Assembly: GCF_004010195.1 (NCBI RefSeq)
Contig: NC_057719.1
Location: 1,712,395 to 1,776,394, forward strand
Source: Chiloscyllium plagiosum
Lineage: Eukaryota
Direction: 5' to 3'
Length of the DNA stretch: 64,000 nt
In this document: one piece after another, positions 1-64,000 of the stretch
Layout of the letters: each line of letters opens with the position of its first letter
Numbering within the stretch: position 1 is the first letter of the stretch
The notes under the pieces: model-generated
Databases searched by the model: none
What the model was told of the DNA's origin: nothing
Seen by the model: the letters and a program-made list of their open reading frames with translations, nothing else
Position numbers and translations under genes: made by a program

Positions 1-192
1 TTAGTATGGCCAATTCACCTAACCTGCACATTTTTGGACTGTGGGAGGAAACCGGAGCACCCGGAGGAAACCCACACAGACACAGGGAGAATGTGCAAAC
101 TCCACACAGTCAGTCGCCTGAGGCGGGAATTGAACCCGGGTCTCTGGCGCTGCGAGGCAGCAATGCTAACCACTGTACCACCGTGCCGCCCA
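1..192 (-). mobile_element. HE1-like tRNA-derived V-SINE, 5' part (truncated by window edge)
   Basis: Reverse complement starts GGCGGCACGGTGGTACAGTGGTTAGCA (A box), GGTTCAATTCCC (B box), then V-domain TGTGTGGAGTTTGCACATTCTCCC..GGGTTTCCTCCGGGTGCTCCGGTTTCCTCCCACAGTCCAAA. Confidence 0.9.
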
Positions 193-195
193 CAG

Positions 196-402
196 AGTGG
201 TCTTTAAGGTGAAGGGTGGAAGGTATAGGGGGGATGTCAGGGGTAGGTTCTTTACCCAGAGAGTGGTAGGGGCATGGAATGCGCTGCCAGTGGGAGTGGC
301 AGAGTCAGAATCATTGGTGACCTTTAAGCGGCAGGATAAATGTTCGACACAACATCGTGGGCCGAAGGGCCTGTTCTGTGCTGTATTGTTCTATGTTCCA
401 TG
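196..402 (+). mobile_element. CR1/HER1 LINE 3' end fragment
   Basis: Encodes RGRFFTQRVVGAWNALP (CR1 ORF2 C-terminus) and a typical 3' tail (gggccgaagggcctgtt..ttctatgttc). Confidence 0.85.
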
Positions 403-1624
403 AGAATGATGATGGGAGCATATTGGCAAAGAACGGGTGACTTTAGATCTCTGGTTTCCCACCCTTGCCTCTGCTAAGGGTTTTTCCTCACTTCCAATCC
501 ATCACTGTAACTTGTAATGTTATCATTCTATCAGTGGCTACAAGGATGGTAGAAGGTGAATTAAATGTTTCTTGACATTTTTTATCATTCAGAAAGTCAG
601 CCATTGTGGTTTTCTCTTTCCACCGTATGATCATATTACTATAGAATGCTCATCAGCGTTGTATTAGATATTTCTGTTACATAGAGCTGCAGTTAAAAAG
701 TACAGCCTTTTTTAATGATAGCTTTGACAGGTTATGAGGTGGAAGCTTCTGAACAATAGCTTGGACCTTGGCCTCAACAGTGAACCTTCAGCTTTGTTTA
801 TAGCCTGACATGTGGTTTTAAAGTGATTGCTCTAATCTCTCTGCTGCCAAGCACCTCCTGCCAGGACCTGGATTAAGGCCATGTTCAGATGCCATGTTAA
901 TGTTACACAAGCATGGAGATGGACTAAGCTGTGTATCTGAGTCACTGGAGCATTAGATAGCTTTGCTAGCCATTAGGGATTTTAAAAAAAATTTAACATG
1001 CAATCTTCACAAAGCAAGGTTTTCATGATTGTGGCTTCTGCAGAGAGCCCTCAGCCATGCTCCCTAATTCACACCAACATTACCTCTTGCCATGTGGTAC
1101 ACTTGTGGGGAGAACGGGGAGAATTTGTGTTTATTGCAGGTTCTTAGATAGGAAATTTAAAATCTCTCTGCACTCCCTCTCAGGACCCAAACATTTGCCG
1201 TCAAGCTGCAAAAATGTTGATATTGTATAAATTTCTACTGCAGTTCATCGCTCTGCTGGTTCTAGGTCCTCCATGTGTACAAATTAATTAGAATCACATT
1301 TTCTCTTTAACAGATGTTAAAATGGTCTCAGTGATTCAGATTATTTTTAAATTTGTGTGATTTAGATGTGTGTGCAAACCTCCCACAGTATTGAGCCCCA
1401 ACACACCTTGGCGACAGTTAGTTTTAACTTACTTTGTTTACATTTTTTGCTTGTCCTTTTCAGTTGACTGAATGTGAGTGGGAGGCTGAGTGAAGGCAAG
1501 AGCTGTCAAGAGTAACTGCCAATACAACAATACATGTGCTAGCTGCCAATATCTGCACATTGTCAGGAGGCTACCTGAGGTGCTGAACAGCTTTTATTCC
1601 TTCCACAGGTCAACCACATGGCAC

Positions 1625-1915
1625 AATAGACAATAAGTGCAGGAGTAGGCCATTCTGCCCTTCGAGCCTGCACCACCATTCATTATGATCATCCTCAATC
1701 AGTATCCTGTTCCTGCCTTATTTCCATAACCCTTGATTCCACTATCCTTGAGAACTCTATCCAACTCTTTCTTTAATGAATCCAGAGACTGGGCCTCCAC
1801 TGCCTTCTGGGGCAGAGCATTCCACACACCCACCACTCTCTGGGTGAAGAAGTTTCTCTTCATCTCTGTCCGAAATGGATACCCCTTATTTTTAAGCTGT
1901 GTCCTCTGGTTCGGA
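1625..1915 (-). mobile_element. CR1 LINE 3' end fragment
   Basis: ORF 1699..1923 RNFFTQRVVGVWNALP and CR1-type 3' UTR. Confidence 0.85.
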
Positions 1916-2704
1916 GGACACATGGCACATAGAATAAAGAAGCCAATGGATCATTGCAATCCTTAGTATCTCTGTGATAGTGGCACCATAAGAAAGTTTG
2001 GGACTTTGAAGGTCAAATACACATTTAGAAGGATGCCGAGCAGCATGAGGAAAGAAAGGCATGAATAATTGAATGTGTTTTGTGGTATACACGTGGTATA
2101 ATCTGTATTGTATTTGTTGGGCCAAATGGCCTGTATCTGTGGTCTGCATACTTTGTAACACAATTAATGTGTTTCTAAGCTACTGAGGGCTCTTCTCATT
2201 ATTTCAGGAGACATGCAGATCCATACACAAAGATAAGTGTGAGATATGTAGAACAGCGGACATTTCTTAAGAGCTGTGAGCTTCCAGGTTTACTCCAGGC
2301 GTAGTAATTGAGATAGAATCTGTATCAACATTCGTATTGGATTGGCTAGGGTAATGAAGAAATATTGAACAGGACATGTCAGTATGATTAGAATCTCTAC
2401 TTGCACAGACACTAAATATCACCAAGGACTGATTCAGTTGCATTGTTTCTTGTAACTTACTTGTCCTTAAGCTCATGACCCCACTGAAACTATCAAGTAT
2501 TTGGACCATAAAATCTCCCCGTTGTAGAGGCAGGTCATTACGTCTATCATATCCAAGCAGGCCCTCCTAAAGAGAAATTCAGGTAATGCTACTCCCCCAC
2601 TTCCATATCTCCGCACATTCTTCCTCTTCCTCCTGTGTTATTTCTGGTATCTGAAAGATGAGGTTGAAATGTATTGAATGTGGGGAGTAGTATTGTGATT
2701 CGGT

Positions 2705-4212
2705 TACATAGAACATAGAACAATACAGCGCAGAACAGGCACTTCGGCCCTCGATGTTGCTCCGACTAGTGAATTAATCTAAGCTCATTCCCCCTACATC
2801 ATCCCATCATCATCCATGTGCTTATCCAAGGACTGTTTAAATCTCCCTAATATGGCTGAGTTAAATACATTGGCAGGCAGGGCATTCCACGCCCTTACCA
2901 CTCCCTGAGTAAAGAACCTGCCTCTGACATCTGTGTTAAATCTAACATCCCTCAATTTGTAGCTATGCCCCTTGTACAAGTTGGTGTCATTATCCTAGGA
3001 AAAGGTCTTTCACTGTTTACCCCATCTAATCCTCTGATCACCTTGTGTGTCTCTATCAAATTCCCTTTTAGCTTTCTTCTTTCCAATGCGAACAGACCCA
3101 AGTCTCTCCGCCTTTCCTCATAAGACCTTCCCGCTAGACCAGGCAACATCCTGGTAAATCTTCTCTGCACCTTTTCCAATGCTTCCACATCCTTCCTGTA
3201 ATGGGGCGACCATTACTGTACACAATATTCCAAGTGCGGCCGCACTAGCATTTTGTATAGTTGCAGCATGACATTACAGCTCCGGAACTCAATTCCTCTA
3301 CCAATAAAACCTAACACCTAATAAAACCTTCTTAACAGCACAATCCACCTGGGTAGCAACTGTCAGGAATCTATGTACATGGACTCCCAAGATCCTTCTG
3401 CACATCCACACTACCAAGAATCTTTCCATTGACCCAGTCTTCTGCCTTCCTGTTATTCTTCCCAAAGTGAATCACCTCACATTTATCTACATTGAACTCC
3501 ATTTGCCACCTCTCCCCAATTCTGCAGTTTATCCAAGTCCTAATCAGACCCCTGCAACCTGTAACATTCTTCCAAACTGTCCACTACTCCACCGATTTTA
3601 GTATCATCTGCAAACTTACCCATCCACCTATGTCTACGTCCAAGTCATTTATAAAAATGACAAACCGCAGTGGTAAAACAGACCCTTATGGCACGCCACT
3701 AGTAACTTGGATTCCAGGCTGAATATTTTCCATCAACCATCACCCACTGCCTTCTTACAGAAAGCCAGTTTCTAATCCAAACTGCAAAATCACCCTCAAT
3801 TCCATGCCTCTGCATTTTCTCCTATAGCCTACCATGTTGAACCTTATCAAAGGCTTTACTGAAGTCCATGTACATCACGTCAACTGCTCTTCCCTCATCC
3901 ACATGCTTGGTCACCTTCTCAAAAAACTCAGTGAGGTTTGTGAGACATGACCTGCCCTTGACGAAACCATGTTGACTATCTGCAATCAAATTGTTGCTTG
4001 CTAGATGATCATAAATCCTACCTCTTATAAACCTTTCCAAAACTTTTCCTACAACAGACGTAAGGCTCATTGGTCTATAATTACCTGGGTCATCTCTATT
4101 GCCCTTCTTGAACAAGGGCACAACATTTGTAATCCTCCAGCCCTCTGATACTAAACCTGTAGACAATGGAAACTCAAAGATCAAGGCCAAAGGCTCCAAC
4201 ATCTCCTCCCTG
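2705..4212 (-). mobile_element. 5'-truncated CR1 LINE (RT to 3' tail), degenerate
   Basis: ORFs with [37 protein letters not shown] and FFTQGVVRAWNALP; (ttctatg)-type tail at about 2705-2722. Confidence 0.92.
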
Positions 4213-5856
4213 GTTAGACTACAGTTACTTCATATCATGTTCAATACAAAGGACAGTTTCTGCGGGGAACTTACATTCTGAACCCAAAAGATAACCTTGT
4301 TCATGAAATTACCTCATTAATTGTTCCCAGGTTGCATAAGGAACCCTTTTGCCACATAGGAAGTATTATGGATTGTTATCATAAGCTCCTAATCTTTTTG
4401 ATTGGTATATAATGGCAGTAGATAGTAAGGCTTATAGTACATCCATGAATTAAATTCATTAAATAAAATTAGTGGTGAACTAAATCACAGCGGCTCCCCG
4501 CATTTACAAAATCTATTAGAGAACAATGAAGCATCTCAGAACTTGCATGATTTGAAGATAATGCTCTTCATTAGAAGCAGCACCTAGTAGACCAAAGTTC
4601 ATGTGTGAAATTGGATATTCAAAAACTTCCACTCGATCCATCTCATGCTCCCTGATGAAGCAGATGCTCACTATTTACAGCATTGTTACATAATTATGCC
4701 CCTTTGCCTTGAAGTCCAAACTGGAACAAAGTATTATGAAAAGGATGTCTTTAACAATTAGTGGAAGACTGTGACAGAAAACAATTGAGAATTACACACG
4801 TAATCAATCAAAGCTGATTCACTATCACTGTCAAATTACGTTTCAAAGGCACAGAAAATGCCTGACAACTATCATAAGCTAAACAAACCACACACACCTT
4901 CAGGGCAATGTGGAGCCAAGCATCTGGTTAACCATTCCCCTCTGTTACAATACACAGTCACAGTGAATAACTCTGATTCTTTTTACCCCATTAGAACTGA
5001 CGTGAGTGAGTGAGAGAGATAGAGAGAGTTATCTTGTCAGGATCTTTATAGAGGCAGCATGTGGGTAATTATCCTAAAATAAAATAACTGCGGATAATGA
5101 AAATCTGAAGCAAAAATAGAAACTGCTGGAGAGACTCACCAACTGTGGCAGCATCCCTAGAGAGAAACAGAGTGACCCTTCAAACCCAGTGACCCTTCGT
5201 CAGGCCTGTTCTGATAAACAGAGAGTACTTCAAAATTGCTCTGTTTGGATTCAACACATTGACAGAGATTGGGAAGGAGGGAACTTCTAATTATGTAATG
5301 TGGGAGGGAAGGAGAGTTGATCTGTGGACATTACTTGCATTTGAAATTTTTTTTAAAATGTTTCTTAGGATGTCAGCATTTCTTACAAAACCAACATCTG
5401 TTGCCCATCCCTAGTTGCCCTGATTTGATGTAACTGAGTGATTTCCTAGTCTTCAGGAAGTCGCTAAGTTAGCCCTTTGGTGTAGGGATGGCTGCCACAC
5501 AGAATTCCTACGGTGTGGAATGAGGCCATTTGACCTATTGAGTCTGCACCGACCATCCAAAGAACATCCCTGCAGACCCAGCCCCCTACCCTGACCCCGA
5601 AATGCAAGGTTGTACATTTGATCCTCAGTCTATATTCATTCAGCCATTGGAACCAACAAGCCCAGCAAGGTCCCACACGCTGATGAACATGATCAGGTAA
5701 TCTGTTATCCTCATACAATTGGGGATAATTATTAGACACCAGAGAAAACATCCTTACTTTGATTTGATTGGTGCCTTGTTAGACACACGAGTGACTAGAC
5801 AGCACTACAGTTTAACGTTGCAGCCTACGACAGTGTAAGACTTCCTCCCTGTTTTA

Positions 5857-6180
5857 GATTAGATTACATTAGATTAGATTACATACAGTGTGGAAACAGG
5901 CCCTTCAGCCCAACAAGTCCACACCGCCCCGCCGAAGCGCAACCCACCCATACCCCTACATTTATACCTTACCTAACACTACGGGCAATTTAGCATGGCC
6001 AATTCACCTGACCGGCACATCTTTGGACTGTGGGAGGATACCGGAGCACCCGGAGGAAACCCACGCAGACACGGGGAGAATGTGGAAACTCCACACAGTG
6101 GGTCGCCTGAGACGGGAATTGAACCCGGGTCTCTGGCGCTGTGAGGCAGCAGTGCTAACCACTGTGCCACTGTGCCGCCA
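5857..6180 (-). mobile_element. Full-length HE1-like V-SINE
   Basis: A and B boxes, V-domain, CR1-like 3' end and (tctaa)n tail. Confidence 0.9.
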
Positions 6181-6425
6181 TTGTACTGGATTCTTTACTC
6201 CTTTCTCTGGAATTGCATTCCACGGTTTTCTGTCTCTGGCAGGAGTGAGATAACAATGGCTGATCCCTCGTTAGGAAAGACTCCTATATCTAATCCCCAT
6301 CCTGTGACCTGTTCTAGAAAGTATAACATTCGATGTGAAACACTGAATATTGACAAGCTTGGGTTATACAGTAGAACTTGTCATGCTAGACAGGACATGA
6401 TATATACCTCAGCAAGTGTGGAGAG

Positions 6426-7733
6426 TCATAGAGATATACAGCATAAAAACAAACCCTTTGGTCCAACACGTCCATGCTGACCAGATATTCTAAAGTAACC
6501 TAGCCCCATTTTCCAGCATTTGGCCCATATCCTTCTAAACATTTCCTATTAATTTACCCACCCAGATGCCTTTTAGATGTTATAATTGTACCCACCTCCA
6601 CTACTTTGGCAGCTCATTCTATACACGCACCACCATCTGCGTGAAAATGTTGTCCCTTAGGTCCTTTTTAAATCTTTTCCCTCTCACTTTAAATCTCTAC
6701 TCTCTAGTTTTGAACTCCCCTATCCTGTGGAAACGATCTTGTCTATTTACCGTATCCATGCCCCTCACAATTTCATAAACCTCTATAAAGTCACCCCTCA
6801 GCCACTGACTATTCAGCTTCTACCTATAGCTCATACCCTCCAACCCTTGTAATTCTTTTCTGACTCCTTTCAAGTTTCACAACATCTGTGATATAGAAAA
6901 GTCAGGGAACTATAGATTGGTGAGCCTGACATTCAGTGGTGGGCAAGTTGTTGGGAATCCTGAGGGATAGAATTTACATTTATTTGGAAAGACAAGGACT
7001 GATTAGGCATAGTCAACATAGCTTTGAGCTTGGGAAATTGTATCTCATTAACTTGATTGAGATTTGTGACGATATATCAAAGAAGATTGATGAGGGCAGA
7101 GCAGTGGATGTGATCTATATGGTCTTCAGTAAGGCATGTAGCAAGGTTACATCTCATGGAATACAGGGAGAACTAGCCATTTGGATACAGAACTGGCTCG
7201 AAGGTAGAAGACAGAGGGTGGTAGTGGAGGCCTGCCTTTCAGACTGGAGGCCTGTGACCAATGGTGTGCTGGTTCCACTGGTTTTTGTCATTTATATAAA
7301 TTTTTTGAATGTGAACATAGGAGGTATGGTTACTAAGTTTGCAGATGACACCAAAATTGGAAGTGTGGTGGACAGTGAAGAAGGTTACCTCAGAGTACAA
7401 TGGGATCTTGATCAGGTGGGCCAGTGGGCTGCAGAGCAACAGAATTTAATTTAGATAAATGTAAGGTGCTGCATTTTGGTAAGGCAAATCAGGGCAGGGT
7501 TTGTACACTTAATGGTAAGGTCCTGGGGAGTATTGCTGAACAGAAGAGACCTTGGAATGCAGGTTCATAGCTTCTTGAAAGTGGAATCACAGGTAGATAG
7601 GATAGTGAAGAAGACATTTGGAATGCTTTCCTTTATTGGTCAGAACATTGAGTACAGGAGTTGGGAGGTCATGTTGCGGCTGTACAGGACATTGGTTAGG
7701 CCACTGTGCAATTCTGATCTCCCTGCTATTGGA
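6426..7733 (-). mobile_element. CR1 LINE with 5' inversion (3' part on - strand 6426-6886; inverted RT part on + strand 6890-7733)
   Basis: The two pieces are contiguous in the family sequence; the insertion is flanked by the direct repeat GTGGAGAG (6418-6425, 7734-7741). Confidence 0.85.
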
Positions 7734-7924
7734 GTGGAGAGGAGAAAGTTCATTAGTCAGAAGTCTTTACAACTGAAACAAATATGTTCATAAGCTATAA
7801 ACACACGTGCTTTAACAGTGATGAGTCAGTGTTCTGTTCAGCTTAGCTCCTGTTTTTCAGTACAAGGATGGCCTTGTACTGATTGTGTAAGAGTTTCTGA
7901 TGAGAACAGACTTCTGCTGTAAGG

Positions 7925-10900
7925 AGGTTGGTGTAAGAGGGAGGGTTTTCAATTCCTGGGTCATTGGGACCATTTTTGGGGAAGGTGGGTCTTGTACAAA
8001 CAGGACAGTCTGCACCTGAACCATATTGGGACCAGCATCCTTGCAGAAAGGTTTGCTAGTCCTGTTGGAAGTAGTTTAAGTTAGTCTGGCAGGGGGAGGA
8101 GACACAAAATATTGATGAAGCAGAGATACATCATAGTACAGCTAAAGAAACAATTCACGGTGAGTTTCAGCTGTGCTGAGTGAGAATAGGGTAAGGCAAG
8201 GCTTGATGGTCTTTACTTTAATGTTTGGAGTGAAATATGTGAGACTGATGAGTTAATAATGTGGATTGACACACTATGATATTGTCGCCATCACAGAAAC
8301 GTGGTTGAGGGAAGGGCTGGACTGGCAACTCGGCATTCCAGGGTATAGGATCTTTAGGCAAGATAGAGTAGGGAGTAAACAGAATAGTGTTGCACTGTTA
8401 ATTAAGGAGTCAATTACTGCAGTAAGGAGAGATAATATCTCGGAAAGATCCTCAAACAAGGCTTTGTGGGTAGAACTTAGGAGTATTAAGGGGGCAGCCA
8501 CTTTAGTGGGAGTGTATTATGCGCCTCTGAAAGAGTCAGAGGGAAATAGAGGAGCACGTTGATAGTTCACAGAGGTGTGTAAGGATAATAATCGGGTAAT
8601 TATACATGGGGATTTCAACTTTCCTAACATAAATTGGGATAGTCCTAGTGGGCAGGTTTCTTGAAATGTTTCCAGGCTAGTTTTTTTTGTATCAATATGT
8701 AGAAGGCCCAAAAAGGGACAGCACAGTGCGGGATCTGGTTCCACGGAAACAAGCCAGACAAGTGTTCACTGCGGCCATGGGGGATCATTTTAGCAATCGT
8801 GTCCATAACCCAGTATGGTTCAAATTTGTTCTGGACAAGGAAAATGATGGCCTGCAAAAGATGGTTTTGGATTGGAGGAGGGCACATTTTATTAGAATAA
8901 ATCAGGAGCTGGCCTCAGTTAATTGGGAACCGCTCCTTGCGGGTAAGTCTACAGCAGAGCAGTGGGTTGCATTCAAAAAGGGAACAGGGGAGAGTATAGG
9001 ACTAACATGTACCCTTTTGAGGGAAATGTAGGAGCAGTAAGTTCAGAGAACCGTAGGTGTCCAGCACAATTCAGCACTGAATGAGGAAGAAGAGAACAGC
9101 CTAATAAGGTGAAAGGGAGCAATTCAGCTGCGGCCCTAGTCGATTACAGGAAGTGCAGGAAGGAACTAAAGAAAGCAATTAGAAGAGCAAAAAGGGGCAT
9201 TTAAGAAAGAACTTGCAAATGGATTAGGCAGTGTCCTGAGATATTTTATAAATACATTAAAGGAAAGAGGTTAACCAGGGAAAGAAGAGGGCCTAATAGG
9301 GAGCAGAGGGCAACCTATGTATGAAGCTGCAGGATATTGGAAAGGCATTAAATGAATGCTTCTCTTTGGCTTTCACTCTGGAAAAAGGAGAATGTAGGTA
9401 CAGAATTCAGGAAAAGGGACTGGGAGGAACTTGCACAGTTTGACATAGGAAATGGGGAGATATTGGAGGCTCTGTCGGGCTTAAAAACAGCCATGCCCCT
9501 CTACTGATTGAATTGCATCCCAGGCTGCTGTGGGAGACAAGGCAGAAAATTGCAGAATTTTTAATTCCTCTCTGGCCATGGGGAAAGTACCAGAGGACTG
9601 AAGGATGGCTAATGTGGTTCCAAGTTTTAAGAGGGGTGGTAATGATGAACCAGCAAATTAAAAAACTGTAGGGAAGCTATTGGAGAAAATTCTGAAGGAG
9701 AAAGAATTATTACCCACTTGGAAAGGCGTGGGTTAGTTAGGGATCGTCAGCATGGCTTTGTCAGAGGCAAGTCATGCCAAACAAATTTGTCAGAATGTTT
9801 TGAATCTGTGATCGAGTGTGTGGATGAGGAAAGTTCAGTTGATGTAGTTAATATGGAGTTTAGCAAAGCTTTTGACAGGACCCCACATGGAGACTGATTG
9901 AGAAGGTTAAAGCAGATGGAATTGAGGAAAACCTGGCGAGATGGATCAGAAACTGGCGTAGTATAGGACACCAAGAGTAGTGGTTGAAGGCTTTTTGAGT
10001 GATTGGAGGCCAATGTCCGGTGTGTACCACAAGGATCGGTACTGGGACCCTTATTGTTTGTTATGTACAGAAATGATATAGATGAAAATGTGGGAAGTGT
10101 TAAGCAAATTTGCAGATGACACCAAGATTGGTAGAGTGATTACGGGTGAAGAAGATGGTTGGAAGTTACAGGAAGCTATAGATGGATTGGTCACATGGGC
10201 AGACCAATGGCAGATGGTGTTTAATCCTATTAAGTGTGAGGAAAGGCACTTGGAAGAAGAAACAAGATGGCAGGACATTGGGGAACAGAGGGATCTTCGG
10301 GTAATTCACAAATCCTTGAGGTCGGCAGAATACGTGAATATGATAGGTGGCACATACCTTCATCAGCCATGGTATTGAGTATAAGAACAAGGAGGTAATG
10401 TTGGAATTGCACAGAGCGTTGGTCAGGCCACAGCTGGAGTTCTGTGTTCTGTTCTGGTCACCTCAATACAGGAAGGCTGTGATGGCACTGCAGGGGATAC
10501 AGAGGAGCTTCACCAGGGTGTTGCCTGGAATGGAGAAATCAAGCTATAAAGGGAGACTGGATAGTTGGATTGTTTTCTCTAAACCAGAAGAGACTGGATA
10601 TGATTGAGGTGTGTACGATTATGAGGGGTATGGACAGGGTGAACAGAGAGCAGCTGTTTCCCTTTGCAGAGGGGTCAGTCATGAGGGGAAGTAGTTTTAG
10701 GGTAAGGGAAGATTCAAAGGGGATTTGGGGAAAAAACCTTTTCACTCAGCGGGTGGTGAGAATCTGGAATGCATTAAACCTTACAACCTTTAAAAACAAT
10801 TTGGGTGAGCACTTCAAATATCGTAACATTCAAGGATATGGTTCTAGTGCAGAAAATTGGGATAAACATACTTTTAGTCATAGTTATGTCAGTGCAGACT

Positions 10901-10935
10901 GAGTCGGCAAAAGGACCTTTTCTCTGCTGAATGAA
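7925..10935 (+). mobile_element. Long degenerate CR1 LINE: ORF1 esterase C-terminus, ORF2 APE endonuclease plus RT, 3' end
   Basis: WCKREGFQFLGHWDHFWGRW..DSLHLN (ORF1 SGNH-like), YDIVAITETWL and GDFNFPNINW (endonuclease), SKFADDTK (RT), LFTQRVVRIWNAL; many frameshifts and stops. Confidence 0.92.
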
Positions 10936-12134
10936 TATGAATCTATGAGCACAGTGCAGGAAGAAACAACTGTCAAACCTTGTCAGCTCTTGTGTGCTGG
11001 TCAGCTCTTGAATAGATGGGGTACAAACCAGATTAAAACTGGACTCATTCTCTTCTGGTATTGTGTGGCCCATGTGTAACTGAGTCAATGATGGCCCCTG
11101 GAAAAAGGGAATAATTCTTGCTGCTTTGTTCAAGCTGTGCCTCTCCCACCTATTCCGCTCTCCTCCTGCCAGTTGTCTAACTTACCCCTTGATAGGCTGT
11201 CAGTGATAATTTGTTTTAATATGAGCTGTGTTTCTTAAAATATAAGATTTTTTTTATCAGCTAAAGGCATTATTCTCTGTTGCTTCCTCTTAAATCTGAA
11301 GTTTAATGGTTGTTTTCATTCCCTCTCATTGTATTAAGTGAACCTGGAAAAAGAATTTGAATATTTTTGATGGGGAATTTTATTGAGGAAATTACTTTGC
11401 TCTTAAAGTATTGATGATTCCATGGAATGCTGCACTAATTCAACCAAAATTGAAGATCTGTGCTTCAGCCTCACTCAAGATTGTTAGAGAGGTTGTTTTT
11501 TTAATGCGATATTAAGCCGGATCCCTATTTCATGTCTGAACTCGTTGTTAAAGATACCCAACATTTGGAGGCAAGCAGAGAATTCCTCTTGGCAAGTAGG
11601 ATGACCAAGGAGGACATCTCGCTGGTCAAAACAGGATTCCTGCACTTTCTTTGAGTCAAAAGGGATACAGATCTGCAAGTAGCAACTGAAGCTATAAAAA
11701 TGTAAACAACAAATGGGGTTCATTCTTGGAAGAATAAAATTGAACAGCAGGTTAGTTATTACTCTTAAAGGTGTGTGCCTAGATAGCATCAGCAAACATC
11801 AGGTCGACTGTACCTGGAGAACAGCAGACAGTTCAGGTCTTATGGTAACAAGGAAATAGAGGCACTGGGAAAGATGTAAAAATGTAAGAGGGCTGAACTA
11901 TTGCTCTGTTGCTGTAACTATAAGGAAAGACAGAACAAGCAGGATCTCCTCTCTAGAAGGGGAGATGTAATCTTTAAAATTATGGAAGCGTTTGACAAGT
12001 TAAACAAATAACATTTGTACATATGAAGGAATCCAAAATTAGGAGCAGTAAATATAAGATTGTCACTTAAAAAAAAAATCCAGGTAGGAAATTCAGGGAG
12101 AATGTTGCTTAATCATAAAATGAAGACACAATAG

Positions 12135-12398
12135 TTTAGCATAGGAACAGGCTCTTTGGCACACTAAGCCTACCCTGACACATGATGCCTTTCTGAAGTA
12201 AAAACCTTTCTCCTGTATGCGGTCTGGTTCCTCAAAATTCTACTTATTCATGTATCTGTCAAGGTGCCTCCCAAACTTTGCAATTGCATCTGCATCGACA
12301 GCTCCTCTGGCAGGACATTCCAGGCACCACCCTCTGTTTGTAACAAAAAGACATGCCTCTCTCACATCTCCTTTAGACTTTCCTCCTTCTACCTTACA
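12135..12398 (-). mobile_element. Old CR1 3' end fragment
   Basis: Reverse strand reads KSKGDVR..AIAKFGRHLDRYMNK plus tail. Confidence 0.75.
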
Positions 12399-13277
12399 CC
12401 CAACTTCAGTAAGGCCTTTGACAAGGTTCCCCATGGGAGGCTGATTAGCAAGGTTAGATCTCATGGAATACAGGGAGAACTAGCCATTTGGATACAGAAC
12501 TGGCTCAAAGGTAGAAGACGGAGGGTGGTGGTGGAGGGTTGTTTTTGAGACTGGAGGCCTGTGACCAGTGGAGTGCCACAAGGATCGGTGCTGGGCCCTC
12601 TACTTTTCATCATTTATATAAATGATTTGGATGTGAGCATAAGAGGTACAGTTTATAAGTTTGCAGACGACAAGAAAATTGGAGGTGTAGTGGACAGTGA
12701 AGAAGGTCACCTTAGATTACAACAGGATTTTGATCAGATGGGCCAATGGGCTGAGGGATAGTAGATGGAGTTTAATTTAGATAAATACGAGGTGCTGCAT
12801 TTTGGGAAAGCAAATCTTAGCAGGACTTATACACTTAATGGTAAGGTCCTAGGGAGTGTTGCTGAACAAAGATCTTGGAGTGCAGGTTCATAGCTCCTTG
12901 AAAGTGGAGTCGCAGATAGATAGGATAGTGACGAAGGCATTTGGTATGCTTTCCTTTATTGGTCAGAGTATTGAGTACAGGAGTTGGGAGGTCATGTTGC
13001 GACTGTACAGGAGATTGGTTAGGCCACTTTTGGAATATTTTGTGCAGTTCTGGTCTCCTTCCTATCGGAAGGATGTTATGAAACTTGACAGGTGCAGAAG
13101 AGATTTACAAGGATGTTGTCAGGGTTGGAGGATTTGAGCTATAGGGAGAGGTTGAATAGGCTGGGGCTGTTTTCCCTGGAATGCAGGAAGTTGAGGGGTG
13201 ACCTTATAGAGGTTTATAAAATTATGAGGGGCATGGATAGGGTAAAAGACCAGGTAGACAAAAATGAGGATGGCAGA

Positions 13278-13525
13278 TTAGATTAGATTCCCTACAGTGT
13301 GGAAACAGGCCCTTCGGCCCAACCAGTCCACACCGACCCTACGAAGAGTAACCCACCCAGACCCATTTCCCTTTGAATAATGCACGTAACACTGTGGGCA
13401 ATTTAGCATGGCCAATTCACCTATATGGGGAGAATATACAAACTCCACACAGACACGCGGGAATCGCACCCAGGACCCTGGTGCTGTGAGGCAGCAGTGC
13501 TAACCACTGAGCCACCGTGCCATGC
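13278..13525 (-). mobile_element. HE1-like SINE with internal deletions
   Basis: HE1 head and tail present; part of the V-domain is missing. Confidence 0.85.
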
Positions 13526-13644
13526 CAGAGATCAGAGTCTAGATTAGAGTGGTGCTGGAAAAGCACAGCAGGTCAGGCAGCATTCAAGGAGCAGGAAAAT
13601 CGACGTTTTGTGCAAAAGCCCTTCATCAGGAATGACCAGGTAGA

Positions 13645-13965
13645 TTACATTAGATTCCCTACAGTATGAAAACAGGCCCTTTGGCCCAACAAGTCCATAC
13701 CGACCCTCCGAAGAGTAACCCACCCAGACCCATTCCCCTATATTTACCCCTGACTAACGTACCCAATTCTATGGGCAATTTAGCATGGCCAAGTCATCTG
13801 GCCTGCACATCTTTGGATTGTGGGAGGAAACCGGAGCACGCGGAGGAAACCCACGCAGACACAGGGAGAATGTGCAAACTCCGCACAGACAGGCGCCCAA
13901 GGCTGGAATCAAACCCGGGTCCTTAGCGCTGTGAAGCAACAGTGTTAACCACTGAGCCACCATGC
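13645..13965 (-). mobile_element. Full-length HE1-like V-SINE
   Basis: Same family as 5857-6180. Confidence 0.88.
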
Positions 13966-14174
13966 CAGCTCTTTCCCCTGGGTTGGGGCGGACCAGATCT
14001 AGAGGGCATAGGTTTAGGGTGAGAGGGGAAAGATATAAAAGAGACCTAAGGGGCAACTTTTTCACGCAGACGGTGATGCGTGTATGGAATGAGCTGCCAG
14101 AGGAAATGGTGGAGGCTGGTATAATTGCAACATTTAAAAGACATCTGGTTGGATATATGAATCGGAATCGGAAT

Positions 14175-14853
14175 CTATCCAAGGCCCCAAAGGAGCTTTC
14201 CACATCCATCAAAGTTTTACCTGCACATCCACTAATATCATCTATTGTATCCGTTGCTCCCGATGCGGTCTCCTCTACATTGGGGAGACTGGACGCCTCC
14301 TAGCAGAGCGCTTTAGGGAACATCTCCGAGACACCCGCACCAATCAACCAAATCGCCCAGTGGCTCAACATTTCAACTCCCCCTCCCACTCTGCCGAGGA
14401 TATGGAGGTGCTGGGCCTCCTCCACCGCCGCTCCCTCACCACCACACGCCTGGAGGAAGAACGCCTCATCTTCCGCCTCGGAACACTTCAACCCAGGGCA
14501 TCAATGTGGATTTTAACAGTTTCCTCATTTCCCCTTCCCCCACCTCAACCTAGTTTCTAACCTCCAGCAGCTCGATCCCCTGACCTGTCCGGGCTTGTCC
14601 GACCTGCCCAGCTCCTTTTCCACCTATCCACTCCACCCTCTCCTCCCTGACCTATCACCTTCATCTCCTTCCCCACTGACCTATTGTACTCTATGCCACT
14701 CTCTCCCACCCCCACCCTCCTCTAGCTTATCTCTCCACGCTTCAGGCTCTCTGCCTTTATTCCTGATGAAGGGCTTTTGCCCAAAACGTCGATTTTGCCT
14801 GTCCTCGGATGCTGCCTGAATTGCTGTGCTCTTCCAGCACCACTGATCCAGAA
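14175..14853 (+). mobile_element. Penelope-like element (Neptune-type) 3' portion: GIY-YIG endonuclease plus terminal repeat with hammerhead motif
   Basis: Frame from 14177 reads IQGPKGAFHIHQSFTCTSTNIIYCIRCSRCGLLYIGETGRLLAERFREH..VAQHFNSPSHS..EEERLIFRLGTLQP; followed by a pyrimidine-rich UTR and CTGATGA-AGGGCTTTTGCCC-AAAACGTC. Confidence 0.9.
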
Positions 14854-14909
14854 TATTCTGATGGTACTTGGGGAGCACCTTCCTTAGATTAGCTTGATAG
14901 AAGTCGCCA

Positions 14910-15710
14910 GATAAATGTGAGATGCTGCATTTTGGGAAAGCAAATCTTAGCAGGACTTATACACTTAATGGTAAGGTCCTAGGGAATGTTGCTGAGCAAA
15001 GAGACCTTGGAGTGCAGTTTTATAGCTCCTTGAAAGTAGAGTCGCTGGTAGATAGGAAAGTTAAGAAGGCGTTTGGTAGGCTTTCCTTTATTGGTCAGAG
15101 TATTGAGTACAGGAGTTGGGAGGTCATGTTGTAGATGTACAGGATATTGGTTAGGCCACTTTTGGAATATTGCGTGCAATTCTGGTCTCCTTCCTATCAG
15201 AAGGACGTGGTGAAACTTGAAAGGGTTCAGAAAAGATTTACAAGAATGTTGCCAGGGTTGGAGGATTTGAGCTACAGGGAGAGGCTGAATAGGCTACGGG
15301 TTCTTTTCCCTGGTGCGTTGGAGGCTGAGGGGTAACCTTATAGAGGTTTATAAAATCGTGAGGGGCGTGGATAGAATAAATAAACCAGGTCTTTTCCCTG
15401 GGGTGGGGGGAGTCCAGAACTAGAGGGCAAAGGTTTAGGGTGAGAGGTGAAAGATATAAAAGAGACCTACGGGGCAACTTTTTCACACAGAGCATGGTAC
15501 GTGTATGGAATGAGCTGCCAGAGGAGGTGATGGAGGCAGGTACAATTGCAACATTTAAGAGTCATATGGATGGGTATATGAATAGGAAGGGTTTAAGGGA
15601 TATGGACCGGGTGCTGGCAGGTGGGACTAGATTGGGTTGGGATATCTGGTTGGCATGGACGGGTTGGACTATAGGGTCTGTTTCCATGCTGTACATCTCT
15701 ATGACTCTCT
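14910..15710 (+). mobile_element. 5'-truncated CR1 LINE to 3' tail
   Basis: LHFGKANL..RPLLEYCVQFWSP..NFFTQSMVRVWNELP; tail ctctatgactct. Confidence 0.9.
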
Positions 15711-16544
15711 GATCAGATGGACTGCTTTTTCTGAGATGTGTTGTGCGTTTTGAGGGCAGCTGAGCACATTGGTGAATGCAGGACCAAGGAGAGGTGTACA
15801 GCACCTCTTTCTGCTTGTTTTAAACACACATTTAAATTTGACGACAGCAAGAAAAATGAATGGCAACGTCCCCTTCTTTGAACGAAGTCTTTTTTTCCCA
15901 GTACCCTGCAGTGCCTCCCTGTTCGAGTAGAAATCTGAGCCCTTAGTTGCAACCTCATCAAAATTCAAAAATCTAAACTTTATCCCTAAATCCAAAGTGC
16001 CTTACACCAGATGGTAATGTATACTCTTTCAGAATGCTGCTTACATTATATACATATGGAATTGTTAAAGACATTAGAGAATAATAGATACCTGGAGAAT
16101 AATTGCACATAAGCAACTCTACCCTTGTAATTCAATTAACGGGCCAGGGTGACGTCATAAACCCCCTCGAGCAAGTATCAGTGGGTTTAAGGTATCTGAA
16201 TCCCAAGGTTGGATTACTGTCTATTATGCACTCCCAGCCTTGAAGAAGTTTTAAATTATTGGCATTTTATTTTGCTTATGTAAAAATATGAATCGTTTAA
16301 TGAATGGTGATATTAGATGTCACATGCTAGGCAGAGGCTTTAAATTTGTACAATGTCTTATGAAGTCTTTGAAGTATCTTGGACCATTTCGCAAACATCA
16401 AAGTTAGAACGCAGTGACCTAAGTTGGCAAATGTGCCAGCCATTTTCCATATTGTAAGATCCAGAAATAGTAATTAGATAAATGATGGGTAAACCCAGAC
16501 TGTGGCTGAGGGTTTTGGCATGTCTATTTACCCCATCATACCCC

Positions 16545-16862
16545 TTAGATAGCAAGAAGCTTTTTTTTTCACAGAGTGGGCATCATGAATTCAAGATGAG
16601 AGGGGAAAAGTTTAAGGGAGATATGGGTGGGAAGTTCTTTACACAGAGGGTGATGAGTGCCTAGAACACGTTGCCAGCGGAGGTGGTAGAGGCGAGCACG
16701 ATAGCATCATTTAAGATGTATCTAGACAGATACATGAATGGGCAGGGAGCAGAGGGATACAGATCCATAGAAAATAGGCGACAGGTTTAGATAGAGGATC
16801 TGGACCGGTGCAGGCTTGGAGGGCCGAAGGGCCTGTTCCTGTGCTGGAAGGTTCTATGTTCT
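16545..16862 (+). mobile_element. CR1 3' end fragment
   Basis: GKFFTQRVMSA and CR1 3' UTR. Confidence 0.85.
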
Positions 16863-17099
16863 TAACCAATCTACCTGTGAGATATGTCCTACCAGATGGT
16901 GTAGCAGTTCCTTACAGTGGAAGCAATAAGTTTACAGTTCATTTTACACTTTTATACAATTCATTAGGGCACTTTAAATCGTCTTGAAAATTTAGCACGT
17001 TTGGTAATCCAGAACCATGAAACTATCAGAACAAAATGATACTGTGTTGTACCAAAAAGTCTCAAAAAGCAATGAACTCAGACCATTGACATTAACTAA

Positions 17100-18065
17100 G
17101 GCAACGAAAATGACAGCAGCAAACACAGTCCTGTTGACGTTGCAAAGTCCCCCTTATTAATGTCTATGGGCTAAATTGGGAGAACCATCTCACAAACTAG
17201 TTAAACAACAACATGACATAGACAAACTTACGGGATCACACTTTACAGATAATGTCCCCAACATCACCTTCACTAACTCTGGGAATCTCCTACCCCAATG
17301 GGAGGACAGATCCAGCAGAGATGATGACCCAGTGGTATACAGTTGGTTAGGAGCTACCCTGGGAGTCTTCAAGATTCACTGTGCACTGTGTGAAGATTAA
17401 TGGCACAAGGAAGATCTATCCCCCACCCCACCTCCCACCCATCCCCCTCAGCTGATGAATCAGTACTCCTCCAATGTGAATAACATTGAACCAAGTACTG
17501 AGGGTAGGGAGGGTGCAGTTTGTAGCCAGGGTGTGGGAATCCTTTGTCCACCAATAAGAGTAGTTTGGTAGCAGCACTAATGATCGAGCTGGTCAAATCC
17601 TAAAGGGTACAGCTGCTAGTCTGGATCTGTGATTAGTAGTGAGGGAACCAACATAGGGAAGAAACATACTTAACTCCATCTTCACTCATGTGCCTGCCGC
17701 AGAGGCATTTATCCTTGTGGAGATGAATCCCATTTTCTCATTGAGAATGTCCTGTGTTGTGTTGTGTGGTACTATCACCATGCAAAATAGGACAGACTTT
17801 GAATAGATCCAGCAACTCCAGACTGAGCATCCATTAGATGCTGTGGAGCAACAGCAGCAGAATTGTACTCCAGCATAACCTGCAGTCTCATGACCTGGCA
17901 ACTCGCCCACTCAACCATTAGCATCAAGCCAGGGGATCAACCCTGGTTCAGTGGAGAGTGCAGGAGCAGCACCAGCAATACCTAAAAATGTGGTGTGAAC
18001 CTGGTGAAGCTACTAAACAGGACTACTTGTATGCCAAACAGCATATGCAGCAAGTGATTGACAGG
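17100..18065 (+). mobile_element. Degenerate LINE (CR1/L2 group) endonuclease region
   Basis: Frameshifted APE-like residues (LVKQQHDI..LT.SH, DRSSR.., LVVREPT.G.NILN.IFT); distinct from the HER1-type CR1 copies. Confidence 0.6.
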
Positions 18066-19829
18066 TATCATGGATATTTGCCAGAACTGCTGCTGCTTGG
18101 ACCTCTGATACTTTAGGCTCATCTAAATAAATTTTGCTGCTTACTAAAATATCATTTTTAAATTCTCCCCTAGTAATGGTTTCCCTCACATTCTCAAAAT
18201 CTTTCTCTAAATTCAGTGATCAAAACTACTGATCATACAATATTTATTTTTCTCATGTATATTCTACAAATACTGACATATATATTAATTGATCAGCTTC
18301 ACTGACAAGCTCCTGGGCACCACTGATTGCCCCTCAGTGTCCAGTCGTTAGAAATTATTGTGCCAAATGACATGTAGAAGTTGAAGAAGTCATGTTGCAA
18401 GGTTAAGAATTATGAGACTGAATTAGACTACTCTATGGGACAAACACTTCCCATTGTTACATGAGATAACAGGTCTACACTTTGTAATGAGAGATTGCAC
18501 CAGTGCGTCATTTTGGGTGTAACAATATTCAGTGGCAGAAGTGACCAAGGTCCAAATTCGGGAAGTGAACAAGTTCATTCACTACCTGTGATGTCACCAC
18601 TGCATGATCTTTGAGTGTATCCCTGAAGTTGTGGTGGCAACAAATGCATCTCTTTTAAGATATTTCAGTCATGGTGGTCAGTTACAGAGTACATTCACAC
18701 AATTCTGCCTTGAACAAAAAATATACAAAGTTATAATGCATTTTCCTGACAACATGGACAATTGATCAGCTATGTCCTGTTCTTAAAAAGCGGGACAAAT
18801 CCGACACAATCCTACACTTCTAAACACTTGTTACTGATCATAATATAACCCTCTCCCTCAAGTACTTTCATGAAAACTGATGTTTTTCCCCTACTGAAGC
18901 CTTCCACACTGATACATACATTATTCAACAACAGCAGAAATTGCTGGAAAAACTCAGCAGGTTAGGCAGCATCTGTGGAGAGAAAGCAGAGTTAATGGTT
19001 CAGCTCCAGTGAACCTTCTTCAGAACTGATTGTAGCTCAGAAAAGCTTGGTATATATACTGAAGGGTGGGAGGGAAGGGCAAAGGAGTAAATGAAAACTG
19101 GAGGTAGAGAAGGAGAAAAATGTTTAGAATGGATATCCTGTCTGAGAGAGGAGCAGAACGTCTTCATGGTGGGCATAGCATCTGATTTCCAGCATTGGCA
19201 GTTTTTTGGAGTTTTTTTTGGTTTTTGTGTTTAACGCACTGCCACATCTCTCCCAGGTATGTCCTCCTTGAAGAAGCTAAGGACAGCAGATTTCCTTTGC
19301 TAAAGGGGCATCAATCCAATAGCTACATGGTCACCAAATCTGATACAAACTTTTATTTCAGGTTTATTTATTCACAATTTAAATAGTCCAGCTGCTGTGG
19401 TGGGATTTGAGCTCCTACGTCTGGATCAATAGTACTGAACCGATCAGTAACATAACCAAGCTCGGAACTGTTCTATAAGCATGGAGACTGCTCTCTTTAA
19501 TACTGGATACCAGACCAGTCTCCAATTCATCCCCACTCTCAAAAAAACCTGTACATGTTGGCGTTAGGAGGAATGGGAGGTGATCTTCGTTTAATGTCCA
19601 AGATTCTCAGGGGATTTGACTGGGTAGACACTGAGCAGATGTTTCCCCTCATATGGGTATCTAGAGTTAGGGCACAGTAACAGAATAAGGGTTCTCTCTT
19701 TAAAGACAAAGGTGAGGAGGAATTTAATTCTTTTGAATGACAGATGACACTAAAATAAGTGGGAAAATAAGTTAATCGATTAAGGTTAGAAGCTGAATAC
19801 TGGTCCTTAATGAATCCAAGAACCCTACA

Positions 19830-20125
19830 TGTAGGTAAGGGTTATTTGGCCCATCAGATCTCACCAAACTTTGAAGAGCACCCATGCTATCCCTGTAATG
19901 CCATATTTCCCACGGCTAACCCATCTAACCTACATATTCCTGGACACCATGACAATTTAGCTTGGCCAATCCACCTGACCTGCACATCTTTAATCTGTGG
20001 AAGGAAACCGGAGCACCCAGAGGAAACCCACGCACAAACGGGGAGAATGTGCAAACTCCACACAGACTGGAATCAAACCTGGGTCCCTCGCACTATGAGG
20101 CAGCAGTGCTAACCACTGAGCCATC
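19830..20125 (-). mobile_element. HE1-like SINE (diverged)
   Basis: V-domain and A/B boxes on the reverse strand. Confidence 0.82.
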
Positions 20126-20253
20126 CTTTGCAATGAAGAAAGAAGAAATTTGCAAATGATATTTATAGGTAAGGTGAATGGGCCAAAATTTGGTAGATGA
20201 AGTTTAAGATGGATCAGTGTTGGATTATCCATTTTGGTCAGAGGAATTGAAAG

Positions 20254-20432
20254 AGCAGCAGGTCAGGCAGCATCCAAGGAGCAGGAGAATCAACGTTTCA
20301 GGAATCCTGAAGAAGGGCTTGTGCCCGAAACGTCGATTCTCCTGCTCCTTGGAGGCTGCCTGACCTGCTGCGCTTTTCCAGCAACACATTTTTCAGCTCT
20401 GATCTCCAGCATCTGCAGTCCTCACTTTCTCC
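20254..20432. mobile_element. Short palindromic PLE-terminal unit with hammerhead; 15-bp TSD CAGAGGAATTGAAAG
   Basis: Inverted arms; TSD at 20239-20253 and 20433-20447. Confidence 0.85.
20302..20339 (+). ncRNA. Minimal type-I hammerhead ribozyme motif (best-formed copy)
   Basis: GAATC-CTGAAGA-A-GGGC(TTGT)GCCC-GAAA-CGTC-GATTC: stem I GAATC/GATTC, intact core, loopless palindromic stem III. Confidence 0.75.
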
Positions 20433-22560
20433 CAGAGGAATTGAAAGGCAACATATTATCTAGATGGAGAGAAACTTCACAGTGCTTTAGTGCATAGGGA
20501 TCTGGGTGTTCTCTTGCAAGAATCACAGAACACTAGTATGGATGTACAGCAGATAATAACGGACGCAAATGGAATGTTGGCATTTACTGCTAAAGGAATA
20601 GAGTATAAAGGTAGGGAAATGTTGCTGTGACTGTTGCTGTATAAGGCATTAGTGAGATTGCATCTGGAGTATTGCATGCAATTTTAATTCCTTACTTGAG
20701 ATGGGTATAGTTGTATTGGAGGCAGTTCAGAGGTGGTTCATTAGGTTGATTTTAGAGATGATTTGAAGTTGAGAGGTTTGTCTTATGAAGAGAGATTGAA
20801 CCGTTGAGGACTATACACTCTGGAGCTCAGAAGAATGCGAGAGATCTAATTGAAGTCTATAAGATGCTAAAGGGGATTGACAAAGCTGATGTTTCCTCAC
20901 GTAGGACAATCTAGAATGAGAGGTCAGAGTTTGAGGATAACGGGTAGCAGATTTAAAACAGAGATAAGGAGAAATTACTTCTGTTAAAGGAGCGTGAACC
21001 TGGAGAATTCACTCCCCCAGAGTGCAGTGGGTGCTGCTTCATTGGGTAAATTTAAAGAGGAGTTAGACATATTTTTAATTAGTAATGGGTTGAAGGGTTA
21101 AGGAGAGTGGGCAGGAAAGTGTAATTAAGGCTGAGATGAGATCAACCATGATTGTATCAAATATGGAGCACGCTCGCGGTACTGAATGGCCTACTTACAG
21201 AATCTTTGGACTGTGGGAAGAAACTGGAGCACCCAGAGGAAACCTGTGGAGAGACAAACAGAGTTAACGTTTTGGGTCCAGTGACCCTTCTTCTTCAGAT
21301 AAACCCGTCTGACACTCTCCCTGGTGTCATACTGACCGTTTTTCTTCAGTAATGAGAAGTCTCTGTGAAACCCGGTCTGTTCATACTGGTGTCTGAAACC
21401 TCAGTACTCTGCAAAGCACAACAAATGACCAAGGCAGTATTTGTTCTTTAACAGACACCACCAAAATAGACTAACCTATAATTCATCTCCCTGTGCTGTA
21501 ATGTGGGACCTTGCTGTGAAGGTTAGTTGTCATGCTCACTGTTTCTACATAACATATTGAACCCTTTGTTTGTACAGCGTTTTGAGGTGTCTTGAGGATA
21601 TGATGGAAGGTGCTTTCTTTCTAGAGCGAAATAAATAGAGAGGGCTTTAGGCTGATTGCTGCTGAAACCTCAAATCTGTGCTGATTCTTTCAAATAATCT
21701 CTTCCTTGTACTCCGAAAATGATTAGTAATTACATTTTAAAGTTAGACAGAAGCCCATGGCTTTAGGAGCAACGTTCTACTGGCTCTGGCTGGTATTGAG
21801 ACAGTCATTCAGGCTTTCAGTTTAATCCCTGGTTGGTGCAGCTCCCAGATATTCAGGTGTGACAAGGTGCCATCGTGGGCTGCTGGTGTGGTAAGTGGGA
21901 TGAGGCTGGAAGGGTGGGAGAAACGAGTGGGGACCTACGGCATCTTATAGTAAAATGCATCTGTGCTACCTGCTGCACAAACCTGACAGTGGTCTACATA
22001 CCACTTCTGCAGATATGAAGAATGCCCTAGATGATATTTATAAACACTCTGGAAGTGAAATTGCCTGGGGCTTTATACAGCTTGGCCAGCAACTTCAACC
22101 AAGCCAACCTCAAGAATGCTGCCAAAGTACCACAATCACATCTCCTGCCCCACCGGAGGACTGAACATCCCTGAAGTTCTGGTGGTAACTCCCACAAGCA
22201 TCAAAGACACCTGCTGCTCCATCCCCATCCGCCTGTTGCAAAATCAGACCACAACACTGTTCCTCCTCCCAGCTTACAAGCAGAAGCTGAAACTGGAGGG
22301 TCCTTCACAGAAATAAATACAGTGGTCGTCTGAGGTAGTGGAAGAGCATCTCTAGGGCTGTTTGGAATCAGTGGACTGTACCGCGTTCAGGCACTCAGTG
22401 AAAAACCTGACGAAGTACGCTACCACTATCACAGGCTTCATGCTGGAGGACTGCGTGCCAAAGACATCAATCCGAGTATCCTCCAACTGAAAAGCTGCAG
22501 GAGATCCATTCCCTGCTGAAGACCAGGCATGCAGCATTCAAGTCGGATGACTCAAACATA

Positions 22561-22874
22561 GGGGAGGGGCGTTGGAGGGGAGGGACCTTCCTAACCTGCA
22601 ATCTCTTCCTGACCTCTCCGCCCCCACCCCCACTCTGGCCTATTACCCTCACCTTGACCTCCCTCCACCTATCACATTTCCAACGCCCCTCCCCCAAGTC
22701 CCTCCTCCCTACCTTTTATCTTAGCCTGCTGGACACACTTTCCTCATTCCTGAAGAAGGGCTCATGCCCAAAACGTCGATTCTCCTGTTCCTTGGATGCT
22801 GCCTGACCTGCTGCGCTTTTCCAGCAACACATTTTCAGCTCTGATCTCCAGCATCTGCAGTCCTCACTTTCTCC
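22561..22874 (+). mobile_element. PLE terminal fragment with short inverted 5' piece; 13-bp TSD
   Basis: TGACTCA(A/G)ACATA at 22548-22560 and 22875-22887; hammerhead core at 22750 with GAAA changed to AAAA. Confidence 0.82.
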
Positions 22875-22964
22875 TGACTCAGACATACAGTGGAAATCCC
22901 GATATGACCTCCTCAAAGCCATCAGGGATGCCATGAGGCAATGCCTGGTCTGGGGGATTTTAGC

Positions 22965-23368
22965 TATGAAGAAAGATAGACTTGTTTTGGAATGCAGGAG
23001 GTTGAGGGGCGACCTGATAGAAGTTTATAAGATTGTGAATGGCATGGATAGAGTGGAAAGTATGAGGCTGTTTCCCAGGACAGAAGGGTCAATTACTAGG
23101 TGACACAGGTTCAAGGGGTGGGGGGGAGTTTAAAAGAGATGTGAGAGACACATTTTTCACACAAGGGGTGGTGAGTGCCTGGAATGCGTTGCCAGAGGAG
23201 GTGGTGGAAGCAGACACATTAGCAGCTTTCAAGAAACACCTGGATAAATACATGATTAGGAAGGGAATAGAGGGATATGGATCCTGTAAGTGAAGGCAGT
23301 TTTAGTATGGAAGGCCAAAATGTGTCAGTGCAGGCTTGGAGGGCCAAAGGGCCTGTATTGTTCTTTGA
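22965..23368 (+). mobile_element. CR1 3' end nested in the Rex1-type LINE
   Basis: RRLRGDLIEVYKI..FFTQGVVSAWNALPEEVV plus tail. Confidence 0.85.
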
Positions 23369-24981
23369 AATATGGCATGTCCATAAGGATCCTCATCAAC
23401 TTTTACAGATGAACCATAGAAAGTATTCTGTCTGGGTGCATAATGGCCTGGTATGACAACTGCTCTGCCCAGAACCATAAGAAATGACAGAAGGTGGTGT
23501 GCACATCCCAGACCATCATGGAAGCCAACCTCCCATCCATGGACTCCATTTACACATCTTGTTGCTGCAGAAAGGCTGCCAATTTCATCAAAGACCCCTC
23601 CCACAGCAGAAATTATCTCCTCCAATCTCTCCCATTAGGCAGAAGACACAGAAGCTTAAACACACATACCAACAGGTTCAGGAACAGCTTCTTCACTGCT
23701 GAATGGACTCTCTAACTTCAACTAATGTTGATCTTGTTAGTGTTCTTGCCTAACGCACGTCCTGTGCAGTGTAACTTGCATACCTCACTCTGTCCAAGTT
23801 TTTTTTCACCTTATGCTCTGTATGTCCTTCCTTACTATGATCTGCCTGTACTACTCACAAGCAAAGCTTTTCACTGTACTTAGGTACATGTGACAATAAA
23901 TCAAATCAAATGACAAAGTCCTTGCTGTATGTCCTTGGAATTCTCTGGTAGAGTCTTCCTGCCTGAACTGAGGAATAGCAGTTGGGTTTGGACAGAACAA
24001 GATTACTATCTTTGCAGGATTGTCTTGCCTCCCCTGGGAAATTGCATATATTTCTGGGCTTCTGGAATGATGTGAATGTGTTGTAAAGAGTGCAGAAGAG
24101 ATTCAGAAGGATGGTTTCCAGGATGAGCAAATTGAGTAATGGAATTACATGGGAGACATTCCGATTGTTTTTGATTGGAGAGGAGAAGGCTGAGGAAGTA
24201 GGCACTAACAAATCTAATAGGCAATTTGGGAAAATATCCTTTCCCCAGAAGGTGATGAGAATGTGAACCTCGCTATCACAGGGAATATCTATTTAATCAG
24301 AAGCTAAATAATCACAAGGGATAAAATAATAGAAGGATATGTTGATGAAATTGGGCTTTTGGGAGGTGGGTAGGAGGGTGGGAGGGTGTGGTGTGTATGG
24401 GAACCTTATGTGAATCAGGCCAATAGGGCTGACGGGCCTGTTTCTGTGCTCTCAATCTATTTAATTATGTGCCCATAAGGAACGGATGAATTTCAAATCT
24501 GTGAATAATATTTTAAGGACCCAAGCTTCAGAAGGCCCAGATCAGAAACGTCTTCTACCCTCTTGCTTCGCGATTGCAAAGGAACTACAAACCAGTCTCT
24601 GCTTCAGTCCTCCAATTACATTTCAGTGCCTGGCTTTTGATTCTGTTTTCAAGAGAGATCTTTTCTTAATTAGAGAAATTGAAATTCCACAAGAGAGCAG
24701 AGGTTTCTGCTTGGGAATAGGGATCATGCAGTTTTAATGAGATTGGGAATGGTTTACACTGAAGCACAGGAGGAACTGAATGACAAAGAGTCACAGACTC
24801 TACTGTCTGCTAAAGTTCTTTTTGGGCTTTTCTTTCACATGTGCTGGTCAGGTTTGATTGAAGGGCTTTATTGTTTCCAACTAAGCTTAGGCAAGCCAGT
24901 ACACAGCACGAGATACTGGAGGGTCCGTGCTGAGCTGGGAGGAGCAAGGAGCTGGCTGATGCCTCTCCATGTTATTGAATA

Positions 24982-25178
24982 CAGGTCATTCTGGTATAAC
25001 GTGCGCTTCATCAACGTGAATTGGTTATAACGTGATTGACGAATTGTGGACACTGTTTGGATAATATGAACTTTCTAATGAGCGAGTGGAGCGATTTTTT
25101 TTCTTACAGCAATCTAGCACTTTCCTATAGCGCGAGGTCACAGACGAACACAACTGTCACGTATGGCCGAACGACCTG
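24982..25178. mobile_element. Tc1/mariner (Tigger/MER6-like) MITE with TA target duplication
   Basis: TA|CAGGTCATTCTGGTATAACGTG ... CACGTATGGCCGAACGACCTG|TA imperfect terminal inverted repeats. Confidence 0.75.
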
Positions 25179-25229
25179 TAGAGAGAGCTCACTGGAGGTA
25201 TGGCAGTGACTGAGAATGGCAATTCTTCC

Positions 25230-25475
25230 ATCAGTGGGTACATCTGCTCTCTTTCAGATGAGATATTAAGCTATCTGCTTCTGGTGGACTTAGAAAAGCT
25301 CTCCTGCTCTTGTTTCAATACAGCCACTGTGGGATCTTTTCAGTCTCCCAGCCAATATTTTTCTCTCGATCAATACCTGAATCAGAATATCTGGCCATTG
25401 TCATGTTGGTATTTGTGAGAGCTTGCTGTGTGCAAACACACTGCAATGTTTTCTGCATTATGACAGCAATACGTC
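25230..25475 (+). mobile_element. SacSINE1/DeuSINE-like remnant
   Basis: ctttcagatgagatattaa..gccaatattt..gcttgctgtgtgcaaa Deu-domain-like motifs. Confidence 0.55.
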
Positions 25476-26039
25476 AATGACAGAATAGCATATTAGACAT
25501 GTATATGTAGACTGAGATCCTGCCTGGCATCTGTATATGAGCACCTGGGGGAAGCATCAGCCACAATTAGAGTCATACAGCATGGAAACAGACCACTCAG
25601 TGCAACGAGTCCATGTTTCCAAACTCAAGTTGTCCCATTTACCTGCGTTTGGCCCAGATCCTTACCTGTTTTAGCATTACCAGTAATTGTAGTACCCCAC
25701 CAGCACTGGGGTGGGTCACAAGTTTATAAATCATGTTTGATACTTCTGTCGTAAAAATAAATACTGGAAGAACTGTGCTGGTGTGGCAGTATCCGTGGAC
25801 AGACGATATGGTGTCTTCTGTAGACCCAGAAGCAGCTGGAAGTATGACAGGTTTCATGCTATTGAAAATGAGGATGGGAAAGTAGGACAGAAAGGACTAG
25901 GTAGAGGTTGGGAGAACCTAACTAACAAAGATATCTTTGGAGTAAAGGAGTAATGTTGCAAAGAAATAAGGAAATGGTCCAGAGTTGTTGTTCATGGCAA
26001 AATAAAGATCAGCTCCAACTGAAATCAGGAAACATGAAA

Positions 26040-26460
26040 ATAAGCTGCGGACTAACACTTGAGAGATGGGGTGGTAGGGGAGGTAGAGTCAAAACAGGGG
26101 AACCTAATTCACCGTTTAAAATTAATTAATTCAGTGTTGAATCCTGAAGGCTGCTGGAAAGCTGAAGTGTTGTTCCTTGAGCTTGCTTGAACCTCACTGG
26201 AATACTGCAGCAGACTGAGAAGGACAACCGAGAGCAAAGTGTTGAATTCAAATGGCAAGTGGCCAGAAGGTTCAACCATGCTTGCAGACTGAACCAAAGT
26301 GTTGGGCAGCATTCATTTGGTAAAGGACACTGCATGGTGAGATATTTCTTTGAGGTGAATGATGCAAAATCTATTGTAATTAGGGAGGTTTCCTCTACAT
26401 CAAGAAGCCCAAAATTCAAGCATTGAAGGAGGCTTTCTGTCCTCTGACACCAGAGTTGAC
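26040..26460 (-). mobile_element. Old degenerate Neptune-type PLE GIY-YIG fragment
   Basis: Reverse strand HLPFEFNT..LLQYSSE..QPSGFNTELINF resembles the C-terminus of the element at 14175. Confidence 0.55.
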
Positions 26461-27907
26461 GTGTCTTCCCTTTCTCCAACTTTCCTCTTGAGTACCAGTA
26501 GCAACTACTGTCCCTTCATACCCTTTTGCACATTTCCTCCAATCTCTCATCATAGTAAAGGTATCTGTGAAATAATAATGTTTGTTTAATGTTATTTTTT
26601 GCATGTTTTTTCTTTAAAAATGCCAAAGACTTTGTGATCCGTCTTCTGCTCAGTGGGTTCTTACCAGCAGTTTGTGACTGCTGGGCAAAGGGGTTTTCCA
26701 TTCTGCTCAGATACCTGAGGGAGTCTTTAATAGATGTGCAAATGTGGAGAAAGCTACATCTGGGGATTGGCAAAGGAGCCAGCATGGGACCATTAGATAA
26801 TGACATTCAAATGTGCTGTAGGGCTGCAGTAAATCTTTCTTCACTTATAGTTAATCTCAATTATTCTCTTTTATATCTCGACAGAAAATACTCAGTAGCC
26901 TGTGTGACTGATGAATACTTTAAGTAACTTCTATAATTTATAAAATAACAAAGTTAAAGTGTAGTGCTCAACTGTTCTCTGTATCAACACAAAAGATACA
27001 GAAGGATTGGAAGGCTGTTGTGGTATGGTGGCAGAGTCCATACCTCTGAGTCAGATGGGCTGAGTCCAAGTCCTACCTGCTCCAAATATGTATCATATCT
27101 GAACGGTTTAATTGGAAATATTCATTGAGGCATTGCAGAAAGCATACACTGAGTTTTAAGAATAATAACAGAGATGAGAAGTTGAATCTATCGGAATCGA
27201 TTGAACAGACTGGATCTCCATCTGGAAGTGGGAGGATCTGATCGGGGTTTCAAAAATTGCAAAGGGTTTGAGAGGATAGATGTAGAGAAGGCATGATCAC
27301 TTGTGAGGGAACCCAAAACCACCAATCGTAACCAGACGCTGGTTACTCATAAATCCAATGGGAATGCAGGTGAAAGCTCTTTACCCAGAGAATGGTGAGA
27401 TAATGGAACATACTGCCATGTGCAGTAGTTTAAGAATAAGAGGTCTCCCTTTTAAGACTGAGATAAGGAGAAACTATTTCAGTCAGGGTCATTCGCCTGT
27501 GAATTTTCTTCCCGAGAAGGCAATGGAGACTGGGTCATTGAACTTATTCAAGGCAGTGTGGATTATATTTTGTTGATAAACAAGAGAGTAAATGGCTATC
27601 TTGAAGTCAGTTAGATCACATGGCTGGATGCAATGCAATGGGGTGCCAACAGTATGGGTTCAATTCGCACATCGACTGAGGTTACCATGGGATTCCCACC
27701 TCTCCCTTTGCCTGAGACCTAGTGAACCCCAGGTTAAACTCACCACCAGTACTGTACCTTTAATGAGAGAGCAGACCTTTGGTCAGATAAGAGTATCTTT
27801 ACCTTTTTATACCAAGGGCTATGGGTATGACTCCATGAGATTTGGAAAGGTGATAATTGTATTTTTGAAGCTAATTCCCAAATTAAAGGAATGGCTTGGA
27901 GGTGGAT

Positions 27908-28093
27908 AATGTGTTGCTGGAAAAGCACAGCAGAGCAGGAGAATCGACGTTTCAGGCATGAGTTTCCTGAAGAAGGGCTTATGCCTGAAACGTCGATTCC
28001 CCTGCTCCTTGGATGCTGCCTGACCTGCTGTGCTTTTCCAGCAACACATTTTTAAGCTCTGATCTCCAGCATCTGCAGTCCTCACTTTCTCCC
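27908..28093. mobile_element. Palindromic PLE-terminal unit with hammerhead core (27967-27994)
   Basis: Inverted arms; CTGAAGA-AGGGCTTATGCCT-GAAA-CGTC. Confidence 0.82.
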
Positions 28094-28139
28094 ATTGATA
28101 ATAGAGCTGAGTAAGATTTGAACCACATTTGGAGGAAAC

Positions 28140-28900
28140 TGTGGCTTGGTGGCATCGTCACTGGATTAGTAATGCAGAGACTGATACTCTGGGCAGATGG
28201 GTTCAAATCCCACTACTGCACTGGTAGAATACAAATTCAATTAATACATCAGGAATTAAAAACTGGCCTCTGTAATGGTGACCATGACAACCATCAAAAC
28301 CAACCTGATTCAATATCCCTCTTTAGGGAGGGAAATGTGCTGTCCTTATCTGGTCTGGCCTACACATGACTGTATCTTTAATGAGAGAGCAGTCCTTTGG
28401 TTGGGTAAGAGTATAGCATCTTTACCTTTTTATACCAAGGGCCACAGGAAAGTGGTTGATTCTCAACTACCCTCTGAAGTGGCCAATGATGCAGTGCTTA
28501 TTCCAGCCCAAGTCCAGCCTGCATGGTGTGGAAGACAGTGAGGCAGGAGTAGAGGATCTGAGGGAGGTGGTAGTAATGTTACTGGACTAATAACCCAGAA
28601 CCCTAATATTCTGAGGGCTTGGGTTTTAATCCTATCAATAAAAATCTTCAGTTAAAAAGCTAGCCTAATGGTGACCACGGAAGCGCTGTTGATTGTTGCA
28701 AAAATCCATCCTGTTCACTTTAGGGAAGAAAATCTGCCATCCATACACGGTCCGAGTTAATGATCCTTACCTCCATGTGAGTCCAGACCCAAAGCAATTG
28801 GTTGATTCTTGACTGCCCTCTACGTAATTAGGAATGGACAATAAAAGGTACTGGCCCTGTCAGTGACGTCCACATCCCATGAATGAATTTTAAAAAAGAA
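28140..28900 (+). mobile_element. Two copies of a tRNA-derived SINE (about 28140-28490 and 28563-28900)
   Basis: Shared gtgg..tcactggactagtaat..gggttcaaatccc..taatggtgacca..tttagggaaggaaat blocks; LINE-like tail cacatcccatgaatgaat. Confidence 0.7.
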
Positions 28901-29454
28901 TAATCGCTCAAATGAGGTGAATTACTGAGGAGAGGAACCATAGACGAGTGAGGGGACAGGAGGCCACAGTTCACAGTCCATTCTTCTGTCAGCTTCCACT
29001 GACTGCTGAGGTACTGAGTGCCATTGCTGTGATCTGCAATATAGAAACATTATGGGACTGGCCAATGTTACACCATCATATCCTAACATGTAACCAAGAA
29101 AGTCCCCATCAGGCAACCTTAAACTGCTGAGTTAAAATGGCAGAGAATGAGGTGCAATGGATAGTACCTAACATCCAATTCAACCTTTCTCCTGCCCTTT
29201 CCCACCAGGCATGTAGGATTGCCAGCATAAAATAGAATGGCCTTGCACAGGAGTCAATTCAGCCCATCATGCTTATGCCAGCTCTTTGAAAGAACCATCC
29301 AGTTAAATCACTCTGCTCCTTCCTTCAAGCCCTGGAAAAAGAAAATCAAACATTTAGCAAATTCTGTTTTCCAAGTTAATGAATTAGCTTTCATCCACCC
29401 TTATGTGCAATGCATTCCAGGTCATAACAACACACTGTGTAAAATAAATTAAAT

Positions 29455-29675
29455 TCAAAAAGTGTGGTGCTGGAAAAGCACAGCAAGTCGGGCAGCACCC
29501 AAGGAGCAGGAGAGTCAATGTTTCAGGCATAAGCTCGTCATCAGATTCCTGATGAAGGGCTTATGCCCGAAATGTCAACTCCCCTGCTCCTCGGATGCTG
29601 CCTGACCTGCTGTGCTTTTTCAGCACCACACTGTTTGACTCTGACTCTCCAGCATCTGCAGTTCTCACTTTCCTC
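29455..29675. mobile_element. Palindromic PLE-terminal unit with hammerhead-like cores on both arms
   Basis: CTGATGA-AGGGCTTATGCCC-GAAA-TGTC at 29549; inverted arm 29457-29544. Confidence 0.82.
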
Positions 29676-29771
29676 TAAAAAAATTAGATGCAAACATCTT
29701 TTTCTCACTAATGCGCAATCAAACTCTTGAGTTCCAGGCTGGAATCTAAGCAGTCCTGGGTATAGGTTATA

Positions 29772-29952
29772 GCTGATAATGTGTTGCTGGAAAAGCGCAG
29801 CAGGTCAGGCAGCATCCAAGGAGCAGGAGAATCGACGTTTCGGGCATGAGCCCTTCTTCATGCCCTTCTCCTGTTCCCTGGATGCTGCCTGACCTGCTTT
29901 TCCAGCAACACATTATCAGCTCTGATCTACAGCATCTGCAGTCCTCACTTTC
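29772..29952. mobile_element. Palindromic PLE-terminal unit; direct repeat TCCTGGGTATAGGTTATA
   Basis: 18-bp direct repeat at 29754-29771 and 29953-29970. Confidence 0.85.
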
Positions 29953-30874
29953 TCCTGGGTATAGGTTATACTCGATACAAAGCACCCCTCTACAATCGTC
30001 TCAGTTAGACTGCAGCATGAACTCAGTCCTGGGTACAGGTTGTTCTATGTACATAGCACCCCTCTACAAGCCTCTGAATTAGACTCCAGCCTGGAACTCT
30101 GCTGGGTATCTGTCATTCTATTTGAATACATTTCCTGCCTCAGTTTGTGAAGTGCTCTCTGTTCTCACTCTTGGATGTGAAAGCGCTGACTCTGGCTTTC
30201 CTCAAAGGAAAGCTCCTTCTGGCAGGATCAGCACACGCCATAATGGGGCCGTTTAGAAAGCTGGCTTTCTTCAAATAAAAACTCAACGTCTTAATCCGTT
30301 CACAGTGTACAGCTAGCATTTCAAAGCAAGGTAATGTCCTGTTGTACCTGCAGCTGGGATCAATCTGTGTTCAATTACTGTGATATTTCACTGCTGTCCC
30401 CTGAAGCATGGACCCATAGAATCAGGAGCACTACACCTGCTCAGAATTAATCATCACTGTAACCCATTCACTGTTAGCATCAATAAGAGGCAGTGATGTT
30501 GAAGTTCTGAGACCCCACTGAATAACGGCAGGAAGATTTAATATTTTTGTTAGGTTTTAATTTGACTATTGAATAATGAATGGGATTTTTGAACGGTGCT
30601 CTGAATATCCTGCTGGCTTTTGGTTGCCATCTTGTGCATGCACTGTCCTGTTATAGTTCCCCGCCAGAACTAGATCTCAGAGAGGGTCAGTCAGTGTTTT
30701 ACCTGGTATTGCAGGACTTTGGTCTCTGCTGAGTTAGCTGATTTCAGGGATATGTTGAAGGGTTTAGATATGTTAAATAAGAGTCAATAATTGCAGGACA
30801 TGAATTTAAAATAATTGACAAGAAAACCTGCGATAACACAAAGCCAAGTGTTTGTTTCTTATTCAAGCGTTTAC

Positions 30875-32216
30875 AGGTTGTTGGAGGGAATCCTGAGGTA
30901 CAGGATGTACATGTATTTGGAAAGGCATGGACTGATTAGGGATAGTCAACATGGCTTTGTGCATGGAAAATAATGTCTCACAAACTTGATTGAGTTTTTT
31001 TGAAGAAGTAACAAAGAGGATTGATGAGGGCAGAGCTATATGACGTGATCTATATGGACTTCAGTAAGATGTTTGACAAGGTTCCCCATAGAAGACCAGT
31101 TAGCAAGGTTAGATCTCTTTGAATACAGGGAGAACTTGCTATTTGGATACAGAACTGGCTCGAAGGTAGAAGACAGAGGGTGGTAATGGAGGGTTATTTT
31201 TCAGACTGGAGGCCTGTGACCAGTGGAGTGTCACAAGGATCGGTGCTGGGTCCACTGCTTTTTGTCATTTTTATATAAATGATTTGGATATGATATAGGA
31301 GGTATATAGTAAGTTTGCAGCTGACACCAAAATCAGAGGTGTAGTGGAAAGCAAATCTTAGCTGGACTTATACACTAAATGGTTATTCCTGATGAAGGGC
31401 TTTTGCCTGAAACGTCGATTTTACTGCTCGTCGGATGCTGCCTGAATTGCTGTGCTCTTCCAGCACCACTGATCCAGAATCCATTATACACTTAATGGTA
31501 AGGTCCTAGGCCATGTTGCTGAACAAAGAAACCTTGGATTGAAGGTTCATAGTTCCTTGGAAGTGGAGTCGCAGGTAAATAGGATAGTGAAGGTAGCTTT
31601 TGGTATGCTTTCCTTTATTGGTCAGAGCATTGAGTATAGGAGTTGGGAGGTCATGTTGCGGCTGTACAGGACATTGGTTATTGTGTGCTATTCTGGTCTC
31701 CTTCCTATTGAAAGGATGTTATGAAATTGAAAGGGTTCAGAAAAGATTTACAAGGATGTTGGCAGGGTTGGAGGATTTGAGCTATAGGGAGAGGCTGAAT
31801 AGGCTGGGACTGTTTTCCCTGGAGCGTTGAAGACTGAGGGGTGACTTCATAGAGGTTCATAAAATCATGAGGGGCATGGATAGGGTAAATGGACAAAGTA
31901 TTTTCCCTGGGGTGGGGGAGTCTAGAACAAGAAGACATAGATTTAGGATGAGAGGGAAAGGATATAAAAGGAACCTAAGGGGCAACTTTATCACGCAGAG
32001 GGTGGTACGTGTATGGAATGAGCTGCCAGAGGAAGTGGTGGAGGCTGGTACAATTACAACATTTAAAAGGCATCTGGATGGGTACATGAATAGGAAGTAT
32101 TTGGAGGGATGTGGGCCACGTGCTGATAAATGGGACTAGATAAAGTTGGGATATCTGGTTGGCATGGACCAGTTGGACCCAAGGGTCTGTTCCTGTGCTG
32201 TGCATATCTATGATTC
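30875..32216 (+). mobile_element. CR1 LINE (RT to tail) with internal deletion and nested PLE end (31384-31483)
   Basis: RT motifs and NFITQRVVRVWNELP; nested piece flanked by the 16-bp duplication TTATACACT(A/T)AATGGT. Confidence 0.9.
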
Positions 32217-32219
32217 TTT

Positions 32220-32545
32220 GAGAGGCATAGATTGAGTGGATAGCCAGAGACATTTTCTCAGGGTGGAAATGTCTATCACGAGGGAGCATAATTTTAAGGT
32301 GATTGGAGGAAGGTTTGGGGATATGTCAGAGGTAGGTTCTTTACTCAGAGAGTGGTGGGTGTGTGGAATACACTGCCAGCAGTGGGAGTAGAGTCAGAGA
32401 CATTAGGGACATTTAAGCGACTCTTGGATAGGCACATGGAAATTAGTTCAATAAAGGGTAAGTAGGTTAATCTGATCTTAGAGTAGGATAAAAGGCCGGC
32501 ACAACTTGGAACAGTACACTCTGCTGTACTGTTCTATATTTGCAA
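32220..32545 (+). mobile_element. CR1 3' end (second subfamily)
   Basis: GRFFTQRVVGVWNTLP and tail. Confidence 0.8.
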
Positions 32546-33033
32546 TGTGCTACCTGATAGCACAGTAATATGTTTCAAAGAAATTGGGAAAATATTAAGG
32601 GAAGAAAAAAGTGCAGGGGTGTGGGGTGAGGTGGAAGTTGGACAAACTGGATTGCTTTACAAAAGCTATAGTAAAGACGAAGTGGGCCGAATGGCCTCTG
32701 CCTATGTTGTGCTATTCTATGTTCTAAAGGAACCAATCAGTCAGGGTTCCTGTTTCTGGGCATTATTAGGTGACCCTGTTTAGACAATTTGCAGTTGAAT
32801 GGTGCAGAAGGATAATGTTCAGTCGAACATAGTCACACGGGATGAGTGGCCTGAAACTCCACTGTTGAGATTCACACTCAGAAAGACGTTCAATCCTGTG
32901 AACCACAGCAGCATAGCCAGAGCCTGTGAAATCATATATTCTTGCTTCGTCCTCCACGGCTATACCTCTTACCTCCCTATCTCTGTCCTCTAGCTCTCGG
33001 ATTCTACCAAGGGCTCTGCACTCCCAATTCTGG

Positions 33034-33192
33034 CCTCTTGTCCATCTCCATTCTGTTTGACCCACCACTGGTGGCCATGTCTTTTAGTAGCCTTCAGCTT
33101 GGAAATCCCCCCAGTAAACATCAGCATCTCTCCTCCTACTCCTGGACACTATTTAACAACTAGCACTATAACCAGCCTTTTGGTCATCTTTA

Positions 33193-33231
<39 letters not shown>

Positions 33232-33400
33232 TTTTCACCTCTTGTCCATCTCCATTCTGTTTGACCCACCACTGGTGGCCATGTCTTTTAGTTGCCTTCA
33301 GCTTGGAAATCCCCCCAGTAAACATCAGCATCTCTCCTCCTCCTCCTGGGCACTATTTAACAACTAGCACTATGACCAGCCTTTTGGTCATCTTTATGAT
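33034..33400. repeat. Tandem duplication of 163 bp separated by a (TA)n microsatellite
   Basis: 33034-33196 and 33238-33400 are near-identical; (TA)n at about 33196-33227. Confidence 0.95.
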
Positions 33401-33406
33401 GAATTA

Positions 33407-34278
33407 TGTGAGATTATATATATATATTTTTTTTTCAGAGTTTGAATTTCAAACTAGTGGGGGTTGGTGACTTTTTTTGTAAAATTTGGGGAGAGAAACA
33501 CAAAACTTAAGAAAGTTCTCCCTGGAACCATGACCTAATCTAGCATGTGTCAAAGAGCGGGGAAACAGCATATTAGTGGAAAATAGTTTGTGTTACACTG
33601 AGTTTATCAGTGGTAGAGGAAAATTGAGAACTATTAGCTTGATTTTAGTTAAGGATAATCAAGGATTGATTTAGCTTCGGAAACTCAGAGTGCAAGTTTT
33701 TAAATGGTTTAAATGGTGTGACTGGGGTCAGAAACACAATATAATTGCCCTGCCAGAAAGGAATAGAGAACAGTTCAGGAAATAAGTTGCCTCAGTATAA
33801 TGTTCATTTGAGTAAGAGCAAGAGTATTTGGTTAGAAACTGCAGGTGATTAAAAGCTGAGCAAGTCGAAGCTTTCAGTTTGCAAGCATTGTGAAGAAGGC
33901 TTCACCATTTACAGGAAAGAACTGGGTTGAATTGAATCAGTTAAGTTGAACATGAAGATCTGAAAGAGTGGGCTAATCTCTCTGGATTTGAATTTCTGTA
34001 AAGAGATGGTGTTTGAGAGTAGAGTGGAGCCTATGTTTTGCTGTGTGTCTTAAGATCTTTTGAAACTGTGTTCTTTTTTTAAATAGCTTGCTTTGTTTTA
34101 TTACTGTTGTTCTTTTTATGTAATAAACTTCTGTTTGTTTTAAGAAAAGTATACAGCCTCTGTGCTCATGTTTCACTGGATGAACCCCATGTTAAATAAG
34201 AAAAAAAAGATCTATCAAGCCAGATTTCACTTTGGGATCTGACTGTCCAGTAGTAATGTCAGTGAGGGTCATAGTACC
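33407..34278 (+). mobile_element. Possible solo LTR
   Basis: Starts TGTGAG; AATAAA in the 3' third; ends ggatctgactgtccagtagtaatgtcagtgagggtcatagta, resembling shark LTR ends. No TSD verified. Confidence 0.3.
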
Positions 34279-34478
34279 TTGCTAATATTTTGACTTGTTA
34301 ACTGCTTTTGTCTCCTGTCATTTTTGCAAGAAGCTTCTGAGACCTTTCATTGTCGTAAAGGAACTCTATAAATGCAAGTTGTTGTTGAGTGAGCTCAGCT
34401 AGCTGAACATACACTGGGCCACCTTTTAGACGGTCAGTAAATGTACTGAGCAGGTGTTTTTATTCTCACTACTCACAG

Positions 34479-34540
34479 GTGTTGATCCTCAGAAAGGTGA
34501 ATTGGACTTGAATGGCATCGATGACAATGAAATCGATAGG
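34479..34540 (+). CDS. BRF1: BRF1 internal coding exon (62 nt, phase 1 to 0): (G)VDPQKGELDLNGIDDNEIDR
   Basis: Acceptor ...ctactcacag, donor AGG|gtaagg. Peptide matches the vertebrate BRF1 motif GELDLSGIDDLEIDR. Confidence 0.93.
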
Positions 34541-35521
34541 GTAAGGTCATTCTGTAGCCCTTATGAAAGGTAATGTGAGATTGTAGATTACCTTGTGTTA
34601 AAAAAGAAAAGGTAAAATGAGCAACTCTCTCACCATCTGCACCAGCTAGTTGTCAAAGAATCTGGTTTCAACACTGTAATCACATTTTATGGTTTCTCTT
34701 TTCTCTCCGTAAGCCCTCATTTGGGATAAGTAACTTTGTATAATAGCTTATTGTTACTCATCCAGAATATCATATAGTGTTAGGATTGTACAATGTACTC
34801 AGAATGATAGCTTTTTATCTCAGAGAGTTGGATTCTGAATCTGAAGAGCAGATGAGGAGTAAATTGTCATTTGCACCCTGTGATTCTCTCTCACTCCTCC
34901 TTTCATCTCTCTCTCTCTCTTTCGTTTTTTCTCTCTCTCTCACTCTGTCCAGAACATGCACCCTCCCCATCCTGCACACCTTATCCTCTGCTCTGTAGCC
35001 ATCCCCTGATGTAGCTGCATTGCAGGTTTGATGGTGACACTGAATAAGATTGAAGTTTAATTTCCTAGCACTACCATCTCTCAGCTGAGGAACATTATGT
35101 AGAATAATTCACTCTTTTGGTTTATATTTTTGTTTTGATATTGGGAAGGTTTTGATAGCATTGCCTTCAGCAATGGCACACTGCCTTATAGAAGGCTTTG
35201 CTATTGTGACTTTCCTTTCAGTGAGATGGCAGTTCTGATGAACAGGGACAGAAAAAATAAATCTGCAAGAAACCTTTGTACCACTTACTGTTGGCAGTTT
35301 GCAATGAATTGTAGGTAGATCACCCACCTGACTATCCTAAAATAAACCACTCTCCCTCTCCCATCACACCTGTATGGAGAACTTTAAATTCCTACCCTAA
35401 TTTGCGTACCTTTCCATGCCACCCCCCGCCATGCCTGGAAACTTATCCAACTTTCTGACCTTCCCAGAGTCTTATCCATCTAGCTGCATGCAGAGAGTCA
35501 CCTACAAACATGGCCTCTTTT

Positions 35522-35842
35522 ATTAGATTTGATTAGATTCCCTACAGTGTGGAAACAGGCCCTTCAGCCCAACCAGTCCACACTGACCCTCCGAAGAGTA
35601 ACCCACCCAGACCCATTTCCCTCTGATGAATGCACCTAACATTATGGGCAATTTACCACGGCCAATCCACCTGATCTGCACATCTTTGGACTGTGGGAAG
35701 AAGCTGGAGCATCCGGAGGAAACCCACGCAGACACGGGGAGAATGTGCAAACTCCACCCGGACAGTCGCCCGAGGCTGGAATCGAACCTGGGACCCTGGT
35801 GCTGTGACGTAGCAGTGCTAAGTACTGTGCCACCGTGCCACC
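35522..35842 (-). mobile_element. Full-length HE1-like V-SINE
   Basis: A and B boxes, V-domain and tail. Confidence 0.9.
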
Positions 35843-36599
35843 CTAATATTCCTCACAATCCCAGCAGACCAGTTAAAGTACATTGTTTGCATTGCATAGA
35901 TTCCTGGATTCTAACAGGAGGAGCTTTCACCAGTGGAAGCGTGCTGGTGGCATCCTGACCATTATAGCAAACTGTACATTCCCTTACTGACATCTTAATT
36001 GGGTCTTTGCCTAGTTAAGTATTATCTGTTTTGCTGAGGAGTTGCTGTATTCTCCCACCCTTGGTATATCAGCAAGCTGTCGAGGCCTAACAGTAGTGAA
36101 GAAATAGGACCACGCCCTCAACATGGCACAGAAAAAATGTTGAACACTCTGCTCAAAATCCCCCCCAGAACTAAAATCAGACCTGATTCAAGGTGAAAAC
36201 TTAAGTACTGCAACAATGTCATAGGGGCAGGAAATTAATACTCAAGTGTTTGGATACTCTTTGAGCCTGCTTATGACAATGTTTGATTCCACTGCTGTGA
36301 AAGAGGGCATGGACACATTCATCTCGCAACGAGAAGGACTGCAGGCAGCTCAGCATAACTTGTCTGACTTCTGGACTGTTGTCTCTGGCGTCTGTCTGAG
36401 GCTCCGTCATTACATGTTGCATCATTTTAAAACATTGTTTTCCATCTGTTCACTGACAAAACCTAGCTCCATCTCATCATCCCCTTGTGTTACTAAGAAC
36501 ACTTATCCAACATGCAGTACTGGCTGAGCAGAAATTTCCTCTCCTTAAACATTATGAAGTCAGTGGTGTAGTTGTAAATGCCATGTAAAAGTAGTGGGG

Positions 36600-37030
36600 G
36601 AAGTGCCAAGAGACCTTGGTGTCCTTGTACACCAGTCACTGAAGGTAAGCATGCAGGTGCTGCAAGCCCTAAAGAAGGCAGATGGAAAGCTGACCTTCAT
36701 AGCAAGAGAATTCAAGTACAGGAGCAGAGCTGTCTCGCTGCAATTGTACAAGACCTTGGTGAGACCACGCCTGGAGTATCGTGTGTAGTTTTTTGTCTCC
36801 TTTTCTGAGGAAGGATGCTCTTGCTATAGAGGGAGAGCAGCGAAGGTTTACCAGACTGATTCCTGGGATGGCAGGAGTAATTAATGAAGAGAGATTGGAT
36901 CAGTCAGGGCTATAGTCATTGGAATTTAGAAGAATGATGGGGGATTGCATGGAAACCTATAAAATTCTAGACCGAGTAAATGCAGAAAGGATGTCCCAAT
37001 GACCAGGAAGGCCAGAACCATGTCTAAGGG
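36600..37030 (+). mobile_element. CR1 ORF2 C-terminal fragment
   Basis: RDLGVLVHQSLKVS..LYKTLVRPRLEY. Confidence 0.85.
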
Positions 37031-37035
37031 ATGTA

Positions 37036-37720
37036 GAGAAAGTGATGACTGCAGATGCTGGAGACCAGAATTGAAAAGTGTGGTGCTGGAAAAACACAGC
37101 AGGCCAGGCAGCATCCGAGGAGCAGGAGAATCGACGTTTCAGGCATAAGTTCATCTTCAGGAATGAGGCTGGTGTGCCAAGCGGGCTGAGATAAAGGGTA
37201 GGTGAAAGGAGGTGAGGGTGAGGGTGATAGGCCGGAGAGGTCGGGAAGAAGATTGCAGGTCAATAGGGCGGTGCTGAATCCAGGGGTTGGGACTGAGATA
37301 AGGTGTGGGTGAGGGGAAATGAGGAAGCTGGAGAAATCAACATTCATCCCGTGTGGTTGGAGGGTTCCTAGGCGGAACTACATGGGATGACTGTGGATTT
37401 CTCCAGCTTCCTCATTTCCCCTACTCCCACCTTATCTCAGTCCCAACCCCTGGATTCAGCATCGCCCTCGTGACCTGCAATCTTCTTCCCGACCTCTCCG
37501 CCCCCACCCCCTCTCCGGCCAGCATCCTCACCCTCACCTCCTTCCACCTATCGTATTCCCAGTGCCCTTCCCCTAAATTCCCTCCCCCCTACCCTTTATC
37601 TCAGCTCGCTTGGCACACCAGCCTCATTCCTGAAGAAGGGCTTATGCCCGAAACGTCGATTCTCCTGCTCCCCGGATGCTGCCTGGCCTGCTGTGTTTTT
37701 CCAGCACCACACTTTTCAAC
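37036..37720. mobile_element. Large inverted pair of Neptune-type PLE 3' ends (about 300-bp arms), each with a hammerhead motif
   Basis: 37070-37352 is approximately the reverse complement of 37380-37720; intact core at 37630-37657. Confidence 0.88.
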
Positions 37721-37849
37721 TAAGGACATGGAGTCTACCTCTGTGACTTAATTGAGCCCTACTCCCACCAGATTCCTACACTCACTCCTCCTGTGCAGCC
37801 CAGATTTTAACAGCTCTGTTATTAGTGACTATGCCAGAGGAGGTTTAGT

Positions 37850-38410
37850 ACCTGGAATGGTCAAGTTGTCTTATGAGGAAGGGTTGGACAGGCCAGACCC
37901 TATAGACTGGAGAAAACTGAGACTTGATTAAATCATAAAATTCTAGAGGGGGCCTTGACAGTGTGGATGGGGAGAGGATGTATCCTCTTATGGGGGAATC
38001 TCGAAAAAGGAATCTTGGTTTAAAAGTCAAGGGCTGTCCATTTCAAAAGATGAGGCAAAACCTTTTTTTCTGAAGGTAAAGAGATTTTGAAATTCTCTTC
38101 CTAAAAAGGTGATCACTCTTGTGGCAGAGGTAAATGGAGTTGAAACTTTATTGCTGGAACAGCACAGCAGGTCAGGCAGCATCCAGGGGATGAGGCAAAA
38201 CCTTTTTTTCTGAAGGTAAAGAGATTTTGAAATTCTCTTCCTAAAAAGGTGATCACTCTTGTAGCAGAGGTAAATGGATTCTTGTTAAGCAATGGTGGTG
38301 AAATCTCAGGGGAGGTGAGGGAATATGGAGTTGTGGTTACAGTCATGACTCTATTGAATGGTGGAGCTGGCTCGAAGGGCTGAATGGCCTATTCCTACTC
38401 CTGATTCATT
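37850..38410 (+). mobile_element. Old CR1 3' region containing a 90-bp duplication around a PLE fragment
   Basis: 38049-38138 equals 38189-38278 with one mismatch; 38139-38188 is PLE terminal sequence. Confidence 0.8.
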
Positions 38411-38474
38411 TGTTATACATTGAGCTGCTGTAGTGAAATTCCACATTAAGCTGTGGAATTTCTCCCTGAGCCCC

Positions 38475-38509
38475 TCTCTCTCTTTCTCTCGCTCTCGCTC
38501 TCGCTCTTG

Positions 38510-38577
<68 letters not shown>
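38475..38577. repeat. (CT)/(CTCGCT)-rich run plus (CA)n microsatellite
   Basis: About 30 CA units at 38515-38577. Confidence 0.97.
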
Positions 38578-38581
<4 letters not shown>

Positions 38582-38932
38582 CACATCTCCTTTGTTAAAC
38601 TCTACATAACCCATAACCCTACCTTCTTGACTCAGGCTTTAGGTCATCTGCCCTAATAAATACTTGTAACATTCTGCGAAATTCTATTTGATAATATTCT
38701 TATGAAATGTCTTAAGATGTTTCACTGCACTAAAGGAACTCTATAAATAAAAGTCGTAGGAGGGACTTAATCAGTCTTTGTGACTGAATGACAAGGAATG
38801 CTAATGTATCTTCAATTATCTGTCAGAAAGTGGTGTATTGCTGTTCTTTCACTTTAGCCATCCTGAAGCTTCATCAGCTCCTTATGCAGGTGACCTTCAG
38901 CTATGATTGTATCTTGTCTTTTTTTTGTGCAG

Positions 38933-39014
38933 TATCTGCTCAACGAGAAGGAGGTGGAAATGAAAACTGAGCTGTGGCTGAGAGAGAACGCAGATTACCT
39001 GAAGGAGCAAAAGG
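38933..39014 (+). CDS. BRF1: BRF1 internal coding exon (82 nt, phase 0 to 1): YLLNEKEVEMKTELWLRENADYLKEQK
   Basis: Polypyrimidine tract plus tgcag acceptor, donor G|gtgagt. Matches BRF1 [27 protein letters not shown] in the TBP-binding domain. Confidence 0.95.
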
Positions 39015-39917
39015 GTGAGTATATGTGAGAAAGATGGGAAAGAATTGGAAAGGGTAGAGGAGTTGGAGAGCCAGAACTCTGGCAAGTGTGTTTCTAAGGA
39101 CGAGGGTAGAATGGAGCAGGGAGATTTGTAACACGTTCCCGTTTCACATCAAACCATGCAATCTGGAATCAGTGGGATTAAATCAAGGTCAATCCCAAAT
39201 TCAATTCCAAATGCCTTTTTTTGTAGAAATAAAAGCAGGAAGTGTTATAGGTTAGTGAATGCCAGTGGGAGGCCAGCAAACCCAGTGAGTGGGTACACAT
39301 CAATTGAACCTTCATCCAAAGTGTTTCCACATGCTGACAATTTGCTTATCTCCAGCATTTTCGGCTTCACCACGAGGTTTCAGAAAGTGGTTTCCGTCTC
39401 CACCATAAAGCCACATCACCTGTAGTGCATTGTGATTTTTATTAATTCATTAGGCTAGATAACATCTGCACAGTTAAAAGTATGGAATAAGTAATGAGCT
39501 GTGTGTAGGTACTTAGAATCTGACAGCTGCACAGTCGTGTGTGCATCCTACAGGGAACGGTCACACTTATTCACAAGGCTGCAATGTAAATGAGCTTGGT
39601 CATTTAACCTATGCACATGGGGAAAAATAAACAGAAATCCCACTCTGTTAAATTATTCCAGAGTTTTTGTGCTGAATATTTAGTACACTTGGAGATCCGT
39701 TCCATTCTGATAGCGACTGCGCTTCAAAATAGTACTTAACTCTGTAAACCATCTGATGTCATGAGGACAGATAAGGCACCAGTGAGGTAATGGTTGTCTT
39801 CATTACAAAATTACAGACACAAGAGACTGAACACAAGATCAGCCAAGCACCTGTATTTTCTAGTTTGAGTGGCCATTTGTCTTCTGTTGAGAATCAATTT
39901 GACTGTAGTATACACAT

Positions 39918-40240
39918 CATGGTGGCTCAGTGGTTAGCACTGCTGCCTCATAGCAGCAAGAAGCCCGGCTCGATTCCAGCCTCAGGTGTCTGTGTGGAGT
40001 TTACACATTCTCCCCGTGTCTGTGTGGGTTTCCTTTGGGTGCTTTGGTTTCCTTCCATAGTCCAAAGATGTTCAGGTTGGGTGGATTGACTATGGTAAAT
40101 TGCCCATAGTGTTCAGGGATGTGCAGGCTAGATGGATTAGCCATGGGGAATGCAGGATTACAGGGATGGGGTGGGTCTGGGTAGGATGCTCTTTAAAGTG
40201 TCGGTATGGACTCGATGGACACAATGGAGGGATTCTGTCA
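39918..40240 (+). mobile_element. HE1-like SINE (the only + strand copy seen)
   Basis: ATGGTGGCTCAGTGGTTAGCACTGCTGCCTCA..TGTGTGGAGTTTACACATTCTCCCCGTGTC. Confidence 0.85.
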
Positions 40241-40607
40241 CAACTGAACACGGACGCAGCACCCAAATACATTTTGCAGCACGAGCCACGAGTTAGCAGT
40301 GAGCCAGAGCTTGGACCATCCCTCCCAACCAGACTGACTGCAGTATCGCTAATGCTGTGCTAGCCGTGGTCAGCCAGCTCGATCACAGATTGGAGAAGGA
40401 ACTCGGCACATTTGTATCAAAGGCAGAATGCTGGGCTGTTGGAAGTTGGGAATTAAAGAGGGAAAACGATGGAAACACTCAGCAGGTCCGGCAGCATCTG
40501 TGCAGCAATAAACAGGGTTAACGTTTCAGACTCTTTCATCAGATGAGCCAACTGACTAAATCATTGCGAGCTATCACCTGAAAATAATGTTGACATTTTC
40601 TTTGCAG

Positions 40608-40663
40608 AAAAGGAGGAACGGATAGCCAAAGAGAAAGAGCTTGGGATTTACAAAGAGCAGAAG
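40608..40663 (+). CDS. BRF1: BRF1 internal coding exon (56 nt, phase 1 to 0): (E)KEERIAKEKELGIYKEQK
   Basis: Acceptor ttttctttgcag, donor AAG|gtaata. Matches BRF1 EKEARIAKEKELGIYKEHK; phases fit both neighbours. Confidence 0.95.
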
Positions 40664-42832
40664 GTAATACATATTGAAGTGATTTTACTAACTGAAGTCG
40701 AGAAACTATTAATTCTTTGGAATTGCAAACATTTGCACCTTCATGTTCCACTCCTTCATCAGTAAATTTTGCTGATTCCATGTTTCCATGAGCCCTATAG
40801 GCTTGTTCAGTGAATGTCATTTGTTGACAGACAATAATGTTGATATTATCAACTAGACAGTCACTTAACAACTGCAAAACCTTATTTAATGTGTGCCTGT
40901 TTTGTTTTCTCTCGGAATCGCGCTCTGTTGCTGTCAGCCTGGATTCTCTTTGTGCTCAGTGCAATCTCCCTGTCACCTGTCCTTCCTTCTATCAGATTCT
41001 GTTTCTCTTTCTCTCTCACTCTCTCTTAAGGCTGCAGGTAAGAAAACACAAGGGGATGAGGACGTTGGTGGGAACAGTCTATGAGCCCCCTAACAATAGC
41101 TATATGAGAGAATAAATCAGGAGGTAATGAGGCATGTCAAAAAGGCACTGCATTTATCTTGGTTGACTTTAACCTTTCAAGTCGATTGGATAGTCAGAGT
41201 GGCAGAATTAGCCATGGGGCAGAATTCATAGTGTATACTGGAGCAATTTCTAGAACAATATGTTGTGGATCCAGCCAGGGATCAAGCTATTTGGTATCTG
41301 GTAAATAAGACACTGGTTTGATAAATAAACTCAGTGTAATAGATCCCCTAGGAAACCGTGACCATAACATGGTTAAATTTAGCGTTCGGTTTGTGGGCAA
41401 CTTGGTCAGAAACAACTGTGTGGAACTTTAAATAAGAGTAATTACAAAATAACTGGAATGCTGGAGAACAGAAGAATGGCTGGAGTGGACTAGGAAAGGA
41501 GTTTAATTGAAAATATGGCTGAGGAACAATGCCAGCAATTAGTTTATAATTCACAGCAAAGATGTATCCCAGTGAGGAAGAAGGATTCCAGAAAGGAGAT
41601 AAATCAACAATGATTAAGTCAGAAAGTTAAGGATAGGATCAAACTGAAAGAAGAATAACTTAGAACGTGACAAAGATTAGTGGCAAACCAGAGGATTGGG
41701 AATCTTTTCAATGCTAACAAAACATGACCAAAAAAAAAGGAGGGGAAAATAAATTTTGAGGGTTAACTAGCAAGTTATATCAAAACTGGCAGAAGAACTT
41801 CTTTAAATATATAAACCAGAAAAGAGAGGCCAAAGTTAGCATCGGCTTCTTAGAGAACAAGGCTGGGAAAATAATAATGGGGAGCCAGGCAGTGACAAGT
41901 ATTGAATAAATATTTTGCATTTGTCTTCACAATAGAATACATTAATAATGATCTCAAAAACTAACAATCAAGGGGAGATATAATTACCTAAGGTGAGAAT
42001 CTATAACTATCACTAGCAAAAAAGTCTTTGGGAAACCAATAGGCTCAATACATCCCTGGGCCTGATGGATTACATCTCAGGATATTTAAGGAAGTAGCTA
42101 CAGAGATAGTGGGTGCACTGGACTTCTTAGATTCTGGAAAAGTCCTGAGAATTGCCAAACCACCGCTGAAGCACTCTTCTTCATTAGAAGGGGACAAAAG
42201 TGCAGTTAGCTTAACGTTCATCATTGGGAAAATGTTCAAGTCTTTGAAAAGGATGTAATAACAGCACATATAGAAATACATGATATGATCAAGGCAGAGT
42301 CCGCATAACTTCATGAAGAGGAAATCACATCTGACAAAGAAGTAGCATGCAGGGTAGATAAAGAAGAACCAGCAGATGTGGTTTAGACTGACAAAAGGCA
42401 TTTGATAAGGTACCACGTTATGTTTCTTATTAAGACAAGATTCCATGGTGTTGGGGAGGTATATTAGAATGGATAATTGGTAACTAATCGAAAGCAGAGT
42501 TGGGAAGAGGGGCGGATTTTCAGAATGGCACCCTGTAACTAGTGGAGTGCCACAGGCATCAATGCTGGGGTAACAGTTATTTACAGTATATATCATTGAC
42601 TGGATGAGGAAAGTGAATGTATTGTTATCAAGTTTGGGGATGACACAAAAATAGGTGGGAAGGTAGGTAGTGAGCGATGACAAAAAGAGTCTACAGAGGG
42701 CTATAGAAAGGTGGATTGTTTGGGCAAAAATTTGGCAGCTGGAATACAATGTGGGAAAATGAGGTTTTGCATTTTGAGATAAAGTAGAGGAGCTGAATAT
42801 TATTTGAATGGAGAAAGATTACAAAAAGAATT

Positions 42833-43486
42833 GTAGAATCCCAACAGTGTAGAAAGAGGCCATTTAGCCAATCGAGTCTGCACCGAGCCTCCAAAGAGCA
42901 TCGCACCCACCCCAATTCCCATCCCTCCCATAACCCCACATGGGATTTTGAACAGGGCTAACCCCACTTAACCTGCGCATCCTTGGACACTAAGGATTTT
43001 TTTTAGCATGGCCAATCCACCTGAGCTGCACATCTTTTGGCTGTGGGGGGGGGAACTGGAGTACGCAGAGGAAACCCCCATAGACACAGAGAACACGCAA
43101 ACTCCATATAGACAGTCACCTGAGGCTGGAATTGAACTGAATTCAAAGTCTGTGAGAAGATTTGTAGCTCAGGTGCTTGTTTTTGTGGTTCTGTTCGCCG
43201 AGCTGGGAATTTGTGTTGCAGACGTTTCGTCCCCTGTCTAGGTGACATCCTCCGTGCTTGGGACCCAATATACCGGCCACTGCAGCAGACAGCTGGAACT
43301 GACAACTGGAAGCGGCAGAAACAAACCACTATAAATGCCAGAGGAAGCAATACAGAAGCACTTCACAGGAGGCTCCCAAGCACTGAGGATGTCACCTAGA
43401 CAGGGGACGAAAAGTCTGCAACACAAATTCCCAGCTCGGCGAACAGAACCACAACATTGAACTGGATCCCTGGCGCTGTGAGACAG
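42833..43486 (-). mobile_element. HE1-like SINE split by a PLE palindrome at 43143-43455
   Basis: HE1 sequence at 42833-43142 and 43456-43486; duplication ATTGAACTG(A/G)AT. Confidence 0.82.
43143..43455. mobile_element. Palindromic PLE unit of a second family (Poseidon-like end) with hammerhead motifs on both arms
   Basis: GCA-CTGAGGA-TGTCACCTAGACAGGGGAC-GAAA-AGTC-TGC at 43380-43419 and its inverted copy at about 43217-43258. Confidence 0.8.
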
Positions 43487-44565
43487 AAAAATAGGAGGAC
43501 TTGCTAAAACTACACAAGGCACTAGTAAGACCCCAGCTTAAGTGCTGTGAACAGTTTTGGGCCCCTTCTGTAAGGGAAGATATACTGACATTGTCCAAAG
43601 AAGATTCATGGTTTATGCCTATACTCACTGAAGTTTAGAACAATGAGAGGTGCCATTATGGAAACACAGATTCTTAGGGGACTTGTCAGTAGATGTGGAG
43701 AGATTTTTTCTAGTTGTGGGAGAGTCTCGGACAAGAGACCTCATCTTAGAATAAGGGGTCAAACATTTTGGACCAAGATGAAGAGGAATATCTTCTCTCA
43801 GAGGATGATGAGTCTGTAGAACTCCTCAGTGCAGAGGGCTGTAGAGGCTGAGTCATTAAAGGATATTTGAGGCTGAGATAGACTTTTAATCAGTAAGCTA
43901 GGAGTTGGGGGATAAGGCAGGAAAGTGGAGTTGAGAATTATCAGATCAGCCATGATCTTTTTAAATGGCAGAACATACTCGATAAATCTGAAACAAAAAT
44001 CCTGAGTGTCACTGGACCTGAAAATGTTAACTCTGCCTTCTCTCCACAGATGCTGCCAGACCTGCTGAGTTTCTCCAGCAATTCCTGTCTGTTGCATTTA
44101 TTCTCACCCTGTTTTGAAATCGCACTTGTCTACTTTTCCTTAGAACCTATGGAATCCTGCAAACTGTTCCCTCTCTCCATCATCTCCATTCCCACAGCCA
44201 TCCACAATATCTATGCTGCTCTAATTCTGGCCTCCACACCATCCCTGGTATTAATTGTTGGCTGTAATTTCGGCTGTTTAATTTTTCTATATCTTCCTAC
44301 TTCTCTCTCTCCTTCCTCCTTCCAGAAATGCTGTTTCAAACTCATTTTTTTGATTAAGCCTTGTCTCCTCTGATCTAGATACCCTAATGTGACTCTGTAG
44401 CGCATTGTGTTTTCTTCCCCTCCTGTAAAACATCTTTGGGCGTTGTTTCAGACACAATAAATACACAGAAGGTTCTGCTTTTGATTGCCTGCATGACAAA
44501 CCCTTACCTTTGAGTCACTTGGAGCAAGAGGACTTAATGTCAACAAATCTCCGTTTCTTTCAAAG

Positions 44566-44840
44566 CCCAGAAAATCATCTAAGAAACGTGAGCCAATCCG
44601 AGCCAGCACCGCAGGGGAAGCCATAGAGAAAATGCTGGAGCAGAAGAAGATCTCGAGCAAGATAAATTACGATGTGCTGAGGGATCTGAACAGCAAGGGG
44701 AGCAGCACACCAACCCGGGAGGAAAGTGACAGCAGTAACCGTGGCGGCAGTAACAGCCGCAGCAAGAAGGGACCAGCCCACCGAAAGTCAGCCGCAAACT
44801 CCCGAAGCCTTGCTACACCCGTCAACAACCTGGGCAAGAG
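44566..44840 (+). CDS. BRF1: BRF1 internal coding exon (275 nt, phase 0 to 2): [45 protein letters not shown]...TPVNNLGK(R)
   Basis: Acceptor tttctttcaaag, donor AG|gtacag. Contains the hallmark BRF1 motif [21 protein letters not shown] 44632..44913 is this exon read into the intron. Confidence 0.95.
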
Positions 44841-46282
44841 GTACAGTTACCATCTCATGCAGAGTAGTGTCGACAGTTGGCTTCATCCAGTGTTAAATGT
44901 TGAGTATCAGTAAACCCGTGTGTCTAATGTATTTTGGCTTACATCAGATAGCTGGGACTGGGCTTCCTGATGCCTTGGTCAATAGACACTGCCATTTCTT
45001 GATGCTCAGGTTTATGGGGAATAGATGGATGAGATGTGACTAATTGGTTAGCTCTTTCAAAGAGATGACACATACACGATGGGCTAAGTGGTCTTCTGTG
45101 CCAAATGATTCTATAATAATATAACATTACACCTAGCTGTGTGCACAAGGAAGGAGTGTGCTTCAGTATGCACTTTTGAGCAGTTAGTTCATGTAAGTTC
45201 ACAAGGTGATGGAGGCATTTGAGAGTCCTGATGCTGAGGTAGATAAACAAAGTCAGGTTAGAGTCACTGCTCATTATTGCATACCTTCTCGTGGAAAACA
45301 AAATTTGTCTGATTCCAGGCGAATAGTTGATAACGAACGGAAATGTTCAGAAGTTAGTGGCACTTAAGGTGAGGAAGGGAATGGGTTCAGATCAAATCTG
45401 TAATGCAACAGCAGTGGGGATCCAGTAACAGTGATCAGTTTAGAGAGAGAGATCACGTCAGCTATCCTGTGAGATGAGAGCTCTCTCTCCCATTCACAAA
45501 CAAATGGTTCCAAGTGATAGAATCAGGCAGTTTGCTTCAGTTTGCCCAGAAATGTGAAACAGTTAAAGTTGAGTCTAACTCCTGACTCACAATGCAAATG
45601 ACACACTCACGTTGACATCTTCACCCCCCCCCCCCGACTCATCTGACTAATCTCCAGGCATGACTACACCTAACCCTGCCACCTCACTCAGCTCCCCGCT
45701 CTATCACTCCCCCTCTCCCCCCACCAATTTAGTAGCAATCATCTGCTCCCTAATTGACTGACATCTAAACTGCAAGTACTAGCTCATGCCATTAAAAGGG
45801 ACATGTCCAAGTCTTTGCCTGTAGCTCTGGGGATACTTAGGGCACAGCGCCCACCATATTTCTCGTAAAGCTGATTCAGACGGTCCTGGAATGCAGAGCA
45901 GTATGGGGGTTTTTCAAGGGAGAAGGCAACGTGGCAACCATTGTATTCCTCCAAGTATCTAGGCTGCTGATACACAGGTTGAATTTTGTTTTTAATTAAT
46001 TCTCTGTGTGTATCTGACTGGTTCCTCATGTGTGTTTTTTCCCAAGGTGACGTACCAACCCATTTTTGTAAAGCTGGCAATCTGTTTGAAATGACAGATT
46101 TGAAACTTTGCATAGATTGCTTCAAAGTTCTAATCCTGAAACAAAACTGAGCTTCAGTGGAAGAGAAATTGTAGCTGCAAGCGTGGTTGAATATTTTAAA
46201 GGTGGAGATAGATAGTTGTTATAGAATAGAATCAAATGTTATCATGGATTGGTGGGAATGTGGAAATCGGAACTTAGCAAGT

Positions 46283-46400
46283 TTTGAGAAGATTTGTACG
46301 TTGAGGTTCTGGATGTAGGTTTGCTTGCTGAGCTGGAAGGTTCATTTTCAGATGTTTCATGACCATACTAGGTAACATCTTCAGTGAGCCTCTGGACATC
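46283..46400 (-). mobile_element. PLE terminal fragment related to the 43143 family, degraded hammerhead
   Basis: Reverse strand CACTGAAGATGTTACCTAGTATGGTCATGAAACATCTG..CCAGCTCAGCAAGCAAACC..ACAAATCTTCTCAAAAC. Confidence 0.7.
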
Positions 46401-46629
46401 CAGAATTGGAATTTAGCTAAATGGATCAGCCAAAATCTTACTGAATGGCAGAGCAGGCTTGAAAGGCTGATTGGGCTACTTCTATATCGTATCTAATCCA
46501 TGTGTTTGTGTGAAGTATCTTCCTGTGACCATCAGAGTACAGAATCCTCTTCAATCCCCTATCCTGATGAAGTGACAAAGAGATTCACATTCATTTCTCG
46601 ATTGTAAAGGCTACCTGTGATGGTGTTTT

Positions 46630-46920
46630 AGAGTCATAGTCATACAGCACAGATACAGACCCTTCTATCCAACTCGTCCATGCCAACCAGAGATCCTTAA
46701 TTAATTCAGTCCTATTTGCCAGCATTTGGTCCATACCCCTATAAACACTTGCTATTTATATACCCATCCAGATGCCTTTCAAATGTTACAATTGTACCCG
46801 CAATCACCACTTCCTCTCGTAGCTTGTTCCGTGCACACACCACCCTCTGTTTGAAATAGTTACCCCTCAGTTTCCTTTTAAATCTTACCCCTCAGTTTCC
46901 TTTTAAATCTTACCCCTCTC
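46630..46920 (-). mobile_element. CR1 3' end with a 25-bp tandem duplication at its 5' junction
   Basis: Tail agagtcatag; tacccctcagtttccttttaaatct occurs twice. Confidence 0.85.
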
Positions 46921-49689
46921 TTAAATTTCTCCTTCCACTTAAATCACTGATCTCTTATTTTTAAATAGTGTCCCCTAGATCTGGAAAGTAATTAGGTCAC
47001 ATGGGATGGAAAACTGTATTTCATCCACTTAATTCATAATAATTTCAACTTTCTACTCATGATTCAAAGTTTAATTTCTTTCTTCAAAGCTGGACTACTG
47101 GGATTGATCACAGTGTCAGTTACTCAATTCATTTTTATGTTTTCACGATGATGAAACGCCTTTGTCCTATTCTGTCTTCCTTGACTGCTATAAGTTGATG
47201 ACAAAGTTAAAGCCATCTGATACCAGTCTTTGATTTATCATCTTAATTATTCAGAAATACTGCATATAGTTTGAGACCTCAGTCTTAAAGCGGGATGCTC
47301 GTGTATTGAAGACAATTCAGGTAAGGTTCACTCGGCTAACTCCTGGAGTGATGGGCTGGCCTTATACAGAAAGCAGGTTGACCCGATACTCATTGGAGTT
47401 TAGAAACAAAAAGTTCCATTTGCAACTGTACAGGTACCAGAGCAGTCAGTGTCCTTATGCAGCCAGATCTATGTGGGTGCAGGTCCAATAATACTCCAGA
47501 AGCTCAGCGTCATCCAGGACAATGCAGCCTTTTTGATTAGCAGCGCAGTCACCACCGTCACTCCCTTCATCACCAACACACAGGAGCAACAGTGCAAACT
47601 ATGTACAAAATACACTGCACAAACTCACCAAGGCTCCTCTAACTGCAACTTCCAAACATGCAACCGGTACCTGTAAGGGTAAGAGGGCTGGCACGAGCTC
47701 AGTAAATATACTGAAAGCACAGTTAGATTGATTTTAAATCAACAAGGAAATTGAAGGTTGCAAGAGACATGCAGGAAGTGACTATGAAGCAAACATCTGA
47801 TCAGCCACCATCTGATTGACTGGTACAGCATGCTCAAAGGGCTGAAAGGCCTACTGCTCTTTATTATTCTCTAACAGTTCAGCATTTGATTTACTTTTGA
47901 GATAATTAAGCATCATTCCAGATCATCCTGAAATCAATGTCAGCTGCTTAATCTGCTCATCCTTGACTTTGGGAATGACCTCACCTTCAATTGGTACATG
48001 TCTGTGTGGTCCAGGAATAGCTTTGTAATAATAATCATGGTCTAAAAAGCCATCAGCAAAAAGCACAGATGAGGTGTGTAGTCAGCTATAATCTCCACCG
48101 GAGACAAATTAGGTCAACGAGTCCTTGCAAAGAGTGCTAAAAATAAGTGTGTCAGAGGTTGCTGTCCAGCTCTGATAGCTGTCAGTGTTAATATTAGTAC
48201 AGAACCTGATTCTCTCCTCTCCTCATCCTGCCCCAAACCTGTCTTAGTTCAGGGCTGTGTTTCTCTCTCAGCTGCTTACTCCAATCAGAATTAATGGCAG
48301 ATGACTGTATACCAGCCATTAGTGCATTGGTTTACATGAATATTTAATATTTCCTGGTGGGATGTTGCACGTACTCTGCTTTGTGACGGGCTGTTTGACT
48401 GCAGCTGGCCCAGACCACAGAGTTTCATTTTTATTGTCGTCTTACCTCCTTGCCCTGCCCTGAAACACTCAGATAATTCTGTAAGCTCTAACATGAGTCC
48501 CTGTGTAAGTTTATTAAATGTTTACGGACAGGCTTTTGAACTATGCAGGTCATCTCGGCAGAAATGCAACCAGTACTCGCCTATTGTATACCCATTTACT
48601 TCCAGCAAGCATCATTAGGTTGGAATTATGAGTGGGAACTTTGGCTGAGCAGCTCCCTGCTCAGGAACATCCTTATGTTCTTTTCCTCCGGCATGCTCTC
48701 CATACATGATCCCATCCCATGTTCCTACCTCTTCAAGATGCTTGTGCAGATCTGTTTAGAAAAAGCCAATCCAATAAAACCTTCACTCTAAGAAAACTTA
48801 TTTTCCTTTATTTGCCCTAGTTGACCAGAAACCCCTTGCAGAGTTTTGCTTTAATATACATTTTCACGCCACCTCTGTTGTCCTATGTTATATTGATGAA
48901 GTGTCTGACACAGGATCACAGGGCACAGACTGAGCTGCATCCACTCGTATGTCTGGCCTAAATCAACTAGTGCAGGCAGAGAAAGAATTGAAGCATTGCA
49001 GTTAATTGAAGTGCTTTTTAGTACGGAGAAAGATAATTGAGTTAAGGTTCCCAATCCATTTCTCTGCCCAGTTTCTATATGAGTGTATCCGTGTGTGCAT
49101 ACTCTGTGTAATCCTGTGAATCAGTTTTTTTGTATATATCCATATGAAGTTGTTCGTGTGTGGTGGTCACATCCATGGGTGTCTGGCTGAATATGTATGT
49201 GCTGTCCACATATTGTGCACTATCTACTGGTTACATACTAAGACCTCTACAACTCAACCATGTCATCAGTGTCCTGCAACAGGATTATGAGGCCAGTCAC
49301 ACACTTTCAGAATCACAGAATGATTCCAGCACTGAAGGAGAGAAGTTTGGCCTGTCAGGTCTGTGCCAGCCTTCCAAGGAACAGTTTACCAGTTCGACAA
49401 CACTTTTTTTCCCAGTAATCCTGCGTATTCTTCCTTCACTGATAATCCAGTTCCCTCCGAAATAAAAGCAAAAACTATGACAAAGGGTCAGTTAGACTCG
49501 GAACGTCAGCTCTTTTCTCTCCTTACAGAGAGGCTGCCAGACCTGCTGAGGTTTCCCAGCATTTTCTCTTTTGGTTCCCTCCTAAATAACTTGATGGAGC
49601 TTGTCTCCAAACTCTCAGGTAGTGCACGACAGCTCCTGACTGCTCTCGGTGAAAATGTGATTCCATGTTACCATCGCTTCTTTTGCTAA

Positions 49690-49980
49690 TTAGCTTAAAT
49701 GTGTCCTCTGCTTCTCAATCCTTCCACCAATGGGAACAGAATTTCTCTCCAGCTACCCTGTGTAGATCCTGCATGATTTTGTACACCTTCATCTGACCTC
49801 CCCTCAACCTTCATATCTCCAAGGAAAACTTCTCCAATCTATTGACAGATTTGGAGTTCCTCATCCCTGGAACCATTCTCATGAACCGTTTCTGCACTCC
49901 CACCAGTGCCTTTACATCCTTCCTAAAGTGTGGCAGGCAAAACTGGGTACAGTGCTCCAGCTGAATATTCTATACAAGTT
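49690..49980 (-). mobile_element. Old CR1 fragment
   Basis: Reverse strand LEHCTQFCLPHFRKDVKALVGVQKRFMRMVPG. Confidence 0.75.
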
Positions 49981-50519
49981 CAAGAAAATAATTTTTTTTT
50001 TAAATACAAAAGTGAATTGAATTGGACATGGAGTCCCAGCAAAGGTTCAATGTAAAGCTATATTTGTGCGGCATCATATGTCTGAAATGGTAGTGTTTAA
50101 TTGAAGTGACCCAGTTCTAGAATGTATCCATCTTCATCCAACTGAACACAAATAAGAATATCTAGATTTTGTCCATGAAGAAGGAAGATTTTAGAAAAAA
50201 TCCTGACCGATTACAGATGGAGAGATGTAGCTGAACTGAAATAGATTTTTGAACTTTGATTGTTCCAGATGATTGCTTTTGTTTCCTGTTTCTGTCTGAG
50301 AATAAATGCTGCGTATAATGCCCTATGATTAGTTCTCTATAAATAAATTGGTTGCCATAGGTACTAGAGGAGCAGGTAAATCTCTTGGATATTCAGAACT
50401 AGGTTAACTAGTCTTAAAGGATACCTCCGGCCTAATTTGCTCCTGGTTATGGAATGATCCCAGTGCACTCCTTCAGGCAGACCTGCTTTATTCTGTCAGT
50501 ACGCTCCTAAGGCTGACCA

Positions 50520-50840
50520 CATTTTGCTTGGATGCAGGTCCAAAGGTGTGACCTCTTGTGCAGTTCTAAGAGAGAGCTGTATTGCAGGAGGAATTATCCT
50601 TCAAATGAGTTACATTGAGGCCCGTCTTCCCATAAAATACTCCATGCAATTCCTGTGAATATTAGGGAAGACACTCACACTGTCTTAGCCAACATTTGTC
50701 CCTTAGCTAAGATGACATAAACAGGTTTCTGGTCACGGACATGTTCCTGTTTGTGGGAGTTTATTGTGTGCAAATTGGCTTTCATTGTGATGACACCTTT
50801 GAAATAACTCTAAAGTGATTTGGGGCATCATGAAATAATA
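50520..50840 (+). mobile_element. SacSINE1/DeuSINE-like remnant
   Basis: gccaacattt..ctgtttgtgggagtttattgtgtgcaaattggct Deu-like blocks. Confidence 0.6.
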
Positions 50841-51133
50841 AAAATATCCCAGTCACCCAGTGCAGACCTGACTGAGCAGTGGAAAGAAAGACTCAGGATG
50901 TGGTTCAAGGGTTCAGGCACAGGGTAAGCAGGGGATTAAGTTTAGGGACTGTGCGGAGAATAACTAGCAAGATAGCCTGGATGAGCCAACTAGCTGTTCT
51001 TTCTATGTCAACTTTCTTTGCGTTCTGTGTCTATTTTTGTAGAACAAGTAGTTTCATTACTTAATTTCATTGTATCAGTGACCTCTTTCAGAAAAATGAT
51101 ATTTGGAGTTTAATTGACTGTTAGAGATACTGT

Positions 51134-51271
51134 AGGAGAAAGTGAGGACTGCAGATGCTGGAGATCAGAACTGAAAATGTGTTGCTGGAAAAGCGCAGCA
51201 GGCCAGGAAGCATCCAAGGAGCAGGAGAATCGACGTTTCGGGCATGAGCCCTTCTTCAGGAATGGCTCATA
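51134..51271 (-). mobile_element. Single PLE terminal unit with intact hammerhead core; 13-bp TSD
   Basis: TTAGAGATA(C/T)TGT at 51121-51133 and 51272-51284; reverse strand CTGAAGA-AGGGCTCATGCCC-GAAA-CGTC. Confidence 0.85.
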
Positions 51272-52689
51272 TTAGAGATATTGTTGCGTTTGAAGAAAAA
51301 ATATTTAAATGTCAACATTTTAGCAGCGAGACACTCTTAGATTATTAAAGCTTTAAAATCTGAAGCAGATTTGAAGGTCAGTTCTTGTAACAGACTGGTG
51401 CAGTACCAGTCCATGTCAATTAGCTTTCTTTTTATCCATTCATGGGATCCTGGCATTCCTGGGAAGGTCAGCTTCGATGGCCCGTACTTACTTGACCTTG
51501 AGAAAGTGAATTCCTATGTACGTCAGAGGATAGTTATAAACCAACGCTTGCTGTGGACCTGGTATCATATGTAGACCAGATCCCATAAGGAGAGCAGGTT
51601 TCTTCTCGAAAGGACATTAATGAACCAGTGCATCACGGGTGTAATCCCCAGTCTGGGCTGGGCTGAGTTAGCAGCCCTCCTCTAACGAGTCAATCACTCA
51701 GCATTTTGCTTTCAGTTGCTTTTTCATGTATTCTCTGCTCATCATCCCATCCTCTGGAGCTCCCTCATTCAACATCTGCACCCCATCCTTGCTTTGAAGC
51801 CTCTCAAAGAATGATCATGCTGTTACTGCCATCTGATCTCTCTCTATTTCTCCCCCACTCACCCACCCTCTTCATCTTCTGTTGGTCCTTGTTTATCACC
51901 ATATAAAATAATTTGAAACATCTTCTAATACCTGAAACACTCTACATAAATGTACATAAAGCGTATATGTTGGGTGAGAATATGAGTAGCCTCGATCGTG
52001 ATGCTGCTGCAGTCAAATAGCCCAGCATGAATCATGCATAAAATGTTCTTTTGTTTCTGATGTCTGTGGACAGCTGACCTGCAGGGATCTTTACCCAAGA
52101 GAATCTATTCCTTCAGGATAAAATCGGAACATTAATAAAAATAGTTTTCATTTGAAATATATTTCATTTAAATTGTAATTTTGTAGTTTTCACTTTGAAT
52201 TGAAAAGAAAACGATTCTTTCCAAAAAAAATCATTAATATACTGGAATCATATGCAACTAGTTTTCCTTACCTTTCCTTTACCAACATCTAAGACTTCTT
52301 CAAATGTGCTTATATTTTATTGAGATGCTAATTTGTTCAAACCTTACCTCTGTCTATGCTAATTATCTCTCTGATGTTGGTTTCTAACATACAGAGGTAT
52401 GTAGAATATTAAGACATCCTGGCACATCAAATGAATTGGGACATTTTATCCAGGCACCTACTTTTTAGTACATCCAGCCATGTTATCATCGTAAGTTATG
52501 GTATTTCTGTAGGACAATAGGACAGAGATTTTAAAGTTACTAGGCATCATAATATGTTGGCTCAAGTAGTTACTCTTCAACTGTCTCATGCCACATTACC
52601 AGATAAAATAAACTGTACCCTCTGAACTAGTGAGAGTTGCTTGCTTGGTTTTATGATCTTGTTGAAGTTCCACTATGAAAGGTCTCTTG

Positions 52690-53112
52690 CCCAGCTTGGT
52701 GGGCAGCACTCTTGTCTCTGAGTTAAAAGGTTGTAAGTTTGATCCTCAGTTCAAGTGCTGAATGTGTGATCCAGCCTGAGTGTTCCAGCGCAGTGCTGAA
52801 TGAGTGCTATACTGTCTGAGATACCATCTTTCTGATGAGACACATCGCACTGAAAGACTTATCCTCTTGGGTGGACATAAATATCTCCCTGTTCCAGTAC
52901 AAACAGAAAAGGGTATTTTCCCCCCACCATATCCTGGCTAATATTTATCATTCAATCAACATCACTTCTAAAAGAAAAGGTTTCATGCTCTTTCCTCTCC
53001 TGTTAATTTATGGAAGCCTGCAGTGTACAAGTTGACTGCTGTGTCTTGTGCTTTACAACCATGACTTCAGGAAGTACTATGTTGGCTGTGAAGCACCTTG
53101 GAGACACTCCTG
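52690..53112 (+). mobile_element. Near full-length SacSINE1-like DeuSINE
   Basis: tRNA-like head (gcagcactcttgtctctgagt..ggttgtaagtttgatcc), Deu domain (atctttctgatgagac..gtggacataaa..atcctggctaatatttatc..tcaacatcact), L2-like tail (ttggctgtgaagcac). Confidence 0.72.
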
Positions 53113-53127
53113 GGTAGGATCCCTATT

Positions 53128-53222
53128 CTCCACAACCACCTGATGAAGGAGCAGTGCTCTGAAAGATAGTGCTTCCAAATAAACCTGTTGGACTATAACC
53201 AGGTGTTGTGTGATTTTTCACT
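53128..53222 (+). mobile_element. PLE terminal fragment of a third family with hammerhead motif
   Basis: CAC-CTGATGA-A-GGAGC(AGT)GCTCT-GAAA-GATA-GTG followed by AATAAACCTGTTGGACTATAACC. Confidence 0.75.
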
Positions 53223-55989
53223 GGATAGGGAAAGTCACTCCATAACTGTAAGCTTCTCCTTATTTATGCTGTGTTCAAGTTCTCCATGCACAATAATCTA
53301 GCCTGACATGATTGAGGGAGAGTTACACTGCCAGAGGTATGTTCAACTGAGTCCCTGTCTGCAGGTCAGGGTTTCACTAATTGTATAAACAATACAGTAG
53401 TGGACAAGTTCTCCTGCTATCTTGGCTGACAATAGTCCCTCACCCAACAGCAGTGGTAACTAATCACCATTCTGATGCAAGGCCCTGAAAAGACTTGAAT
53501 TTTTAATTGTTTTTCTCCCTACAGAATATGCTGCTTGGCCTGCTGTGTGCTTCCTATATTCTCTGCTTTATTTCAGGTCTTCAATATCTGTAATACTTTG
53601 CTTTTATAGCAACTAGCCATTTTTTCTGAACTACTGTTTGTAAAACCTCATGTGTCTATGTTGGACATTAATTAATCTGTTGCAGACATTAATTCATAGG
53701 CTGTACCGTGCTATGGGATAAACTCTGAGATAAGTCATTGAATGTAACTTTGTGATGTAGATGTGAGATGTGATAAACCACTAAATCAGTGCTGTTACTC
53801 TTAGGTACACTGTGTGCAGTGGAATTGAATGATGCAGTTTGAAGGCCCAAGGTTTGCTGTTTGCACTGTGCTGTGCCTTCTAGTCTAATTATCGTGACAG
53901 GAGACATAGAAACATTGGCTTCTTTGTGCCTGGGTGAGTAATCAGCTGGATTATTCACTGAGGGTAGGAAAGCCAACTTGAGTATCTCCTGCTCCTGCAA
54001 GTATTATCCACAGTATGTGCAGCAGCACCATGTTATCTTTGATGATGCATCCCATATCCATGGCCCCTGCAAATCTAGATGGACAGTACAACAGGTGTAT
54101 CACCACCAGCTGCAAATCCCTCTGCATTCATACAGCACCATCTCTAGGTCAGCTGTTTGTCTGTCATTGCTGGGTCACTCTCCCTTGCATTTTCATTACC
54201 TGCACTGCAGTGGTTCAGGAAGAGGGCATTCAATCACATGGTCAAGGTAAAACTGGAGATGTGACAATAAATAGTGACCTTGCCAGCATTTAGGAATGAC
54301 TATATCAAAACATCTCTTCCTGTTGTTGATCAGTATCTGATAGCCCAATGCTGTCAAGTGAGGACAGGATAGATTAGACAAAAATACCAGCGTTTATCTG
54401 GTTTTTCTTCTGTCATGTGCTAAAAGACTGAAAAACTTGTTTTTTTAGCCTCATTGCTGATCTCAGGATGTCCCAAAGAAAGTCGTAACGAACCAGTTAC
54501 CTTTTTGAAATGGAATCACTGTTATATAGGAAATGCAGCAAATAGTTTATGATAGCAAACTCCATAAGCAGCAGATGTTAATTGAGGGATAAATGTTGGG
54601 CAGGAAACTTTCTGTTTCAGAAAGTGCAGTCAGATCTTTGTAACCTAGCTGAGAGATCAAAAGCAATCTCAATTTTTTGTCTCAGTTGCTGGACAATATC
54701 TGAGTATTTCGGTGAAAGAGTCTGCCTAGATCTTTTAATTTGATGATAATAGACTAATCAAAGCAATCAGTCTTCATCAATGAGACTGCAACAGACCCAA
54801 ACATGAGGTGAGGAAAGCCTCCAGTGGGCAGACTTTGAAAATCATAGGTCCAGAATCACATGTTCCCCATCACTCATCATGTCTCCAAATACTGTGTCCC
54901 AAAATGTTATTTCTTCAATAAAATCTGTCCAATTCACTACTTGTGCAAAGGTGATTCTAGTGAATGGACAATAAAGAAATGGAGAATGACATTGGTGAAT
55001 TGCTCATTCAGAGAGTCAGCATTGATGTGATGTATGGAATGGCCTCTTTCTGCTCTGTTCCAGTTCTACAATTCTGTGATAGCGCTCATGCTGCTAGACC
55101 AACTTGCGGTCTTTTGATCTATGTGGCTTGACTCCACAATGTACTGCGAGACCTTCAATCAGTGCAGTCAGCAGTGTGTAGGTGGAATATTTGCTGTCAA
55201 GTGCAGATGAAGCTGTAGGTGGAATTCAGAGTAGAGAAGCTGAGGGTTTTGATGTTGCAGTAAATTTCCTCTATCAATGTGCTTTCATTTTCCTTTCCCG
55301 CTGGTGATGATTAGCCCCAGCAGTTCAACACTTGATATTATAACTCAGCTAGCTGTGTCTGGACAGAATAATGTACTGTGTCGTGACTTGTTGTTCTGCC
55401 CTAGTTCTCCTGAAGCAATCTCTGTCTAGAGCTTGGTGCTGAAGCAGAGGTGGGGATCCATGTATGTGCAAGGATAGAGACCACACTGTCTCTGAAGGGT
55501 GTCCAGGTTCCAGACACCAGAAATCGTTTCATGCTCCCTTCATGCTTGAAAAAATACCATATGCTGAGATATGTTTTGTTTTTAAAAGGAGATAGATGGT
55601 GACTTGTACTACTCAGAGAGCTGGTCAATCCAAATGACCTCTCTGCTTTCTGATTTTGTAGTTTGACATGTCTGTATCAATGCAGCAGTGTGGGACGCTA
55701 ACAGTTCAGAGTCTCTGAACCTATTCAGACCTCGTCTTTAACCTGAAGACATTGACTTCTGCTTGAGGTTCAATTCTATATGAAGCCTTTGTCACTCAAA
55801 TCTTCATTATTTCTGTCTCAGTTAACTCTTTGGCAAATAAAAGCAAAATACGATGGATGCTGGAAATCTGAAATAAAAACAAAGTGCTGGAAAAACTCAG
55901 CTTGTCTGGCACCAACTATGGAGAGAGAAACAAAGTTAATGTTTCAATTGCAAAATGAATCCTCAAAACCTGCAGTAAGTGTTTTCAAA

Positions 55990-56402
55990 TCGAGAAACTT
56001 CAAATCCAAGTTGAAGAGTTGGATTCTGAGCTGCAGACGTTGCACTGCATTAGGGAAGGGGAATATTAACTGAACACTTTATTCAGGAGATGGTCACACC
56101 CCTCAGATGAGGTCATTCAAATTTGATGTATGATCAGGAACAGAAAACTGATACTGTGGGTGTGGGGACCCAGGGGGTTGCATTTGAAGAGCCACTATTC
56201 CTGAAATTGTCCACAAGCTATGCAGGCAAGAGTGGGAGGGCTGCAGGGAGGATAGGTGAAATGACGACAGCACCATTCAAGTCAGGAGAGGATATAGGAA
56301 TGTTACAGTGGTAGGAGACAGTATAATTCGGAGGAGCATTACCGTTTTGTGTAGCTAAATGCATAAAATCTAAAGTCTCTCTCATGCCTGTCCGGTGCCA
56401 AG
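55990..56402 (+). mobile_element. CR1 ORF1 remnant (coiled-coil plus GDS esterase motif)
   Basis: EELDSELQTLHCIREGEY and VVGDSIIR. Confidence 0.6.
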
Positions 56403-56499
56403 GTTATTTTGTCGTTCACCCACGGGATGTGGGTGTCACTGACTGTGTCAGTAGTTACTGTCAGCCACTAATTGAGCTTGAGAAAGTGGTGGTGAGTGA

Positions 56500-56712
56500 A
56501 GTAACTCCACAGAGGCTGAATATCCTGTCACCAGATCAGACAGTACATGACACTGACCCAGCTAGCACAGAACTAGCACCTAAATGAATAGAACCCCATA
56601 CACGGCTGTTTATATCTGTCAGCCAGGGCTCCTGACTGGACCAGATTAACAGCCCCAATAAGTGACCTCATATTCCCTGAGGGCCACTGGCCGACCTCGT
56701 TCCGATCACCGC
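56500..56712 (-). mobile_element. Possible short solo LTR inserted in a LINE tail
   Basis: Interrupts a LINE 3' end (56405-56498 and 56715 onward); reverse strand has a GATATAAA TATA-like box. Confidence 0.4.
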
Positions 56713-56714
56713 AG

Positions 56715-57245
56715 TGAGCTGATTTCTGAAGTCCCTGTGCTGTAGGTTGACTTATCATGTTCTTGGGAAGGAATTCCAGGATTCTGACCCAGTGACACTG
56801 ATGGAACAGCGACATATTTCCAAGTCAGGATGGTGAGTGGCTTGGAGGAGAACTTGCAGGGGGTGGTGTTCCCATGTATCTGCTGCCCTTGTCCTTCTAG
56901 TTGGAAGTGGTCATGGGTTTGGAAAGTATTATCTAAGGATCTTTGGTGAATTTCTGCAATGCATCTTGTAGATGGTACGCTCTACTGCTACTGAGTGTCG
57001 GTGGTGGAGGAAGTGAATGTCTGTGGATGTGGGGCCAATCAAGTGGCTGCTTTGTCCTGGATGGTGTCAAGCTTCGAGTGTGTTGGAGTTACACCCATCC
57101 AAGCAAGTGGAGAGTATTCCATCACACTCCTGACTTGTGCCTTGTAGATGGTGGGCAGGTTTGGGAGAGTAAGAAAGTGAGTTACTCACATTTCGAGCAG
57201 TATTCCTAGTTTCTGACCTGATTTTGTGGTCTCTGTATTAATATG
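56715..57245 (-). mobile_element. LINE (CR1/L2 group) 3' fragment; related copy at 58720-59870
   Basis: Shared blocks caagtcaggatggtgagtggcttggag and gagtattccatcacactcctgacttgt (reverse: QVRSVMEYS). Confidence 0.75.
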
Positions 57246-57339
57246 GAACTTGGAGTTGGAAGGGAGGGATCCAGTTTTCATTATCCGTGTTGCTCCCAGT
57301 AACATTGACTGGTCTAGTTAGGAGGTTCTGCTGAAAGAA

Positions 57340-58680
57340 ATGGACTGAGGCTCCGTAGCCATATAGGGTAGATAATTCTTAAGATTCATCACCCCTGCGT
57401 AAAATAGTTTCTCAGTCCTAAATTACACACCTCTTAATTTTAAATTCTGCTCCCTACGTCTGGACTTCCCAACCAGGGGATACATCTTTCCTATCTATCC
57501 CTTTTCAGGTATTTTGTAAGTTTCAATGAAACCACCCTGATTCTTTGAAACTCTAGAGAATATAGGCTGAGTTTGCCCAATCTGTCTTCATGGATAGTCC
57601 CACCATCCCAGGAGCTCATCTGATGAATGTGTATTGCACTCTCTCTTGGCGATCAGTTCATTACTAAGATAAGGAAACCAAACCTGCTCGCAGTGATCCA
57701 GGGTGATCTAATCAAGCTCCTATACAAGTGAAGCAAGACTTCACTACTCCTCTACTCAAATCCTCTTAAAGTAAAGGCTAACATTTCGTTAGCCTTCCCA
57801 GTAGATTGTTGCTCCTCTTGTTAGCCTACAGTGATTTATCAACAAGGACACTAGGTGCCTTTGTACATCAAGATGAAAGTGAGAACTGCAGATGCTGGAG
57901 ATAAGTCAAGAGTGGTGGTGCTGGAAAAGCACAGCACCTCAGGCAGCGTCTGAGGAACAGGAAAATCAACATTTTGGGCAGGAGCCCTTCATCAGGAATG
58001 ATCATCCTGATGAAGGACTCCTGTCTGAAATGTTGATTCTCCTGCTTCTCAGATGCTGCCTGACCTGTGCTTTTCCAGCACCACTCTAATCTTGACCCTT
58101 TGTACATCGATACTGTCCAATCTCTCAGCATTTTTAAAAATCCTCTGCACATCTGCTTTTCCTTCCAAAATGGATGATCTCACACTTTTCCACATTATAT
58201 TCTATCTGTCATGTTCTTGACCACTCACTAAGCCTGTCAAATCCTCCTGAAGCTTTTCTTTACATTTTCTTTACCCCACACGTTCCCATTTAGCTTTGTA
58301 TCATCCACAAATTTCAAAATAATGCATTCAGTCCCCACGTTCAAATTGTTGTTCTAAATAGTGAATGGCTGGGGTGCAAGTACTAATCCATGTGGTACCT
58401 CACTAGTCACTGACTCTCAATACATGAATTACCCATTTATTTTATATGCTGTTTTCTGTATTCGCCTATCATTAATCCATGCCCATACATTACCTCTGAT
58501 CACATGTGCTTTCATGTTTCTATCCCGCCTCCTGTGGGGGACCAAATCAGAAAGCTGCTTAAAATCCAAGTATACAATTTCATAAGCTTTCTTATCAAAT
58601 GTGTTGTTAGCATCTTCAAAAAACTCCAAAAGGCTAATTAAACATGGCTGTCCATTCTCAAATCTATGCTGACTATGACA
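57340..58680 (-). mobile_element. Old CR1 with nested PLE palindrome (57870-58096; 12-bp TSD CCTTTGTACATC)
   Basis: ORF 58429..58629 EFFED..VYLDF..DLVPHRR; TSD at 57858-57869 and 58097-58108. Confidence 0.82.
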
Positions 58681-58719
58681 ACAAAGGTCATTGTCACCGA
58701 GGGTCTATTTATCCCTTTT

Positions 58720-59870
58720 TTTTTGTTAAGTCACTCATGGTGTAGGCATTGCTGGCTAGGTTCAGCATTTATTGCCTGTCCCAAGTTTCCCCTTGAGAAG
58801 GTGGGAGTGAGCTGTCTTCTTGAACCGCTGCAGTCCATGTGGTGTAGATTGACTGCAGCAGGCCAGGCAGCATCCAAGGAGCAGGAGAATCAACGTTTTG
58901 GGCATAAGCCCTTCTTCCTGAAGAAGGGTGTATGCCCGAAACGTCGATTCTCCTGCTCCTCAGATGCTGCCTGGCCTGCTGCACTTTTCCAGCAACACAC
59001 TTTTCAACTCTGGTCTCCAGCATCTGCAGACCTCACTTTCTCCCCGCTGTAGGTTGACCCACAATGTCCTTAGGGAGGGAATTCCGGGATTTTGACCCAG
59101 CAACACTGTAGGGAAGCAGTGACATATTTCCCAAGTCAGGATGGTGAGTGGCTTGGAGGGGAACTTGCAAGGGGTGGTGTTCCCATGTATCTGCTGCCCT
59201 TGTCCTTCTAGGTGGTAGTGTGCACAAGTTTGGAAGGTGCTGCCTGAGGAATCTTGTGAGTCAGAAACATAGGAAGTAGGTGCAGGATTAGGCCATTCAG
59301 CCCTTCGAATCTGCTGCACTATTCAATGTGATCGTGGCAAATCTTGCAGTTTCAATATCCTACTCCTGCTTTCTATCCATAGCTCTTGATCCGATTAGCT
59401 ACTTATGCATTTGCAGTGTCTCTTGTAAATGGTACACTGCTGCTGCTCAGTGACAGTGGTGGACAGAAAGGATGTTTTTGAATGTGGTGCTTTTACATGG
59501 TTGGTGTCAAGCAGCTTGAGTATTGTTGGAGCTGCATCCATGCAGGCAAGTAGGGAGTATTCCATCACACTCCTGACTTGTACCTTGTAGATGGTGGACA
59601 GGCTTTGGGGAGCCAGGATGTACTCAGTGCAGGGCTCCTAGCCCCGACCTGATCTTGCAGCCATTGTATTTATGTGGCAAATCTAGTTCAGTTTCTGGTC
59701 AATGGTAACGCCCACAGTTTGATAGTCAGCGACAGTAATGTTATTGAATGTCAAAGGATAATGTTAGATTCTTTCTTGTCGGAGTTGGCATTTGTGTGGC
59801 ATGAATGTTACTTGCCGCTTTTCACCTTAGCCTGGATCTTGTACAATCGTGCTTAATTTCAACATGAATT
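58720..59870 (-). mobile_element. LINE 3' fragment with nested PLE palindrome (58854-59045) and a CR1 tail (about 59260-59400)
   Basis: Intact hammerhead core at 58918; imperfect TSD TGTAG(A/G)TTGAC. Confidence 0.75.
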
Positions 59871-60174
59871 GCTTACTGCCTTCATAACAGATTGCAGCAC
59901 TTTCCCTACCACTGATGTAAGACTAACAGGTCTGTAGTTCCCTGCTTTCTCCCTTGCTCCCTTCTTAAATACTGGGTGATATTTGCTACCTTCCAATCCA
60001 CAGGAATCATTCAATAATCAACACAATTTTGGAAAGTAATCGTCAATGTATTAACGATCTGAAGAGCTGCCTCCTTTATCACAGGCTATAGGCCATCAGG
60101 CCGTGGGATTTATCAACTTTCAATCCCATCAATTTCTCCAATACAGCTTTCTAACTAGTGCTAATTTCCTTTAT

Positions 60175-63058
60175 AGGCCTCCGTAGAGTTCCAGGGAGGT
60201 GGAGGAGAGGATCGGCGAAACGATTCTGGGTAGGAGAGAACAGGGTGGTCATTATGGGGGAATTTAACTTCCTCAGCATTGACTGGAAATGCTATAACTC
60301 TAGTACGTCGGATAGATCAGTTTTTGTCCAATGTGTGCTGGTGGGTTTCCTGACACAGTATGTCGAAAGGCCGACAAGAGGGGAGGCCACCCTGGATCTG
60401 GTATTTGGTAATGAACCAGGCCAGGTGTTTGATTTAGTGATAAGTGAGCACTTTGGAGAGAGTGGCCATAATTCAGTTAAGTTTAGTTGAGCAATGGGAA
60501 GGGATAGGCACATGCCACAGGGCAAGAGTTATCGATGGGGGGGAAGGGCAATTATAATGCGATTAGGCAAGACATATATTTGGAAAGGCAAGGACTGATT
60601 AGGGATAGTCAACATGGCTTTGTGTGTGGGAAATCATGTCTCACAAACTTGATTAAGTTTTTTGAAGATGTAACAAAGAGGATTGATGAGGGCAGAGCGG
60701 TAGATATGATCTGTATGGACTTTAGTAAGGCGTTCGACAAGGTTCCCCATGGGAGACTGATTTGCAAGGTTAGATCTCATGGAATACAGGGAGAACTAGC
60801 CATTTGGATTCAGAACTGGCTCAAAGGTAGAAGACAGAGGGTAGTGGTGGAGGGTTGTTTTTCAGACTGGAGGCCTGTGACCAGTGGGATGCCACAAGGA
60901 TTGGTGCTGGGTCAACTACTTTTCATTATTTATATAAATGATTTGGATGTGAGCATAAGAGGTACAGTTTGTAAGTTTGTTGATGACACAAAATTAGAGG
61001 TGTAATGGACAGCGAAGAGGGTTACCTCAGATTACAATAGGATCATGATCAGATGGGCCAATGGGCTGAGAAGTTGCAGATGGAGTTTAATTTAGATAAA
61101 TGTGAGGTGCTGCATTTTGGGAAAGCAAATCTTAGCAGGACTTATACACTTAATGGTAAGGTCCTAGGGAGTGTTGCTGAACAAAGAGACCTTGGAGTGC
61201 AGGTTCATAGCTCCTTGAGCTCGCAGGTAGATAGGATAGTGAAGAAGGCGTTTAGTATGCTTTGCTTTATTGGTCAGAGTACTGAGTACAGGAGTTGGGA
61301 GGTCATGTTGCGGCTGTACAGGACATTTGTTAGGCCACTGTTGGAATATTGCTGGCAATCTGGTTTCCTTCCTATCGGAAAGATGTTGCAAAACTTGAAA
61401 GGGTTCAGAAAAGATTTACAAGGATGTTGCCAGGGTTGGAGGGTTTGAGCTACAGGGAGAGGCTGAACAGGCTGGGGCTGTTTTCCCTGGACCGTCGGAG
61501 GCTGAGGGGTGACCTTACAGAGGTTTATAAAATCATGAGGGGCATGGATAGAATAAATAGACAAAGTCTTCTTCCTGGGCTGGGGGTGTTCAGAACTAGA
61601 GAGCATAGGTTTAGGGCGAGAAGGGAAAGATAAAAGAGACCTAAGGGGCAACTTTATCACACAGAGGGTGGTGTGTCTATGGAATGAGCTGCCAGAGGAA
61701 GTGGTGGAGGCTGGTACAATTACAACATTTAAAAGGCATCTGGATGGATATATGAATAGGAAGGGTTTGGAGGGATATGGGCCAGGTGCTGGCAGGTGGG
61801 ACAAGATTGGGTTGGGATATGTGGTCAGCATGGATAAGTTGAACCGAAGAGTCTGTTTCCGTGCTGTACATCTCCTTGACTCTATGACCTAGGAAGCATA
61901 GAATGGGACAGCAAAATGCAGGGAATGGGGACAATGGAATGTGGAGCTTGTTTAAGGAACAGTTATTGCATGTCTTTGATAGGTATGTCCCTGTCAGGCA
62001 GGGAGAACGTGATAAGGTAAGGGAACTGTGGTTTACTACAGAAATTGTATCTCTTGTTAAGCGGAAGAGGAAGGCTTATGTGACGCTGAGGTGAGATGGT
62101 ACAGATGAGGCGATGGAGAGTTACAGATCAGCGAGGAAGGATTTAAAGAGTGAGTTAAGAGCAAGGAGGGGACATGAGCAGTCTTTAGCAAATAGAATAA
62201 AGGAGAACTCTAAAGCTTTCTATAGGTATGTGAGGAATAAAAGGATTACTAGGGTAGGAATGAGCCTGTCAAAGATAGAAATGGGAAGTTGTATGTAGAC
62301 CCTGTGGAGATTGGAGGGGTGCTAAATGAATATTTCTCATCTGGTTTCACTCAGGAAAAGTAAAGTATTGTAGAGGAGAAGACTGAGATACGGGCTATTA
62401 GACTAGAAAGGATTGAGGTTAGTAAGGAGGAGGTGTTATCAATTCTAGAAGATGTGAAAGTAGATAAGTTCCCTGGGCCGGATAGAATTTTTCCAAGAAC
62501 TCTCTGGGAACTCGGGAGGAGATGCCTAGCCTTTGGCCTTGACCTTTGAGTCGTCATTGTCTATAGGTTTAGTAGACGGGAGGATTGTAAATGTTGTGCC
62601 CTTGTTCAAGGGCAGCAGAGATGACCCAGGTAATTATAGACCAGTGAGCCTTACGTCTGTTGTAGGAAAAGTTTTGGAAAGGATTATAAGTGATAGGATT
62701 TATAATCATCTAGCAAGCAACAATTTGATTGGAAATAGTCAACATGGTTTTGTCAAAGGCGGGTCGTGTCTCACAAACCTCATTGAGTGTTTTTGAGAAG
62801 GTGACCAAGCAGGTAGATGAGGGTAGGGCAGTTGACGTGGTGTACATGGACATCAGTAAAGCCTTTGTTAAGGTTCCACATGGTAGGCTACAGGAGAAAA
62901 TGCGGAGGCGTGGGATTGAGGGTGATTTAGCAGTTTGGATTAGAAACTGGCTTTCTGTAAGAAGCCAACAGTGGTAGTTGATGGAAAATATTCAGCCTGG
63001 AGTCCGGTTACTAGTAGTGTGCCATAAGGATCTGGTTTGGGACCACTGCTGTTTGTCA
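60175..63058 (+). mobile_element. CR1 LINE (endonuclease to RT) with a younger CR1 (about 60574-61889) nested inside
   Basis: Outer copy reads MGEFNFLSIDW..PTRGEATLDLV, resuming at about 61890 through PGNYRPVSLTS and KVPHGRL; inner copy runs RT to tail (ctctatgac). Confidence 0.9.
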
Positions 63059-63667
63059 GAGCAAGGAATACAATGTCACAGCTGCAGCAAAGGTGCATAG
63101 AGAACAAGATCAGTGTTAAACTTAAAATTTGAGAGGTTCATTCAGAAGTCTGACAAAAGTGGGGAAGATACTGTTCTTGAAACTGTTTGTACACACTCTA
63201 TCGTATTGTGATCACTTATCCCTAAATGTTATTTTGCATCAACATTGTTGATTAGTCCTTTTTGAATTACTTAATACTAGTTATAGAATAACATGTTGTC
63301 TGGTTGGCTCTTCAATACACCTGCCCCATATTGTCACTACTATTTGGTGGCCCATAAATAGCTCCAATCAATGCTGGTTCCCTTCGATGTTTCTTAGTTC
63401 CACCCAAACAGATTCTACAAATTGTCCTTCCAGTCTGAGATCCTCCCCTGCAAGTGAACCAATCCCATCCCATACTATCAGTGCAATTGCACCTCCTGTC
63501 CTTTTTGTCTGTACTTCCTAGACGTCAAATGCTCTCGAATATTCAATTCCCAGCTCTGGTTGGCATGCAACCAAGATTCTGTCATAGCAATTCAGTCATA
63601 TCCATTAATCTGTATTCATACCTTTTGATCATCTGCCCTGATGCGAATGCTGCATGCAATCAAATAA

Positions 63668-64000
63668 GAGTCACAAAGATGTACAGTACGGAAACAGACC
63701 CTTTGGTCCAACTCGTCCATGCTGACACAATATCCTAAATTAATCTAGTCCCATTTGCCAGCATTTAGCCCATATCACTCTAAACCGTTCCTATTCATAT
63801 ACCCATCCAGGTGCCTTTTAAATGTTGTAATTGTACCAGCCTACACCACTTCCCCTGGCAGCTCATTCCATACATTCACCACCGTCCACGTGAAAAGTTG
63901 CCCCTTATGTCCCTTTTAAATCTTTTTACCCTATCCATGCCCCTCATGATTTTATAAATCTCTATAAGGTCACCCCTCAACCTCTGAAGCTCCAGGGAAA
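63668..64000 (-). mobile_element. CR1 3' end (runs off the window)
   Basis: Same family as 14910-15710, reverse strand. Confidence 0.88.

Follow-up and report, generated by a model that had tools for sequence, protein, structure and literature searches.

What are the many hammerhead-like motifs in the BRF1 region of the shark Chiloscyllium plagiosum, how did they arise, and do they cut the RNA of their host gene? We analyzed a window of 64,000 nt (GCF_004010195.1, NC_057719.1 positions 1,712,395-1,776,394, forward strand), in which a first-pass annotation had listed about 20 motifs. With a probability of roughly 0.8, we conclude that these are minimal type-I hammerheads in PLE end repeats, carried by short insertions, either solo or head-to-head, which are decaying, are predicted to be inactive in BRF1 pre-mRNA and are likely products of internal priming and run-off.

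A strict descriptor (CTGANGA-N9..22-GAAACGTC) gave 7 matches in the window, five on the + strand (20307, 27967, 31389, 37630, and 58918) and two on the - strand (37133-37160 and 51232-51259), versus 0 in 100 dinucleotide shuffles used as control. A looser descriptor returned 12 matches with the exact core against 0-2 per shuffle, and 13 with one mismatch against 0-3 (12 shuffles in each case). A family-A profile, itself built from the 16 full arms, recovered all of them at E<=2.4e-22, and its best match in the reversed window had E=2.3. In an Rfam search no hammerhead family scored above its gathering threshold or appeared among the 18 matches at E<=10. Each of the 24 motif positions listed earlier lay inside a hammerhead-bearing repeat unit, and the "older traces" matched the family-A profile with E=6e-10 (19000), E=7e-8 (40520), E=0.005 (5190), and E=0.04 (21265). 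The listed motifs are real, but they are not so many independent insertions: because many belong to head-to-head pairs, the 24 motifs amount to 19 insertion events. The list was also incomplete, lacking the units at 38137-38188, 44003, 49481, and 55877 as well as two partial left arms (20254 and 27905). Four of the six cores described as intact are fully so (20307, 37630, 58918, and 51259); those at 27967 and 31389 are not, because a G-U replaces the G10.1-C11.1 pair.

The core boxes CUGANGA and GAAA..UH are present around helix II (chance 0/100 shuffles). Core identity between families was 0.93 compared with 0.25-0.30 in the flanks, a value that is partly circular since the core had served as search key; the refuting case set by the first-pass annotation, in which cores would be no better conserved between families than their flanks, was thus not borne out. 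Helix I pairing was required by none of the searches, and its first three pairs formed in 14 of 15 cases across five families (not all independent, since B and C are related) versus 21/60 in cross-family controls; four pair types occurred at 2.1-1.1 or 2.2-1.2, and covariation was observed in both helix I and helix II. In all ten representatives an unpaired base separates positions 9 and 10.1, nine have G10.1 (A in the degenerate 40542 copy), and position 11.1 is C in four and T in six. The helix III palindrome ACGU is the majority form in family A and is also found in B 43254 and E 40542; it is broken in C, D, B 43383, and E 19023. These core, bulge, and helix tests bear out the proposed minimal type-I hammerhead with a loopless ACGU helix III, and the proposed minimum of three PLE families holds as well, the motifs falling into families A, B, C, D, and E. 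The C11.1-G12 CpG has lost C11.1 or G12 in 10 of 16 family-A arms. Non-CpG core sites carried 0 substitutions outside junction clips, versus 24 differences in 25 flank sites, a contrast that mostly reflects subfamily differences; some selection on copies is possible.

Three units retain the end of an ORF and tie the hammerheads to PLEs. At 14174..14854 (+), within a CR1-type LINE fragment, lies a 5'-truncated Neptune-type PLE of subfamily A3, composed of a GIY-YIG coding stretch (14174-14500; Pfam E=2.2e-5), a pyrimidine-rich 3' UTR, a hammerhead at 14763-14790 that has lost G12, and a short end. The coding stretch is 91% identical to P0121, an RT+GIY-YIG protein of Chiloscyllium punctatum, and has all parts of the CCHH motif (C-x2-C, H, H), supporting the Neptune-type link proposed for 14763. 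The copy begins just past the RT-EN linker, whose zinc finger was read in P0121 as C-x4-C-x2-C; a C-x2-5-C-x2-C finger marks the Neptune clade and is also common to Nematis. An RT domain was seen only in the relatives P0121 and P0173. The second unit is a long A2 head-to-head pair at 37036..37721, between mapped BRF1 exons, with the last codons of a GIY-YIG ORF in its center (80% to 14471-14545, E about 1e-12) and two hammerheads, one with a broken helix II at 37133-37160 (-) and a fully intact one at 37630-37657 (+). The third is a Poseidon-type head-to-head pair of family B at 43143..43455 with a 12-bp duplication, in which an ORF end (43268-43396) overlaps into the hammerhead at 43383-43416 (+); this motif and its partner at 43221-43254 (-) have one core-region change apiece. 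The ORF end is 79% identical over 43 aa to the final 43 residues of P0173, another C. punctatum RT+GIY-YIG protein (E=1.8e-11), which as read in this relative has a CCHH endonuclease but lacks a zinc finger in the linker, a Penelope/Poseidon trait. P0121 and P0173 are 22% identical, and Neptune and Poseidon are described as the sole PLE clades of the vertebrates sampled in 10.64898/2026.07.22.740005. Sequence comparison thus supports two hammerhead-bearing PLE lineages in the window, Neptune-type (family A) and Poseidon-type (family B). The first-pass annotation had overlooked the latter, as well as the pairing of many motifs as arms of one insertion.

The other family-A units are shorter. Solo stubs lie at 13522..13635 (-; hammerhead 13602-13629, G12 lost, helix II mismatch), at 31384..31483 (+; an A3 stub of about 100 nt in a CR1-type fragment, hammerhead 31389-31416 with intact core and G-U at 10.1-11.1, 16-bp duplication 31368-31383/31484-31499), and at 51134..51271 (-; an A1 stub with full tail, 13-bp duplication, and a fully intact hammerhead at 51232-51259 antisense to BRF1). 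A stub without core at 38137..38188 (-) begins about 14 nt 3' of the cut site and has a long flanking duplication. The A1 copy at 22561..22875 (+) keeps ~160 nt of native upstream sequence, a hammerhead at 22750-22777 (G12 lost), a full tail, and a 13-bp duplication. Six further units are head-to-head pairs. That at 20254..20432 has a right arm with a fully intact hammerhead (20307-20334, +) and tail, a left arm without helix II, and a 15-bp target-site duplication (20239-20253/20433-20447). The pair at 27905..28092 has a hammerhead at 27967-27994 (+) with intact core and G-U at 10.1-11.1, its left arm beginning in loop II, and both hammerheads of the pair at 29455..29675 are mutated (29517-29544, -; 29549-29576, +). 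At 29772..29953, with a duplication of about 16-18 bp, the junction clips the hammerhead 29834-29861 (-) at C3, and the right arm has no core. An older pair at 57872..58096 has two mutated hammerheads (57968-57995, -; 58007-58034, +) and a 14-bp duplication, and the pair at 58854..59043 has an intact hammerhead at 58918-58945 (+), a clipped and mutated left arm (58892-58917, -), and an 11-bp duplication.

Family C, related to B, is represented by a stub at 46279..46407 (-) with a mutated hammerhead (46351-46384) and a 10-bp duplication, and family D by its sole copy in the window, at 53119..53220 (+; hammerhead 53140-53168). Family E, which has a downstream segment in common with family A, comprises an older stub at 18934..19026 (-, C3 at 19023), a stub at 40459..40545 (-) lying antisense about 60 nt ahead of a BRF1 splice acceptor, a remnant at 21243..21291 (-) that has lost G12 and is fused to another repeat, a stub with incomplete core at 44003..44089 (+), and degenerate stubs at 5115..5206 (-, a profile match), 49481..49570 (+), and 55877..55958 (-). 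Within the window we found no ORF link proper to D or E, and no full-length PLE copy in partial tandem. Twelve of the 16 full family-A arms have no upstream PLE sequence. The earlier phrase "mostly non-coding units" is therefore apt as description, but the units are truncated ends of PLEs rather than a family of their own.

The ends of the insertions are informative about their origin. Duplications of at least 10 bp flank 10 of the 19 units examined, and all 8 head-to-head pairs have a tail (one long end) on one side only. The 5' starts of full arms fall in 12 of 16 cases at -26 to -34 from the cut site, within 6 nt of the core start (C3 = -28; binomial p 3e-11 on a 125-nt null). With the A1 copy at 22561..22875 as reference for reads drawn from the whole genome, RNA depth was 198 at 22742 versus 718 at 22763, and 75 loose ends lay at 22746, their letters resembling the inverted arm. 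The genome-wide reads have the same upstream edge as the window arms. Counted from the cut site, their 3' loose ends cluster at +54 to +58 (22831-22835) and at +96 to +99 (22873-22876); the two 3' clusters are about 35-40 nt apart, and tail duplications of 33-35 nt were seen in reads. Base 22746 is the A of an initiator-like YYANWYY, found at the same place in all four long copies; alone this match is weak, native upstream sequence holding 3-9 of them per copy. Starts in families B and C lie 8-10 nt upstream of C3, where no clear initiator occurs. The end positions of mapped reads included no RNA 5' end at -32, and dimer self-cleavage ends did not pile up in a library that shows such ends poorly. 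In D. virilis, Penelope starts about 120 nt upstream of an intron end abutting helix I, not at the hammerhead. The three bases at the shark edge are also ATT, the preferred cut of the Anolis enzyme as described in PMC11167929.

Because the edge lies upstream of the cut, cleavage cannot set it, and we favor a probable origin by run-off at the RNA's 5' end. Against it count the lack of an RNA 5' end at -32, the weakness of the initiator match, the ATT at the edge, and the different starts in D. virilis and in families B and C. The enzyme likely primes inside uncleaved RNA and runs off a little beyond the hammerhead. Inverted pairs would arise when both staggered nicks serve as primers. Short copies, ending where the RNA begins, would come from priming in the transcript's first repeat, and long copies from priming in its last; selection on the ribozyme would be confined to master elements. 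Internal priming at two tail-defining sites, use of uncleaved RNA, and dimer- and protein-dependent cleavage are all described in published accounts (PMC4209133, PMC11167929, PMC3846280, 10.1101/2021.04.23.441226). In its most specific form, which we put forward tentatively, the stubs may be strong-stop-like PLE cDNAs: the transcript would start at the first base of helix I, priming would occur about 90 or 130 nt downstream, and uncleaved RNA would be copied to its end, twice per site in inverted pairs. If so, this genome would be a several-hundred-thousand-copy record of PLE RNA starts and of templates escaping self-cleavage, and the most hammerhead-rich among those we found described.

The edge might instead be set on DNA, by a GIY-YIG endonuclease that cuts the element's cDNA or a copy already resident at the ATT just ahead of the core, or by a cDNA that folds back on self-complementary bases at this place, either event seeding the inverted arm. 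Each of the three long + copies checked has an ATT 4 nt upstream of C3, the Anolis Poseidon PAc is reported to cut 5'-ATT-3' most often 3' of the ORF-pLTR junction (PMC11167929), junction palindromes are interpreted as self-priming in PMC3846280, and inverted pairs make up 7 of 13 family-A insertions. However, no short ends fall at the other upstream ATT sites (2-6 per copy) in this window, solo stubs that lack a full inverted arm (13629, 31389, and 51259) share the same start, and the in-core ends (-26 to -28) are offset from ATT, so we regard this alternative as somewhat unlikely. Less probable still is that the 100-130-nt stubs form a self-propagating non-autonomous family, with an initiator and an enzyme-binding tail, whose short RNA is recopied by PLE proteins. 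The prevalence of short forms (12/16 full arms) would fit, as would the at most about 28% of core-covering RNA reads that reach upstream of -36, the internal promoter of D. virilis Penelope (PMC2377424), and the presence of the unit in very large numbers of contigs of two species. Yet every one of the subfamilies A1, A2, and A3 includes long copies, native upstream sequence retained, whose shared part is nearly identical to that of short copies (4/73 sites differ between 22750 and 51259), so no stub-only lineage is seen; moreover, 5' ends spread over 9 nt, 3' ends fall at two positions, and mapped reads have no pile-up of RNA starts or ends, a weak test. Non-LTR retrozymes, in which tandem hammerhead repeats cleave themselves out and move as circular RNA, derive from PLE end repeats and were found in one chondrichthyan sampled in 10.64898/2026.07.22.740005. 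For this window they are largely refuted and very improbable: none of the 8 tandem arrays listed contains a hammerhead unit, units start ahead of the core and reach the tail rather than spanning cut site to cut site, head-to-head pairs cannot dimerise in cis, and copies have ORF ends and target-site duplications.

PLE hammerheads are a kind already known (Cervera and De la Pena 2014, PMC4209133), of which the shark stubs are a further member. As described there, metazoan min-HHRs are likewise type I with no helix III loop, a palindromic 15.2-16.2, an extra base between 9 and 10.1, and a G10.1-C11.1 pair, with several families per genome; they are mostly single motifs from truncated PLEs, with opposite-strand pairs 100-700 bp apart. 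The shark motifs are unlike them in helix length (helix II 4-7 bp, helix I 2-4 bp). In the portion consulted, neither the text nor supplement file 2 of that paper names a shark, and 5' end clustering is not described there. The highest vertebrate counts it gives are about 4,000 in coelacanth and 9,000 in Xenopus, and scaling up the window density would give about 3-4 x 10^5 strict matches with a descriptor that differs from theirs. PLE hammerhead stubs are likely to be unusually abundant in this region; if the density holds genome-wide, published vertebrate counts would be exceeded tens of times over, and the copies would make up a large natural data set. Endonuclease-bearing PLEs, as presented by Arkhipova 2013 (PMC3846280) and Craig 2021 (10.1101/2021.04.23.441226), similarly have 5' truncation, an adjacent inverted copy with palindromic junction, a 30-40-bp tail on one end, and target-site duplication, whereas most whole shark insertions are 100-230 bp with junctions on the upstream edge of the hammerhead. 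Like PAc (Frangieh 2024, PMC11167929, in the portion consulted), the shark elements have two 3' end positions 3' of the hammerhead, AT-rich flanks, uncleaved ribozymes inside insertions, and a cut site free of RNA ends; in contrast, they are mostly Neptune-type, their 3' ends lie at about +54 to +64 and +96 to +100, and they are known here from sequence and reads, PAc from biochemistry. Non-LTR retrozymes (Li 2026, 10.64898/2026.07.22.740005) are, by that account, also non-coding and type I with a PLE end-repeat origin, but they are tandem direct repeats, unlike the solo or head-to-head shark units with duplications and tails. The model of 2014 has hammerheads cut and circularise PLE RNA (PMC4209133), and in vitro work of 2024 has uncleaved RNA as template (PMC11167929), in the parts of these papers that we draw on; copying went past the cut site in every core-bearing shark stub, which speaks for an uncleaved template. 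The sharp upstream edge in turn gives a base-level prediction of the PLE transcript start.

Do any of these motifs act on BRF1? Protein matches placed + strand exons for residues about 446-467 (34479..34540), 467-495 (38933..39014), and 495-513 (40608..40663), with residues about 513-605 at 44566..44840 (Pfam BRF1 E=3e-12). Five of the 24 motifs (37132, 37630, 40520, 43221, and 43383) do lie between mapped exons, as the first-pass annotation had placed them all; the intronic place of the others is inference, since the window yielded no match to residues 1-445 and 607-689 of a shark BRF1. No strand preference relative to BRF1 was seen among solo stubs (7 sense, 10 antisense, p=0.63). Folded in context with ViennaRNA, which scores neither the hammerhead tertiary fold nor protein help, helix I had a probability of <=0.015 in all nine sense copies, and helix II was lost in five of them, so that the hammerhead is predicted not to form on the sense strand. 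It is very unlikely, in our estimate, that intact sense copies pair across kilobases of BRF1 pre-mRNA and cut as domesticated intronic ribozymes. Five sense-strand copies do keep all core bases, and a cofold model lets isolated motifs dimerise via ACGU, but four of the five are in inverted pairs predicted to bury them, and in the fifth, helix II is weakened and a competing rod fold is predicted. Cores also show heavy CpG decay, hundreds of RNA reads span the cut site, and in published work min-HHRs show weak cleavage even when arranged as adjacent dimers, while the PAc hammerhead requires protein (PMC11167929 for PAc). The sense-strand copies in BRF1 pre-mRNA are therefore predicted to be mostly unable to cut host RNA, and no effect on BRF1 is indicated. 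The earlier annotation had missed that decay, or predicted burial in hairpins, affects most copies, and annotators may note that the head-to-head pairs are likely to mimic microRNA hairpins.

We inspected the sequence at all 24 positions at which the first-pass annotation had placed minimal type-I hammerhead motifs, and the motifs are genuine: a strict pattern matched 7 times in the window versus 0 times in 100 dinucleotide shuffles, and a descriptor requiring helix II gave 12 exact-core matches versus 0-2 in 12 shuffles. A family-A profile recovered 16 full arms (hammerhead-bearing ends of Penelope-like elements, PLEs) at E≤2.4e-22, these being the same arms from which the profile was built, together with four partial arms and older relatives; in the reversed window, which served as control, the best match had E=2.3. 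Two regex matches (35235 and 59244) lacked both helix II and homology and were discarded as chance. Rfam hammerhead models expect a helix III, and among the 18 Rfam matches in the window, all under the gathering score, the hammerhead family was absent. The observation is real and well supported, and the kind of element is already known. The estimate of about 20 motifs needs qualification: all 24 are real, and they represent 19 insertion events.

By sequence comparison, the motifs fall into three lineages (A with E, B with C, and D), in agreement with the proposal of at least three PLE families. Family A comprises 13 insertions with 20 arms and at least the subfamilies A1-A3. The older family E has 7 clear stubs (short truncated insertions) and shares a downstream segment with A; B and C are mutually related, and D is unrelated to the others. 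The PLE proteins encoded in the window match Chiloscyllium punctatum entries. The A3 copy at 14174-14854, whose 5' extent reaches 14174, carries the hammerhead at 14763 and a GIY-YIG stretch with a CCHH motif, 91% identical to P0121, a C. punctatum protein with a reverse transcriptase (RT) and a C-x4-C-x2-C linker. This linker zinc finger is described as a mark of Neptune and Nematis in 10.1101/2021.04.23.441226, and the earlier assignment of 14763 to a Neptune-type PLE is supported. The A2 pair at 37036-37721 retains the final codons of an ORF similar to that of A3. The B arm at 43268-43396 is 79% identical to the last 43 residues of P0173, a second C. punctatum protein with RT and CCHH endonuclease that is only 22% identical to P0121 and, since it lacks the linker finger, is of Poseidon type. 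For families D and E, no ORF link was found within the window. At 43268-43400, in family B, the ORF extends into the hammerhead, crossing its first half and terminating within helix II, so that the same bases are both coding and structural. The N-terminal 16 residues of the predicted protein P0173 have a match at 3379-3426 (E=0.003), which is probably a repeat fragment absorbed into that gene model.

In all 10 representatives examined, one base separates A9 from helix II, a known feature of PLE hammerheads (PMC4209133). Helix II varies from 4 to 7 bp and differs in sequence between families. Helix I pairing, which was part of no search pattern, holds at 14/15 of the first three positions in the five families, the closing pair being C-G, A-U or U-A; with upstream and downstream strands mixed between families, the figure was 21/60 (Fisher p=6e-5, with B and C non-independent). 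Core identity between families was 0.93, compared with 0.25 and 0.30 in the flanks, a contrast that had been predicted and is partly circular. Because helix I is maintained with varied base pairs around a conserved core, we infer that the ribozyme fold was selected in the master elements.

The individual copies are mostly decayed. Three CpG sites lie in the core region, and C11.1 or G12 is lost in 10/16 family-A arms; genome-wide, G12 is retained in 716/842 RNA reads and, by contig depth, in 81% in one species and 75% in another. Fully intact copies number four (20307, 37630, 58918 and 51259). In sense-strand context, the predicted fold formed helix I in 0/9 plus-strand copies (probability ≤0.015) and lost helix II to the inverted arm in 5/9. 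Full neutrality of the copies may nevertheless sit poorly with the non-CpG core sites, which show 0 substitutions outside junction clips against 24 differences in 25 flank sites, a contrast inflated by subfamily differences. In the A3 copies 31389-31416 and 14763-14790, the 5' core box is predicted to pair with the sequence surrounding the cut site; the resulting rod fold would hold the monomer inactive.

Target-site duplications of 10-18 bp flank 10 of the 19 units examined. Eight insertions are head-to-head pairs (two inverted arms in one insertion), each with one long-ending and one short-ending arm (8/8); family A ends lie at +97 to +100 (long) or mostly at +53 to +64 (short), counted from the cut site. 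We aligned reads to the region 22450-22960 around an A1 reference copy (22561-22875); 2,663 of 12,955,460 reads of RNA run X21, the source of all RNA figures here, aligned, as did 116,078 contigs of one species and 85,946 of another, while a second run, X22, gave 0 reads and carries no information. The loose ends listed form two clusters, +96 to +99 and +54 to +58, accompanied by 33-35-nt tail duplications. The inverted copy and one-sided tail match published PLE insertions (PMC3846280 and 10.1101/2021.04.23.441226), and the two 3' end clusters agree with the two internal priming sites reported for PAc, the Poseidon PLE of Anolis (PMC11167929). As the hammerhead occurs in no tandem array of the window, the units are not retrozymes. 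Two-copy tandem duplications occur at 29953-30099 (74 bp), starting at the target-site duplication of the insertion 29772-29953, and at 33034-33427 (204 bp). A core-less 52-nt stub, 38137-38188 inside 38049-38277, has flanks duplicated over 74 exact bases (~89 past one mismatch), far exceeding the 10-18 bp of the remaining insertions. One solo stub carries eight additional bases at its 5' junction (51264-51271) that match helix II/loop II in reverse complement, possibly a vestigial inverted arm. RNA reads over the tail 22828-22863 are ~2.5x commoner in one mate direction, possibly through oligo-dT priming on A-rich flanks.

The arms share a sharp upstream edge. Among the 16 full arms, twelve have their first base at -34 to -26 (C3 lies at -28), and four reach 160-590 nt upstream; this clustering is significant (p=3e-11, 125-nt uniform null), although the full arms were picked for core content, which places downstream starts outside the count. 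The starts of the four partial arms (29866 and 38188 among them), determined by visual inspection, lie at about -31 (one), in loop II (two) and at +14 (one). RNA depth rises from 198 at 22742 to 718 at 22763, and among the loose ends listed 75 reads switch at 22746 to letters resembling an inverted arm (agreement 0.4); part of this break may reflect divergence of other subfamilies.

Ribozyme cleavage cannot create this edge, which lies ~30 nt upstream of the cut site, and of the 20 family-A arms just one (38188) has a clear start downstream. Each edge-starting stub was copied across the cut site, so its template RNA was uncut, as for PAc in vitro (PMC11167929). A splice acceptor, as in D. virilis, is rejected because neither A1 nor A3 has an AG adjoining the edge and the solo stubs have no upstream sequence in common. 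Stalling of the RT on the folded ribozyme is unlikely, as it would be expected to halt copying on the 3' side. At 22746 lies the A of a sequence resembling the initiator consensus, found at the same place in 4/4 long copies, each of which has 2-8 other matches. We tentatively favor, with a probability of about 0.4, an edge set by run-off at the first base of the transcript: the enzyme would prime in the first repeat and run off at the RNA's first base. An endonuclease cutting at the ATT that overlaps the initiator-like sequence, or a fold-back, would also set an edge there, which we consider somewhat less likely. No pile-up of RNA starts or ends was seen at the candidate edge places in X21, a weak test given its fragmented poly(A) single-cell library. 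The edge is of interest for the testable prediction that it offers, as is the likely density of the motifs.

Extrapolated to a genome of 3-4 Gb, a size assumed from whale shark estimates (2.8-3.7 Gb), the 7 strict matches per 64 kb correspond to ~3-4 x 10^5. The 2014 vertebrate counts, obtained with a different descriptor, were ~4,000 in coelacanth and ~9,000 in Xenopus (PMC4209133). The contig numbers fit a very large family, although copy number is not derivable from them; the 16 listed units make up 5.9% of the window. A search of the openly accessible literature, outside Repbase, Dfam and supplement file 1 of PMC4209133 (which may list sharks), turned up no description of shark PLE hammerheads. 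We also drew on 10.64898/2026.07.22.740005, PMC2377424, PMC6155905, PMC6765202, PMC8969392 and PMC8455134.

Four BRF1 exons lie on the plus strand between 34479 and 44840, that at 44566-44840 being 94% identical to catshark BRF1. BRF1 residues 1-445 and 607-689 found no match in the window, and the stretches on either side of the mapped exons, 34 kb before them and 19 kb after, are therefore probably long introns. The description of the motifs as scattered through BRF1 introns stands for the 5/24 that lie between mapped exons; the remainder lie in the stretches on either side and are probably intronic. Depletion of sense copies was not seen in the window, where solo stubs (7 sense, 10 antisense) show no strand bias. 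An antisense family E stub (40459-40545) ends ~60 nt upstream of the acceptor of a 56-nt BRF1 exon.

The inverted pairs at 29803-29895, 37278-37455, 57950-58052 and 58860-58977 match microRNA precursors under the Rfam gathering threshold and are a likely source of false microRNA annotation. On 22450-22960, A>G differences occur at 19 places in RNA reads versus 5 in each DNA run, T>C at 17 versus 12 and 10, and C>T at 25 versus 14 and 16, the DNA runs being from other animals. At 22764, G is found in 104/431 reads of one direction and 16/288 of the opposite one, compared with 1.3% of DNA depth. Either A-to-I editing of the inverted pairs or a small number of strongly expressed loci could account for these differences. 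A 190-nt SINE-like repeat recurs at 1-190, 5990, 13780, 19957 and 35653. The window also contains many LINE fragments with RT and endonuclease matches (e.g., 6930-7790, 12403-13327, 31058-32217 and 60155-61888), and two PLE stubs sit within such fragments, which are putatively CR1-type by their Pfam matches.
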